DNA of 64,000 bases from Myxococcota bacterium (GTDB lineage: Bacteria; Myxococcota_A; Polyangia; Polyangiales; Houyiibacteriaceae): NCBI GenBank assembly GCA_020629955.1, contig JAHDCI010000002.1, forward strand, positions 2,692 through 66,691. The letters are read 5' to 3'. Below the pieces are notes generated by a model. The model did not search any database, was not told the DNA's origin, and saw only the letters and a program-made list of their open reading frames with translations. Each line of letters opens with the position of its first letter. The first letter of the stretch is position 1. The translations under genes were made by a program, and so were the position numbers. Of the stretch, positions 1-64,000 are shown piece by piece.

Positions 1-1
1 G

Positions 2-592
2 GGAGTACTGGCTGTAGGGCGCGCTTCGGTACCACTCATCGCCCGTATCCATTTGACGAAGGGTCTCATTGTCGATGACCGGGATCTCCAGATCGAAGCA
101 GAACACCTCGCGGTCGTCCGCGCAGGGGCTCGCAGGCATGATATCCAGCAGATCGAAGGGGCCGCTGAGTTCGCTCGAGAACGTATAGTCGAAAGCGCCT
201 TCTGCGATCGTTCCGATCTCGAGTGTCTCGTAACTCGCCGGGCGAGTCATGCCCGTGAAGCCACCCCACTCCTCGTTGGGCGAGTCATGCTTGTCGATAA
301 TATACGTGTTGAGGAACCACGCGATGGCGAAGTTCTTCAGCGATACAATCTCTTCCGCGCAGCGACGCTGCGGATCCGGTGAATCTGCGGTGCGCTCCAA
401 ACACGAATCATCGATCTGCGCGCCGACGATCCCTTCCACGGTGTACTCTTGACCCGCCGTGGAGAAGTAATCGTCTGCCTTTCCAGGCGGCACGATGTCG
501 ACGGTATCTCCGCCCGCGGGGGGCTCAGAGGCACAGCCCGCAAAGAGCGTCGTGAGGCAGGAAAGGGCAAGAATCGAAGCGCGAAGTTTCAT
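2..592 (-). CDS. Myxobacterial-type lipoprotein (partial; 3' end runs off window)
   Basis: Not in the ORF track; translated by hand from ATG 592: MKLRASILALSCLTTLFAGC-ASEPPAGGDTVDIVPPGKADDYFS..., open to the window edge. Lipobox FAGC and a GKAD motif common in myxobacterial lipoproteins. Confidence 0.8.
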   Translation of the reverse strand, partial: MKLRASILALSCLTTLFAGCASEPPAGGDTVDIVPPGKADDYFSTAGQEYTVEGIVGAQIDDSCLERTADSPDPQRRCAEEIVSLKNFAIAWFLNTYIIDKHDSPNEEWGGFTGMTRPASYETLEIGTIAEGAFDYTFSSELSGPFDLLDIMPASPCADDREVFCFDLEIPVIDNETLRQMDTGDEWYRSAPYSQYS

Positions 593-795
593 CGTAAGAC
601 CACCAAGGAAAACTCGAGCCGAAGCGGCCCGAGCGATGGATGTAGCACGCGCTGGGAATGGCGGCGAGCGAGCCCGTCAAACTCAGGACCTTGCCTGCCG
701 GGGACAGCCCGCATTTTGAACGAAGAGACCGCCTCTACAATTGCGATGGCTTGTGCACGCGCACAAATCCTGGTGACGGGTCCAAGCTCAGGGCA

Positions 796-1533
796 CTAGA
801 CCGTCGGAACGTGCTCTGCCCGCCCTCGAACGACCTGACCGCGCAGAAAGAAATCCCGATGTTCGTTCGCGAGCCACGCGAGGGCATCTTCGGCATCTTC
901 GCGCGAAAGGAAAAAGCCCATGAGCGAACGCTCGCCCGAAAGGTAGTGATGCTGGACGAGCGAGCCCTCCAGGTATACGGCGTGATATTCATCCCGAAAT
1001 TCCACCTCGACCGAGTACCAATTCGCGGACTCGGAAGCCGGCTGAAAGGAAGGCACGTGACGCTGAATGATCCGAGTCGCGCGCGCGAGACAACTGCGCA
1101 GCCGACGTGATGGCGGGTGGTTGCGCTCCAGGTCGCGGGCAAACGAACGCGACAAACGTTCGTACAGCGCGCGTGAGCCAGGGCTTGCCCCCCGCTGCCG
1201 CTCGCGATTGTCATAGACGCTCAGCGATTGATCGGCGCAGCCCACTCCCACTCGGATACCCGGCGGGAGGTCTTCCGAGGCCCGTAAGAATCGTGCAAGG
1301 TACCCCACACCGCTGGCGTCTTCGCGTTGAACCGAGGCATCGAAATAGATGCTTACCCGCTCATTTGCGACTCCGACGGCGTCGTAGTTGTTCGCCCGAG
1401 CTTCGGAAGCGAGGTCAAGGTCAAGCGCGAGGACCATCAGAAGGGCCATGAGGCCAAAACCCGGCCGGAAAGCCTTGGCCTTTCGAAACAGAGCAAGAAT
1501 GGCAGGGCGGAGTTGGTTCGGAGAAAAGTGCAT
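796..1533 (-). CDS. Hypothetical exported protein
   Basis: 245-aa ORF with hydrophobic N-terminal segment ending in ARA (signal-peptide-like); start may be ~1449; no recognised domain. Confidence 0.6.
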   Translation of the reverse strand: MHFSPNQLRPAILALFRKAKAFRPGFGLMALLMVLALDLDLASEARANNYDAVGVANERVSIYFDASVQREDASGVGYLARFLRASEDLPPGIRVGVGCADQSLSVYDNRERQRGASPGSRALYERLSRSFARDLERNHPPSRRLRSCLARATRIIQRHVPSFQPASESANWYSVEVEFRDEYHAVYLEGSLVQHHYLSGERSLMGFFLSREDAEDALAWLANEHRDFFLRGQVVRGRAEHVPTV

Positions 1534-1833
1534 AAAAGCTCGCGTTCAAGAGTCGACCGCAAACGAACGCAAACTCGGTGCCACGACGCGAAAACACGCC
1601 TAAACAATTGATTTTACGACGATTTTCCGCTCAACCATCATCTCGAAGCGGGAGCGGACGTGGCGATTCGCACGCAGGACCGTCCCCAACCCGACGCGCT
1701 TCACACACAGAGAGTCGAAACTATGCCGCCGACCCGTGGCATGCTATGGCCAGCGAGCCTTTCCGGACATATGGTTCCGGTCAGACAAACCGTTCTCGGC
1801 CGGCTTTGGGCTGGTGATGCGAGAGGATAGACG

Positions 1834-3225
1834 TTGAGCGAAACTCCCGGACTTACCACAATCTTTAAGGACAAAAAGGCCACGAAGCGCCGGCTGAAGA
1901 AAGCCAAGCTGGTCGTCCTGGAAGGCGCGGACAAAGACAAAGAGCTGGTGATCGATCGCGAGCGCGTCACGATCGGCCGCACGATGTTCTGCGATCTGGT
2001 GCTGCAGGATAAGGCCGTCAGCGGGACCCACGCGGAGGTCATTGCCACCGAGAGCGGCTATCTTTTGAAAGATCTCGACTCGACGAACGGGACCCGCGTC
2101 GGCGAGCTTAAAATCCGTGAAGTCTGGCTAAAGGCCGGCACCGTCTTACGCGTCGGCCAAACCCGCATTCGATTTGAGCCCCAACAGGGGGAAGTCGAGA
2201 TCGAACTCTCGCGAGAGGATCGCTTTCACGACTTGCTCGGTAAGAGCGTTCGAATGCGTGAGATCTTCGCGGTACTTCAAAAGGTCGCTGCACCCGATTT
2301 GACCGTGCTCATCCGCGGCGAAACCGGGACCGGCAAAGAACTGGTTGCGCGCGCCCTTCACAAGGCGTCGCCACGAGTGGAAAAACCGCTCGTGGTTCAA
2401 GACTGCTCGGCGATCCCAAAGGACCTGATCGAGTCGACGCTCTTCGGTCACGAACGCGGCGCCTTCACTGGGGCGACCGATCGTCACAAGGGGAGCTTTG
2501 AGCAGGCGGAGAACGGCACAATCTTCCTGGATGAGATCGGCGAGCTTGAGATGTCGTTGCAGCCAAAGCTGCTTCGCGTACTGGAAAACCGCGAGATCAA
2601 ACGCGTCGGCGGCGATCGAACGATCCCCGTGAGTTGCCGAGTGGTCGCCGCGACGAACCGCGACCTTCGACAGATGGTGAACGAAGGCACCTTCCGAGAG
2701 GACCTCTACTACCGGCTGAGCGTTGTGCAGGTGGAGCTTCCTTCCCTCAAAGAGCGCCCCGAAGATATTCCTCTTCTTGTCTCCGCATTCCTCGACGAGT
2801 TCGCGAAGCGGAACTTCCCGGACGAACCGGACCGCGCGTACAACGTATCCACAGATGCGATGGCGCGCCTGAAGAGCTACCCGTGGCCGGGCAATATTCG
2901 TGAGCTCAAGAACACGATCGAACGCGCGGCTTCGCTCGCGGACGGTCTTGAGCTTGGCGTCCGTGATTTGCTCCCCGCATCGCAAAAGACTCCCGCACGC
3001 ATTCTCCCCGGCGGTACCGCCGAACAGTTCGTCGAAGAGGGAGTGCCGTTTAAAGAAGCGAAGCAGAAGGTGCTGGACACCTTCGAAGCCGGTTACCTGA
3101 AAGTGCTCCTCGACAAACACGGGGGCAATATTACGCGGAGCGCGCAGGCTGCCGGCCTCACGCGTTATCACCTTCGAGAGCTGGCGAAACGGTACGGCGT
3201 TCGAGACAGCGGGGGGAACTCCTAG
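1834..3225 (+). CDS. FHA-domain sigma54-dependent enhancer-binding protein
   Basis: N-terminal FHA (IGR...VSGTHA...DLDSTNGT), Walker A GETGTGKE, GAFTGA, Walker B FLDEIGE, WPGNIREL, C-terminal Fis-type HTH. Confidence 0.95.
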   Translation: MSETPGLTTIFKDKKATKRRLKKAKLVVLEGADKDKELVIDRERVTIGRTMFCDLVLQDKAVSGTHAEVIATESGYLLKDLDSTNGTRVGELKIREVWLKAGTVLRVGQTRIRFEPQQGEVEIELSREDRFHDLLGKSVRMREIFAVLQKVAAPDLTVLIRGETGTGKELVARALHKASPRVEKPLVVQDCSAIPKDLIESTLFGHERGAFTGATDRHKGSFEQAENGTIFLDEIGELEMSLQPKLLRVLENREIKRVGGDRTIPVSCRVVAATNRDLRQMVNEGTFREDLYYRLSVVQVELPSLKERPEDIPLLVSAFLDEFAKRNFPDEPDRAYNVSTDAMARLKSYPWPGNIRELKNTIERAASLADGLELGVRDLLPASQKTPARILPGGTAEQFVEEGVPFKEAKQKVLDTFEAGYLKVLLDKHGGNITRSAQAAGLTRYHLRELAKRYGVRDSGGNS

Positions 3226-4253
3226 TGTTCGGGCGCAAGAAAGAACCCGTCCGCTTCGGCAACCCTCCTCGGGCGCCGAAGGTCCTCGTTGTGGGCGCGG
3301 GCGCGGTCGGTCAGACCTACGCGCTCGCGATGCAGAAGGCAGGCGCCGAGGTTTCGCTCTTCGTGAAAGAGAAGTACCGCGCGGAATGCGAAGCCGGCCT
3401 GCCGCTCTACCGCATCGCCGGAAAACGTGGGCGCCGGCCAGAGACGCTCCAAGCCGATCACGTATTCGCCTCCACCGACGAGGCGCTTGCGCACGGCTTT
3501 GATCAGATCTGGGTTTGTCTTTCGTCCACCGCGTTTCTCTCGGCAATCGAGGCTCCCAAAACGGACGAGAACTCGATCTCGCGATTGATTCAAGATAGCT
3601 ATCCCGCGACCATCGTCAGCTTTCAGCCGGGACATCACGTCGCGGAACGATACGAGGGGATGGGGCTCGGCGACCGACTCGTCTGCGGAGGGATCGCGCT
3701 GATTTCCTACCAGGCGCCCCTTGTCGAATCCGAGGTTCCTGTTCCCGGCGTCGCGTATTGGAGCCCGACCCCGTCTCCATTCTCCGGCCCTCGCGCAGAC
3801 GAAGCGATCGCCCTGTTGAAGGCCGGGGACTTGCCCGCCACCAAGAGCGACAACGCAAACGCAGCAGGCGCCTACGGTTCCGCGACGTTGATGCCCGTCA
3901 TCGCAGCACTCGAAATGAGCGACTGGGATTTCGCAACGCTCCGCTCGAGCGGGAACACCAAACTTGCTGCGAAAGCGGCCGTCGAGGCGCGAGAGATCAC
4001 CGCATCGGTGACTGGCTTTCCCGCCCCCGCGGGGCTTGGCCTCGTCAGTTCGCCCGTGCTGAAGCTCGCGACCTTCGGTGCGAAGATGGGGATGCCGCTG
4101 CCGATCGAACCCTACCTAAAGTATCACTTCCTCAAGGTTGGCGATCAGACGGTGGCTTTGCTCGATCGCTACATCCTCGATGGTGAAGCGCGCGGCTTTG
4201 AAACCTCGGCGCTTCGCACCTTGCTCAACGGCGTTCACGCAGCGCGCGGATAA
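3225..4253 (+). CDS. Ketopantoate reductase (ApbA/PanE)-family NAD(P)-binding oxidoreductase
   Basis: Rossmann motif VLVVGAGAVG, ~340 aa, start overlaps upstream stop. Confidence 0.7.
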   Translation: MFGRKKEPVRFGNPPRAPKVLVVGAGAVGQTYALAMQKAGAEVSLFVKEKYRAECEAGLPLYRIAGKRGRRPETLQADHVFASTDEALAHGFDQIWVCLSSTAFLSAIEAPKTDENSISRLIQDSYPATIVSFQPGHHVAERYEGMGLGDRLVCGGIALISYQAPLVESEVPVPGVAYWSPTPSPFSGPRADEAIALLKAGDLPATKSDNANAAGAYGSATLMPVIAALEMSDWDFATLRSSGNTKLAAKAAVEAREITASVTGFPAPAGLGLVSSPVLKLATFGAKMGMPLPIEPYLKYHFLKVGDQTVALLDRYILDGEARGFETSALRTLLNGVHAARG

Positions 4254-4280
4254 GCCGCCGAACGAAAGCGAGAAGCCCCA

Positions 4281-4322
4281 AAGCGAGAGGCGCCCACGCG
4301 ACTGCGGGGCGCCTTTTCGCTT
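4281..4322. terminator. Putative bidirectional intrinsic terminator
   Basis: Hairpin AAGCGAGAGGCGCCC...GGGCGCCTTTTCGCTT between convergent genes ending at 4253 (+) and 4331 (-). Confidence 0.65.
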
Positions 4323-4330
4323 ACAGAGCC

Positions 4331-4684
4331 TCAAGGAGAGCGCGAACGCTCACTGCCGACGGTAATGCGATCTCGCAACCTTCGAAACGTCGCCCTGCCA
4401 ATGCCGCGCACCCGCAGAATCTCTCGTATTCGCCGAAAGGGTCTACGCGTTCGATATTCGACAATCGCCTGGGCTTTGCTCGGGCCAATCCCGGGCAACT
4501 CGACGAGTTCATCCACTGCGGCAGTGTTTAGGTCGATCAAGCGCACGGCTGGACCGGCCACCACGGAGGAAGAGACCTCGGCCACAGATTCTGTAGCTTG
4601 GGCCTGAACGCTTGTCGCGCCAAAACCCATCAAGGCCAACGCCAACATGCTCGCGCAAAATCGCATCATCGAATGCGCGTTCAT
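4331..4684 (-). CDS. comEA: ComEA-family helix-hairpin-helix DNA-binding protein
   Basis: Signal peptide, then IDLNTA..ELVELPGIGPSKAQAIVEYR...LRVRGIG tandem HhH motifs. Confidence 0.9.
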   Translation of the reverse strand: MNAHSMMRFCASMLALALMGFGATSVQAQATESVAEVSSSVVAGPAVRLIDLNTAAVDELVELPGIGPSKAQAIVEYRTRRPFRRIREILRVRGIGRATFRRLRDRITVGSERSRSP

Positions 4685-4872
4685 CCGCCGGCCCTCACCC
4701 CAAGATGCCCGCGCTCGTTGGAGTCACGCTCGCGCACTTGCAGCTTCCCCGAGACGGGCACGGCATCGAGCCTTAGCGTTAGCGAACCATCCCGATTCGT
4801 GAACGCAACCCCGACCTTCGTCCATCGACTCTTGCCGGGAGGCCGCTCGGTGACCGCGAATACGTTCTGCAT
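4681..4872 (-). CDS. Small beta-rich hypothetical protein coupled to comEA
   Basis: 63 aa MQNVFAVTER...WTKVGVAFTNRDGSLTLRLDAVPVSGKLQVRE; its TGA overlaps the comEA ATG (ATGA). It is the C-terminal part of track ORF 4681..5385. Confidence 0.75.
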   Translation of the reverse strand: MQNVFAVTERPPGKSRWTKVGVAFTNRDGSLTLRLDAVPVSGKLQVRERDSNERGHLGVRAGG

Positions 4873-5217
4873 ATTTCGCGTGTTTTGACGCCGTTCCATC
4901 CCTTCGTTCATTCCTACATCTCTCATCCGTCTTCCTTTCCTGAACCTCGATCTGGCGAGGACTCGCAGCCACAAGCTTCGAGCGGGGAAGTCTTCTTCAA
5001 GAGACGTTCCCACGTGGCGATGTTGCAATTCCGGGGACTTAGGAAGGGGAACGTGGCGGCTTCGGAGCCGCTCTTCGAAACATCCGCCAGGCCACATCGA
5101 CCACCAGGCAGCTGAGGGAATATCCGACGCCCCAAAGACGTCCCATTCATACCCACCAAAAGCGGCTGCGCCGTTGGCTCCGTCGATCCCTTCTGGTCGA
5201 AAGCCCATCTCTCCTTC

Positions 5218-7548
5218 ATGATCCCGAAAGTGACCGATCCGAGCCATCTCTCCGAAGCCCGCGCCACCCAAGCGACGCTCGTGCTCGCAGCGAAGAAACT
5301 TGCGGAAGTTTCGCCGACGGCGGGCACCGTCGAGGACGTGCTTGAAGGCCGCATTCTCGGACACTACGCGGAGGGCCTTCGCCAATATCTGACCATTCGC
5401 CTCGGTTCGGATGAAGCCGCCAAAGAAGCCTTCGCGAAGCTTCGCGAGTGGACCGACTCGAGGGGGGTCACAACGCTCTCGCAGGCGCCCGGCGTGCGCG
5501 CACGCCTCTACCGAAAGGCCCGCGAGCTCTCGGCTTCTCCAAGCCCCGCCCCCACGGGGACTCTCGCATGGTTCCGAGCGGATGCCCCATCACCCCTGCT
5601 TCAAGCGATCCACGACGATGCTCGCGGAGGAGACCGCGAGATGCTCGAGCTGCGTCACGCGCGGGGACTCACAAAGAGCGAGATTGCGTTTGTCTTGGCG
5701 CTTGAAGAGAGCGCGGTCGTAGCGCGTCTCGCGAGCGCGGAAAAAGACGCCGAGAGCGCCGCTTCGAAGGGAGAAGCAGAGGACCTACCAAAGGCACTCC
5801 TGGAAGCGTTCGCACTCGAATCTGGGCCGCAGGAAATCTCCTTCGAAGAGGAGAGCACCCGTCTGCCGCTCGGAACGGTCCTCGAAAATCGTTACGAACT
5901 CGAAAAGCATCTCGGGGAAGGCGCTTTTGCCGATGTGTACCGCGCGCGCGATGTCGCGGTCCCGGGACACGTCGTGGCCCTAAAACTGCTGAAGCGACCG
6001 AGCGGCTCGGAACAGGCGAAGGACGCTGCGCTGAAGGAGCTGCGCATCATCGCGGCGGTGTTCCATCCTTCGATCGTCCAGTTCAAAGACCACGGCTGGT
6101 ACGAAGGTCGCTTCTGGTTTGTGATGCCCTTCTACGACGGCGAGTCCCTCGAGGAGCGCATCGAAAGAGAGCCGCTCACCCGCTCCGAAGCGCAGACGAT
6201 TTTCGAAACTCTGGCGCGCGCCCTCGACGCCATGCACGCCTCCGGGATTCGCCATCAAGACATCAAGCCGGACAATATCTTCCTTGCGAAGCTCGAAGGG
6301 TTTGAAGGCGGAACCTTGCCAATCTTGCTCGACCTCGGCGTGGCCGCAAAGGAAGCTGAGCAAGTCATCGCCGGCACCCCAACGTACTTCGCCCCCGAAG
6401 TCGCCGCACAGTTTGCGTACCGCGACGGGGACCCCTTTCCGGATCGACCGATCGGTTTTCAGGCGGATGTTTTTTCGCTCGCCCTGAGCCTTCGGAACGC
6501 GCTGGAGCCTTCGACCCAGCCGACAGTTCAAGGCGGTTCGGTGGACGCCTTCATCGCCGAGCGGGCAAACGAGCGACCAGCGAGCCCGAAGACAGACGAC
6601 CTCGCATTCCTCGACACCTACTTTCAACGCTGGCTCTCGACCGAACCGAACGAGCGGCCGAACGCAAAGGAGTTCGCCGAAGAGCTCGCGGTCCTGACGA
6701 AGCCGGAAGAAGATCGCGCGCGCCGGATGCGAACTCTGCGCGTCGTGGGACCGATCGCAGCCGCGCTTCTATTGGTTTTTGGTGTTGTCGCGTGGGAGCT
6801 CATGCAACGAGCCGAGATGCAAAGTGAGAAAGCGAGGCTCGCTGCGGAAGCGCACGAAGAAGCGCTCGAAGACTTGAGCGAGGCCGCCGCCACGCGGGAA
6901 CAACTCGAGGGTGAAATCTCGTCCGCGCAAGATCGAATCGCCGCAAGCCAACTTGGCCGAGAGGAGCTTGAGCGTCAGCTCGCCCAAGCCGAAGCCCGGC
7001 TGAGGGTGACCCGCCGTCAGGTCGGCGGCTTTCGCAGGCGACTCGATGAATCGCAGAAAGAGACCGAAGCGGCGCAGCGCAGTCTGAACGAGAGCCAAGC
7101 GGTAGGACGGCAGCGCGCCGAAGAAGTCGCGCGCCTCGAGACCGCGGCCGAAGAACTGAACCGCCGCATCGGAACGCTCGGTTCTCAAAACGCGGACGCC
7201 CGTGAGCGCGTCGCGGCACTTGAGAGTGAGCGGGATAGGTTGCAAGCGTCCGTGCGGCGCCTGGAGCAGGTCGAGGCGGCGCAGGCAGGGCTTGAACGGC
7301 AACTCAGCGAGGCTCGAGCTTCCGCTCAGAGCGCTGCAAGAGATCAAGCGGCGGCGGAAGCCGAGGTCTCGAGGCTTGAGAACCGGATACGCCAGCTTGA
7401 GGGGCAGCTGGCGAGCGCTCGCAGTCGCGCTCCGGCGCCGAGCCCAAGCGTGCCCACCATCCGCCCCACGCCGACGCCTACCGCTCCCTCCACACCCACG
7501 ACCGGAATGCGGAACTCACGAATGGCACGGCGGGCGATTCCTCAATAA
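5218..7548 (+). CDS. Membrane Ser/Thr protein kinase with N-terminal ECF sigma-like domain and C-terminal coiled coil
   Basis: Kinase motifs LGEGAFADVY, VALK, HQDIKPDN, DLG, GTPTYFAPE, ADVFSL; N-terminal sigma region 4-like HTH (DREMLELRHARGLTKSEIAFVL...VVARL); one TM (IAAALLLVFGVVAW); long heptad region. Confidence 0.9.
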   Translation: MIPKVTDPSHLSEARATQATLVLAAKKLAEVSPTAGTVEDVLEGRILGHYAEGLRQYLTIRLGSDEAAKEAFAKLREWTDSRGVTTLSQAPGVRARLYRKARELSASPSPAPTGTLAWFRADAPSPLLQAIHDDARGGDREMLELRHARGLTKSEIAFVLALEESAVVARLASAEKDAESAASKGEAEDLPKALLEAFALESGPQEISFEEESTRLPLGTVLENRYELEKHLGEGAFADVYRARDVAVPGHVVALKLLKRPSGSEQAKDAALKELRIIAAVFHPSIVQFKDHGWYEGRFWFVMPFYDGESLEERIEREPLTRSEAQTIFETLARALDAMHASGIRHQDIKPDNIFLAKLEGFEGGTLPILLDLGVAAKEAEQVIAGTPTYFAPEVAAQFAYRDGDPFPDRPIGFQADVFSLALSLRNALEPSTQPTVQGGSVDAFIAERANERPASPKTDDLAFLDTYFQRWLSTEPNERPNAKEFAEELAVLTKPEEDRARRMRTLRVVGPIAAALLLVFGVVAWELMQRAEMQSEKARLAAEAHEEALEDLSEAAATREQLEGEISSAQDRIAASQLGREELERQLAQAEARLRVTRRQVGGFRRRLDESQKETEAAQRSLNESQAVGRQRAEEVARLETAAEELNRRIGTLGSQNADARERVAALESERDRLQASVRRLEQVEAAQAGLERQLSEARASAQSAARDQAAAEAEVSRLENRIRQLEGQLASARSRAPAPSPSVPTIRPTPTPTAPSTPTTGMRNSRMARRAIPQ

Positions 7549-7696
7549 TTCTAGAGCGTTTGTCGAGACTTTTCCGCGCGCCAAAACCGCGTCTTGAAAC
7601 GCTCTTTCATCGCCGGTGCCGTTGACAGAAAAGGCACGGAAAAATAGATCGACAAGCCGCTTTTGAGATCTTCGATCTCCGTGGTAGCTCAATGCC

Positions 7697-10300
7697 ATGT
7701 CTTTCTTAGCGAGCTCCTGGAGCGAGACACAAAGCCGTTCGTTTCATCTCCCCTCGGACGACGCAGGGCCTTGGCGCCGCGTAGAACTCGTCGTCGCACT
7801 GAACGCGAGCACGGATCCGCATCTCGCCGAGAGAGCCCTGCAGGGCACCCTCCACGTCCAGCCGGATGGCAGCTCCCTCGCCGTCCCTTTTGTCTTTCAC
7901 AATCCGGAAAAGCTTCTCTTTGCACTTGTGGTGCCGGCGAAGCGTGCGCACGAAACCCTGGCGCTGCGCGCAGAGCTTTTCCTCGCGCTCTCGAAGGCCT
8001 CAACCGATCTGCCGGACTACGTCGCGAACGCCCAAGTCGTCATCGACGTCGCGGGTCTAAAGGGCGCTTTGAGCCAGGAGACCCCAGCAGCTCCACTCAG
8101 TGAAAAGCCCGCGACCTTCGACAGCTCGAGCTTTGACGCACGAGAAGAAGATCTCCGCGCAGAGGAGGAGCGTCTCGCTGCACTTCGGCGCTCCCTCGAC
8201 GAACGCGCAGAGGCACTGAAGGCCCGGGAGGCCAGTATCGTCGAGAGCGCGCAAAGCGCCGCGCGGCCGACTTCCAGCAGCCTCCCGCTTGCTGCGAAAT
8301 CTCAGCCGATCCCGAGCCGACCTCCGCCCGCCCGGCTGCCTTCGTATCCGCCGCCTCCCGCGCAGCCCGTTTCTCTCCCGGTTCCATCCGAAGACGAACT
8401 CCTTTTGGCGGTCACGACCGATCCAGGGGACCTTGTGGATTCTGTGGAGATGGTCGATGGCGCGGTTCAGACCGCCGGCGCGTCCGTCATTCCGGATCAT
8501 ATCGAGGATGACGAAATCGAAGATGTCGATGAGGGGATGTTTACGGAGATCGTTTCGGACGAGCATGAACTGGTCGGCGCGGAGCGACGTGGTGGCAGCA
8601 CTGGAGGTACCGATGTCTTGGACGCCGATGACCTAATCGACGACGGCCCACTGAGCGAAATCGAAGAGATCGACGAAGAACTTGAAGAACTCGCGAGCAC
8701 GCACCTTGCCGTGAAGGAACGCGTTCCGGCGCCTGCTGGAGAGGAGCCGCCAGACGACCTGCTCACGGACATGAGCACGGAAATGCTCGCCGTAATGGAC
8801 GCCGAGGCCAACCCACGTCTCTTTGTACGCTTGCAGGAAGGACGCGAAGAGAGCTTCGATGCCGACCAGGCTGAACTTCGCGTTCAGTACCTCGAAATCG
8901 ACGATGTCCCGGTCGTGCTCTTGGTCCTGGTCGAAGACGATGGCGATCGCCCCTACGCCCGCCGGGCAGCCCTCGACCCACGCAGCACCCATGACGCCGC
9001 GCTGCTCGAACGCCTGAAAGAAAATCATCCGGCGAAGGTGAGCTGCTTCGGACCGACCGGAGACTACCTCCGAACGACCGAAGCGAGCCTTGGAGATCGA
9101 GCGCCGAATCTTGCGTACGCGCTGGAGCGAGCGAATGCGGCCGCCGGTGGCGAAGATGCTGCGATCGCGCTTGAGCGCGCACTGGCTGCACCACCACCTC
9201 TCCGACTTCGCGGTCATCCCTTCGAGGAGAGCCCCGCGGCAACCAAAGCGAACCAGGCTTTCGAAGACCTTGGCGCGCTCTCAAAGTGGGCGGCGCCGGC
9301 GAAAGTGGATCTCGCCGTACTTGGGCTTTGCGTTCCGAAGAAGACCGTAGACGATACGTTTGCGCGAGTCCTCGACGCTGCGCTTCGATTCGGCCTGGCT
9401 CTCCCTGAAGCCCTCGAAGCCAGGGCGATTCAAGACGGTCTCGCGAAGAGCCCGGAGTCGCTCGTTCAGACCTCTCTCACGAACTTCGCGAAGGTTGCCG
9501 GAGCGCCCGAGCACGGTCTCGACGGTGGCCAGACCTCCCAAAACTGGAATGCTCTCCTCGAACGCGCAGAGAGCTTCGAGCTACCGCTCAGCGAAGAGGT
9601 CTACGGGAGCGCAGCGCGAACGCAGGAGGCCCTGCCGACCGAAATCCCCGCCGCCATCAAAGACGCCGACGACGATGCGCTCGCGAGACTTCTTCTGCAC
9701 CCGAAGGTGCGGGCCGAGGCTGGCGTAGAGCTGCTGGATCGTGGCGGTGAGGGCAATATTGAAGCGGTGATCCGTGGCGCCCGCCGGATGAGCCACGAGG
9801 ACCTTCTCAACCTTGCGCCGGCGCTCTCGAAGACGGGTGAGCCCGCCGTCGATGGGCTCCTCGAACTCTTTGGCGCCAGCCGTCCGCACGTTCGCCAAGC
9901 CGCCGCCTTCTCGCTGAGTCAGCTCAAAGTGCGCCGTGCGATTGGCCCCCTTCTACGACTTGTCCGCGCGGAGCGAACGGAAGTTTGGCGGGAGGTCGCT
10001 CGACTCTTTGCGACTCAAGGCAGCGGCGTCGTCCGCCCCTTGATCCGCGCGATCAAAGAAGACAAGGGCGATCACGAGCGTCTCGCAATGGCACTGGCCT
10101 TCCTGAAGATCGAAGATCCGGACATCGCAAAACAGGTCGGCAAAGAGCTCACCCCGACGATTGCAAAGGTCGTGAGCGCCGCGACCAAACATGGCGATGC
10201 GGCGAAAGCCCACCTGGCGGCCATCGACTCAACATCCGATGCGGCCGAATCTTCGGTGGAAGCGTTCAGCGGACACCTGACGAAGTCACTCAAGAGCTAG
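7697..10300 (+). CDS. Large hypothetical protein with coiled coil, Pro-rich/acidic linker and C-terminal HEAT repeats
   Basis: 867 aa; D/E-rich tract; HEAT-like units (PHVRQAAAFSLSQLKVRRAIGPLLRL, EVWREVARLF). Confidence 0.8.
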   Translation: MSFLASSWSETQSRSFHLPSDDAGPWRRVELVVALNASTDPHLAERALQGTLHVQPDGSSLAVPFVFHNPEKLLFALVVPAKRAHETLALRAELFLALSKASTDLPDYVANAQVVIDVAGLKGALSQETPAAPLSEKPATFDSSSFDAREEDLRAEEERLAALRRSLDERAEALKAREASIVESAQSAARPTSSSLPLAAKSQPIPSRPPPARLPSYPPPPAQPVSLPVPSEDELLLAVTTDPGDLVDSVEMVDGAVQTAGASVIPDHIEDDEIEDVDEGMFTEIVSDEHELVGAERRGGSTGGTDVLDADDLIDDGPLSEIEEIDEELEELASTHLAVKERVPAPAGEEPPDDLLTDMSTEMLAVMDAEANPRLFVRLQEGREESFDADQAELRVQYLEIDDVPVVLLVLVEDDGDRPYARRAALDPRSTHDAALLERLKENHPAKVSCFGPTGDYLRTTEASLGDRAPNLAYALERANAAAGGEDAAIALERALAAPPPLRLRGHPFEESPAATKANQAFEDLGALSKWAAPAKVDLAVLGLCVPKKTVDDTFARVLDAALRFGLALPEALEARAIQDGLAKSPESLVQTSLTNFAKVAGAPEHGLDGGQTSQNWNALLERAESFELPLSEEVYGSAARTQEALPTEIPAAIKDADDDALARLLLHPKVRAEAGVELLDRGGEGNIEAVIRGARRMSHEDLLNLAPALSKTGEPAVDGLLELFGASRPHVRQAAAFSLSQLKVRRAIGPLLRLVRAERTEVWREVARLFATQGSGVVRPLIRAIKEDKGDHERLAMALAFLKIEDPDIAKQVGKELTPTIAKVVSAATKHGDAAKAHLAAIDSTSDAAESSVEAFSGHLTKSLKS

Positions 10301-10309
10301 TCGGACGCG

Positions 10310-11023
10310 ATGCTGGAGCTTGTCGATCGCGTGGCGTTTGCCCTGCATGCGCTAGCCTTCGGCACGTTCGGCGTTCATCTCGCGCGTCGCGCAGGGGCGG
10401 ACAAGGAACGCAGGTGGGCCACGGTACTCATCTCGGCGACAACGGCTTTCGCGTGCGGCGCCTTGATCGGTATCTCGCGAGTCGATTGGGTCTTCGGGAT
10501 CTTAATCCTCACTCCCCTCTGGATCGCCTCGCTGCTTGGCGTGCTCACCCCGTCGGGGCGTGGAGATTCCTTTCCAAACAATATCGGATGGCCTTTTCAT
10601 CTTGGGCTCTTCGGCATGAGCACCGCGGTCGCGCTTTGTTTCCGCTGGCTGCTTCGTTTCACGCCAGGAATCGTCCCGCTCGCGTTTGATGGGGACGAGC
10701 GCATCTACGCTTCGCCAACGAAGCTCTGGTGGCTCGCGCCAGCAATCTTCGTCATGCATCTCATCCTATTCCGGACCGCCTACCGAAACCCGCTGCCGCC
10801 GGTCGTACGCTTTGCGCATTGGGCCATCTTTGGAATCGGCATCGGTCTCACCTGCCTCTGGTTCTTCTCCGCAATCTACGCCGCAGGCGCCGCGCACTCT
10901 GCGGTCAGTGGAGTCTTCGCCGCGGGCTCCTGCGCATTGCTTGGCCTGGCCTCTGGCATCTTCTCGTTGCGACGCTCTCTCGCGGCATCACGACGTACCT
11001 CGCCCTCCTCCGAAGAGGAGTGA
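10310..11023 (+). CDS. Hypothetical multi-pass membrane protein
   Basis: 237 aa with ~7 hydrophobic segments, 10 bp downstream of the previous gene. Confidence 0.75.
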   Translation: MLELVDRVAFALHALAFGTFGVHLARRAGADKERRWATVLISATTAFACGALIGISRVDWVFGILILTPLWIASLLGVLTPSGRGDSFPNNIGWPFHLGLFGMSTAVALCFRWLLRFTPGIVPLAFDGDERIYASPTKLWWLAPAIFVMHLILFRTAYRNPLPPVVRFAHWAIFGIGIGLTCLWFFSAIYAAGAAHSAVSGVFAAGSCALLGLASGIFSLRRSLAASRRTSPSSEEE

Positions 11024-12822
11024 CCTTCGAAGAGCGCGACAACCGCCGCGCGATAGTCTTCTGCCCGAAGGTCAGGTCCAAGGGGCGCGCCGCCGGCGAC
11101 GCGGAGCGGCGAGCGTCCTCTTCGAGGGAGACGACGCATCGGCTTCTCGCCGTTCTCCCCGTAGGCGAAGAAGCCTCCGAAGAAGCCGCGTACCGCGAAG
11201 GGGATAACGGGTACGGGGCGCTTCTCAAGAATGCGCTCGATGCCGCGCCGGAAGTCACCCACCAGACCGTCGCGTGAGCAACGTCCTTCCGGAAAGAGGG
11301 CGATGACCTCACCGTCAGCGAGCGCTTGATCAATCTCCGCGAGCGCCTTCTGCAACACGTCATCGGATTCGCTCTTCGGTGCGATCGCGATGATCCGCGC
11401 AAAACGAAAGAAGCGCTTCATTCCAGGCAGCTTGGCCATCCGGTGGTCCATCACAAAGCGTACCGGGCGCTTAAGAAAGCCGCCGAACGCGAAGGCATCC
11501 GCGAAACTCTCGTGGTTGCAGATCACAATGGCGGCACCCTTCTCTGGGACATGGTCCTCAAAATCGCGGAGATCGATCTTATAGAAAATGCGCATCATGA
11601 AACCGATGAGGCGCTGCACGAAGCGGAGGCGCGTCGCGTAAAGCGCCACCGCGCCCGAGAGAAGCTGGGCGATCGCAAGCTCTACAAAGAGCTCCGAAAG
11701 AGAAGCCCCGGCGCCAAGTCGATACGCCGCGTAGCCCGCGCCAGCGACCATGAAGACGGCGTTCACGATGTTGTTCGCGGCGACGACCTGCGAGCGCTCG
11801 TTGTCCTCGGCCTCACGCTGCATATGCGCGTAGAGTGGAACGATAAAGACCCCTCCGGCGGCTCCCACGGCGGCCGTCGCAAGCGCTGCGATGAGAAGCG
11901 TTGACGCGCTGGCCATCCAAAGGAGGGCAAGCCCGAGAAGGATCGCGGCAGGTCCCACGATGCTGAGTTCGATCTTTCCATGGCTCAGCCGCTCGCAAGC
12001 GATCGAGCCCGCGGCAACGCCGAGGGAGAAAGCCGCGAGAAGCGCGGTCAGGGCCTGAGGGGATTCCGAGACCTTCTCTGCAAGCGCGGGAAGCTGACCA
12101 AGCACAACGGCGCCGATAAGCCAGAACCAGCTTGAGCCGAGGATCGACCACCAAACAGAGCGGTCTCGTTGGCCGATCTTCACGGTCTGAAGCGTCGACC
12201 GGATCGGGTTTAGATCGATCGCCGCGCTCTCTTGACCCGGCGCCGTAGGAATCCGGAACGCCTGCACCGCTCCAACGATCGCTGCGACAACAAGACCGAC
12301 GGCGCAGTAGGTCTGTCCTCCTTCGAGAGCGGCCAAGAAGGAGCCGCCTAGCGTGCCACTCAAAATCGCGAGGAAGGTTCCCATCTCGATCAAGCTATTG
12401 CCCGCCAGGAGCTCTTCGTCTTCGAGATGCTGGGGCAGAATCGCGTACTTCATCGGCCCGAAAAGCGCCGACTGCGTGCCCATCAAGAAGAGCGAGGTCA
12501 GAAGCATCGGGAGGCTCTGAAGATAGAAACCAAGCGCCGCCAGGAGCATGATTCCGACTTCCGCGACCTTGAGACCGAAAATGAGCTTCGACTTATCGAA
12601 ACGGTCCGAGAGCTGACCCGCCAGAGCGCTGAAGAGAAAGAACGGCGCGACAAGCAGCGCGGTCGCGAGGTTCACGAGCGTCGCCGGCTCTTGATGGGTC
12701 GCGAGCGAACCGAAGGTCACCGCGACAATCAACGCGGCCTTTAAAAGGTTGTCGTTAAACGCCCCAAGGAGCTGAGTCCAAAAGAGCGGCGAAAAACGGG
12801 TGGAGCGAAGAAGCGCGAACAT
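10876..12822 (-). CDS. MFS transporter fused to PlsC-type acyltransferase (LplT/Aas-like)
   Basis: FWTQLLGAFNDNLLK, AGQLSDRFDK, FGPMKYAILP (LplT-like MFS); acyltransferase NHESFAD (HX4D) and FPEG. Start set at ATG 12822 (MFALLRS). Confidence 0.9.
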   Translation of the reverse strand: MFALLRSTRFSPLFWTQLLGAFNDNLLKAALIVAVTFGSLATHQEPATLVNLATALLVAPFFLFSALAGQLSDRFDKSKLIFGLKVAEVGIMLLAALGFYLQSLPMLLTSLFLMGTQSALFGPMKYAILPQHLEDEELLAGNSLIEMGTFLAILSGTLGGSFLAALEGGQTYCAVGLVVAAIVGAVQAFRIPTAPGQESAAIDLNPIRSTLQTVKIGQRDRSVWWSILGSSWFWLIGAVVLGQLPALAEKVSESPQALTALLAAFSLGVAAGSIACERLSHGKIELSIVGPAAILLGLALLWMASASTLLIAALATAAVGAAGGVFIVPLYAHMQREAEDNERSQVVAANNIVNAVFMVAGAGYAAYRLGAGASLSELFVELAIAQLLSGAVALYATRLRFVQRLIGFMMRIFYKIDLRDFEDHVPEKGAAIVICNHESFADAFAFGGFLKRPVRFVMDHRMAKLPGMKRFFRFARIIAIAPKSESDDVLQKALAEIDQALADGEVIALFPEGRCSRDGLVGDFRRGIERILEKRPVPVIPFAVRGFFGGFFAYGENGEKPMRRLPRRGRSPLRVAGGAPLGPDLRAEDYRAAVVALFEGHSSSEEGEVRRDAARERRNEKMPEARPSNAQEPAAKTPLTAECAAPAA

Positions 12823-12834
12823 GCCCCTTACGTT

Positions 12835-12851
12835 TGCAAGAGACCGGCCAA
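12835..12851 (-). promoter_or_regulatory. Sigma54 (-24/-12) promoter of the MFS-acyltransferase gene
   Basis: Minus strand TTGGCCGGTCTCTTGCA = GG-N10-GC with TGGC and TTGCA, matching TGGCAC-N5-TTGCW; divergent from a sigma54 activator gene. Confidence 0.75.
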
Positions 12852-12949
12852 GCAAATTGCTCAATAAAATTAGCGACAGCGACGATTCTCGCAGATCGCA
12901 TGTACTTTCTGCGCCATCAATATGTTCATTCTATGTACACAATACTCGT

Positions 12950-14368
12950 ATGAGCGGGACACTGAACTTTCTACGAGGCGTTCGCGAAGCGGTCTTTTCG
13001 AATCCTTTCTCCGAGCGGCGCGCGAGCATTGATGCGGAGCTAACCAACCTCGCGCCGGAAGATCCCGCGGTGCTTTCGGCGCTAAACACCCGGCTTTCGT
13101 CGGAGCTCGACCGGGCATCCGCAACGATGCCCAATATCGATCGGGAGGTGCTTGAGGCCGCGATCCTCTTCGAGGCGTTCCACCGATTTGAGGAGGAGCT
13201 CGACGCGTTGATCGTCGCGGAAGCCAATAGCGAGAGCGCTGTTCCTTTTCGTGCGGCGCCCGAGATCCTCGCGTTCCTCGACTATCGCGGGTTCGACCCG
13301 GCGAGAAGAACGCGTGCCCTCGAGCTTTTCTACCAGCTACGTCGCGCCTTTCACTTCATTCGGACGTCCCTGGTCGGTGTGAGTCCAAGCATGAGGAAGT
13401 TGCGAGAGGCACTTTGGAACCAAGTCTTCACGCGCGATATCCGAATCTACGAAGCACACCTCGTCGGGCGCATGGAAGACTTCTCGACGCTCCTGGTCGG
13501 AGCGACCGGCGCTGGAAAAGGGGCTGCCGCAGCAGCGATTGGACGCTCCGGCTACATCCCGTTTGAAAAAGACCGCTTTGCACGCCCTTACGCGAGCGCA
13601 TTTCTTGCCGTGAACCTCGCCGAGATCCCTTCGAGTCTGCTTGAGGCCACTCTCTTCGGTCACGAAAAGGGCGCGTATACTGGCGCCATCCGGAAGAGCG
13701 AGGGCTGGCTTGCGCGTGTGCCCCGCTACGGTTCGATCTTCCTCGATGAGATCGGGGAGCTTTCGCTGAGCGCCCAGGTGCGCCTTCTCCGGGTTCTCCA
13801 AGATCGAGAGTTCACGCCGCTTGGCGCAGAACGAAAAGAGCGGTTCGAGGGTCGGGTCATCGCGGCGACCCACCAGGAGATCGACGTCCTCCGGGCCGAA
13901 GGGCATTTTCGTGAGGATCTCTACTATCGCCTCGCGACGGAGGTGATTCAGGTGCCTTCTTTGCGACGACGAATTCAGGAGGACAAGGACGAACTTCCGC
14001 TTTTGGCGGAGGCGATTTTGCGCAGGCTTCTCCCAGACGGCGCCGATGCTCTTCTCGAACCGGTCCTCCAGGCGCTCTCCCGCGATATTCCGCGGGGATA
14101 CGGGTGGCCAGGCAATGTGCGAGAACTGGAGCAGAGCATAAGGCGCATCCTCCTCACCGGTTCGTGTGCTCCCGCGGAGGCCCCCTCCGATCACGAGCGG
14201 TTCTGGCGCCGCGCGCAGGCGCTGGAGCTACGGGACGATGAGCTTCGCCGAGGATACCTTCGCTCGCTCTACGAAAAGCATCGATCCTACGTGAAGGTGG
14301 CTGAGCAGGCCGGGATCGATCGGCGCACTGCGAAGCGATTCATCTCGCAGGGTCCCCCTGAGGAATGA
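12950..14368 (+). CDS. Sigma54-interacting transcriptional activator with atypical N-terminal domain
   Basis: Walker A GATGAGKG, GAYTGA, FLDEIGE, WPGNVREL, C-terminal HTH. Start set at ATG 12950 (MSGTLNF). Confidence 0.9.
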   Translation: MSGTLNFLRGVREAVFSNPFSERRASIDAELTNLAPEDPAVLSALNTRLSSELDRASATMPNIDREVLEAAILFEAFHRFEEELDALIVAEANSESAVPFRAAPEILAFLDYRGFDPARRTRALELFYQLRRAFHFIRTSLVGVSPSMRKLREALWNQVFTRDIRIYEAHLVGRMEDFSTLLVGATGAGKGAAAAAIGRSGYIPFEKDRFARPYASAFLAVNLAEIPSSLLEATLFGHEKGAYTGAIRKSEGWLARVPRYGSIFLDEIGELSLSAQVRLLRVLQDREFTPLGAERKERFEGRVIAATHQEIDVLRAEGHFREDLYYRLATEVIQVPSLRRRIQEDKDELPLLAEAILRRLLPDGADALLEPVLQALSRDIPRGYGWPGNVRELEQSIRRILLTGSCAPAEAPSDHERFWRRAQALELRDDELRRGYLRSLYEKHRSYVKVAEQAGIDRRTAKRFISQGPPEE

Positions 14369-14433
14369 GACACCAATTTTAAACGCCCTATTGACCCTCT
14401 GAGCGTCCACGCGTACCAAAGAAGGCGAACCCA

Positions 14434-15198
14434 ATGCCGCTCGTCAACCACAGCCAGCAGGAGCTACACGTTAAGGTCGTATACTACGGCCCCGGACTCG
14501 GCGGGAAGACGACGAACCTGGAGTATATCCACGCACAGAGCGATCCGGGTCGACGCGGCAAACTGATCAGCCTCGTCACCGAATCGGAGAGAACGCTCTT
14601 TTTCGATCTGCTCCCTCTTCAGCTTGGCAAGCTACGCGACTATACGGTGCGGCTGCATCTGTGCACGGTTCCCGGCCAGATCGCCCACGACGAGACCCGT
14701 CGCCTCGTGCTGCGCCATGTCGACGGCGTGGTCTTCGTCGTGGATAGCCAAAAAGGCCGAGAAGAAGCGAACGCAGAGTCGATCAAGAATCTTTCCGAGA
14801 ATCTCAAGCGTCAGGGCGACGACCCCGACCGACTTCCGCTGGTCGTGCAATACAACAAGCGGGACCTCGACAATCTGCACGATCCCGAGCACCTGAAAAT
14901 GCTTCTTGGCGTGCCGGACGAGGTCATTCAGGTGGAAGCCTCGGCACTTGAGGGCTGGGGCGTCTTTGAGACCTTGAAGCAGATCACGAAAAGCATCTTG
15001 AAGCTCATCGGGAACCCTGAGCTTTTGCCCGCCGGCCGCTCCCCTTCGATTCTTCCGGGGTCGCGCGCGAGCATGTATCGCGCGGCGGAAAGCGGCGAGT
15101 TGCCGGCCCTGAATATCAGCATGCCGAAGGCGCCTCGGGTCCCGGGTGAGCTCTCCTCGGAGTTCGGTATCCCGAAGGATGTCCTCGAAGACGAATAA
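14434..15198 (+). CDS. MglA-family Ras-like small GTPase (paralog, no adjacent mglB)
   Basis: KVVYYGPGLGGKTTNL, ERTLFFD, TVPGQ, VVQYNKRDL; ~60-aa C-terminal extension. Confidence 0.92.
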   Translation: MPLVNHSQQELHVKVVYYGPGLGGKTTNLEYIHAQSDPGRRGKLISLVTESERTLFFDLLPLQLGKLRDYTVRLHLCTVPGQIAHDETRRLVLRHVDGVVFVVDSQKGREEANAESIKNLSENLKRQGDDPDRLPLVVQYNKRDLDNLHDPEHLKMLLGVPDEVIQVEASALEGWGVFETLKQITKSILKLIGNPELLPAGRSPSILPGSRASMYRAAESGELPALNISMPKAPRVPGELSSEFGIPKDVLEDE

Positions 15199-16423
15199 GC
15201 CAGATCGCGCGCCGGAAGACGCCCGAGTCAAAGCGCTCTCCGCGCGCGCAATTCTCCGTTTCGAAGACCGGTACGCGGTCGAACTCAGAGCGCTTGAGGT
15301 CGCGCATGGCGCGCAGGGCTATGCGCTCCCGCATGCCACGGACCTTCGCGACATCGCACTTTTTGAGCAAGCCTCTCTGACGCCTTTCGGGGACCTCGTA
15401 CGGGAACCGACGCCGATTTATGTCGGTGACGCGAGCGAGGCGCTGCCTGCTTATTCTTGGCGAACAAAAGAGGAGCTCGTCACCCTCTTTCGCTCGGCAA
15501 CGCACCCCCTTGGACGCGGGCTCTCAGCGCTGGTGGCCGAGTGGCTCGGTCTCGGCGAACGGTTCGAGGGCTCCACTCCTCGACCTTGGTGGCTGACCCC
15601 CAATATCGCGCTCTTTCCGATCCGCAGCGCCACCTTGCTTCCCGCTACGCATACCAACGCATTTTTGATCGGCGAAGGAGCGGAGTGGGTGTTGGTCGAG
15701 CCAGCGAAGGAGCTCGGCGGGAACGAGGTCGGCTTATGGCTGGAGCGTGAGCGCGCGCTGGGAAAGACAATTCTCGGCAAACTCCCGACGCATCATCACC
15801 ACGATCACTTCGGTCATCCCGCGGTCCGCGAGCTTCCTCTTTTCGCGCACCCGATCACCGCAGAACTCATCGGCGAAAAACTCGACTCTCGCCGAGGGGA
15901 CCGCGCGTATACCGATGGTGACAGGCTCTCCCTCGGAGAGGCTCAGTTCGAGTTTGTTCACACCCCAGGGCACGCACCCGGCCATCTGTGCATCGTCGAT
16001 ACACGGTCTCACGTTGCGCTCGTCGGCGATATGGTCGCTGGCGTCGGCACCATCTTGGTCGACCCGAGCGATGGCAATATGACCGAGTACCTCGCGTCAC
16101 TGAAGAAGCTTGAAGCGCGGAGTCTTCGCGCCGCCATTCCCGCCCACGGCGGATACCTAGAAACTCCTTCGCAGAGTGTCTTCCCAGGGACGCATGCCCA
16201 CCGTCTACGTCGCGAGGCAAAGGTGGAGGAAGCACTCAGTGAGGTGCCGCAGGGCGAAATGGAGTTGACGAAAAAGGTCTACGCAGATGTTCCTGCTGCG
16301 CTCTGGCCGATCGCAAGGCGCTCGCTGCGCGCTCATTTGATTCGCCTTCAAGAACTCGGCCGCGGCGAGGAGATGACAGAAGGCTGGAGACGTCCGCAAA
16401 AGCCCCCTTTCGCAAGCAGCTAG
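15179..16423 (+). CDS. Metallo-beta-lactamase-fold hydrolase (LACTB2-like)
   Basis: THHHHDH (HxHxDH), HTPGHAPGH, VGD, PAHG, C-terminal winged-helix-like tail. Confidence 0.9.
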   Translation: MSSKTNKPDRAPEDARVKALSARAILRFEDRYAVELRALEVAHGAQGYALPHATDLRDIALFEQASLTPFGDLVREPTPIYVGDASEALPAYSWRTKEELVTLFRSATHPLGRGLSALVAEWLGLGERFEGSTPRPWWLTPNIALFPIRSATLLPATHTNAFLIGEGAEWVLVEPAKELGGNEVGLWLERERALGKTILGKLPTHHHHDHFGHPAVRELPLFAHPITAELIGEKLDSRRGDRAYTDGDRLSLGEAQFEFVHTPGHAPGHLCIVDTRSHVALVGDMVAGVGTILVDPSDGNMTEYLASLKKLEARSLRAAIPAHGGYLETPSQSVFPGTHAHRLRREAKVEEALSEVPQGEMELTKKVYADVPAALWPIARRSLRAHLIRLQELGRGEEMTEGWRRPQKPPFASS

Positions 16424-16458
16424 TGCGGGATCGAATCAATGGAAGGGCCCGCTTCCGC
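16420..16458 (+). repeat. End of family-2 CTAG-bounded palindromic element
   Basis: CTAGTGCGGGATCGAATCAATGGAAGGGCCCGCTTCCGC closely matches both ends of the 40002-40159 element; its TAG is the MBL gene stop; far end not resolved. Confidence 0.55.
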
Positions 16459-16782
16459 ACCACACGGACCTCACGACCAAACAGATCCGGGCACGCTCAA
16501 ATCGAGCGAATCAAAACGGGTACGTTTTTTTCGTCGATCCGAATGTTTTCACTTATTCGGTGAAATCGGGCGCAAGGTACTGAAGCGCGCTCCAATCGGA
16601 CGCGGGCGCGACTCTTCGAATCCTCAATATCGGCAAACGCATAGCGGGCCTGCGTCGACGTGCAGTTTGTGATTGCGCGAGCCAGCGGGCGATACGTTTC
16701 CGATTCGATCGAACTGACACAAAACTCTTTCGCACGCGCACAGCTCGCCTCCTGAGGGCAACGAGCGTATAACTCACCTACT

Positions 16783-19077
16783 ATGAAGGGTCGAAACACG
16801 AAGTCGACAATCACCATTTGTTGCCTCCTCGTTCTGGGATGCAGCGAAACGAAGCCCCCGCTGACGGGCGGAAGCTCACCGGCGATGGAGACATGCGTTG
16901 GCGGCCGCGACGCAGAAACCGGCGAAGCGCTCGACTTCGAGTTAACACTCGACGGACAAACGAGACAGTCCTCTGACGGGCGTCTTTGCATTGAACTTTC
17001 CTCGCCAGAAGCGTTCGTACTCACCCATTCGGGACACCTTCCTGAGCCTTGGGTATTGAACCCTGGTGACGATTTCGAAGTCGACTTCTTCGCCGCAGAG
17101 AGTCATTCGAGTCTACATTTTGGCGGAGACGTCATGATGGGCCGCCGGTACGAGGAGCGATACTTTGCATCTGGAAATCGGGCTGAGGTTGCGCGTGAGC
17201 TCGTCGAACCGATTTCCCAGCTATTCGGTGCTGCCGATTTCTCCACTGTGAACCTCGAGACGGTCGCGACACTCGCGGGGCCGGAGGAGAGCTACCCAGG
17301 GAAACGCTTTCTCCTCAACACGCACCCGGAGGCGCTTTCCTTTTTGAACGCCCTCGGCGCAGACCTCGTCACTCTCGGAAACAATCACATTCGTGACTGG
17401 GGAGACGAGGGAGTTCGAGCAACCTTGGCATCGCTCGCAGAGGTTGGCATCGCGCAGACGGGCGGTGGCCTGAGCGAGGCAGAAGCAAACGCGCCCAATA
17501 TTACGACCCTCCCGAACGGACTTCGCGTCGGCACATTCTCTTGGACGACCGTGGCCGGCGACTTCGTCAATGAGCAGTACCCCGGCCCCAGCGCGACAGC
17601 GCCAGTCGATCTCGCGGAAGAGGACGCCTGGTTATACGAGCGTCGTTCGTTTGGATTCTCCTCGAGCTATTGGAATGTTCTGGAAACGGGTCGCCGAATT
17701 GGAGATGTCTGGGAACGGTTCAGGGAATCTGAGTCGTCGATGTCCGCTGCCGAGCGCGCGGAGGCGTGGGCGGCGATCGAAGCGGTCTTCCCCGAGATGC
17801 AAGATTGGGGAGCCCGACGCGGCCACGGCGGCGCTGCGGTGTGGAGTTCAAGTTCGGTCGAGGCGATCGAATCCCTTCGAAGCGAAGTCGACATCCTGAT
17901 CGTTCAGATCCACGCAGGTTTCCAGTTCGCGACGAGCCCTTCCGGAAACTCGAGAGCGCTCGCCCGCGCAGCGGTGGAAGCCGGTGCTGACCTGGTGATC
18001 GGCCATCACCCTCATGTTCTGCAGGGGCTGGAGTGGATCGACGGGAAGCTCGCCGCCTACAGCCTGGGGAACTTCGTATTCGACCAAGATTTTCATACGA
18101 CGTTTCCTGGCGCGATGCTTCGGACCGTGTTTCGAGGGGGAGAGCTTGTTCAAGCGAGGGTCATCGCGACGGTTCTCAGCGATTATCGAATCCAACCCGT
18201 TGGAGGGGTCAGCGCAGAACGGATCTACTCGGAACTCGAGCGAAGCTCCGCCGCGCCAATCGTCAGCCGCCGCTTTTCCGATCTTCGGGTCAGGGAGGTT
18301 CTTCGAGAAACGAGCGCCTCGTTGCGGGTGGATGATCGCGGGAGAATCTTGGCCGAGTCCCCCCAAACGCACGTTGTCGAAGCCTCGAGTGAGCAAAGAG
18401 TCGAGCCGAGCTACCTTATAAGTGGAGAAGGCGAGGTTGGCTTCGATCTCCTTGGTACGGGAAGCTTCGAGAGCGATTTCCATGGCGCTCTAGGCATGGG
18501 CTGGAGCCTCCGCCTGGAGGACAATGATAATGCGGATCGAGGCATCGGCGTCGTCGACGACGCGCTTCTCGGAAATCATGTGCTCAGGGTCCGGCGCACG
18601 GTTGCAAACCTGGGCGAGATCCTCACCCGGCCCGTCGCTCGCGTTCCTCTGCGCGCGCATCGACGTTTTGACGAGGGCGGGGACGCGCTCGACCCCGAAG
18701 CCCGTTTCGAGGTTGTCGTTGGAATTCGATCGACCGGCAGAGCAGATTGCCCTGCGAGTGTTCGCGTCGACTACTACCAATTACGAGATCAAGACCCAAC
18801 GATGAATCCCGTGAGCGAGGTGCTCGGCACAGAAACCCATACGCTACCGTTTTCAGCCGATTGGCAGCGCGCGCGACACGAGCTAACGCCACCGGCGGAC
18901 GCAAACTTCGCCCTCATCTATCTTCGCCTAGAGCCCCCGGAGGAGTGGACCTGTATTGCGGAGTTTGACGACGTACGGGTGATGGAATGGAGATCTGCGA
19001 GCGCGAACTCCACCTACGCACCGGTCACTCATGTTGCGCCCGGGGCTGTTGTAAACCTCGCTCATACGGTCAACTAA
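16783..19077 (+). CDS. capA: CapA/PgsA-family (PGA_cap metallophosphoesterase-fold) lipoprotein
   Basis: Lipobox VLGC; FGGDVM, VNLET, LGNNHIRDWG, QIHAG, IGHHPHV, YSLGNFVFDQ; ~90-aa insert and extra C-terminal beta-sandwich-like domain. Confidence 0.9.
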   Translation: MKGRNTKSTITICCLLVLGCSETKPPLTGGSSPAMETCVGGRDAETGEALDFELTLDGQTRQSSDGRLCIELSSPEAFVLTHSGHLPEPWVLNPGDDFEVDFFAAESHSSLHFGGDVMMGRRYEERYFASGNRAEVARELVEPISQLFGAADFSTVNLETVATLAGPEESYPGKRFLLNTHPEALSFLNALGADLVTLGNNHIRDWGDEGVRATLASLAEVGIAQTGGGLSEAEANAPNITTLPNGLRVGTFSWTTVAGDFVNEQYPGPSATAPVDLAEEDAWLYERRSFGFSSSYWNVLETGRRIGDVWERFRESESSMSAAERAEAWAAIEAVFPEMQDWGARRGHGGAAVWSSSSVEAIESLRSEVDILIVQIHAGFQFATSPSGNSRALARAAVEAGADLVIGHHPHVLQGLEWIDGKLAAYSLGNFVFDQDFHTTFPGAMLRTVFRGGELVQARVIATVLSDYRIQPVGGVSAERIYSELERSSAAPIVSRRFSDLRVREVLRETSASLRVDDRGRILAESPQTHVVEASSEQRVEPSYLISGEGEVGFDLLGTGSFESDFHGALGMGWSLRLEDNDNADRGIGVVDDALLGNHVLRVRRTVANLGEILTRPVARVPLRAHRRFDEGGDALDPEARFEVVVGIRSTGRADCPASVRVDYYQLRDQDPTMNPVSEVLGTETHTLPFSADWQRARHELTPPADANFALIYLRLEPPEEWTCIAEFDDVRVMEWRSASANSTYAPVTHVAPGAVVNLAHTVN

Positions 19078-19261
19078 ACGAACCTAACCATCGAAACTGC
19101 GTTCGCTCCACAATGGCGTTGAAGTCAAAAAATCACGTCCAAACAGGAATTCGTGAAATACGGACATCCAATTTGTTGAACTTTTCTTCTCAAAGAAAAT
19201 TTTCACCAAATTGGGTGGCATCGAGTTGAAGAGCGCCGGGCGCGCATGTTAAAACCCCAAA

Positions 19262-20572
19262 ATGGTCAAATGGATGAAGATGGGTTGGGTGTTGGCGCTT
19301 GCGGGCTGTGTGAACGGCTCCGTATCGTCCAACTCTCCGATGGCGGTGGACGCGGACGAAGACGGCGACGGCGTTCCGGCGTCGGCCGATTGCGACGATT
19401 CGAACGCAGCAGTGGGCGCTTTGCTCTATGCGGAAACGTTCGATGACCCGAGCGAATACCTCGAAAATACCTCAAGTCTGACGGACCCCTGGGCGGTCGG
19501 TGGTGGGCTCGCACGAAACTGGGTCGGCGGACAGCAAGCGCTGGTTGGCGAGAATGAGAGCTGGACCGATACGGTCACGTTCGCGACGCTCCGCGGAGAA
19601 GGGCTTCATGTGAAATGTCGAAACTGTGCCCACGCCGCGCGCCCCACTCCAGGGGACGACGGATACTCCTTTGTACTCTCGGGACTCTACGAGGACGGCG
19701 TCGCCACGGCGATTCTTCTCAACGACGACGCCGTGCTGCGTGTCAACCGTGACGAAGGCTGGGTGACACTCGAGGGTACTGCCAGCGCAGAGGGGGGAGA
19801 GACCTTCGAGGTAAACCTTCGCTGGGAAATCCGTGGACGCGGCGACGCTTACGCGGGTGACCTTGGACCGGATGTGCAGACCGATCTGCAAACGGAAGAG
19901 GTTGTCGCGGAGTGGGAATACCTCGACCTCGTTTCGGGTTCGCTCATCTCCGATTCCACGGAGATCCTCCTTTCTGCGGGTGCAGAGCGCCCGGCTCAGC
20001 TGGGCTGGAAAGCCAACCATCACACGGTGAGCTACGGACTCGCCAGCGGGCTCACCTACGAAGTTGACGGTCGGATCGGCAGCGGGGATATGAAGCTTGA
20101 GTTGCTCGAACGTGACCGTTTCCGCGCTGGAATTCTCGCGCGAATGAACCACGACGCCGACCAGGGCGAGGGCTTTCATGGCTATCGTTGCGCGGTCGCA
20201 CGGAACTCTCAGCTTGGCTGCTACGAGCCTGGCCGATTTGTGCAGCTCGCCGCTTTCCTCGACGGACCGGAAGGTGCCGTTCAATCCGAGTGCTCCCTCG
20301 ACCGGTGCGCACCGAATCCAGGCTTCGATCAGCTCGATCGCGAACCGCGTGGGGAGAGCACCGACCTAATCCTCGGCGATGGCGCAGACCTCACATTCTG
20401 GGCTGTTGGCAACTCGCTCCAGTGCGAGTTCGCAGGAGAAGACGGCGAACGAGTCGTGACCAGCGCCACCGATGACCGAATTCAGACCGGCGGGACCGGG
20501 CTCTCGGTGCTGAATCTCTTCACCCAATACGAGTCGGTCAGGGTCTGCCAGGCGTTCCATATCCCGGAATAG
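19262..20572 (+). CDS. Lipoprotein with DxDGDG..DCDD metal-binding motif and beta-sandwich domains
   Basis: Lipobox LAGC; DADEDGDGVPASADCDD motif; Cys pairs; followed by a terminator. Confidence 0.8.
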   Translation: MVKWMKMGWVLALAGCVNGSVSSNSPMAVDADEDGDGVPASADCDDSNAAVGALLYAETFDDPSEYLENTSSLTDPWAVGGGLARNWVGGQQALVGENESWTDTVTFATLRGEGLHVKCRNCAHAARPTPGDDGYSFVLSGLYEDGVATAILLNDDAVLRVNRDEGWVTLEGTASAEGGETFEVNLRWEIRGRGDAYAGDLGPDVQTDLQTEEVVAEWEYLDLVSGSLISDSTEILLSAGAERPAQLGWKANHHTVSYGLASGLTYEVDGRIGSGDMKLELLERDRFRAGILARMNHDADQGEGFHGYRCAVARNSQLGCYEPGRFVQLAAFLDGPEGAVQSECSLDRCAPNPGFDQLDREPRGESTDLILGDGADLTFWAVGNSLQCEFAGEDGERVVTSATDDRIQTGGTGLSVLNLFTQYESVRVCQAFHIPE

Positions 20573-20589
20573 CACCAACCCAAACGGTC

Positions 20590-20625
20590 AAAATGCGGGC
20601 GATGATTCTCATCGTCCGCATTTTT
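20590..20625 (+). terminator. Intrinsic terminator
   Basis: AAAATGCGGGCGATGA-ttc-TCATCGTCCGCATTTTT, near-perfect stem ending in a T-run, just after stop 20572. Confidence 0.8.
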
Positions 20626-20786
20626 ACAATTGCGTAAGAATTTTTTCGAAAAAGAATTCCTCAATCAACACAAAAGGTTAGAAAAACCCTTCAAAAACAA
20701 AGCTTTTTTGACTCGCGCACCCTAAACGAGTGAGATAAAGCTACCTGAGTTCACGATCAATTCCGTGAGCTTTAGGTTGTCGATTC

Positions 20787-23084
20787 TTGTTCGATATTTT
20801 TCCCACAAACGGGCTCGATAGGAGCATCCTCGCGCCGGTCTTGGTCGGGCTCTCCTTCACAGCGCTTCTAACCGAGACATGGGGCTGGTCCTTTGTCGCA
20901 TTGGTGGTCCCAGGCTACCTCGCGGCGGTTTTTGTCGCCGCGCCGTGGAGCGCGGTCGCGATTGTGATCGAAGCGATCGCCACCTACGGGTTAGCGCATC
21001 TACTCGGCGACGTTCTTCCCCGTCGCGGCCTGTGGACCATGTCATTTGGACGAGAACGCTTCCTTCTGCTGGTCATCTTGAGCGTGATTGTCCGACTCGT
21101 GTTCGAAGGATGGTTGCTTCGACTCGTTGCCCCCTCGATCGCCCCCGAGATCGCCGGTTCGTTCTACAGCGTCGGTTTGGTTCTCGTGCCTCTCACGGCC
21201 AACGCCTTTTGGAATACGGGCTTCAAACGAGGGCTCTTTCACACGGGCAGCATCACCGCCCTTACCTACGCGACCTTGGTGTTGGTTCTTCTTCCCTTCA
21301 CCAACCTCAATCTTTCCGAACTCGAGGTCACGTACGAGACCGTCGCCCTTCATATGCTGGAGACGCCGCGGATGTACATCATTCTGATCTGCGGTGCGCT
21401 CTTTGCGACCGCGATGAATGTCCGATACGGATGGGACTTCGCCGGAATTTTGGTTCCCGGCCTACTCGCTGTCGGGTGGTATAGCCCGACCAAGATCGCA
21501 ACCACGTTCCTCGAAGCGTGGGTCGCAGTGCTCATCTCGAAGCAGATCGTGAAGCTGCCCTATTTCGCTTCCCGAACGATTGAGGGGCCTCGCCGGCTGC
21601 TGCTCATCTACGTCGTCGCGTTCAGTATGAAATGGATCGCAGGCCTCCTGGCGTTCGAGACGCATCAGAGCTTTCAAGCGACGGAGCTCTATGGGTTTGG
21701 CTACGTCTTGCCCTCACTCCTCGGGGTGAAGATCTGGCAGCGTGAAAAGACGATAGGAATTCTGCTTCCCACGCTCGCTGCGAGTCTATTCGGCTTCCTC
21801 TCGGGCAATCTCATCGCCTTTCTACTCGCGGTCTCGGCGGGCCCACCAGCGGCCCAGGTCGAAGCGCAAATGGGCGCGTCCGAACAGCGACGAGCGCTCC
21901 TCGATGGCAGCGCCTGGACCCTCCGCGATCCAAGCGCGGAGGAGGAAAGCGAGAGGCTCATCTTCATCCGGGATCTCGAAGGGATTCACCTTACCTCCGC
22001 TCTCCGCATTCAGCCCTTCTCGGACGGCTCACGTCTGATCTCCGCGACGGATGCTGGCGGAGTTGCACTCTGGCGACGCGAGTCCGGCGAAGGAGCCTTG
22101 GTCGTGGAGACGGCTCCAGATAGTGTCCTGCGCGCCCTTGTTCCAGAAATCGCGGAAGCATCCGGCGCTCGAGATATCTGGCTTCTTCGGGAACCTGCCC
22201 CTGAAGGTGTTCTCGAAGGAAATCCGCGGGCGCGCCTTGAAAATGGTCGCCTCGTCACCGACGTAGAGACACCCCTCCGCGAGCTGAGCGAAGACGAGCT
22301 TCGAGAGCGCGCGGCCGCGAATCTTCCCGCGCCGGAGCGAGAAACCCACCCGAGTCTGCAGCAGCTTCTCCTCGACGCGAGCGAGCAAATCGAAACGGAT
22401 TCCCCGTACCATCCCGCCGATGAGACCACCCTCCGCGCATTTAGCGCGGAGATTTCCCCCGAGACAGTCCTCGACCCATGGCGTAGCCGGAGGGCGATCC
22501 ATTTCGGGCTCGTCCCATTTTCGACGGCCGACGGCTGGACAGGGGTCCGAGAAGCATCGCCGCGCGGGATGATCTGGGCGAAACGAGATTCCTCAGGCCC
22601 CACCTTAACCCTTCCCTACCCGGAAGGTCGTAGTGGAATGGTCGAAGCTCTGAGCGAACTGGCGAACCGAACAAGCGCGAGCGAAATCATCTTTGCGGGA
22701 GCGGCGCGACCTCTTCAGCCCGACCACGGTCGCATCGCGCTACGAGCCCCCTCCTATTCTCTACGCGCCACGGAACTTGCGCTGGGCGCGGGCCAGGATG
22801 TTTGGATCGTCCGCGATATTCCCACGCATCACGAGCGCTGGAATACCGACATCATCGTCACGCCGAACGAAATCGAGCCGGGCTTTGAGTCGGAGATCGC
22901 CACGCTCTTTCCGGACTTCCAGGTCGTTCCCTTCGATCACTCATTCGACATGTTTCCCTTCCGTGGGGCAGGGGACCCGGCGTTTGCGTGGATTCGGCTC
23001 TTCGCACCTGGGCGCGGTCGCATTCTTTGGATCTCGAGCCGAATGCGCTCAGAACTCCTCCTTCAGCGCCGAGGAACCCCATGA
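20787..23084 (+). CDS. capC: PgsC/CapC-family membrane protein (two CapC units) with large C-terminal soluble region
   Basis: Two CapC signatures: GLSFTALLTETWGWSFVALVVPGYLA and GALFATAMNVRYGWDFAGILVPGLLA; ~10 TMs then ~410-aa soluble tail; TTG start. Confidence 0.85.
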   Translation: MFDIFPTNGLDRSILAPVLVGLSFTALLTETWGWSFVALVVPGYLAAVFVAAPWSAVAIVIEAIATYGLAHLLGDVLPRRGLWTMSFGRERFLLLVILSVIVRLVFEGWLLRLVAPSIAPEIAGSFYSVGLVLVPLTANAFWNTGFKRGLFHTGSITALTYATLVLVLLPFTNLNLSELEVTYETVALHMLETPRMYIILICGALFATAMNVRYGWDFAGILVPGLLAVGWYSPTKIATTFLEAWVAVLISKQIVKLPYFASRTIEGPRRLLLIYVVAFSMKWIAGLLAFETHQSFQATELYGFGYVLPSLLGVKIWQREKTIGILLPTLAASLFGFLSGNLIAFLLAVSAGPPAAQVEAQMGASEQRRALLDGSAWTLRDPSAEEESERLIFIRDLEGIHLTSALRIQPFSDGSRLISATDAGGVALWRRESGEGALVVETAPDSVLRALVPEIAEASGARDIWLLREPAPEGVLEGNPRARLENGRLVTDVETPLRELSEDELRERAAANLPAPERETHPSLQQLLLDASEQIETDSPYHPADETTLRAFSAEISPETVLDPWRSRRAIHFGLVPFSTADGWTGVREASPRGMIWAKRDSSGPTLTLPYPEGRSGMVEALSELANRTSASEIIFAGAARPLQPDHGRIALRAPSYSLRATELALGAGQDVWIVRDIPTHHERWNTDIIVTPNEIEPGFESEIATLFPDFQVVPFDHSFDMFPFRGAGDPAFAWIRLFAPGRGRILWISSRMRSELLLQRRGTP

Positions 23085-25588
23085 GCAAGACTCGACCAGT
23101 GCTCTTTCTTGCAGCTGTGCTCGCATTCGGGATGTTGGCCGCTTCGTTCTTGCCACGCGAGATCTTTCGAGGGGAATCAGCGCCTATCGAGCTCGATCAT
23201 ACGTCGCTCTACAGCGTAGCGATCGACTCGCCCCTCGCGCTTGAGATCGAACCCGGAACCCGATCCCTTCGGCTCCACGTCGTACCCGAAGTCGGCCGGC
23301 CGGAGACGTATCTCCCAGAGGACCGCATCCCTTTTGCGTTCGACGTTCGGTTCGAGCAAAACGGTGAGGAGCTCCTATCGCGGCAGGTGGAGATGGATAC
23401 CCGGATCAGCATCTCCGACGATGTGCCGCAGCCGTCCTCCTTTCGGGGGACGCAGCTGGAAGGTGGGTGGGCCGGCGACAACCGGGGACTTCGGCTCGCC
23501 GTGCCCGAAAGGATTCGGCAATCCGGCGGGACCCTACGTCTGATCGCCGGTCGCGGTCCGTATCGCAGACTTCTGGTTCGAGGCTTCGCGCATTTTGACA
23601 CTCCGGCACGTCCATCTTCGACGCGCGTGGCTGCGAGAGAAGCACCCGCGAGTTATGTCGGAAGCTCACTCGGGGCTCGCGATCTACCCAGTGAGCTTCA
23701 CGAGCGGCGGGTCAATGAACGCGTAGCGCGGCTCGTTCCGCGGCACTCTCAACCCCGCCGGCGGGCCACCTTCAGCCCCTATCGGAGGCCGTGGTTTGAT
23801 GCTTCGCGCCCCGAAGCGAACGCGCTCATTACGTGCGGGCCCAATCGGTGGGTCGCAATCAACTTCGAAGGCGAACTTCCACTTGGCATCTCCGCGGAGG
23901 CGAACACAAGGGTCAGCCTGGATGGAGAAGAAATCTCGGTCGGGACGGCTCCCGTGGAGCGGATTCTCCGTGCGCGGGGCCCTCGAACATTGACGCTTCG
24001 GTGTGAGACCCAGACCGCCCTTAGGCTGTTCACGAACGAACAAGGAACGCGCGCGTTGATTGGAGAGAGAGAGCGTATCTTGCCGGTGGGCCAAGATCGT
24101 TTCTACCTTCTCCCCGACCTCCGGCGCGTCTGGTTCTACCAGCTCAATGCAGATTCCCCCGTGGAGGTTCCATCGGTCGAAGTCGAACGCGAAGTGGTCG
24201 TCGAGTTGCGGGGCAAGATCGCAAGCGAAGAAGGCTTCTCCGCCATCGACGCGACGATTCGGACGCGGGATTCCGAAGGACGGCTCGTCAGCGAACTCCC
24301 AGTGCATCTGAACAAAGAGCGGTCCTTCTACGAATACTTCCGAGATGGAGACGGGACAAGCCAGGAATGGCGGCAACGCATTCGTGTCGCTGCGGGTCAT
24401 CGCGTCGAGATCTCGGGAAGCCCCAACACGTGGGTGCGCTTAAAGGCCGTTCACGAAGACACGATGGAACGGACGCGCAGTCCTTGGCGCGAAGACCTCG
24501 TCGGCAGCGACAAAGGCTGGCTATTTGAACCGCGGGAGCTGACCGCCCTCGCGCGAGTCCGCCCCGTCGATTACAGCCGGCTCGCCCGAGAGGGGCGGCT
24601 CGAACGTCTGGTCGAACAAGTCCGCCTTGAACAACTTGATGAAGGAGAAGATGCGGCGGCCATGGAAGAGGCCCGAAATGCGCGTCTAAGGTCCACGCAG
24701 GCGAGTGAAAGCCCCGACCAAACGACTCCTCCCGTCGCGCTTCGGGACGAAAACGAACCCGCGGAAAACGCCGAATCGAACCGGGACACGGAAAGCCGTA
24801 CCGAGCGCGCGAGGGTAGCTCACTGGCGCCCGCGCTACGCGCGTTCAATTCGACCGATCGGTGACGTCATCTCGCAACGCGTGCTGACCCAAACCCTCGG
24901 TCGGCCGAGCCACTACTGGGCGCCGATCACGAGCTCTCGCCGCTACCTATCGGGCGGTTTGGCGACGTACGTTTGGCTGCGTCCGGAACGTCTCGGAGAA
25001 CAGGTCAGGCTCTTTATCAACGGCGAACAACATCTCGAAACACGCATCTCCAGCGAACTTCAGCGGTTTCGCATCGCACTTCCCGCGGAGCCCTCATCGA
25101 TCGAGGTTCGAGGCATCGGAACAGGTGAAGCCTTTACCAACGCGAACCCCGTCGAGGGCAGCGTCTACCGGCGCGACCGATTCTTTGAGCTGCGCCGCGA
25201 TGGGTCGCTGGAATTCGAATTCGATGCGGAACCCGGCGAACGCCAGTCCGTGGTGCTTCAAGTGCTGACCGAGAACCCGGGGGAGCAAGTGGCGCTCTCC
25301 TACGAACAGACAGGCGGGACCGGGCTCGGGACCGGAAGCCAACGGCGAATCGCGGACCGCTGGCGACGAGGTCGATTTGTCGATCTGCAGCAGGAAGATC
25401 CGGGCTTCATCAAGGCGATTGTCCCTTTCGGGATCGCGAGCAACGCGCGAACCCGCCGGCTTCGGCTTCGGTGGGAACGAGACAGGTCCGACGACACGTC
25501 TTCGCGGCTCTGGGTACGAGCCGTCGTCGTAAGCGATCGTCCGCGCGCAGACCGAAACTCAACACGCGTTCGAAGTGTGCTCCGATGA
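23081..25588 (+). CDS. Large exported/membrane-anchored hypothetical protein of the PGA locus
   Basis: ATGA overlap with capC at 23081-23084; N-terminal hydrophobic anchor (VLFLAAVLAFGMLAASFL); beta-strand-rich. Confidence 0.8.
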   Translation: MSKTRPVLFLAAVLAFGMLAASFLPREIFRGESAPIELDHTSLYSVAIDSPLALEIEPGTRSLRLHVVPEVGRPETYLPEDRIPFAFDVRFEQNGEELLSRQVEMDTRISISDDVPQPSSFRGTQLEGGWAGDNRGLRLAVPERIRQSGGTLRLIAGRGPYRRLLVRGFAHFDTPARPSSTRVAAREAPASYVGSSLGARDLPSELHERRVNERVARLVPRHSQPRRRATFSPYRRPWFDASRPEANALITCGPNRWVAINFEGELPLGISAEANTRVSLDGEEISVGTAPVERILRARGPRTLTLRCETQTALRLFTNEQGTRALIGERERILPVGQDRFYLLPDLRRVWFYQLNADSPVEVPSVEVEREVVVELRGKIASEEGFSAIDATIRTRDSEGRLVSELPVHLNKERSFYEYFRDGDGTSQEWRQRIRVAAGHRVEISGSPNTWVRLKAVHEDTMERTRSPWREDLVGSDKGWLFEPRELTALARVRPVDYSRLAREGRLERLVEQVRLEQLDEGEDAAAMEEARNARLRSTQASESPDQTTPPVALRDENEPAENAESNRDTESRTERARVAHWRPRYARSIRPIGDVISQRVLTQTLGRPSHYWAPITSSRRYLSGGLATYVWLRPERLGEQVRLFINGEQHLETRISSELQRFRIALPAEPSSIEVRGIGTGEAFTNANPVEGSVYRRDRFFELRRDGSLEFEFDAEPGERQSVVLQVLTENPGEQVALSYEQTGGTGLGTGSQRRIADRWRRGRFVDLQQEDPGFIKAIVPFGIASNARTRRLRLRWERDRSDDTSSRLWVRAVVVSDRPRADRNSTRVRSVLR

Positions 25589-26487
25589 CGCACCCTCCAC
25601 AAAGACGGGCATCGTTTCGTGTGCTCATGTGCATCCTCGCATTCGCATGCGGAACCAATCCACGTCCAGAGATGCGGAGCCGAACTCTCGCCGGAATCCT
25701 GCGATGGTCGGGGGATCCGAACGCAAAACTCTCCACGCCTTCCTCGCGACGGCAGACCGCGGTCCGAACTTTTCTAGCAGGGCGCGGAGTCGACGCCGTC
25801 CCGGAAGGTTCGCGCTGGGTGCCCTTCGGCAACGACGAGTACGCGCTCATCGAAGCTGGGGAGCATCGTGGCGATGGGGTGACCATCTACCGACGGGAAG
25901 CTGAGAGCGAGCTGATCGTTCAAGCTCCACATCGGTATTTCGATCGCCAAACTCTCCCTATCGCGCAACGCCTTTACCGTACATTGGGCGCACGGGCGCT
26001 CCTCGTAAACTCGGTCCACCGCTACCGCGGGGACGATTGCGACGCCCGTGAAGATTGCGCGTCGGACGTGGTCCGAAATTCATCCTCTATCTTTCATGCT
26101 GCGCATCGCGGGCTGATGCAGGCGCACCCTGGAGCAACCGTCCTTGCCATTCACGGGTTCGCGGCGAGAGAGGGCGAACCGGATATCATCCTGAGCGCGG
26201 GCGGGACACGTACCGAGCTTGTTTGTCTCGCGCGTGAGCTGCGAGAGCTCACGAGCGGACCTTCCCTGGGAATGTATCCAAGCGAGATTCGGCGACTTGG
26301 GGGTGTGCGCGGAGAGCAAGCCAAAGACTTGAGACAGCGGGGCGCTCGCTTCGTACATCTAGAGCTCAGCGAAGCGCTGCGGGAAACTCTGGTCGAAGAC
26401 TCGAGTCTCCATACCGAACTCGGCGAAGCGCTTCGCACGTGCCTGCTATCGCCGACACACGAACCCGAACGGTTCGAGATCCCATGA
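25585..26487 (+). CDS. Putative Zn-dependent gamma-PGA hydrolase-like (PghP-fold) lipoprotein
   Basis: ATGA overlap; lipobox-like AFAC; motifs IVQAPHRYFD, VLAIHGF, FVHLELSEALR parallel the PghP-family APHGGGIE / SxHG / QLExS..LR pattern. Confidence 0.6.
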   Translation: MTHPPQRRASFRVLMCILAFACGTNPRPEMRSRTLAGILRWSGDPNAKLSTPSSRRQTAVRTFLAGRGVDAVPEGSRWVPFGNDEYALIEAGEHRGDGVTIYRREAESELIVQAPHRYFDRQTLPIAQRLYRTLGARALLVNSVHRYRGDDCDAREDCASDVVRNSSSIFHAAHRGLMQAHPGATVLAIHGFAAREGEPDIILSAGGTRTELVCLARELRELTSGPSLGMYPSEIRRLGGVRGEQAKDLRQRGARFVHLELSEALRETLVEDSSLHTELGEALRTCLLSPTHEPERFEIP

Positions 26488-29400
26488 GCCGTCGACTCTT
26501 CGCCTGGGCGCTGTCGACGTTCTTTTGCTTGGCATCGCTCCAATCCGCGAACGCGCAGGCTCCACTCGAGATCAGTCCGACCACGTTTGGCCCCTCAGTC
26601 CATCGCATCGACGCGCCACGCGGGAGCTCCCTCGAGGTACGCGGCGAGTTCGAACAGCTGGGGTTGCTCTTCGGTGACAACTCCGAAGCGACCGTCCTCT
26701 GGCTCGACCGCTCCCTGGGCCGAATTGTGGATCTTCCTCTTTTGGGTCCGCGCGCATCCCTTGCGGTGCGCTCAAACGCATCGTTCGAGGTATGGCGACG
26801 AAACGCCCAACCGCGCGAAATGGAACGCCTCCGCGAGGAACAGAGCATTCTGCGTGGACAAGCGAGCGATGGCGCAGTCCACGAAAATGACAGCCTCCTT
26901 TTGTCAGCGCGAGACGCGATCGCACAGGCCTATCCGAATGCGAGCGAAGCGTCGCAGCGCGCGTTTCTCCAGCGTCTCGCAGCACTCGAACGGGTGAAGG
27001 AGGGCGATCTGAGGGCCGCGCCCTTTTTCCGCCGACATATGCGCTCGGAATATTCTCTCGAGGCCGGCGACCGCCATCGCATCGTGGGGAGCCATGATTT
27101 GTCTCGCCTTCGATTTTCAGGTCGCGGGCGAGTCATCGTTCGAAACGCCGGGCGCATTATCACCGAACGGGATATTCGCTCGGGCTTTTCTCTACGGGTT
27201 GCGGGTAACGCCACCGAGGTGGAAGTCACCACCGGCGAGGTCGAACTTCGCGTGGACACGTGGCACGTGCTCAGGCCTGTGTTCGAACGGACCGCGCCGG
27301 GCGACGACGCACTCGGGGATCTCGCTCGCGCCTTCGATCGTTCTCTCGGCGCGTCCGAACCCGGTGAGATTCGAACCAGCGCTTGGAGCTCCGCTTGGAT
27401 TCGTTTCCTCTTCGAAGATCCTCAATCTTGGCCTTCGGGCATGTTTGCCTCGAGCCCCGCGTGGCTTCGTTTTCTGCTTCTCGAACGACTCGCCGAACGT
27501 TCGCCAACTCTTCCGCCGCGTTTCGATTGCAGCTCCACGCCGCTCGAAGAAGAGATGAGCAACGCCAGAACGCTCGTAATGCGAGCCGCGCAAAAGCTCT
27601 TCTGCGGGGACCTTAGCGGGCAGCGCGATCTGATACGCGCGGTCGGGCTCGCTCAAGAATCCGATTCGAGACTGCGCAGGGTCGCTCAAAACCTCTCTAG
27701 GCTACTCACCGCCAGGCGAGTCCAAGCGCCAAGCGGCAGCGTTCATCGTTGGAGCACGCCAAGCGAAGCTTCCGGTACCTGCAGACTCCGCGAAGATGAT
27801 CGCGAGTTCTGGCTCAAGGTCACCGAGCATCGCTTTCTCACGAGAAATCCGGGGGAGCTCCGAATCTACTCCCCAACCATCGAAACGACGGTGCAAGTGG
27901 ACGGCGAGCACCTGGGTGTCCATGGGCTATTCGGATGGATTTCGCGGGTACCGATCGACGCAGGTCACCATCGTATCGAAAGCGCCGAAGAGATCTTGGT
28001 TCAACTCCCCGGAGAGCACGAAGTCCCGTGCAACCAGCTGGTCAGCGTTCGGCGAGAGCGACGCTTAAATGAACCTGTTCGTTACGATCTTGGCGCGTTT
28101 GCACCCGGTCGCGTTCAAGTGCGACTGCGAGGCGAGATGAGGCGAGCTCAAATTCGTGCTGGCAGCGGGTCGATGGAACTCCACCGCGCGACCTCCGGGG
28201 AGCAAGGTCGCTGGGTTGAGTTGCCGGCCGCATTGATCGCCTCCGCCTCGCTCGAGATCATTCCTCTCGATTCCGCCACCGGCCCCTCAACGGTCGATGT
28301 CCGCGCATTCCAGTTCCGCATGGAGTCGCCAACGCTATCTGAAGGGGAGCCCGAAGATCACGGCCTCAATCCCCTATCGCGGGAGGATCATCTCGACGCG
28401 CTGCGGAACGTGACCCGAGCTCTCTCGGATCGGCCGACGGATGAAGAGCTCCGCCTTCGTCGTTTCGAGTTCTTGCGCGAACTAGGCGCGAATCGGCTTC
28501 TTGAAGAACTTGAACTTCCGTCTCAAGCGCAGCGTTTCTCATCGGCGCCCCGCGAACCTAGAACCAATCGCGCAGGCCGCATTCCCGGAGTTTCATGCGA
28601 TGATCTTCGAACCGCACAACGACTTCGACGCGCCTGGGAGGATCGGGATCTGGACGAAGTTCTCGCACTCTCTGCTACCCCGCGTGACGGCGTGCAGCGA
28701 ATCTATCGTGCACTCGCGCTCGAAGCGCGAGAGGAGCTTTTGGCAGCCGCAGAGCTTTGGGAGCAACTCTCGCACCCGTCTGCCCTCGAGGAGTCACTTC
28801 GCCTGCGGATCGCACACGCGCACGGACAAGAGGATGAAGAGCAGGGGCGATATGCAGTCTATCTCGACGCGCTGATTCGATCTGAAATCGAGGCCCCTCG
28901 CCGACAGGCGCTGATCGGAGAACGAAGCTTTATCCCAATCGGTGGCGCGCGGGGTTCAGCGGGATCGCGTATCGCCGTGCGAGCGCGAGAGGCTCATACG
29001 CGATCGGAGTCAATTCTATCCGCGTATTTGAACGCGCCGCCGGATGCGATCCTCGTTGCGCAAGGAGACGCATTGGTTGTCGAGAATTCGCCGACCGAGC
29101 TCGCCTTTGAGTTTGGCTGTGAACCGACGGAGCGCGAGTGCGTAGCGCGGCTTGCGAACGAAAACGGCGACCCGATTTCCCATGGACGATCGCCGATCCG
29201 GGTCGCACTCGATGAGCGGCAGGTCATCCTCGAAGCCGAACACACAATGTGGGTCCGTTTCTCGAGCGACACGCCGATTGACTACGTTCGCCGACGCTTC
29301 GAGCTTGAGGCGACCGCAGAGCATCCGGTGCAGCTCCGCGTCGCAGGTCCGACCGCGCTACAGATCCGGTCCGCGAACCCAGAGCACTTGCGATTTGAGA

Positions 29401-30578
29401 TCCTGCGCAGCGACGGGAGCCGAGTGCCACTTGAAAGCGCCCGGTTTCAGCAAACCCTCGAGCTTCCAGTTCCGGAGGGGGAGCAAGCGATCTGGATTCA
29501 CGCGAGCCGCCGAGAGAGCTTCAGCGCACACCTCGTGCAACTTGATTCCGTCTACTCGCCACGATCCACAGAACCCGAGGTCGAGACCGCCCATCCTTCT
29601 ACGTTCGACTGGTCCGCAATCCCGACGCGCGGCGTGCGCACAGAGGGCACTGCTGGGACGATTGGCATCATGAGCGCGGAGGTGCGTGCGACGGTCAATA
29701 TCGAAGACGTGAGAAACGTCGATGCCGCCGCCAACGGTTCTCCCCACCTCGAGCTACTCGCGCGCGCGATGCGGCGCGAGGGACGCTTTCGATTTGAGTT
29801 CGGTGGTCTCGCAAGATTGCGCTTCGGGCCGCCATCGTTCGGCGCGTTTGCGCGTCTCGATTGGCGAGGGGGACGCAACTTGCCAACCTTCATCGCGCGA
29901 GGCCGGGTTCTCGCTCAGAACCTCGACACCTTCCGAGTGTCCGCCCACGGGACGCTGCTTGGGCTCTGGCATATCGCAGCACACGCGAAGTTTCGACTCT
30001 ATCCCTACGCTGCGCTCGACCTTGTTTCCGTAGGGGCCGAGCCGCCAGTAGGAGAGCAAGGCACCGATCCCGATGTCTACCTGCGCTGGTACCGAGATCA
30101 TCCCTGGACCCTCCGCGCGGGGCTAGCCTTCTCGTACCGACCGGCACTCGACCTGCTCTTTCGTGGGCGCGTTCAAGCACGCACGAACTCGGAGTGGCTG
30201 AGCGTCGATCGGATCGATCTGCAGGGTCGAGTCGACCTCGTTGCCGGTTCTGGGTTGTTCCCGCGCTTCGCTGCCGACTACCTACTTTCCTATCGATTCG
30301 CAGATCCTCAACGCCCCTTCCGAATCGTCCGCCATATCGTTGGCGTCGAAGCTCACCTCTGGCATTGGTGGCGACCACGCGGACGCGTCGCGCTCGGGGC
30401 CCGTTTCGAGTGGATCGCAGACAACAGCTCGTTCGCCGGCTTCATCACGCTCTCTCAACTTTTTTCACCTCATCGTGGCGTTCAGGATCTTCGGAGCGCA
30501 GAGGCGCCCTTCGCGGCGCGACTGAGCGAAGGGCAAGGCGCGACTCTCGATGCTCGTAGGAGTGACGATGACTTTTGA
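26484..30578 (+). CDS. Large Sec-exported protein with helical/TPR-like segments and probable C-terminal outer-membrane beta-barrel
   Basis: ATGA overlap; signal peptide ending ANA-Q; last ~290 aa are alternating amphipathic strands (FRFEFGG, FARLDW, LRAGLAFSY, FAADYLLSYRF, VALGARFEW). Confidence 0.7.
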   Translation: MSRRLFAWALSTFFCLASLQSANAQAPLEISPTTFGPSVHRIDAPRGSSLEVRGEFEQLGLLFGDNSEATVLWLDRSLGRIVDLPLLGPRASLAVRSNASFEVWRRNAQPREMERLREEQSILRGQASDGAVHENDSLLLSARDAIAQAYPNASEASQRAFLQRLAALERVKEGDLRAAPFFRRHMRSEYSLEAGDRHRIVGSHDLSRLRFSGRGRVIVRNAGRIITERDIRSGFSLRVAGNATEVEVTTGEVELRVDTWHVLRPVFERTAPGDDALGDLARAFDRSLGASEPGEIRTSAWSSAWIRFLFEDPQSWPSGMFASSPAWLRFLLLERLAERSPTLPPRFDCSSTPLEEEMSNARTLVMRAAQKLFCGDLSGQRDLIRAVGLAQESDSRLRRVAQNLSRLLTARRVQAPSGSVHRWSTPSEASGTCRLREDDREFWLKVTEHRFLTRNPGELRIYSPTIETTVQVDGEHLGVHGLFGWISRVPIDAGHHRIESAEEILVQLPGEHEVPCNQLVSVRRERRLNEPVRYDLGAFAPGRVQVRLRGEMRRAQIRAGSGSMELHRATSGEQGRWVELPAALIASASLEIIPLDSATGPSTVDVRAFQFRMESPTLSEGEPEDHGLNPLSREDHLDALRNVTRALSDRPTDEELRLRRFEFLRELGANRLLEELELPSQAQRFSSAPREPRTNRAGRIPGVSCDDLRTAQRLRRAWEDRDLDEVLALSATPRDGVQRIYRALALEAREELLAAAELWEQLSHPSALEESLRLRIAHAHGQEDEEQGRYAVYLDALIRSEIEAPRRQALIGERSFIPIGGARGSAGSRIAVRAREAHTRSESILSAYLNAPPDAILVAQGDALVVENSPTELAFEFGCEPTERECVARLANENGDPISHGRSPIRVALDERQVILEAEHTMWVRFSSDTPIDYVRRRFELEATAEHPVQLRVAGPTALQIRSANPEHLRFEILRSDGSRVPLESARFQQTLELPVPEGEQAIWIHASRRESFSAHLVQLDSVYSPRSTEPEVETAHPSTFDWSAIPTRGVRTEGTAGTIGIMSAEVRATVNIEDVRNVDAAANGSPHLELLARAMRREGRFRFEFGGLARLRFGPPSFGAFARLDWRGGRNLPTFIARGRVLAQNLDTFRVSAHGTLLGLWHIAAHAKFRLYPYAALDLVSVGAEPPVGEQGTDPDVYLRWYRDHPWTLRAGLAFSYRPALDLLFRGRVQARTNSEWLSVDRIDLQGRVDLVAGSGLFPRFAADYLLSYRFADPQRPFRIVRHIVGVEAHLWHWWRPRGRVALGARFEWIADNSSFAGFITLSQLFSPHRGVQDLRSAEAPFAARLSEGQGATLDARRSDDDF

Positions 30579-30744
30579 CAAAAGCACGGATGAGCGGGCT
30601 CAGCGACGAGCGTGCAGCGCGCTCTGCACCGAGCGCGTAAACGGAGTTGGTCTCGCCGACCTGCTGCGACAGTCGCCGTTCTTCTTCGGAAGTGAGCTGC
30701 ACGTCGACCTCAGCTCCGGGCCTCTCGAAAGGCGAACCAGATGA
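30568..30744 (+). CDS. Small 58-aa ORF coupled between the barrel gene and capB
   Basis: ATG overlaps the end of the upstream gene by 11 nt and its TGA overlaps the capB ATG (ATGA), filling the only gap between capC and capB. Confidence 0.5.
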   Translation: MTFDKSTDERAQRRACSALCTERVNGVGLADLLRQSPFFFGSELHVDLSSGPLERRTR

Positions 30745-33700
30745 CAAAGCAGAAGTCTCTTCTCGGGAATGCTCTATCGCGCCTCCATCCCCTTCGACAA
30801 AAGATCGCGCGGCCCTTTGTCGAACACGAGGTCGATCAGATCGCGGGAGATAGACTTGAAGCCCACTTTCGCGGCCGGCTAAGAGACGTTCTGGCGCTTC
30901 TCACCTCCCTCGAAGGGATCGAATCGGAAATCAACGCGAGCCAGCCGGGCAATCTTGAGGCGCGACTTCAGCAAAGTGATTTGCCGGGTATGCGATTTGG
31001 GGAGGTGGCGCGCGACGCGGATGCCGCGCTGGATCGATTGATCCTAGTGCGAAGTCGCCTCGAAAAATACGCCTCCGCGTCCATCGAGATTCTTCGGAAT
31101 GACGCCGAATCGAAGCCGGAGATCGTTCACGTCGCGACGCACCTCGGGTTGAGTGAGCGACTTCGACGCGTCGCCGTCGACTGTCTCCACGAGGTCACGA
31201 AAACGGATCTTGAGCGGCTCGTTGCGCAATGTTCTCCGTCGAAAGTCGGACCTCTTCTCGGGCGTGCGTTGATGGACTGCGTCGCGCGAAACGACGAGAA
31301 GATCGCCGTGAAACTCGCGCTGCGCGTCGCCGCGACTCGATCGACGAGCGACCCCGTTCTTTGGCGGTCCCGCGCGGTTGAGATCTTGACTCGCTTTCGC
31401 AGCCTACCGGAGGGTGTTCTTCAAGATCCAAGCGAGCTCGTCAGGCAATCTCTCGCCAAGACGCTTGGAGAGATGGGCGAATGGCGTCGTCTGATCGCGA
31501 TCGCACGGAACGATAAGTCGCCCATCGTCCGCGCCTACGCATGGACCCGGCTCTCCCAAGAGACACCCACCACAGGTGCGATTCTCGCAGCGTTCCGCGA
31601 TCCCTCGCCGCTTGTGATCCGCGTCGCACTCGACGAAGTAGAGCATCGACTCCCGCAGTTCTCGAGCGCCGAGCGAGAGGACCTCGCGAATGAGCTTACC
31701 CGGGTCAGTGGGATCGACGACTCGGAGGTCGCTTATCGCGCTCTGGCGCTGCTGCGAGAGCTCACCCGCTACGACGATCCAAAGCTGGATGCGTTGATCC
31801 GCGAGATCAAGACGCGATCGTATGGCCTCTCGCTCGGCGCAACGCTGCGAGTCGAGGAGGGGGATACGCCAAGACTTCGAAGAGCTCTTCGCAGCTTATC
31901 GAGGCGAGGGGTGTACTTTGGTGCCCGAAATATCCGAAGCGGAACATGGGAGATTCAGGTCGGTCGAACGGCTCGTTACGATGCAGGGCGGGCCTGGTAC
32001 GAATGGAAGCACCCGCGTCCAGACAAGCGACAGAATATCGCACACGTCACGACCCGTCAGCTCAAGGCGGATATCGTTTCACCCGCACCATGGATGGGGG
32101 AGCTGACCGCGACGAAGGTCCCCGGTGAACCACGGTCGATCAAAAATGCGGGGGGCACCGGAGCCTACTTGCCGACAGTCGGCGACCTGCGAGCAAGCCT
32201 CACCAGCATGACCGAGTTCGTTACCCCCGCCGGCATCACCACGTTGGTTCCCCCTCGCTCATTTTGGGCCCGCCTGAAACTTCGCCGGAAGCTCGCCGGA
32301 GAGTTTGACGCACTCGCGACACTGCGCGAGCGGTGCCTTGAAAGCGGTGATGGGGTTGCGCCAGAAGCCTACGCCACCCGGCTTCGCGAGCTTGGATTCT
32401 CACTCAGCTTCAGCTCCGATCCAGAGACCATCTGTGGAAAAGAACGGACCAGTGTCTTTGCGCCAGCAATTCGGTGCCTTGAGCCTGCTCATCTCGCCTT
32501 GCCGCCGATCGTCGATTCGATCGCCAGATTTGTCGCCGACCCGACCGCAGGAAATGGCGGAGGCCCCCTCCTCGCATTCCTCCTCGCCGTACTCCTAGGT
32601 TTCTTCGTCCGCTCGCTCTACCTCCGCCGCCGAATTCGAAACGTGGTCGAGTCCATCCCGCTTCGACTCGCTGGGTGGGGGACCCGCGGTAAGTCGGGAA
32701 CCGAGCGTCTAAAGGCAGCCATGCTCCAAGGCTTCGGCTGCGATGTTCTGGTCAAGACCACGGGCTGTGAAGCGATGACGATTCGGCAGACCCCTGGCAA
32801 AACCTCCGTCGAGGTGTTCCTTCACCGCCCGTACGATAAGGCGACGATTTGGGAGCAGGTACGGGTCTTGGAGATGGGATCGACGATGGGAGTCGATGCG
32901 TTTCTTTGGGAATGCATGGCCCTTCGCCCGAGATACGTAGACGTCTTGGCGCATCACTGGATGCAATCGAGCGTCTCCACGCTTACCAACGCCTACCCTG
33001 ATCACGAGGATGTCCATGGTCCGGCAGGGATCAACGTCGCGGAAGTCATGGGCGGGTTCATTCCCCCCAAAGGACTCTGTATCTCGGCAGAAGAAGAAAT
33101 GTTGCCGCTCCTAAAGGCGGAAGCCGCGCGACGGGAGTGTCGCTTCGAATCCGTCTCCTATTCCGACTCCGCGCTGATCCCGAGCGACCTCATGAACCGA
33201 TTCCCGTACCAGGCGCATCCTCGGAACGTTGCCCTCGTAGCCAAACTGGGCGCGCACCTCGGGCTCTCTCGGATCGACGCAATCGTCGCAATGGCCGATC
33301 ACGTTGTCGCCGATCTCGGTGTGCTCAAAACCTACGGAACCGTCGAGCATGCCGCCCGACGGCTGCGCTTTTCGAACGGTATGAGCGCGAACGAACGGGC
33401 AGGCTGCCTCAGCAACTGGAAACGCCTTGGTCTTCACACCCACGAAGGCGACCGAACCAAAATCGTCACCGTGATCAACAACCGCGGAGACCGCATCCCG
33501 CGCTCGCGCGTGTTCGCTGACATCGTCGTTAAGGATCTTGGTGCAAGCGCACATGTCTTGATCGGCACAAACCTCGGAGGCATGCGGCAGTACATCGAAG
33601 AGTCCCTGGACCACTGGCTTCAGGAGCAAATGATCGCTCTTCCCGAGGAAGACCCGAGCGCACCGGGGACGCGAGTCAAGATCATCGAACGATTGGCGTA

Positions 33701-34595
33701 TATTCTTCATCGTCGCCTCGGCGTTTCGCGATCCCCCAACGCGCTTCTTGAATCCATTGCTCGGGTTCTCGATTCCGTTGATGCGGAGAGAGCAGACCGC
33801 CTCGTACCGGTATTTGAGGAGCTAAAGCCGGACCCACGAGAGATCGATCTCGAGGCTCTCCTCGCGAAGTGCCGGATCGCGCTCGAAGGAGATCCCAACC
33901 AACAGGATTGTGAGCGTTGGATCCGAACCATCGTCGAACGTCAAACCGCGCTTGAGGTGTTCGTGGATGAACTCCCCGATACCGTGGATGCAATCAACAA
34001 GAGCTTTCGCTCCTTTTATCGCGCGCGCTTCTTGGAATCCCTTCACGAAGTCGCCGATTCTCACGCAACCGGCGACCAAGTGATCGATGCCGCTGCGCGA
34101 GCCATCCCACCAGGACACGATGCGCATCTCATCGGAATCCAAAATATCAAAGGAACGGGGCTCGACTTTGTCTACCGCTGGGTAGATTTGGAGCGACTCC
34201 AATCGTTGAGCCCCGATCTTGAAGACGAACAGCGACGAAGGGCATCCCTGGCCGGCATTGAGAAGGCCCGGCTCGGCATCCTTGGAGGTTCGTGGCTGGT
34301 GGAGAAGCTCACCGAGCTCGGACTCCCGCCGGCCGATATCGAGCCCTTTGAGACGGCACTGGCGGAAGCTCGTGATAAAGCAAGTCGCGCCTCCGACGTG
34401 CGAGGTGGCATCGGCCCGTGGGTGATTTCGCGTGTCGAAGGGATCATCGATCCTCTTCACGCGCTCTACCGCGGTCACAAAGCGCGAACGCTCGAGAGCG
34501 AGCGCGCACTAGGCGTGATTGGCCATGAGGAAGCGGCCGAAAGAGCGCGAAAGCTTACGGCTCTCGAAAAGCCAGGGTGGCTATCCGCCAAGTAA
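30741..34595 (+). CDS. capB: PgsB/CapB poly-gamma-glutamate synthase fused to an N-terminal HEAT-repeat region
   Basis: Mur-ligase/CapB motifs IPLRLAGWGTRGKS, KTTG, WECMALRP, LTNAYPDHED, MSANER, NNRGDR, GIQNIKG; one TM before the ligase; HEAT units DPSELVRQSLA, DKSPIVRAYA, DPSPLVIRVAL. Confidence 0.9.
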   Translation: MTKQKSLLGNALSRLHPLRQKIARPFVEHEVDQIAGDRLEAHFRGRLRDVLALLTSLEGIESEINASQPGNLEARLQQSDLPGMRFGEVARDADAALDRLILVRSRLEKYASASIEILRNDAESKPEIVHVATHLGLSERLRRVAVDCLHEVTKTDLERLVAQCSPSKVGPLLGRALMDCVARNDEKIAVKLALRVAATRSTSDPVLWRSRAVEILTRFRSLPEGVLQDPSELVRQSLAKTLGEMGEWRRLIAIARNDKSPIVRAYAWTRLSQETPTTGAILAAFRDPSPLVIRVALDEVEHRLPQFSSAEREDLANELTRVSGIDDSEVAYRALALLRELTRYDDPKLDALIREIKTRSYGLSLGATLRVEEGDTPRLRRALRSLSRRGVYFGARNIRSGTWEIQVGRTARYDAGRAWYEWKHPRPDKRQNIAHVTTRQLKADIVSPAPWMGELTATKVPGEPRSIKNAGGTGAYLPTVGDLRASLTSMTEFVTPAGITTLVPPRSFWARLKLRRKLAGEFDALATLRERCLESGDGVAPEAYATRLRELGFSLSFSSDPETICGKERTSVFAPAIRCLEPAHLALPPIVDSIARFVADPTAGNGGGPLLAFLLAVLLGFFVRSLYLRRRIRNVVESIPLRLAGWGTRGKSGTERLKAAMLQGFGCDVLVKTTGCEAMTIRQTPGKTSVEVFLHRPYDKATIWEQVRVLEMGSTMGVDAFLWECMALRPRYVDVLAHHWMQSSVSTLTNAYPDHEDVHGPAGINVAEVMGGFIPPKGLCISAEEEMLPLLKAEAARRECRFESVSYSDSALIPSDLMNRFPYQAHPRNVALVAKLGAHLGLSRIDAIVAMADHVVADLGVLKTYGTVEHAARRLRFSNGMSANERAGCLSNWKRLGLHTHEGDRTKIVTVINNRGDRIPRSRVFADIVVKDLGASAHVLIGTNLGGMRQYIEESLDHWLQEQMIALPEEDPSAPGTRVKIIERLAYILHRRLGVSRSPNALLESIARVLDSVDAERADRLVPVFEELKPDPREIDLEALLAKCRIALEGDPNQQDCERWIRTIVERQTALEVFVDELPDTVDAINKSFRSFYRARFLESLHEVADSHATGDQVIDAAARAIPPGHDAHLIGIQNIKGTGLDFVYRWVDLERLQSLSPDLEDEQRRRASLAGIEKARLGILGGSWLVEKLTELGLPPADIEPFETALAEARDKASRASDVRGGIGPWVISRVEGIIDPLHALYRGHKARTLESERALGVIGHEEAAERARKLTALEKPGWLSAK

Positions 34596-34722
34596 TCCTC
34601 GCGCAGCGTACAACCGCAAAGCGAAGCGCCATCCTCTGTGAAACCCGCGGTGGTCGACAACGTAGGGGGTTTTTGGGGCGTTGGTTTGAAATGAGCCTAG
34701 TTTCATGGTCCGCTGCGCCCCT

Positions 34723-36609
34723 ATGTCGAACGAAGAGAGCCAGGCGCCACAATCTGAAGGCACCGCCAAAGACGCACCGAAATCAACTGCAACCGGTTCG
34801 TTCCCGCCCGTCAATACGACGGATCCCCAGCTGACGATCCGCGCGATCATGACCGGCATGCTCCTCGGTGGCTTGCTCTCGCTTTGCAATATCTACGCAG
34901 GGCTGAAGATCGGCTGGGGCTTCAATATGTCGATTACGGCGATGTTGCTCAGCTTCGGCTTCTTTAAGGCATTCGAAAAAGCGGGCGGGCGTCCCTACGG
35001 GATGCTCGAAAACAATATCAACCAAACGGCGGCTTCGGCCGGCGCGAATATCTCGTCAGCCGGTCTCGTCGCTCCCATCCCCGCGCTGACGATCTTGACG
35101 GGCATGGAGCTCTCCTGGCACCTGCTCGCCCTTTGGACCTTCGCAGTAAGCTGCGTCGGCATCGTGGTGGGTCTTGGGCTGCGAAAGCAGATGATCGAAG
35201 TCGATCGTCTCCCGTTCCCCAGCGGCGTAGCATCGGCAGAGACCATTCAGCAGATGTATGCGCGCGGCGAAGAGGCGATCGCGCGCGTGAAGGCGCTCGT
35301 CGCCGGGATGATTCTCGGAGGCGGCGCCAAGCTCTTGATCAAGTTCGCCGAGATCAAGAAGCTAAAACTGCCGGGTACGATTGCAGCCAGTGGGGCTGCC
35401 CAGGCGAGCGGAGCGACATCCTTTTCCCTCGCGAAACTGACGTTTGCCGTCGACCCTTCACCGCTCTTCTGGGCGGTGGGCGCCATCGTCGGGATCCGCG
35501 CGGGCGCTTCGATGCTCATCGGGGCAATCGTGGCGTGGATCTTTCTCGCTCCGCACGCGATGAACGAGGGCTGGGTGGTGCTTGAAAACGCCGACTCCGT
35601 AAACTTTCCCACCATCGTGAAATGGATGCTCTGGCCCGGCGTCGCGATGATGGTCACCGCCTCGCTCACAAGCTTCGCCTTTTCTTGGCGCTCTGTTCTC
35701 GCCGCGCTCACGGGCATCGGTGGCCAGCGCGATATGGAAGAAAAGGGAGTGGACGCCCCCGACAATAACGTTGGAGATATTCCGCGGAAGGTGTTCATTG
35801 CCGCGGTCGTTGCGGCCCTGATCTTCGCCACCCTAACGCAGGTTCTCCTCTTCGAAATCTCGCTTTGGGTTGCCATGATCGCGGTCCTCCTCACGTTTGC
35901 GCTGGCGATCGTGGCCGGCCGCGTGTCGGGCGAGACCGGAATCACGCCGGTCGGTGCGATGGGCAAAGTCACCCAGCTGACCTTCGGTTTGATCTCTCCT
36001 GGAAGCGTCACCAGCAACCTCATGGCGGCGAACGTCACCGGAGGCGCGGCGAGCCAGACGGCGGACCTGCTTCACGACCTCAAGACCGGCGCGATGATCG
36101 GTGCATCTCCAAAGGCGCAGGGTATCGGCCAGCTCTTCGGGGTGATGGCGGGTGCGACGATCGGCTGCGCAGCCTATCTGGTGATGATTCCGAATCCGGC
36201 CGAACAGTTGATGACCGAAGAATGGGCCGCGCCGGCCGTGGTTCAATGGAAGGCCGTCGCGGAGCTTTTCCGGGACGGAATCGACCACATGCCGCCCATG
36301 GCGGTTGAGGCCATGATGATCGCTGGCGCGGTGGGTGTGCTCTTTTCGGTGCTCGAGAAGATGCTCCCGAAAGAGAAGGTTCAGTGGCTTCCAAGCGCGA
36401 GCGCGATGGGCATCGCGTTCTGCATTCCAGCGAGCTACGCGATCACCATGTTCCTCGGCGGCGTGGTTTCGGTGCTCGTCGGCAAGTTCGCTCCGACCTG
36501 GAAGGAACGTTTCCTCATCGTTGTCGCCTCGGGTCTGATCGCGGGCGAATCGCTCGTGGGCGCCGGAATCGCAATCTACGAAACGGCATCCGGGCTCGTC
36601 GGCGGATGA
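34723..36609 (+). CDS. OPT-family oligopeptide transporter
   Basis: QLTIRA, NIYAGLKIG, LENNINQT, LPFPSG, GETGITP, DLLHDLKTG, ASGLIAGESL. Confidence 0.93.
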   Translation: MSNEESQAPQSEGTAKDAPKSTATGSFPPVNTTDPQLTIRAIMTGMLLGGLLSLCNIYAGLKIGWGFNMSITAMLLSFGFFKAFEKAGGRPYGMLENNINQTAASAGANISSAGLVAPIPALTILTGMELSWHLLALWTFAVSCVGIVVGLGLRKQMIEVDRLPFPSGVASAETIQQMYARGEEAIARVKALVAGMILGGGAKLLIKFAEIKKLKLPGTIAASGAAQASGATSFSLAKLTFAVDPSPLFWAVGAIVGIRAGASMLIGAIVAWIFLAPHAMNEGWVVLENADSVNFPTIVKWMLWPGVAMMVTASLTSFAFSWRSVLAALTGIGGQRDMEEKGVDAPDNNVGDIPRKVFIAAVVAALIFATLTQVLLFEISLWVAMIAVLLTFALAIVAGRVSGETGITPVGAMGKVTQLTFGLISPGSVTSNLMAANVTGGAASQTADLLHDLKTGAMIGASPKAQGIGQLFGVMAGATIGCAAYLVMIPNPAEQLMTEEWAAPAVVQWKAVAELFRDGIDHMPPMAVEAMMIAGAVGVLFSVLEKMLPKEKVQWLPSASAMGIAFCIPASYAITMFLGGVVSVLVGKFAPTWKERFLIVVASGLIAGESLVGAGIAIYETASGLVGG

Positions 36610-37061
36610 GCCTCGATCCGGTTCTCAGCGCAAAAGAGATCGAAGAGTTCATCTCCGGCGTGTTTCCCGCTGCAGCGCGTTTCGCGGAGATTGTTTCGTT
36701 CGCAGAAGGAGAGCTTCGCGTGAGAGTCCGACCGGACGAATCGGGGTTCTTTCTCCGGCCGGGAGGAACGGTCTCTGGACCTGCGATGATGACGCTCGCA
36801 GACCTCGCGCTCTACTACATCACGCTCGGCTACATCGGTCGCGTGGAGCTGGCGGTCACGACCCAGCTGAATATCAGCTTTCTTCGCAAGCCCGCGCCCG
36901 GGAACCTCGTCGGCATCGCCAGGCTTCTAAAGCTCGGGAAACGGCTCGCAGTCGGCGAAGTGCGCATCGAATCCGAATCGGCTCCGGGGGACGCCGTTGC
37001 GCATGCTCAGGTCACGTATTCGATTCCGCCGCACGGAAAGCACGGGCGCGCCTCTGCCTGA
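36606..37061 (+). CDS. PaaI-family hotdog thioesterase
   Basis: ATGA overlap with OPT; LRPGGTVSGPAMMTLAD, AVTTQLNISFLRKP, KLGKRLAVGEV. Confidence 0.9.
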   Translation: MSLDPVLSAKEIEEFISGVFPAAARFAEIVSFAEGELRVRVRPDESGFFLRPGGTVSGPAMMTLADLALYYITLGYIGRVELAVTTQLNISFLRKPAPGNLVGIARLLKLGKRLAVGEVRIESESAPGDAVAHAQVTYSIPPHGKHGRASA

Positions 37062-37128
37062 GCGACCCTCTTTGGGCGCCCCGGTTTGAGCAACTCCGTC
37101 TGAGCAACTCCGTCTGAGCGACTCTGTC
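37059..37128 (+). repeat. 14-bp degenerate tandem repeat, 5 units
   Basis: TGAGCGACCCTCTT, TGGGCGCCCCGGTT, TGAGCAACTCCGTC x2, TGAGCGACTCTGTC. Confidence 0.75.
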
Positions 37129-37160
37129 TCGCGAAAGGCCGTTTGCCGCCGCGACGCCAC

Positions 37161-38051
37161 TCACTCAGCCGCTTGCGTCAAGGGCGCATAGACCGCGGGG
37201 AGGGGTGACTTCACGTCCACGTGCGCGCCTTCGAATCGAAACGAGATCCGGCTCGCATGCAGCGCATGCCCCTCCCAGCCGGGAAAGCTCTCACCACCGT
37301 AAAGTGAATCGCCAACCAACGGCGAACCGGCGTGCGCAAGATGGACCCGAACCTGGTGACGGGTCGCGTGAGATGCATTGATGCGTACCTCAAAGAGCAC
37401 CCCCACGGCGCTCACCTCGAGCACTTCCGTTCTTGCCGGGCGCCCTGTCTCGGTGATCTTCACTTTGCGGCGATCGGCCGTATCGATCGGCGCATCGATC
37501 ATACCGATCGGCGGAGGCGTGCGACACAGCGCAAGATACTCCTTTTCGATCCGGTGCGAGCGCAGCGCCTCTCGGAGCATGGTCCATGTTGAGCGGTCAC
37601 GCGCCACCAAAAGGAGACCGCTCGTATTCGTATCGAGGCGATGCACCAGTCCCGCCTCTCGGGGGTCTTCGGAGGCTTCCGCAAGCGACGGGGAGTGAGC
37701 CACAAGGAGATTCGCGAGCGTGTCCCGTTCTTCGGGGCGGAGGGGATGGCTAGGCATGCCGCGCGCTTTCTCCACCACAAGAGCGCGCTCGGTCGACCAA
37801 CGAATCTGCAACGCTCCCAGTCCCGGTAGCGGGCAAAAACGCGAAGGAGCAGGAGCCTTGAGGAGATAAACCTCGTCGCCTGCGTGAACAACGGCCCCCT
37901 TCTTTACGACCTGGCCGTTCACGCAGACCCCGCCGGCGAGAAGTAAGCGGCGAACGCTCGCACGGGAGGCGCCTGTCCTACGCGCGATTTCCACGTCGAG
38001 CCGGCCGCTTTTCGAAGCGCGCCAGCGTTGCACGGCTTGACCCGTTTCCAT
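37161..38051 (-). CDS. RluA/RluD-family RNA pseudouridine synthase
   Basis: N-terminal S4-like domain; GLVHRLDTNTSG catalytic motif; HQVRVHLA..GSPLVGDSLYG, LHA. Confidence 0.93.
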   Translation of the reverse strand: METGQAVQRWRASKSGRLDVEIARRTGASRASVRRLLLAGGVCVNGQVVKKGAVVHAGDEVYLLKAPAPSRFCPLPGLGALQIRWSTERALVVEKARGMPSHPLRPEERDTLANLLVAHSPSLAEASEDPREAGLVHRLDTNTSGLLLVARDRSTWTMLREALRSHRIEKEYLALCRTPPPIGMIDAPIDTADRRKVKITETGRPARTEVLEVSAVGVLFEVRINASHATRHQVRVHLAHAGSPLVGDSLYGGESFPGWEGHALHASRISFRFEGAHVDVKSPLPAVYAPLTQAAE

Positions 38052-38060
38052 CCCTGAACC

Positions 38061-38194
38061 CTAGCAGCCCGTCGACGTATTCCGAATCCCGCTTCGCGGC
38101 AGGGTCGCGCACTCAGACGCGACAACAATGCTGGGCGTCGAATCGGCCGCACACGTTCCGGATTCAGGAGAGGGATCGATCGACGGGCACCGAA
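38061..38194 (+). mobile_element. Family-1 MITE-like element, diverged copy
   Basis: Starts CTAGCAGCCCGTCGA; CCGAATCCCGCTTCGCGGCA...CACTCAGACGC matches the 56813 and 62155 copies; internal inverted end TCGACGGGC near 38180; right boundary approximate. Confidence 0.6.
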
Positions 38195-38738
38195 CCGCTG
38201 CGAGCTTCGAATCGCGACCGTCCAATATCACAAGGGCCACATCGCGAGCTCCGCGGACCCCTCCCGCATGCCAGATTCGTCGTATCCGCCCATGAGCAGT
38301 CAACTTCGACGACGAATAATCGGACGGCGTGCGACAAAACGCGAACATCCCCAAATCGGTATTTCCCGTGGGACTCGAACGGCTCGTCAGTCCAACGGAA
38401 GAGAAACCCACGATTTTATACGCGGTCGCTCAACAACGGAAGAACGCGGTCCGGTAGACCCAATTCTTCACTACTTTCAGGCAGATCGAAGCTTTACGAC
38501 CGACCAGCAGAAGGTGTTCTCCTACACATTCCTCATCAAAATAATCAAAAATAGGATCGAGACGTGCCTCGCGTGCCAAAACGGCAGCCTCGTTTGCGAA
38601 CGTGTTTTTCGGGCGAAACTGGCTCATCTCTACACCATCTGAGGGAGAAAAAAACTGGCGCGTCGAAATTTTTCGAATATACTGGACTCTCTGAACAGTG
38701 TTCAAGAGCCCACAGCTCATTCATCACGAACACTCAGA

Positions 38739-39278
38739 ATGCGTGTTGGTACGCGAATCATTTCACTCTTCTCTGATGAGGGGGTTCTCTTGGGTTCGAG
38801 GCGAAGAAAGGAGCGACGAGTAAAGCTCCTCCAAACACCTGCGGATTACGCATCGTTTGTCGGAGGCTGGAAAGCAGCTCTCATCAAACGTCTCAACAAG
38901 GAGACTCGAAAGCGAGTTGGTCGTCTCGAGCTTGTCCATGGTCTGCCCACCTGGACCAGCCGGACGGGACCCTTCGCCTTTCTCAAAGCCACCGGAGATA
39001 CTCTCCGTATCGGCTTCTTTCGAGGAGACCAGCTGCGCGACGGCGCTTCGCTTATCGGTGATACGCATATTCGATATATGGTTGCCACCGAAGGAAGCGA
39101 CCTACCAATTCAAGTCATTGTCGACCGGCTCCTCGAAGCCGAGGCGCTAAATGAAGAACATGGCGACCCGCGACGACGTGCTGCAGATCTGAATTTCCGG
39201 CCACCCTCAAAATCCGGTGTTTCTCGCAAACGAACCCGGCGCTCGAGCCGAAAGCCGAAAGCTTCCGAAGTCGCGTAG
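38739..39278 (+). CDS. DUF1801/YdhG-like protein
   Basis: GLPTW...PFAFLKA...LRIGFFRGDQLRD...IRYM pattern; basic C-terminal tail; start uncertain. Confidence 0.6.
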   Translation: MRVGTRIISLFSDEGVLLGSRRRKERRVKLLQTPADYASFVGGWKAALIKRLNKETRKRVGRLELVHGLPTWTSRTGPFAFLKATGDTLRIGFFRGDQLRDGASLIGDTHIRYMVATEGSDLPIQVIVDRLLEAEALNEEHGDPRRRAADLNFRPPSKSGVSRKRTRRSSRKPKASEVA

Positions 39279-39407
39279 CAGCGGCGCCACACAAAATGAG
39301 ACGCGCAGCACAATCGTTTGCTGCGAGTTGGATCCGGCGAGATTCTTCACCCAAGCCGGGCGAGAAGCGCTTGCACGCAGAGAGCTAGAGGCGCAGCCTC
39401 GGGTGCA

Positions 39408-39971
39408 GTGAACTACGGCATCAAACGCATCGCACTCATCTCAACGGGAGGGACCATCGAGAAGGTCTACTCCGAACTTGAAGGGGTGCTCGTTAACGAG
39501 GTCTCCAACCTCGATATGGTACTCGCCGGCCTGAAGCTCGAAGGCGTCGCGATCACCCGCGTCCCGCTGATGAACAAAGACTCGCTGGAGATGAGCGATG
39601 AAGACCATGAGCTGATCGCTGAGACTGCGCGGGTCATGAGCGCAGCATACGACGGCATCGTGATCGTCCACGGCACCGACCGACTTCAGTTCACGGGGGA
39701 GCGGATCGCGAAAAAGCTTCCGGATTCTCCTTGCCCGATCGTGCTAACCGGGGCGATGCGTCCCTATCAGCTCCGAAATACCGACGCGATTCAGAATATG
39801 ACCGAGGCGCTCCTCGCCGCCCAAATCGCGCCTCCTGGCGTTTACGCGGCGATGCACAACCGTTTGCTGCGATTTCCGGGAGTGATCAAAGACCGACGAC
39901 GAGGCACCTTTGTGCACGAATCGGAGATCCGCGGCATGCGAACCAGCCCCGGCACCATCGAATCCGAGTAA
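39408..39971 (+). CDS. Short L-asparaginase-family protein
   Basis: ISTGGTIEK, KDSLEM, IVHGTD, IVLTGAMRP; N-terminal domain only; GTG start. Confidence 0.88.
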   Translation: MNYGIKRIALISTGGTIEKVYSELEGVLVNEVSNLDMVLAGLKLEGVAITRVPLMNKDSLEMSDEDHELIAETARVMSAAYDGIVIVHGTDRLQFTGERIAKKLPDSPCPIVLTGAMRPYQLRNTDAIQNMTEALLAAQIAPPGVYAAMHNRLLRFPGVIKDRRRGTFVHESEIRGMRTSPGTIESE

Positions 39972-40001
39972 GCCCGGCTCTTACCCGGCTTAAAATCTTT
40001 C

Positions 40002-40159
40002 GTGCGTGATTCAAATCGGTAGAAGGGCACTCTTCCGCCAGGAACGCCGATCCCAGCCTCGCTCTTCCTTCGATATACTCGGCATGTCGTTCGCTCTCCG
40101 AAGCACGCCTCGGCGCCCCTGACGAAAGTACTTCCCTTCTACCGATCGGATCCCCGCAC
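40002..40159 (-). repeat. Family-2 long palindromic element (MITE-like or structured ncRNA)
   Basis: Perfect 13-bp inverted repeat ATCGGTAGAAGGG/CCCTTCTACCGAT inside ~26-bp imperfect ends; a further ~19-bp helix pairs fully only on the minus strand using G-U. Confidence 0.7.
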
Positions 40160-40219
40160 TAGCTCGGGACCACCAGGGTTCGCGCCGTAACAAATCATCA
40201 CGAGTCTGGCGGCCGTGGG

Positions 40220-40960
40220 CTAAGGTGCCGAAGGCAGGACCGGGTTTGCTTGGCCGACCGCGTGATCCCGAAGCGCTTCGCGCGTCGTGATGGGGAGCTG
40301 CTGCAACTCCGCCCGATTGCGTACCGGCACACAACCGCCCTGACGAAGCGAATCGACGATGGCTCCCGTTCCGCCCAAGTAGAGCGTGAGCGCAACTCCG
40401 CCGTCATGGATCAGCAGGATGTCCTGCATCGAGACAGGTCCTCGTTGCCAAGTGAAGCGCAGGGTGGGCACGCCATCCGCAGCACACCGCCAGAGTCCGT
40501 TCGGGGCCCCATAGGATTCGCGCATCGCTCGAATATGGGGCCCTACGCCTTCCGCGGGTAGCGCGCTCAAAACCTGAATCGCCTCAAGATTTTGATGCTC
40601 GTCGATGCGGAAGAGAACCTGCGAGCCGTTGGGGAGATTTTCCTCGAGAAAGATATCGCCGTTCTCGTCCGGATCGCGAGCGCTCGTGTTCTCCCGCATT
40701 CGCTCAAGCTCCGCGCGAGACATTCCTATCTCCACGCCCGCAAGTGGCTCCGGCATCAAGGCGCTCGAACCCTCACGTTGCTCCGAGTAGCTCTCTTCAC
40801 GAGCTGCGCGCGCGGTCTCGCGAGCGCTCTCGCGGGCTTCGGCGCGGGCGATTCGTGCCTCTTCCTCGCGAGTGTCCACGTAGACCGTGTAGGCGAGAAC
40901 GAGCGAACCAACGATGACGCCGGCGATGATGAGAGGTTTGAGGTCGCTGCTGAGGCTCAT
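40220..40960 (-). CDS. Hypothetical membrane-anchored protein
   Basis: N-terminal TM (LIIAGVIVGSLVLAYTVYV), short coiled coil, globular domain. Confidence 0.75.
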   Translation of the reverse strand: MSLSSDLKPLIIAGVIVGSLVLAYTVYVDTREEEARIARAEARESARETARAAREESYSEQREGSSALMPEPLAGVEIGMSRAELERMRENTSARDPDENGDIFLEENLPNGSQVLFRIDEHQNLEAIQVLSALPAEGVGPHIRAMRESYGAPNGLWRCAADGVPTLRFTWQRGPVSMQDILLIHDGGVALTLYLGGTGAIVDSLRQGGCVPVRNRAELQQLPITTREALRDHAVGQANPVLPSAP

Positions 40961-41038
40961 AAGAAAAGGCCAAGGGTGCGCACCCTTGGCCTTCACCCTC
41001 GCACGACTCACGACGCGAGGAAAGCGTAAGTGGAAACG

Positions 41039-41656
41039 CTACCCGCGCCCCCGCAAAGCGCTCGCTTGCCCCGGCACAGATGGGTCCGGCGAATCGTATC
41101 GGGCGCGGCTCCGCTCAAGCGCATGCGCCAACGCATCGCGAACTTCGGGTCGCTGATTTCCAACAATGCGTGCGGCCAAGAACGCAGCGTTTCGGGCGTT
41201 GTCGACTCCGACTGTCGCGACCGGAACGCCTGGGGGCATCTGCACGGTCGCAAGCAGCGCATCCATCCCTGCGAGCGCGCCAGACGCGAGCGGAAGGCCG
41301 ATCACCGGGCGCAGCGTATGTCCCGCAACCACACCTGCCAAATGCGCCGCCATCCCCGCGCAGCAGATAAAGACCTCCACCCCGAGCTCCTCCGCGGCGT
41401 TCACGTACGCAATGGTATCGGTCGGCGTGCGATGGGCCGACAGCACGCGGATATCCGAAGGAATCCCAAGGTCATTGAGCGTATCTTGCGCCTTGGTCAC
41501 GACCCCCAAGTCGGACGGGCTCCCAGTCAAGATTGCGACGAGCGGAGTCGTCTTCGAATTCGACCGCTTCCTCGGCGACTTTTTCGCCGCCTTCGATGAG
41601 GTTGCCTTCGCGCTCTTGGTCGTGGCCTTTGACTTCGTCTTCTTTGCTTTCGCCAT
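41039..41656 (-). CDS. purE: 5-(carboxyamino)imidazole ribonucleotide mutase with basic N-terminal extension
   Basis: [48 protein letters not shown]; GGAG RBS before ATG 41656. Confidence 0.95.
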
Positions 41657-41953
41657 GCTCTCCTCCAAGCAGTGAGTCGATCCATCCACTCTCATTTCGA
41701 GCGAATCGGCCAACTGATAGCCACACCTGGCAGAGAGCCTCGCTAGCGGCAAGGCCGAGATCAAAACGATACAGAGTTGTTGCGAAAGTCACCCGATCGT
41801 CGTCAGCTCATCGACCGGGACCCTGGCTCCTACGCACGGGAGCTAGGTACCTGGCTTGTGGGCGAACAATCGCGGCGTTGAGAATGGATACGTTTTTCGC
41901 CCCTGTCCGACTTCACGTCGGGCTAAGGCATCCATCCCCTTTCCTACAGCTGA

Positions 41954-42943
41954 CTAGTAAGGGCTGACAGCGGTGAAACCGCTCATCGAGCTCATCCGAC
42001 TGGAACGCATCGTCGAACGCATCGGAGCCCGGCGGCGGCGGCGACGCCGACGACGCATCACGGGCGGCGCTTCCATCACTGCCGGCGCGGCCTCGGGCTC
42101 GGGCTCGGGAATCGAGTCCAGCTCCAGGGTCCGCTCGAGTGTGTCGCTGTCGAAACGGAGCGCAAAGCGTTGCGGCACATAACCTTCCGCGCTGGCTTCG
42201 AAGGTGTGCAGCTGCCCATCCTGCTCGCGCTCAACCTCAAAGGGATTTGAAATCGTCTCGCCGTCGAGCGTGAGAGACGCGATCGCAGGGTTGGTGCGCA
42301 CGTTGATTGAAATCATCGCCGGAACGGCTTCTGCGGGTTGCTCTACCGCCGGCTCTTCGACTTGAGCGGGCTCGGCCGGCTCGGCCGCTTGCGCCGTCAC
42401 TTCCACCGGAGTTGCAGCAGCGGGGACAGAGGTTGGCTCTGTTCCAGTCGTGCCGGGCTCAGGAACCGTGGGGGCCGTGGTTTCCGGTGACGGTGAACTC
42501 TCGCTCGTCGAAGGTTCCGAGCCACCCATCATTGAGGCGACCGTGACGATCAAGAGAAGCGCGACCAGCGCACCGCCAATAATGATCCATCGATTCGACG
42601 TCGTCGGCGGAACCAAGTCTTCCTCGACAATCGCAGCCTGCGCAACCGTTGGACCACCACTGATCGAAGCCGAAACAGCCGCAACTTCCGGGGCAGGCCC
42701 CCAAGCTGAGGGCGGTCCCCAGGACGGCCGGAAGCTCTCCGCAAATTTCTCTGCCTCTTCCGCTGCGAGCGCCGCAGCCGTGACGGCTCCAGCATTCGCC
42801 CGAGGGTTATCGCCTGAAGAATTGGCGGACGTTGCGCCGTTCGAATCCCCATTCGACGCCGCGCCTACTTCCGTACCAGGTGGGGGATTCGACATCCCGC
42901 TCTGATCCGTGCCCTCTCCTGCAACCTTGCCGGTTTGCTCCAT
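41954..42943 (-). CDS. Single-TM protein with Pro/Thr linker and PEGA-like domain
   Basis: TM WIIIGGALVALLLIVTV; VRTNPAIASLTLDG...ASAEGY PEGA-like pattern; poly-Arg/Met tail. Confidence 0.75.
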   Translation of the reverse strand: MEQTGKVAGEGTDQSGMSNPPPGTEVGAASNGDSNGATSANSSGDNPRANAGAVTAAALAAEEAEKFAESFRPSWGPPSAWGPAPEVAAVSASISGGPTVAQAAIVEEDLVPPTTSNRWIIIGGALVALLLIVTVASMMGGSEPSTSESSPSPETTAPTVPEPGTTGTEPTSVPAAATPVEVTAQAAEPAEPAQVEEPAVEQPAEAVPAMISINVRTNPAIASLTLDGETISNPFEVEREQDGQLHTFEASAEGYVPQRFALRFDSDTLERTLELDSIPEPEPEAAPAVMEAPPVMRRRRRRRRRAPMRSTMRSSRMSSMSGFTAVSPY

Positions 42944-42996
42944 GTGCCGCTTAGGCTAGCAGGCCGAGACGGAACACGCCAAGCTCTCCTGAGATC

Positions 42997-44397
42997 ATGG
43001 CATTTCGAGCACGCTACTGCCCAGCGAGGGGCGCGCCGCATACGCGCGTGGTCCTCCGCCTTGTTCTCTTTCTGATCGCTGGGGCGTGTGCGGACGAGCC
43101 ACAGCCACCGGCCTCGAGATTGCCGCGCATCGCCGCGCAAGCTCACGCCTCCGAGGCCTCGCTCCGACAGCTCACGGACTATCATCAGGTGGCCGAGCGA
43201 GAGGGAGACCCAATCGCCGTGCTCGATGCCCTCGACCTTCTGGCGCAACGGCTTGAAGGCGACGACGGCTGCGCGGCAGCTCGATATTTGACCGAGCACG
43301 CCTCCCAAACCTCCTCAATTCGGGAGCGCGCCGTCGCCGCCACACGTGCGTGCACGGAAGGGCCGCCACCCGATTGCACGCTTGAGCGTCTCTCTCTACT
43401 TGGCGAATCCGACCATGGGGGAAGAGCGGTGGCATCCCTTAGCGAGGCGTGCTCAGCGAACCTCCCGGAGGCGGCAGTGTCGGCCGACCGCGTTTCACTT
43501 CCCCTTCGCTCCATCGCCGTCGGTCCGGACTTTCCACGCGAGTTCACCCACGCGAGAGGCGGACTTCAACGAGTGACCGTCGCCGACGGATCCCTCACAT
43601 TCCATCTTCAGGCAGGAGCGCACGCGAGCACCTTTGTGCTGGAGAGCCCGCCTCGCCTCATCATCGATATTTCACTTGAGCGCTCCGCCGAAATACCGTC
43701 CGCGCAGCAGCAGGCGCTCGGTCCTCTCGTGATGATCGATCCGGGTCATGGCGGAAACGAGTACGGCGCGCGATACCAAGGACTCAAAGAATCGGAGCTG
43801 GTGCTCGATCTGGCGGAACGTACCGTCGCCGCACTGCGTTCGCGTATACCGAACGTTCGAATCATGATGACGCGCCAGACCGACGAGGTCGTCAGTCTCG
43901 AGCAGCGAACGGCAATGGCGAACGCAGTACGCGCGGACCTTTTCGTGAGCATTCACCTCAACGCAGCGGACGAACCCGTGGAAACCGGGGGCATCACGAC
44001 ATTTGTGCTCGATGCAGGTGACCAAGCTCAGGAAGTGCGCCTCGCCGCGCGGGAAAACGGAACAGACCCGGAAGCGGTCACAGGAATCCAACGTCTGATC
44101 GCCCGCGTCTACCGGAGGGAACAGGTCTCGCAATCTCGGATCCTCGCGCAGGCGGTTCACGAGGAGACGCTTGCGGGCGGAAGACGCATTTTGCCCGGGC
44201 TTCCCGATCGCGGCGTACGAAGCGCGATGTTCTATGTCCTGGTCGGCGCCCGTATGCCCGCGATCCTGCTCGAAGCATCCTTCATGACCAAAGACGAAGA
44301 GGCGGCCGCGCTACGCACGCCGCGCTACCGCCAATCGATCTCAGAAGGAATCGCCCGAGGGATCGAGAACTATCTCCGCAATCCGGACTCGAACTGA
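42997..44397 (+). CDS. N-acetylmuramoyl-L-alanine amidase (Amidase_3) with AMIN-like domain, probable lipoprotein
   Basis: MIDPGHGG, E, MTR, FVSIHLNA, FYVL...MPAILLE; FVLESPPRLIID (AMIN-like); lipobox-like AGAC. Confidence 0.93.
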   Translation: MAFRARYCPARGAPHTRVVLRLVLFLIAGACADEPQPPASRLPRIAAQAHASEASLRQLTDYHQVAEREGDPIAVLDALDLLAQRLEGDDGCAAARYLTEHASQTSSIRERAVAATRACTEGPPPDCTLERLSLLGESDHGGRAVASLSEACSANLPEAAVSADRVSLPLRSIAVGPDFPREFTHARGGLQRVTVADGSLTFHLQAGAHASTFVLESPPRLIIDISLERSAEIPSAQQQALGPLVMIDPGHGGNEYGARYQGLKESELVLDLAERTVAALRSRIPNVRIMMTRQTDEVVSLEQRTAMANAVRADLFVSIHLNAADEPVETGGITTFVLDAGDQAQEVRLAARENGTDPEAVTGIQRLIARVYRREQVSQSRILAQAVHEETLAGGRRILPGLPDRGVRSAMFYVLVGARMPAILLEASFMTKDEEAAALRTPRYRQSISEGIARGIENYLRNPDSN

Positions 44398-44567
44398 TTC
44401 GCAAAAGCAAGGGTGCTCCTCCAGGGGCACGAGTCGCGACCGAAACGGGACGCCAAGTGTTCCACTTCGGGGCAATAACGACAATCGGCTATGCGCAGTC
44501 GGCGGATCGCTTCTTGCTCCACTGAAGGGTCGAGGTCGCCGGCAAATCCGGTGATGAGAATTCGATT

Positions 44568-45206
44568 ATGATGCCATCCCCCAAAGATCGCCGGACGCGC
44601 CGAAAGAGCACGCAGCTCGCGGAGTGTGTCGCAACTTCCGTCAAGGGCCCTGCCACCCATATTCGCGGAATCGCGATTCTCGGGTCATTCGCGGCCCTGC
44701 GAAGCTATGGGGTCGCCGATCAGTATTGGTCTCTGGTCGACCATGAAGAAGAAGTCCTCCTCCGATCGGTCGTTTCAAACGCTTGGGTGCCGATGGAAAT
44801 CGCGACGGCACACTATGCGCGACTCGATCGACTCATCACCGACAAGAACGAGCAGCGAAAATATGGGCAGGCGGCAGGTCGCCGAGCCCACGGCATCTTC
44901 ACGCGAACCGTCGTGCGGCGTTTCATCAATCAAGAAATCGTTCGAAACCGAATGCTGGAGATGATGGTGCGGCGGTTCGCGGAGCAGTTCCGAGGGGGAA
45001 GTATGGAGATCTTCGCGTTCTCGGAATCGCACGTTCGTATCGAGATCTACGATATTGAGTTTCTGAAGTTTGAGTACGTGAAGAATGCGTTTGCCGGACA
45101 CTTCGAGGGTGCTCTGAGTATCGTGGAGAATAATGTCGAGTTCCGGCGACTCTTTACGCCCGATCAGAATCGACTTCCGATCAGCATGACCTGGATCCCG
45201 CGCTGA
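44568..45206 (+). CDS. Hypothetical protein
   Basis: 212-aa ORF filling the intergenic space with plausible composition; no domain confidently recognised. Confidence 0.7.
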   Translation: MMPSPKDRRTRRKSTQLAECVATSVKGPATHIRGIAILGSFAALRSYGVADQYWSLVDHEEEVLLRSVVSNAWVPMEIATAHYARLDRLITDKNEQRKYGQAAGRRAHGIFTRTVVRRFINQEIVRNRMLEMMVRRFAEQFRGGSMEIFAFSESHVRIEIYDIEFLKFEYVKNAFAGHFEGALSIVENNVEFRRLFTPDQNRLPISMTWIPR

Positions 45207-45229
45207 GGCTTCGCCGCATGAGCGCAGTC

Positions 45230-45982
45230 TCAGAGACTCCGCTCGAAGCGCCTTAACAAAAGCCAAAGCCAGCAAAGCTGAATCCCCGCCGCTGCGAGCG
45301 CGCTATGCCACCAACCTGGATGCCCCTCCATCGCGAGCCACAGAGCACGGCACGAGAGCAGCGGTGGAAAGATCACGCCGAGCGCCCATTGCAAGGGCTC
45401 AGAGGAAAACCAACCCACGAACACCAACAGGCTCGCGAGGCCGACGAATTTTGTAAACGCGAGACCCTGGACTTTGTCCGCGGAGACCGCCGCGAGAAGC
45501 AACATGAGCACTGGCGCGGCGAACGCGGACGACAGCGATACGGTTAGAAACGCCGCAGGAGGCAAAGCCCGCGGAAGGACCTGGCCCGCGATGAGCCCGA
45601 GCAGGAGCGCAAAGAAGACGGCTGAAACGAAAGGCAGCGTGACGCGGTAGAGCGCGTAGTGACGCATGAGGAGCGGAGTGACCCGAAGCGCGACCAAGGT
45701 CCGATCTTCACGCTCGTCGATCAACAAAAACGCCATGACCACGCCAGGCGCCTGCGCACCCTGCCAAGCAACGAGAAACGATACGATCAGGGGATAGAAG
45801 TCTCGAAGACGAAGAGGGTTCGTCGCACTCGGTAGAACCCCCGCGCTCGCAAGAGATTGGTCTAGCGCTGGCAAACCAAAGCGTAGACCGACCGCGGCGA
45901 GGAGCATCATGCCGAAGAGCAGAAAAAGCATACGGTCACGAAATACGAGCTTCAGATCGTTTTGCAGAAGCGCGCGAATCAC
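45230..45982 (-). CDS. ABC exporter permease (fluoroquinolone-export-like)
   Basis: ~6 TMs; LLIDEREDRTLVALRVTPL; coupled to the upstream permease. Confidence 0.88.
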   Translation of the reverse strand: MIRALLQNDLKLVFRDRMLFLLFGMMLLAAVGLRFGLPALDQSLASAGVLPSATNPLRLRDFYPLIVSFLVAWQGAQAPGVVMAFLLIDEREDRTLVALRVTPLLMRHYALYRVTLPFVSAVFFALLLGLIAGQVLPRALPPAAFLTVSLSSAFAAPVLMLLLAAVSADKVQGLAFTKFVGLASLLVFVGWFSSEPLQWALGVIFPPLLSCRALWLAMEGHPGWWHSALAAAGIQLCWLWLLLRRFERSL

Positions 45983-46737
45983 GAAACGTCTTCTCCGCGA
46001 CGGATCCCGAGGACGAAGGTCTCAAACGATCGCTTCGCCATCCATCCAAGAACCCCAACCCAGATCAGCGACAGCCCGAGCGAAAACCAAAGTTCCCAGT
46101 TCGGAGGGTGCGCCGCGGCAGTGAGCATCAAGGTGGGCGCGCCGCTCGGGAGCGGAAGAAACACGACCGGATCGACCAGCTGAAAGGCGCCAAGAATCGG
46201 AGCCTGAAAGAGAAGCGCGAGGGCCCCCATTGGAACCAGCGCTTCGGTAATCTTTGGGCGAGGCGCCGCAACCCAAACGCCACCAAGCACATGTACGAGC
46301 GATAGGGCAACGAGCGCGAGCAGCCCCAGGAACCCATCGAGGAGGCTCGGCGAAACTCCGAACGCCTCGCCTCGGTAAAGAAGCCAGCCTATCGCAATCC
46401 CCAACATCACCCCCGATTCGATCAGAGCGAGGCACGTGAGCGATAGACACTTCGCGATCAAGTATTCCGCCGGCGTGAGCGGACTCGTCGAGAGCGCGCG
46501 TAGGGTGCCCTCTGCCCGCTCGAGCGAAAGCATGCCGACCATGTAGAGGAGCGTCGTCCCGCCAACAAACATCAAGACGAATGCCGGATAGGTTCGGCCA
46601 AGCATTTCTGCGGGCGTCAACTGATAGAGCGCGACGCCCCCGACGACTCCGACAATCAACGAGATCCGGTAGAGCCCATTTCGCTGTTGCAGCACAAGGT
46701 CGCCGCGGACTTGAGCGAGCGTCCTAACGAGATTCAT
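45979..46737 (-). CDS. ABC exporter permease (fluoroquinolone-export-like)
   Basis: LERAEGTLRALSTSPLTPAEYLIAK; ~6 TMs; overlapping starts/stops. Confidence 0.88.
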   Translation of the reverse strand: MNLVRTLAQVRGDLVLQQRNGLYRISLIVGVVGGVALYQLTPAEMLGRTYPAFVLMFVGGTTLLYMVGMLSLERAEGTLRALSTSPLTPAEYLIAKCLSLTCLALIESGVMLGIAIGWLLYRGEAFGVSPSLLDGFLGLLALVALSLVHVLGGVWVAAPRPKITEALVPMGALALLFQAPILGAFQLVDPVVFLPLPSGAPTLMLTAAAHPPNWELWFSLGLSLIWVGVLGWMAKRSFETFVLGIRRGEDVS

Positions 46738-47612
46738 ACGCCCTCGTCGCCTCTCAGTACCTCGCCCGTGACGTCGACGAAAACCTGCTCGAGCGTCGTC
46801 TCGAGGGAATGAATCGTCTCGATACGCGAGCTCTGAAGGAGCTTAAGAAACGCTTCATTTTCGCCCAGTCCATCGAGTGCGAAACGCGCTTTCGTGCCCG
46901 CTTCGACGACGACCTCAACGGTCCGTTCCCCGTGTGCTTTTTTCAGATTCGCTGGTGAATCGAAGGCTGCGATCTCCCCTTGGCTAAGAAACGCGACGCG
47001 ATCGCAGAGACGGTCGGCAACGGCCATGTCGTGCGTCGTGATCAGAACGCTCGCTCCTTCATCGCGGAGGGTCTCAATGCGCCCCATGATCGTTCGAGCG
47101 GTTACCGGGTCGAGTCCGCTTGTCGGCTCGTCGAGGAATAGCAGCGAGGGTCGATGCAGGAAACTTCGAGCGAGGTTCAGACGAATCTTCATCCCCTTCG
47201 AAAAATCGCTCGTTCGCACGTCTGCCGAATCCGCCAGACCGACCCAATCGAGCACCTCTTCCGGTGCGCGGGTCGGCCCCTGATAGAGGCGAGCAAAGTG
47301 CTCGAGGTTCTCGCGGGCGGTCAGGCGAAGGTAGTGATTGGGCAGCTCGAAGCACACTCCGATCTTTTCGTAGAGCGAGCTGGAATCAGCAGAAGTCCAC
47401 TCGGAGAGCTCTCGACCGAAAAGACGGCACGCGCCTCGGTAGCCTCGGAGGAGTCCGATCAGGACATTCACCGTCGTCGACTTTCCAGATCCGGAGGGAC
47501 CCAGGAGCCCCACGATCTCGCCCTCCCCCAAGCCAAACGAGATCCCTTTTAGAACCTCGTCCGTATCGTAGCCGAAGCGCAGCGTGTCGACCTCGACGAT
47601 CGCCCCGCTCAC
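46734..47612 (-). CDS. ABC transporter ATP-binding protein
   Basis: GPSGSGKS, FSKGM signature, LFLDEPTSGLD, TTH. Confidence 0.95.
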   Translation of the reverse strand: MSGAIVEVDTLRFGYDTDEVLKGISFGLGEGEIVGLLGPSGSGKSTTVNVLIGLLRGYRGACRLFGRELSEWTSADSSSLYEKIGVCFELPNHYLRLTARENLEHFARLYQGPTRAPEEVLDWVGLADSADVRTSDFSKGMKIRLNLARSFLHRPSLLFLDEPTSGLDPVTARTIMGRIETLRDEGASVLITTHDMAVADRLCDRVAFLSQGEIAAFDSPANLKKAHGERTVEVVVEAGTKARFALDGLGENEAFLKLLQSSRIETIHSLETTLEQVFVDVTGEVLRGDEGV

Positions 47613-48292
47613 GAGACGTTGGCCTTGTATCCCACGCCATGGACCGTGCCGATTGGATCCTCCGCATCGAGCTTCCGAAACTTGGAGCGGATTCTTCGAA
47701 CATGGGTATCGATGGTTCTCTCAGTGACATGGTTGTCGAACGCGTACGCGCGTTCCATGAGCTGCGCGCGAGAGAGTACGATCCCCGGGCGCTGGTAAAG
47801 CGAATAGAGCAGCCCGAACTCCGTCGCCGTCAACGGCACGAGATTTCCCCCTACCCGCACCTCATGGCGCTCTCGGTCGATCGTCAGCGCTCCGATCACA
47901 AGCGCACGCTCAGTTCCGGAGCGCTGCGTATCATCGGAGCGGCGGAGGATGGCTTTTACGCGCGCGACGAGTTCACGAGGGGAAAATGGCTTCGAGAGAT
48001 AGTCATCCGCGCCGAGCTCTAGCCCGAGCACCCGGTCGAACTCTTCCCCTCGCGCAGAGAGAAACAGGATTGGCGTATTCTTCTGTGCGCGTAGCTTTCG
48101 ACACACCTCGAAGCCATCCATCTCGGGCATCATCACATCGAGGACAATCAGATCAAACTCGAGCTGCTCCGCCTTCTCAAGCGCTGCGCGTCCATCACTG
48201 ACCGCGGTCACCGTAAACCCGTCTTGCTCGAGCGCGTATTGAACGACGTCCCGAATGCGAGCTTCATCATCCGCGATCAACACCTGGCGCAT
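47609..48292 (-). CDS. OmpR/PhoB-family response regulator
   Basis: LIADDE, LDVMMP, GADDYLSKPF, LTATEF, RTIDTHVRRIR, TVHGVGY. The upstream part of track ORF 47609..48820 is antisense to the USP gene. Confidence 0.95.
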   Translation of the reverse strand: MRQVLIADDEARIRDVVQYALEQDGFTVTAVSDGRAALEKAEQLEFDLIVLDVMMPEMDGFEVCRKLRAQKNTPILFLSARGEEFDRVLGLELGADDYLSKPFSPRELVARVKAILRRSDDTQRSGTERALVIGALTIDRERHEVRVGGNLVPLTATEFGLLYSLYQRPGIVLSRAQLMERAYAFDNHVTERTIDTHVRRIRSKFRKLDAEDPIGTVHGVGYKANVS

Positions 48293-48403
48293 GGCGCCCA
48301 TTGTTCGCCGAAGTCGATTCGCTTGTCGACCTCTTCTCGTCGCGAATGCGTTTTGCGCATCGGCCGCACACATTCTTGAAACAAAAGGATTCGCCGCCCT
48401 AAG

Positions 48404-48865
48404 ATGGCGCCCATGGCGAAACTGACCACGAATATCCTTGTCCCGACCGATTTCTCGCAAGCATCCGTGCTTGCGCTCGAAGCTGCCGCGCTCCTCGCGG
48501 AGCAGAACGAGGCGAAGGTCACGTTGGTCCACATCTACAACCCTCAGGGAGTCGCGTTCGGTGGTGATCCCGGGGACGGGAAGTCGGTCCCGAAAGACGT
48601 TGAGACACGTATCAACGCAGAGCTTCGCCGCTTGGTCGAAGACCGCTTCGGCAACGTAAAGGATCGAAAGACAGTCCTCATTGTCAGCGAGAGCCCTGCG
48701 AAAGGGATCGTCGCGTACGCTGAGAAAGAAGACGTGGACATGATCGTCATGACCACCCACGGGCGTACAGGGCTCAAGCGGATGATGATCGGATCCGTCG
48801 CCGAGCGAGTCGTCCGCCACGCCCCCTGTCCCGTGCTCACACTTCGCTCGAAACTCGAATCGTAA
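48404..48865 (+). CDS. Universal stress protein
   Basis: [37 protein letters not shown]. Confidence 0.95.
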
Positions 48866-49129
48866 CGAGATCAGAGCCAGACTGCTGCACGACTAAGTCA
48901 GATTAGTTGACCTTCTCTCGCTGTATTTCGGACCACTCGATGCGCAACGCGACGAGCGCGAAAACACGGACACCAAATTGAAACAAAGAATGCCTCCGTT
49001 CGTCCTCGATGTTGTAACTCGTCAATATCGCAGAACGACGCGGCACGCCTCCTACGTCACCAGTCAACGGATCCGGAAGAGTCGAAGAGCCTTTCGGGTG
49101 GCTCGCGAAGCTCGCCCCGTCTACCTGAC

Positions 49130-49296
49130 GCGATAGCTTGAACGCTCGCGCCGTGCGCGGCGATTGACGGGCGGGCAGCACCATCTTCCGCCATCCGCTC
49201 GCTCCGGCGATATACACATCGCCGAAACTCGAGGACGCGAAATCTGGCACTACCGCGTTCCGTCACTCGCCGCGCCCTTTTTCACCGCCTTACTAG
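49130..49296 (+). mobile_element. Family-1 MITE-like element, degenerate copy downstream of the RHS gene
   Basis: Right end GCCCTTTTTCACCGCCTTACTAGGC matches the 56957-56981 end at 21/25; internal CGCCATCC, GGACGC and ATCTG..GCAC blocks in the same order; left boundary approximate. Confidence 0.45.
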
Positions 49297-49325
49297 GCAG
49301 TGACAAATCAACTTCGCAGGATATC

Positions 49326-52300
49326 TCACTGACTAAACAGAGAGTACTTCAGTCTAAGATTATATCTTAGATAATTACTACCATAGCAAGTGCCAATGAC
49401 CACATCGTAGTTTGGGTTACGAAGGAGTTCCGCGACCCCTCTGTGTCCCACTTTCGTGATATCAACCACAGACGCGTTCAAACCAGCATTTAGGAAATGG
49501 AGATTTTGCTCTGCGATCGCTCCATAGTGAGACAAATGAGTATTGCGAGCCCCTTGATAGAGCGGATGCACGGTTCCGAGAACGCTGCCATGACCTTCCA
49601 AAATTATTGTTTGCCTATTGATACCGAGCTGCTTGTTTCTGTATGCATTACGATAAGCCACAAAATGGGTATCTGGTATAGTACTAACCCCTGACGCGGC
49701 GAAGATTTTTCCCTCACCATACGGATTTGTATACTCGTGAATTGTTCCGTTGGTATAATAGAGACTGGGCGTACCGGATCCGGAACGACGGAAACGCCGA
49801 AAAATAGCTTTGGAAGCACCACTGAGAGATGTAACTGAAGATCCAATCTGATAGGCGGTCACCGCCGTGGGTCCGCCGACCGCTCCAACCACCGTTTCAG
49901 TGCCAGCGTCTCGTGCCTCGTTGACCACGAACGTACCGATCGCGGTTGGTGAAACTGCGGCGCTGGTAGGAACTGCGGCAAATGCTGTCACCGCTATTCC
50001 TGCCGCAGCGATCGGCCCGATAAAGATGGCATCGTGCTCTCGGTGCCATTGTCGGTCCCAATATGCGGTGTAGCGCTCTCGCACTTCTTCACCAAAATCC
50101 CCACGAAGGGCGCGACGGTTGTAGTTTTCATCACCCGCTTTGCGCTTCGTGGCGTAATACATCCCGAAAAGCTCATCCTCACTGTACGGAACTGCAGTGC
50201 TCGTAAGGGGGAATCCGCCCGAGGAAGAGTGGTGCAAAATGTAGTAGCGGGTACCGTTGAGGTCGAACCAGCCCGGCGGATCCGTGACGGTACCTCCGAG
50301 CGTCTGTCCGGCAGCGGCAACGGCTCCGGTCATACAACCAGACTCCGTACAACCAGATCCTCCTGCGAAGCTGATCGGCCACAAACCGGAGGGATCGGTG
50401 AGATTGGCGGGGTTGTTGAAGGCGTAGTTGTAGCCATCGCGCGTCGGGTCGTTCTGCGCGAGCGGGTCAGGCTGCAAAAAGCGGCCTACGCTTGGGTCGT
50501 AAACGCGGGCTTGGGCATGCTGATAGGGCGCTCCGAAATCCTCGTCGGCATTCGCACCGTAAAAGCCCATCGACTGAAGCTCTGCGTAGCTGTCGAGATT
50601 CGGCGCATCGAGCGTCGTTTCGCTTTGAAGCACTTGACCGTAGGGGTCGTAATCCGATGCGCCCACGACTTCGCCGTAACCATTGACGGTCACGCGTGGA
50701 GAGCCGAGGTGGTCGGTCAAGACCGCGTAGTCCCCCGGCAAGCCCATCGGGCTCCCGAGCGGAATGCGGTAGCCGACGCCGGGCAAGCTCCACGAGTGCA
50801 GCTCTCCATCGACGTAGTCTGCAAAGGTCGTTTCAATGCGGTCGCTCGTCGTCACCGTCGTGGTGGTCGTGGGTCCTTGCGGACCGCTCGGGTTCCACGG
50901 GTCAAGCCCACCATCGTTCAGCACGCAGTTTCGGCCGCGGCAATCGAGGTCGAGCACGTCGCGCTGCTGGATCGTCTCTCCCTCTCGGAACATCGATGCA
51001 TCGAAGCCGCTCGTATCGATCCCAATCAAGCCTTGCTGAATGTGGAATGTACGCGTCCGGTAGCGTTGCCCGGCGGCATCGTAATCGTAGCGCCGGCGAT
51101 TGACCTCGCCGTTGCGGCTCTCATCGACGACGCGCGGAAGCCCCACGTTCGTATATGCGGTGGAGAGCACCGTCCCTGCACGCGTATCGGTCTCGACGCG
51201 CCCGAGACTGTCGTAGGCAAACGCGGCATCGAGAGCGCCGGTGACCTGCGCGAGCTGGCGTCCGGAGTAGGTGTAGCTTTGGGTCGCGCCGTCGCGCGTC
51301 AGGGTTTGAAGCTGTCCGATCGTATTGTACGTCGCCTCCAAACGCCCCGGCGAGGTGTCGTCTTCGCGAAGCGCTGTCGTGAGCGCGCCCCGGTCGTCGT
51401 AACCATAGACATACGATCCCGTCGCGGCGCTGTCGCATCCCGCGCCGGTTTCGCCCGGCGCGCATGGACGGAATCCCGCCCAGTCCACCGCCGTGATGAG
51501 CCCGTCGCCGCGCGCAAATCCAGCTCCGCTGCGCGCTGCCGGATGGTCGCTCTCGTAATAGAGACGGTAGCCAAAGGCCGGCACCTCGGTTCCCGACCAC
51601 GCGGACGGATCGTTGACCGAAAGCGTTCGTCCAAGCCAGTCCGCCTGGACATCGAGAAGCTGCGGGGCGGGACTATCGCCCAGCAAGGTATTCTGCGCGC
51701 GATAGTGCTCTGCATCGCTTGCAAAGCGCGCGATTTCAACGGGCCCGCATTCGAGGCTCGAAGCGCTTCCGCTGCCGTTGACCACATCGTCAATGGCCGA
51801 AAGGTCAAACTCATCGGCCGTTCCATCGCGGCCTAGCGCGAAGGTCGACGCATCGACCCGCTGCGCCACGTCCATCCGAAGACGCGCGCAATGGTCGAGG
51901 TTGCCGGGGTCGCTTCCAAAGTCGATGTCCGCTTGGCCGATGCTGCCGTCGCCATCGATATCGCCGCAGACCGAAATATCGCAGGTATCGTCGCCCGTAT
52001 CGATGGAGGCGATGGTGCCCCGCGCACTGAAGTGGTAGCGGAACGAAATCGCATCGGGCTCTCCGGGCTGGTAGCGCATCGCGCGCACCCGCCCATCGGC
52101 ATCGTTGTCAAAGAAGGTTCGCTTGATGCCAATCTCCGGATATTCGTACGCCTGCTCCACGAGCTGCCCATGGTCGTCGTAGGCGTAGTCGACGCGCGTC
52201 TCGTCCTGCCCCACCACGCGTGCAATGCGCCCGTCAAGGTGTGGATCGGCCGTCGTTGTCAGCAGCGAATCTACCGGCACCGTGTCGAAGACCGTTGCCG

Positions 52301-55300
52301 CGACCGTCACCCCATCGATCGTTCGGGATGTTACTCGGCCCCAGCTATCGTAGCTCGGCGTCACGATACGACCATCGCTCGATGTCGCGCTTAGAAGGCG
52401 CGTTAGACCCGACGTGGTGATCTGCGTGCCGTGCTCCGGGTGCGTGCTCGAATCCCGCCGTCCGAAAGGGCCGCCGTACGTATAGGTTGTCACCTCGCCG
52501 TCCGGGTGATTCACCTGCGTCAGCCGGTCGAACATATCGTAGGCATAGGTGAGCGCCGGCGCGCCATGGCTCTGCGTCGACTGCACTCGCCCAAGCCCAT
52601 CGGCCACCGTCACGTTTTCGACGACGCCGACCCCAGGAATATCGCTTGTGGTGCGCGACTCTCGGACGAAGCTATTGCCGCCGGCAAAGTTAAAGGTCGT
52701 CTGGCTGTTGGTGGTTCGGTAGAGCGAACCGGTCGGGTCGTAAAGACGCGATTCGACAACGCGGCCGCGCGCATCGCGCGTCGCTTCCGTGCGCGCACGG
52801 GTCGCGAAATTCGGGATCGACAAGATCGATGGATCGCTTGCGTCGATCGGCGCGTCGAGCGTCGCGGAGCGAACCACGCCGCCCGTCCCAATGTACTCGT
52901 TGTACTGGCCCCAGACGCGCTTCCCGCCTTCGTCCAGCAGTTCGTTTTGCACCCCGATCGGACGACCGAGTCCATCGAAGAACGAGTACGTCCGAACTTC
53001 GTTTCCGTCCGCATCCCGAAGGATCTGCTCAACGCGCGTCGGCGTTGTGCCGCTCGCTTGGGTGTAGTGCGTCTGAACCCGCGCGGCGTTCATCGTGGTT
53101 GAGGAGCACGCTTCCGTCCCTTCGTAGTTTGCCGCAGGGAGCTTGGTCACGGGGTCGTAGCAGATCGTCGTCGTGATATTCTCGCGGTCCCGGACGCTGT
53201 GGACAAAGCCCATCGGGTCGATGTTTCGCGTCGAGAGCAAACGGTAATGCCCGCCTTCGTCCACTTCGTAGTAGGCGGTGTGCCCCGGGAACCCAAGGTG
53301 GTAGCCGTAGCGATTGCGAAGGAAGTAGCCGGGGCGCGTTTCGGTTGCACTCTCAAGGAGTGCACCCGCCGGCGCATCGTTTCCATTGGCGAACAAGGCA
53401 AAGGAGGAATGCACCCGCGAAGTGTCGAAGGGGTCGACGGTAAAGCGCGCCGTCGGATAGCCGTAAAGGCTGCCCGTTCCCTGCGAGGTGTGTCCGGCGA
53501 GCGGCGGCTGCACGGGCGTCACCGGGTAGGCGGCGCTGCGCGTCATTCCGCCGGTGCTTCCCGCGAGATTGTCGACGAGCACGCTGCTCTCTTGGTCGTA
53601 CCCGTACACCGTTAGTCCAAGCAGCGGACCACTATCGTCCCCGCCAAGATGCGAGGATGTCGAACGGACCAAGCTGGTGATGTGCGCATTGCGATAGGGC
53701 GAGCTCGCTTCTTCGGTGACGTAGCTTGTGCGAGAGAAGGTCTCCCGCATCACCTGCGCGGCGTCGCGAGACCCGGGCGTCAGAGTGTCTTGTCGGTAGT
53801 TGCGCGCGTCGGTATGACTGCAGAGCCAGCGTCGCGTCACCGCGTGCTCGCTATACGTGCAGAGCGGGAACGAATGCTCATCCCGCTGGTTCACCACGTC
53901 CACCTGCGCCGAGGTCACCCACGTATGCACAAACGGCGCATGCCCGTCGTAGTCGAGCTCGGAACGTCCCGGCGACGCCTCCACGAGCGAAAAGCCTGCC
54001 GGATTGTCGACGCGCTGTTCCACCACTGTCGTGATCCCTCGACCGGCGACGCCATCGCCCGAGCAGCTTGGCAGGGCCGCGCAGGCAGACGCCGTCGAGA
54101 GCTGCGGATTGCCCCCGCAAACGCCACTTCCGCCACACGTTCCAACGGAGGTGCAAAAGAGCGCGTTATCGATAAGGTCGCATTGCTGCCCCGGAGCGCA
54201 TTGCGAAGGGGACGTGCTCGTCGCTCCCGTGCAGCAGCCGGCGCTCTCCTCAAGCCCGGAGGACGTTTGGCAGTAATGCGTCGTGTTAACCCCCGTTGAG
54301 AGGTTCTCGCGCTCCACTTCGTAACAACACGAAGGGCTGCTGCTCGTGCTGTCATCGACGTACTCCGTGGTGGCGGTAATGCTGCTTCGGGTCAGCCACA
54401 CCGGCTGGTATTGGCGCGCTTCGCACGTCTCAATGCCGGAGCTCATTGGACCAGGAGAGATACACTCGCTATTGGGGACCCAACGCTTGTAGGCGTCGGC
54501 TTTCGCGCCAAGGCCGACCATGTGCGACGAGTACCCCATCTGCGTTCGGCTCAAGAGCGTCGACGGATCCGTCATCGCATCGAAACAAATGCCGCCAAAC
54601 GTCTCTGAATGGGTCTCGCCGCTCGGAAGAACAAGATCGGTATCGCCCGTGCACCAGATATTGTTTGAGAAGACATAGCTCTCTTCGAGCGCCCCCGCCC
54701 GGCTCGCCGAAGGACGGAACGGATTGTTGTGGCCGGAAGTAGAGGGGAGGAACGGATTGTCTGACCCATCGTAGTTTCGTTCCACGATGGGGGCGTGCAG
54801 GAAGAGCGAGGAGCTTCGTTCACTCGCACCAGCGCGCAGCGGATTCACGACGACCGAAGCCGAATAGGCGCGACCGTCCATTTGAAGGAAGGTGTGATGA
54901 AGGTCCCACCGGTCGGGCGTTCCAAGGTGAAGCGGGATGTAGGTCCGCGACGCAACTCCGTCATAGAACACCGCATGGCCCGGGTCGAGTTCGCCCTCGA
55001 CCGCGGTCGACGACGCGAGCGCGATATTCCCGCTGAACCCCGGCGCGGCCGATACGTCCGCATTCAAGATAAAGTCATCGCGACGCCAGCGGCCTTCGAT
55101 GAGCGAAACGTGCGACTGCCATTCGTATTCCACGCGGTCACCGCCGGGCAGCGCAATCCCCGACAGACGAGGAAGACGAAATTCGTTCACGTCGATCCAC
55201 GCACTCTCATGGCCTACGTTCACATTTCCGATCGGCGAAGCGACCGTACCGGCGCTCAGCGCCCCAACGATCATCCCCACGGGGATCGGCACATGCCACA

Positions 55301-56720
55301 TCTTGGAGCCGTACTGGGGACGTTCGAACGCCGCTTCCTCGTATTCGAATCCATAGCTCGTCCGCTCGGTGTGGACCGCAACCAGATCCGGTCCCTCCTC
55401 CCCGCGGCTCGTCGCGCAGTGATCCGTGTGCACCTCTCCGCACCACTCAAAGCGCGTCTCACGCCAGTCCGCGCCCTCGGTCAGCGGGTGGCTTCCAGGT
55501 CCGGGATACGCGACCCGCGTGATCCGGCTCTGACCATCGAGCGAACAGGAATCCACCGTGCCATCGAACCCATCGGCGTGGAAAATCGCCCGAGTCTCCG
55601 GCACGAAGCTTCCGGACGACGTGAAGTAGCCCGTCTCCGCAACGCGAGGGATTGGCGTTCGTTCAAACTCTTTGCAGCCAGCGCCGTCTCCGAAATACGA
55701 AAAGCGAACGCCCTTTCCATCGGGGCTACGGATCGACGTCAGGTAAAGCGATGTGAACTCAACGCTATAAGGATGGTCGCCCACCACGCGCGGAGAAAAC
55801 TCGTCCGGATAGTCGGTCCAGTTGTCGTGCCCTTCCGCACGCGGACGACCCACGCGGTGGCGGAAATACATGCGCGTGCCGTTGGGCCGCACGACTTCGA
55901 TCTCGTCCGGGATCGCCATCTCGGAGCGAAGCGGCGCCTGGGCCACGACCTGTCCAAGTTCGTTGTAGCAATGCCCATCGAGGCCCGCGAGGAAGCACCC
56001 GTGCGGAACGGCATAGGTCGTCGACGAAAGTACGCGCCAATAGGAACCGTCCGTCAAACGGCCCCACTCTCGATCCAAGATGCTAAAGCCGCTTGGCAGC
56101 GGAAACGAGTTCGACGTGTCCCCATCCTGCCATGAGGGATCGGAAAGATCGTCAAAGGGCGGGAGGTTATCCCGCATCTCTGCATCTTCGTTCACCGGAC
56201 GATAGGCCTGAATCAACCCTCCGCCGGAAAGCTCGAGACCCGCCGGGCCGCCACTGTACGGATCGCCCAGCGCGGTGGTTTCGTCGGGGATCTGGTCCGT
56301 CCACGAAGGCTGGCGAAGGTCCCAGCGAAACCGACCGAACCAGTTGCTGCTCCAGTACGCACCGAGGCCCGCACTATTGGAAATCGTAGGGTTCCACGAG
56401 TTGAAATCCGACGCCGTGCTGTACGACGCAGAGATGTCGAGACCAGGAAGCGACGCCACGTCCACGTTGACGCGCAAGTTCCCGCTCGCCGCATCGACCG
56501 ATTCGGAAAGACCGTCTGCACCAAAGGCCATTTGGTAACCACCGGCGCCGGAGCTCGTCGACCCCGCGAGCATCTGCGGCGCAATGCTCGTATCCGTGAA
56601 GCTCGGTTGAGTGACGGTTCCAACCGAAGCTTCCTCGACTCCTGAACCCGCACAAGCCGCAAAGCCAATCAAAGCGAGCAGGCACGTGAGGCCTGCTTTC
56701 CAACGCGCGTGAATTTCCAT
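49326..56720 (-). CDS. RHS/YD-repeat polymorphic-toxin-like lipoprotein
   Basis: Lipobox FAAC; YD repeats (FDGLGR, YDMFDRL, YDSWGR, YDDRG); RHS core TDHLGS...YDPYG...RVYDPSVGRFLQPDP...YAFNNP...DPSGL. Confidence 0.95.
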   Translation of the reverse strand: MEIHARWKAGLTCLLALIGFAACAGSGVEEASVGTVTQPSFTDTSIAPQMLAGSTSSGAGGYQMAFGADGLSESVDAASGNLRVNVDVASLPGLDISASYSTASDFNSWNPTISNSAGLGAYWSSNWFGRFRWDLRQPSWTDQIPDETTALGDPYSGGPAGLELSGGGLIQAYRPVNEDAEMRDNLPPFDDLSDPSWQDGDTSNSFPLPSGFSILDREWGRLTDGSYWRVLSSTTYAVPHGCFLAGLDGHCYNELGQVVAQAPLRSEMAIPDEIEVVRPNGTRMYFRHRVGRPRAEGHDNWTDYPDEFSPRVVGDHPYSVEFTSLYLTSIRSPDGKGVRFSYFGDGAGCKEFERTPIPRVAETGYFTSSGSFVPETRAIFHADGFDGTVDSCSLDGQSRITRVAYPGPGSHPLTEGADWRETRFEWCGEVHTDHCATSRGEEGPDLVAVHTERTSYGFEYEEAAFERPQYGSKMWHVPIPVGMIVGALSAGTVASPIGNVNVGHESAWIDVNEFRLPRLSGIALPGGDRVEYEWQSHVSLIEGRWRRDDFILNADVSAAPGFSGNIALASSTAVEGELDPGHAVFYDGVASRTYIPLHLGTPDRWDLHHTFLQMDGRAYSASVVVNPLRAGASERSSSLFLHAPIVERNYDGSDNPFLPSTSGHNNPFRPSASRAGALEESYVFSNNIWCTGDTDLVLPSGETHSETFGGICFDAMTDPSTLLSRTQMGYSSHMVGLGAKADAYKRWVPNSECISPGPMSSGIETCEARQYQPVWLTRSSITATTEYVDDSTSSSPSCCYEVERENLSTGVNTTHYCQTSSGLEESAGCCTGATSTSPSQCAPGQQCDLIDNALFCTSVGTCGGSGVCGGNPQLSTASACAALPSCSGDGVAGRGITTVVEQRVDNPAGFSLVEASPGRSELDYDGHAPFVHTWVTSAQVDVVNQRDEHSFPLCTYSEHAVTRRWLCSHTDARNYRQDTLTPGSRDAAQVMRETFSRTSYVTEEASSPYRNAHITSLVRSTSSHLGGDDSGPLLGLTVYGYDQESSVLVDNLAGSTGGMTRSAAYPVTPVQPPLAGHTSQGTGSLYGYPTARFTVDPFDTSRVHSSFALFANGNDAPAGALLESATETRPGYFLRNRYGYHLGFPGHTAYYEVDEGGHYRLLSTRNIDPMGFVHSVRDRENITTTICYDPVTKLPAANYEGTEACSSTTMNAARVQTHYTQASGTTPTRVEQILRDADGNEVRTYSFFDGLGRPIGVQNELLDEGGKRVWGQYNEYIGTGGVVRSATLDAPIDASDPSILSIPNFATRARTEATRDARGRVVESRLYDPTGSLYRTTNSQTTFNFAGGNSFVRESRTTSDIPGVGVVENVTVADGLGRVQSTQSHGAPALTYAYDMFDRLTQVNHPDGEVTTYTYGGPFGRRDSSTHPEHGTQITTSGLTRLLSATSSDGRIVTPSYDSWGRVTSRTIDGVTVAATVFDTVPVDSLLTTTADPHLDGRIARVVGQDETRVDYAYDDHGQLVEQAYEYPEIGIKRTFFDNDADGRVRAMRYQPGEPDAISFRYHFSARGTIASIDTGDDTCDISVCGDIDGDGSIGQADIDFGSDPGNLDHCARLRMDVAQRVDASTFALGRDGTADEFDLSAIDDVVNGSGSASSLECGPVEIARFASDAEHYRAQNTLLGDSPAPQLLDVQADWLGRTLSVNDPSAWSGTEVPAFGYRLYYESDHPAARSGAGFARGDGLITAVDWAGFRPCAPGETGAGCDSAATGSYVYGYDDRGALTTALREDDTSPGRLEATYNTIGQLQTLTRDGATQSYTYSGRQLAQVTGALDAAFAYDSLGRVETDTRAGTVLSTAYTNVGLPRVVDESRNGEVNRRRYDYDAAGQRYRTRTFHIQQGLIGIDTSGFDASMFREGETIQQRDVLDLDCRGRNCVLNDGGLDPWNPSGPQGPTTTTTVTTSDRIETTFADYVDGELHSWSLPGVGYRIPLGSPMGLPGDYAVLTDHLGSPRVTVNGYGEVVGASDYDPYGQVLQSETTLDAPNLDSYAELQSMGFYGANADEDFGAPYQHAQARVYDPSVGRFLQPDPLAQNDPTRDGYNYAFNNPANLTDPSGLWPISFAGGSGCTESGCMTGAVAAAGQTLGGTVTDPPGWFDLNGTRYYILHHSSSGGFPLTSTAVPYSEDELFGMYYATKRKAGDENYNRRALRGDFGEEVRERYTAYWDRQWHREHDAIFIGPIAAAGIAVTAFAAVPTSAAVSPTAIGTFVVNEARDAGTETVVGAVGGPTAVTAYQIGSSVTSLSGASKAIFRRFRRSGSGTPSLYYTNGTIHEYTNPYGEGKIFAASGVSTIPDTHFVAYRNAYRNKQLGINRQTIILEGHGSVLGTVHPLYQGARNTHLSHYGAIAEQNLHFLNAGLNASVVDITKVGHRGVAELLRNPNYDVVIGTCYGSNYLRYNLRLKYSLFSQ

Positions 56721-56812
56721 GCGGCGACGTTGATTTCAGATCGCGTGAGCGGCCATCTGTACCCCCGTACGATGTTCCAAGGGTTCATGTCATTTGAACA
56801 GAGACTCGGTTT

Positions 56813-56979
56813 CTAGCAGGCTGGCGAAAAACGTCCGAAACCGCTTCGCGGCATTTTCACGCACTCAAACGCCATCCAATTCTCGCCACGTATGTACAAT
56901 ACGAGTCCAACAATCGGACGCATCTGCGCACGTCAAAATCCAACGAATCAAAATCGGCCCTTTTTCACCAGCCTGCTAG
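56813..56979 (+). mobile_element. Family-1 MITE-like element (best-preserved copy, 167 bp)
   Basis: Terminal inverted repeats CTAGCAGGCTGGCGAAAAA / TTTTTCACCAGCCTGCTAG (18/19), CTAG at both ends, central CGTAT-GTACA-ATACG hairpin, no transposase. Confidence 0.85.
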
Positions 56980-57159
56980 GCCCAGAATTCATTGGCTTGC
57001 CGAACTCACCGGACAGCCACGGTGCGGGGGTCGAACCGATATGGACCGGACGTACCATGCACTCTCAAAGTACACCGCGTCGCTGCGAAAAATGCGCGGC
57101 TTCTTCTCGCGCGATCCGCACGCCAGTCAACGGAACGGGTTTCGATTCGCTGGATTTCT

Positions 57160-58053
57160 TCAGCTGCCCTCTAGCTCCGGTGTGACCATTACATTCAAAC
57201 CGGGGAGGTCGCTTTCCCGTTCGCTTAGAATCTCCCAGACCACACCAATAACCGTCTCCGCGCGCGTCGTGAGGACCATTTCGGAGCGGTGTGCGATGAC
57301 GAGGTCCGTCGTGCCGAGGCCGTCCAATCCGCATCGATGAAAGCCTTCAAGCTCGCCCGTCACAACCGGCAAGATGGCGCCATACGCCCCCGAACGAACC
57401 GCATCGAGGAGGATCTGCGCGGTGCCAACTCGAAGCTCGACGCGATGCCCGGAGATTCCGCGGGTGGTGTCGGAGTCCATCACGACGAGCGGAATCTCAT
57501 GAGTCTTCGTTCCACGCTTCGGCTTCTTCGCGACGAAAAGGTCGTGTTCAAGCTTGGCGATGCACTGTTGGGCGAGGTCCTCTCGCGCAGGCATCGATTG
57601 CACGATCGCGACGTCGATATCGCCCTGCTGAAGCGCATCGCCGATATTGGCGGGGCGAGGGTGGATATGCGGCTCAAGCGCTGAGTATTTCTCGAGGAGA
57701 GGAGCGAGCGATGGCAGCAACACATGACGCGCAATGAGCTCATCGGCGTACAGATGGATAGGCCCCGTGTGCTGAAGGCCGAGCATCGCCATCGTGCCTT
57801 CGTCGACGACACGCATTGCTTCGCGAACCGCCGACAAGAAGATCTTTCCGCGTAGGTTCAGCGACAAGCGCCCACCGCTTCGGTCAAAGAGCGGTTCACC
57901 AAGGTCTTCTTCAAGAAGCTTGATCGATCGCGAGAGCGCCGAAGGCGTTAAGCAAGCGAGCTTTGCGGCGGTCGGCAAATGCTCTGTTTCGGCGACCGCA
58001 CGAAAAGCCGGCAACCAGGACCAGTAGTTTGCGACGCGACGAGCTCTTTCCAT
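57160..58053 (-). CDS. LysR-family transcriptional regulator
   Basis: AFRAVAE..LPTAAKL..TPSALSRSIKLLEEDLGEPLFDR HTH plus substrate-binding domain. Confidence 0.93.
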   Translation of the reverse strand: MERARRVANYWSWLPAFRAVAETEHLPTAAKLACLTPSALSRSIKLLEEDLGEPLFDRSGGRLSLNLRGKIFLSAVREAMRVVDEGTMAMLGLQHTGPIHLYADELIARHVLLPSLAPLLEKYSALEPHIHPRPANIGDALQQGDIDVAIVQSMPAREDLAQQCIAKLEHDLFVAKKPKRGTKTHEIPLVVMDSDTTRGISGHRVELRVGTAQILLDAVRSGAYGAILPVVTGELEGFHRCGLDGLGTTDLVIAHRSEMVLTTRAETVIGVVWEILSERESDLPGLNVMVTPELEGS

Positions 58054-58159
58054 GCGCTCTTCATACCCCTAGAAGCCTGTTTCGTTACAGAGGAACCTAC
58101 ATTTTTCCGAAAAGGGGAAGCGACGCGGTCGACAGAACACCCACAACTTGTCGGCACAG

Positions 58160-58298
58160 CCAGCAGGCTATTAAAAAAGAACGATTTCGGTTCCTTGGTT
58201 CTCGCGCGCGCGGATATCTCCGATGTTTGGGCTCGTTGCAGATCCGAGCTGTCCGATCCGGCGCGGACGACGGTCGAACAACTTTCATGCGCCTGAAG
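58160..58298 (-). mobile_element. Family-1 MITE-like element, diverged inverted copy
   Basis: CCAGCAGGCTATTAAAAAAGAACGATTTCGGTTCCTTGG...TCCGATGTTTGGGCTCGT aligns over ~90 nt with the reverse complement of 56813-56979; far boundary approximate. Confidence 0.6.
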
Positions 58299-58387
58299 AT
58301 CACGACATCGAAATTCCAATCGAAAAACCACACTTGTGCGGTCACGTGTTCCCAAAGAGTGTACGAAATCGTTTAAGCTAAGGGAAC

Positions 58388-64000: not shown

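Follow-up and report, generated by a model that had tools for sequence, protein, structure and literature searches.

Synthase-dependent EPS systems such as alginate, Pel, PgaABCD and Bcs combine an inner-membrane polymerase, periplasmic hydrolase partners and a large barrel-ended protein, encoded in one operon. The Gram-negative bacterium Fusobacterium nucleatum reportedly makes polyglutamate (Candela et al. 2009), and the locus described here would share with it the production of poly-gamma-glutamate (PGA) by a Gram-negative bacterium. In the passages of PGA reviews that were consulted, synthesis by PgsBCA(E)/CapBCE is presented as a feature of monoderms, and there is no mention of an outer-membrane export apparatus; one Gram-negative producer is cited in the reference lists of PMC4928254 and PMC4497714. 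The locus analysed here, in a window of 64,000 nucleotides from a member of the Myxococcota (a phylum also indicated by the source label on a protein of the family-level relative G003), associates a PgsB/CapC/CapA-type synthase with exported proteins of unassigned family, an association already proposed in an initial annotation and supported here. No description of such a system was found in the literature searched.

Organization of the locus and related systems

The features of the locus are the following (positions in the window):

A, 16783..19077, + strand: 764 aa; CapA/PgsA-like PGA_cap lipoprotein, accessory
B, 19262..20572, + strand: 436 aa; Cys-rich lipoprotein, no family match
C, 20787..23084, + strand: 765 aa; tandem CapC/PgsC plus C-terminal part
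D, 23081..25588, + strand: 835 aa; exported, no family match
E, 25585..26487, + strand: 300 aa; exported, enzyme-like
F, 26484..30578, + strand: 1364 aa; secreted, no family match
F residues 1085-1330 (246 residues), 29736..30473, + strand: candidate outer-membrane beta-barrel
58-codon ORF in the F-G spacer, 30568..30744, + strand: probably not a gene
G, 30741..34595, + strand: 1284 aa; giant PgsB-type amide ligase
H, 34705..36609, + strand: 634 aa; OPT-family oligopeptide transporter

The capA-, capC- and capB-like genes reported by the initial annotation are indeed present on the + strand, according to Pfam and NCBIfam. Of the four ATGA overlaps said to chain the genes, those at 23081 (C/D), 25585 (D/E) and 26484 (E/F) are genuine 4-base overlaps between genes, whereas the one at 30741 involves only the 58-codon ORF, the end of F (30578) lying 162 nt upstream. 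The spacers measure 184 nt (A-B), 214 nt (B-C) and 162 nt (F-G). Likewise, the proteins encoded between capC and capB, described as three large exported proteins, all carry export signals and lack an assigned family, but E has only 300 aa and therefore only two of them are large. The proteins A, B, D, E and F have export signals by sequence inspection; neither Pfam nor NCBIfam assigns B, D or F to a family. The tiny ORF that had been counted among the intervening genes is neither hydrophobic nor conserved: it belongs to no family and gives zero tblastn matches across all compared loci, which rules it out as a PgsE/CapE analogue.

Like Bacillus PgsBCA(E)/CapBCA(D)E, the window encodes a PgsB-type ligase, a CapC-type partner and a PGA_cap protein in one operon. 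However, its ligase reaches 1284 aa, with a HEAT-like N-domain of ~600 aa and a C-domain of ~330 aa, and its CapC is duplicated and fused to domains that are predicted to be periplasmic. The genes follow the order A-B-C-D-E-F-G instead of B-C-A-E, no PgsE/CapE-like peptide is encoded, CapA is dispensable in most loci, the cluster adds four families (D, E, F and X, a CHASE2 sensor kinase encoded at other loci) and the host is two-membraned. By analogy, the cluster would resemble the PgaABCD, Bcs, alginate and Pel systems in its inner-membrane polymerase, periplasmic partners, candidate hydrolase and barrel-like F. It differs from them by the lack of a glycosyltransferase (the polymer would be a polyamide); moreover, neither TPR in F nor homology between F and the PgaA barrel was detected. 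Family scans of the cluster proteins reveal no c-di-GMP receptor domain.

The ligase and its membrane partner

As shown by profile comparison, G carries a PgsB-type ligase domain at residues 615-955 (TIGR04012, 1.1e-56, model positions 3-332 of 380), with a score of 192.2 bits that is below the NCBIfam equivalog cut-off of 222.7. The P-loop and further ligase motifs are near-invariant across the 11 usable orthologues (alignment A7), and the same alignment shows that the C-terminal domain (~330 aa), which contains a QNIKGTGLDFVYRW motif, is conserved. The N-domain (residues ~1-600, ~600 aa) gives weak HEAT matches in Pfam. It is probably cytoplasmic, as the N-halves that are encoded separately in two genomes carry neither signal peptide nor membrane helix; G077 and G317 encode G as two separate genes. 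The single hydrophobic helix of G (residues 610-628) is flanked by positive charges on the side of the ligase domain, whereas the N-domain has no export signal, two conflicting signs as to the topology of G. Homologues of G form at least 1920 clusters at E<=1e-30, and source labels indicate that the cultured Polyangium mundeleinium and Pendulispora rubella carry the giant ligase. Classical short pgsB-capC pairs also occur in Myxococcota, as a separate clade: in the tree, a 100/100 branch lies between the giant ligases and the short classical PgsB proteins of Myxococcota, and the stems flanking the midpoint root measure 3.31 and 2.98 changes per site.

Profile matches likewise show C to be a duplicated CapC membrane partner, that is, a PgsC/CapC subunit. 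Its residues 1-350 comprise two CapC copies (PF14102, 2.7e-39, 134.7 bits for a cut-off of 27), and the membrane domain displays about 12 hydrophobic segments. The match to the NCBIfam equivalog TIGR04011 (69.8 bits) is below the cut-off of 96.45; as both the PgsB and PgsC scores are under their equivalog cut-offs, the substrate may differ. The C-terminal part of C (~400 aa) holds degenerate E-like domains and is predicted to be periplasmic by the positive-inside rule (loop counts, 19 orthologues). Since hhalign aligns the E family with C residues 540-761 at a probability of 98.3% (E 1.8e-14), E is, by this comparison, a paralogue of the C-terminal domain of C.

Exported proteins and distribution of the module

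D has a single hydrophobic helix (residues 6-24) that corresponds to an N-terminal anchor or a signal peptide. A short form of ~260 aa replaces it in Sphingomonadales and in G317, and an iterated HMM seeded from this short form reaches the D of the window (E 3.8e-23). E begins with a lipoprotein-like signal, and H116, D120, H190, H258 and E260 are invariant in alignment A1 (14 orthologues), which makes it a plausible candidate for a metal-dependent periplasmic polymer hydrolase. Its possible link with PGA hydrolases is weak. Indeed, the match of E to PF05908 (Gamma_PGA_hydro; E 0.0011, 18.9 bits) is under the gathering threshold of 22, only sub-threshold matches at E<=1 are obtained for 2 of the 14 E orthologues, and hhalign gives 8% over 24 columns. 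The E motif, H-x3-D-x2-T ... HG ... H-x-E, recalls the HGGxxE..T ... HG of the PghP/PF05908 zinc peptidases (12 canonical Myxococcota members), but E carries an export signal and exceeds them by about 100 aa. Genuine PF05908 proteins are encoded separately in 12/301 Myxococcota genomes.

F comprises an N-terminal signal peptide, a middle part that is beta-rich and helical, and a C-terminal barrel candidate. An N-terminal hydrophobic region is found in 86/100 full-length F homologues versus 13/102 G homologues. No Pfam family is matched by any of the six members scanned, barring one weak MalQ_N match, and the C-terminal profile retrieves 1095 cluster representatives at E<=1e-3. Residues 1085-1330 would form about 13-14 amphipathic strands, counted by eye. 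The dyad-amphipathic coverage of this C-terminus (0.89, mean score 1.02) is close to that of the known barrels PgaA (0.87/0.94) and CopB (0.88/1.03), whereas nine other domains of the comparison set reach 0.32-0.72. In addition, all the family-named Atlas feature neighbours of the F homologue P0004 are outer-membrane barrels (0.84-0.85), a language-model lead only. The barrel region matches nothing in Pfam or PDB, and hhalign gives 4.4% with PgaA and 3.4% with CopB, i.e. no detectable homology; furthermore, the PgaA barrel family (PF21197) is absent from the genome according to a profile search. A conserved tail of ~35 aa after the last predicted strand, so that the barrel does not end the protein, was counted against a barrel. 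From its strand pattern, the C-terminus of F is a plausible candidate outer-membrane barrel. The TPR scaffold that had been envisaged did not materialize: no TPR family is found in F or in 5 homologues at E<=0.1, and the only repeat domain of the cluster is the HEAT domain of G, which is probably cytoplasmic.

The other lipoproteins and the downstream gene are less constant. A, with an N-terminal lipobox LVLGC, has a PGA_cap domain (PF09587) at residues 111-435 (3e-60, Pfam), followed by a ~330-aa extension. It adjoins the core in 6/21 Myxococcota loci and 0/17 Sphingomonadales loci, and no PGA_cap is found in the 97% complete genome G319. CapA, presented initially as an integral component, thus falls outside the conserved core; the CapA-type subunit is not an obligatory partner. 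B (lipobox LAGC) is present in 4/21 Myxococcota loci and adjoins A in G174, G238 and G276, where its C-terminal part is at most 58% identical. The gene content 3' of G varies between loci without conservation, and H, an OPT-family transporter (PF03169, 6.5e-98, Pfam), is a downstream neighbour with at most a putative link to the system.

C, D, F and G are colinear in all 21 fully covered Myxococcota loci; E is detected in 18 of them and undetected in three. Among 401 Myxococcota genomes, 41 encode both F and a long G, two G only and one F only. At most of the loci compared, translation of F is coupled to that of G or E, and in-frame fusions join D and E in G154 and G169 and E and F in G203. 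The order X-C-D-E-F-G, headed by the CHASE2 sensor-kinase gene X, is found in the Pseudomonadota contig G488:C4 and is partly kept in 3 further Pseudomonadota contigs of the 5 fetched; one contig carries F alone, with no other cluster genes within 20 kb. Therefore, as the initial reading required, the intervening genes co-occur with capB/capC elsewhere, in Myxococcota and Pseudomonadota loci. Further source labels of carriers are Planctomycetaceae, Nitrosomonas and Ca. Thiodiazotropha. Sphingomonadales, including cultured Qipengyuania strains, harbour a reduced form consisting of X, C, short D, E and G. F is found at 0/17 Sphingomonadales loci and in none of 5 whole Sphingomonadales genomes; therefore, a dedicated barrel is not universal.

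Possible functions of the module

These data lead us to favour, with moderate confidence, a multi-component machine, conserved across phyla and built around a PgsB/PgsC-type ATP-dependent ligase, that would pass a gamma-linked polyamide through the envelope. At the inner membrane, G and C would polymerize glutamate, most likely, or a close analogue, and the polymer would then be handed across the envelope. The E-like domains of C, the anchored D and the enzyme-like E may constitute a periplasmic handling or trimming module, and F, with its barrel-like C-terminus, may let the polymer cross the outer membrane in Myxococcota and in some of the Pseudomonadota. A and B would be lineage-specific accessories; X, where present, probably regulates the system, and the HEAT domain of G may be a regulatory or scaffolding add-on. 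As judged from sequences, the locus looks like an undescribed route for making and exporting a polyamide slime. Against this reading stand the sub-equivalog scores of both subunits, the missing Pfam, PDB and hhalign matches of the barrel region, the F-less Sphingomonadales loci and genomes, the Pseudomonadota contig with F alone, the faint link of E to PGA hydrolases, the three loci at which E is undetected and the conflicting topology signs of G.

A chance neighbourhood, with unrelated genes for exported proteins fallen by accident between capC and capB, would accommodate the 162-214 nt spacers (A-B, B-C and F-G) and the lack of conservation of A and B as partners, but the comparative loci contradict it. 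Two phyla share the order C-D-E-F-G, at identities of 20-45% and with gene fusions and 4-base overlaps; this conservation across phyla is far beyond chance and we give the idea practically no credence. Another alternative, which we consider unlikely, is that a PGA-like polyanion stays in the periplasm or fixed to the envelope, F being a structural or binding protein instead of a conduit and E trimming or transferring chains. Such a retained polyanion could serve, for example, as osmoprotectant, metal buffer or wall-linked layer. The Sphingomonadales form fits this proposal, since its lack of F implies that the core can function without a dedicated outer-membrane part; moreover, the two non-catalytic E-like domains of C could hold the polymer in the periplasm, and the TPR-porin architecture that was looked for was not detected. 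However, the near-inseparability of F and long G in Myxococcota, the translational coupling of F and the resemblance of its C-terminus to a transmembrane barrel argue against it.

PgsB is a member of the Mur-ligase superfamily. Instead of making a homopolymer, G and C might attach glutamate or some other amino acid to another kind of acceptor (peptidoglycan stem, lipid or protein), D, E and F acting on that envelope component. The sub-equivalog scores of both subunits, the very long stems separating the giant clade from classical PgsB and the large extra domains of G, to which no function is assigned, are compatible with this proposal. Against it, PgsB and CapC are not known to be paired outside PGA synthesis; here, a CapA homologue lies within the same operon and E faintly resembles PGA hydrolases. 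We consider another acceptor somewhat less probable still than polymer retention.

Beyond the trans-envelope machine that we favour, a broader claim can be made only tentatively: the module may represent the first pathway dedicated to carrying a non-ribosomal polyamide across the envelope. A giant PgsB-CapC pair, new periplasmic families (D, E and the E-like domains of C) and F, as a novel barrel family, would operate together under CHASE2/HEAT control in thousands of environmental diderm genomes. Knowledge of PGA and its biotechnological use derive almost entirely from Bacillus. A conserved module of six genes in bacteria with two membranes would raise the questions of how an anionic polyamide transits the periplasm and the outer membrane, of the roles of four large protein families to which no function is assigned, and of whether soils, sediments and symbioses widely contain PGA-like polymers. 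As carriers are available in culture (Qipengyuania, Polyangium mundeleinium and Pendulispora rubella), the matter is directly testable. If the trans-envelope pathway is real, it would extend synthase-dependent exopolymer secretion by another class, and Gram-negative bacteria would commonly make PGA-like capsules or slimes.

Gene content and junctions of the cluster

Eight + strand genes, A to H, lie between positions 16783 and 36609 of the window, and C, D, E, F and G form the conserved core of the cluster.

Genes of the cluster and other genes in the window
A (+): 764 aa; lipobox start, PGA_cap (CapA/PgsA) domain at residues 111-435 (3e-60), then an extension of about 330 aa
B (+): 436 aa; Cys-rich lipoprotein, no family
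C (+): 765 aa; two CapC domains (PF14102, 2.7e-39, two stretches), then about 400 aa without family
D (+): 835 aa; single N-terminal hydrophobic helix, no family
E (+): 300 aa; lipoprotein-like start, Gamma_PGA_hydro (PF05908) below threshold (E 0.0011, 18.9 bits vs 22)
F (+): 1364 aa; signal peptide, no family
G (+): 1284 aa; weak HEAT hits, hydrophobic helix 610-628, PgsB domain 615-955, then a tail of about 330 aa
H (+), 34705-36609: OPT-family oligopeptide transporter, 109 nt 3' of G
1834-3225, 5218-7548, 12800-14368, 58388-61684: two sigma-54 activators (one with FHA) and two Ser/Thr protein kinases, flanking the cluster
7697-10300: 867-aa HEAT-repeat protein, flanking the cluster
49326-56720 (-): 2464-aa ORF containing RHS repeats and, at its C-terminus, a Tox-HDC domain (PF15656, 24 bits vs a cut-off of 21), probably a polymorphic contact-dependent toxin

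The catalytic identity of the cluster is well supported, namely a PgsB-type ligase partnered by CapC. Both proteins score under the NCBIfam equivalog cut-offs, C reaching 69.8 bits against TIGR04011 (PgsC), under the equivalog cut-off, and the PgsB domain of G 192 bits against TIGR04012 (1.1e-56; cut-off 222.7). The flanking mix of sigma-54 activators and kinases fits the Myxococcota label. The transporter H could import gamma-glutamyl fragments, yet it is not kept beside G in other loci.

The initial annotation had chained these genes into one operon through ATGA overlaps. Such overlaps do join C/D, D/E and E/F, but the ATGA at 30741 is not one of them, as a 162-nt spacer separates F from G. 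The only overlap partner of that ATGA is the tiny ORF that had been placed between capC and capB, which has 58 codons, is non-hydrophobic and is not conserved, and is probably not a gene. Gaps of 184 nt and 214 nt separate A from B and B from C, respectively. A promoter and terminator scan returned no promoter-like site and 14 terminator-like sites, vs 18.7 expected, which gives no usable signal; three DNA sequencing runs, all from one study, contain the stretch, and no RNA sequencing run is listed with it.

Conservation within and beyond Myxococcota

With G as query, matches were found in 9 of 41 relatives and were near full-length in three genomes (G003, G026 and G033). In G003, a family-level relative, the genes run A(end)-C-D-E-F-(two extra genes)-G, with identities of 27-45%. 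The two extra genes (G003:C14, L011:13247-17965) encode a WD40 beta-propeller protein of 396 aa and a family-less protein of 1117 aa, and an HD-domain gene stands in place of B.

In an even sample of the phylum (401 genomes), G is matched in 120 genomes at 1e-20. The long form, in which the ligase is part of a HEAT-repeat protein, is found in 42 of them, the window's own genome included (best E <= 8.7e-89), in open frames of about 1150-3100 aa or as a pair of genes, each of about 730 aa; G262, where G is in two fragments, is counted outside the 42. In the remaining 77 genomes, the match is confined to G residues ~570-958, and the frames, about 250-870 aa long, correspond to the classical short PgsB, which adjoins a single capC. 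Among six same-phylum loci (L005-L010, from G002, G004, G005, G008, G018 and G003:C2), four carry, beside a single capC, a pgsB of the classical short type, its frames being about 400-870 aa long. Canonical PF05908 genes occur in 12 of 301 Myxococcota genomes, 7 of which belong to the genus g3. These diderms therefore also have ordinary PGA genes that come without the D/E/F set.

Twenty long-form loci were fetched and compared by tblastn, ORF calls and family HMMs; each ORF was taken from the first start after a stop, so that its length is an upper bound. Fully covered loci number 21, window included; the short loci G026 and G033, and G114, whose C and D lie outside the fetched stretch, are left out.

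Occurrence of the genes in the 21 fully covered long-form loci
C, D, F, G: 21/21; colinear, save in G067, where X-C-D runs divergently from F-G
E: 18/21; not detected in G067, G077 and G148
X, a CHASE2 sensor-kinase gene upstream of C: 11/21; absent from the window
A: 6/21
B: 4/21

Furthermore, E is fused in frame with D in two genomes (G154 and G169) and with F in another (G203), and in G077 and G317 two separate genes encode the N-half and the PgsB-half of G. No conserved gene follows G, the 13 downstream ORFs sharing no family except in one pair of close relatives. A profile of the C-terminal part of F (A2) detects F in 42 genomes of the same 401-genome sample, 41 of which also have the long G (two tables compared by eye); the exceptions are G125 and the fragmentary G262, with G and no F, and G072 (86% complete), with F and no G. 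The pairing of F with the long G is thus nearly one to one, and kinship inflates any statistic on this co-occurrence. The initial annotation would have counted as refuted had the genes intervening between capC and capB not recurred with them in other genomes; they do recur in the fully covered long-form loci (D and F in all 21, E in 18). That C, D, E, F and G are functionally linked is well supported.

The system extends beyond the phylum. A scan with protein C, using one genome per species, returned 17 loci, all from Sphingomonadales (Qipengyuania, Erythrobacter, Novosphingobium and Sphingorhabdus), with the layout X-C-short D-E-G. Cultured strains with this reduced form include Qipengyuania proteolytica 6B39, Q. 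marisflavi KEM-5 and Q. zhejiangensis Z2. The short D (about 260 aa) is homologous to the long D, including that of the window. F was found neither within 10 kb of these loci (0/17) nor in five whole Qipengyuania genomes at E <= 0.01. In a sample of 301 Pseudomonadota genomes, F is present in nine, from which five contigs were fetched.

Gene order on the five Pseudomonadota contigs
G488:C4: full order X-C-D-E-F-G
G493: X-C-D-E-F-G, X truncated where the contig begins or stops
G492: X(part)-C-D-E-F, where the contig ends
G662: E-F-G
G629: F alone within 20 kb

X is a CHASE2 sensor that also has PAS and histidine-kinase-like parts; the CHASE2 score is above the cut-off in two of the six members scanned and weak in a third. 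The G family comprises at least 1920 clusters at E <= 1e-30, named CapB, PgsB or 'HEAT repeat domain-containing protein' at the source; among their organism labels are a Myxococcota bacterium (the G003 contig), Polyangiaceae, the cultured Polyangium mundeleinium and Pendulispora rubella, Ca. Thiodiazotropha, Planctomycetaceae and Nitrosomonas. The C-terminal profile of F matches 1095 cluster representatives at E <= 1e-3 (1016 at 1e-10), at the C-terminal end of proteins that are mostly 1300-1990 aa long among the 150 matches listed.

In a maximum-likelihood tree of 49 PgsB domains, a branch with 100/100 support parts 43 giant from 6 short forms. The giant ligases of Pseudomonadota (Sphingomonadales plus G488, G493 and G662) form one group nested in the Myxococcota diversity, the tree being unrooted, and the ligase of the myxococcotal G317 is sister to this group (100/100). 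This hints at a transfer of the giant ligase between phyla, in either direction.

Candidate functions of the core proteins

The loop charges of C in 19 orthologues fit a hand-drawn 12-segment model with both ends outside, so that the C-terminal part of C is predicted to be periplasmic. By hhalign (98.3%, E 1.8e-14, 238 columns), this part and E are paralogues; it mostly lacks the invariant His and Asp of E, and may be a non-catalytic binding module. The 14 E orthologues carry signal or lipoprotein starts and share the invariant residues P115, H116, D120, T123, N142, R146, D161, H190, G191, S204, H258, E260 and R266. A metal-dependent hydrolase would fit this pattern, and the order of the motifs resembles that of PghP, with weak statistics. 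PF05908 is matched by two of the 14 members, and sequence and profile searches of the PDB with E gave no match. In G148, a single and anecdotal case, no E is detected at the locus and a canonical PF05908 gene lies elsewhere in the genome.

The N-halves of G that are separately encoded in G317 and G077 have neither signal peptide nor membrane helix. The HEAT-like domain is therefore placed in the cytoplasm, and a periplasmic scaffold role for it is ruled out. The only hydrophobic helix of G (residues 610-628, window 32568-32624) sits between the 600-aa N-terminal domain and the ligase domain. Of its two flanks, the one next to the ligase is positive (K+R 3.7 after vs 0.5 before), which by the positive-inside rule puts the ligase in the cytoplasm. 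A re-entrant or interfacial helix is one possibility by which both large domains would stay on that side.

An N-terminal hydrophobic region is found in 86 of 100 full-length F homologues, vs 13 of 102 G homologues. Residues 1085-1330 of F can be aligned in all 22 positional orthologues and show dyad-amphipathic strands over 89% of their length, compared with 87% for the PgaA barrel, 88% for CopB and 32-72% for nine other domains; 13-14 strands were counted by eye. The named feature neighbours of the C-terminus of an F homologue in the ESM Atlas are all outer-membrane barrels (SlipAM, BCSC_C, Porin_4, YaiO and PgaA_barrel), their scores of 0.84-0.85 being a lead only and the three nearest clusters being unnamed. 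Pfam reports CopB in 2 of 22 F members at E 0.059, and a scan of six members detected neither TPR nor any other family. Local hhalign comparisons gave 4.4% for F against the PgaA barrel and 3.4% against the CopB barrel, and, for E, 8% against the 12 canonical Myxococcota PF05908 proteins and 2% against FGase; these negatives carry no weight, the controls showing the method to be blind at such distances (CopB vs PgaA 1.4%, PghP vs FGase 2%). Coevolution in 174 C-terminal domains of F (mean-field DCA) gave no usable signal on strand pairing or on the closure of a barrel, because artefacts of gaps and truncations dominated the result. D aligns with F over a VDG...GxH beta-sandwich-like stretch (hhalign 58.7%), which is suggestive of shared domains without establishing them. 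PDB sequence and profile searches with G, F and D gave no real match.

Relation to known polymer systems

On the inferred reading, the product would be a gamma-glutamyl polymer that E would trim and for which F would be the outer-membrane conduit, and the export mechanism is plausible. The polymer may instead be periplasmic or wall-bound: the Sphingomonadales form without F and the solitary F of G629 leave room for this, and they also indicate that the candidate barrel is not universal. As to the proposed likeness to synthase-dependent exopolysaccharide systems, the functional analogy is fair, whereas membership fails, since the cluster has no glycosyltransferase and no TPR scaffold was detected in it. 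The view of a compact Bacillus system to which export parts were added needs correcting as well, because CapA is accessory and both the ligase and CapC are themselves remodelled.

A full-text search, with supplements and subscription journals outside its reach, found no paper on a giant HEAT-PgsB, a tandem CapC or an outer-membrane step for PGA. The title of Candela et al. 2009 names F. nucleatum as the first Gram-negative producer. That paper is cited in the reference lists of PMC4928254 and PMC4497714. Judging by their listing, the full-text articles naming pgsB, pgsC and Gram-negative all concern Bacillus, and the portion consulted of a 2026 review (PMC13721041) describes polypeptide capsule synthesis for Bacillus only. 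The cluster is real and conserved, a variant form that the PGA synthetase system takes in two-membrane bacteria, and this variant, with its four associated families of unknown function, has apparently not been described so far.
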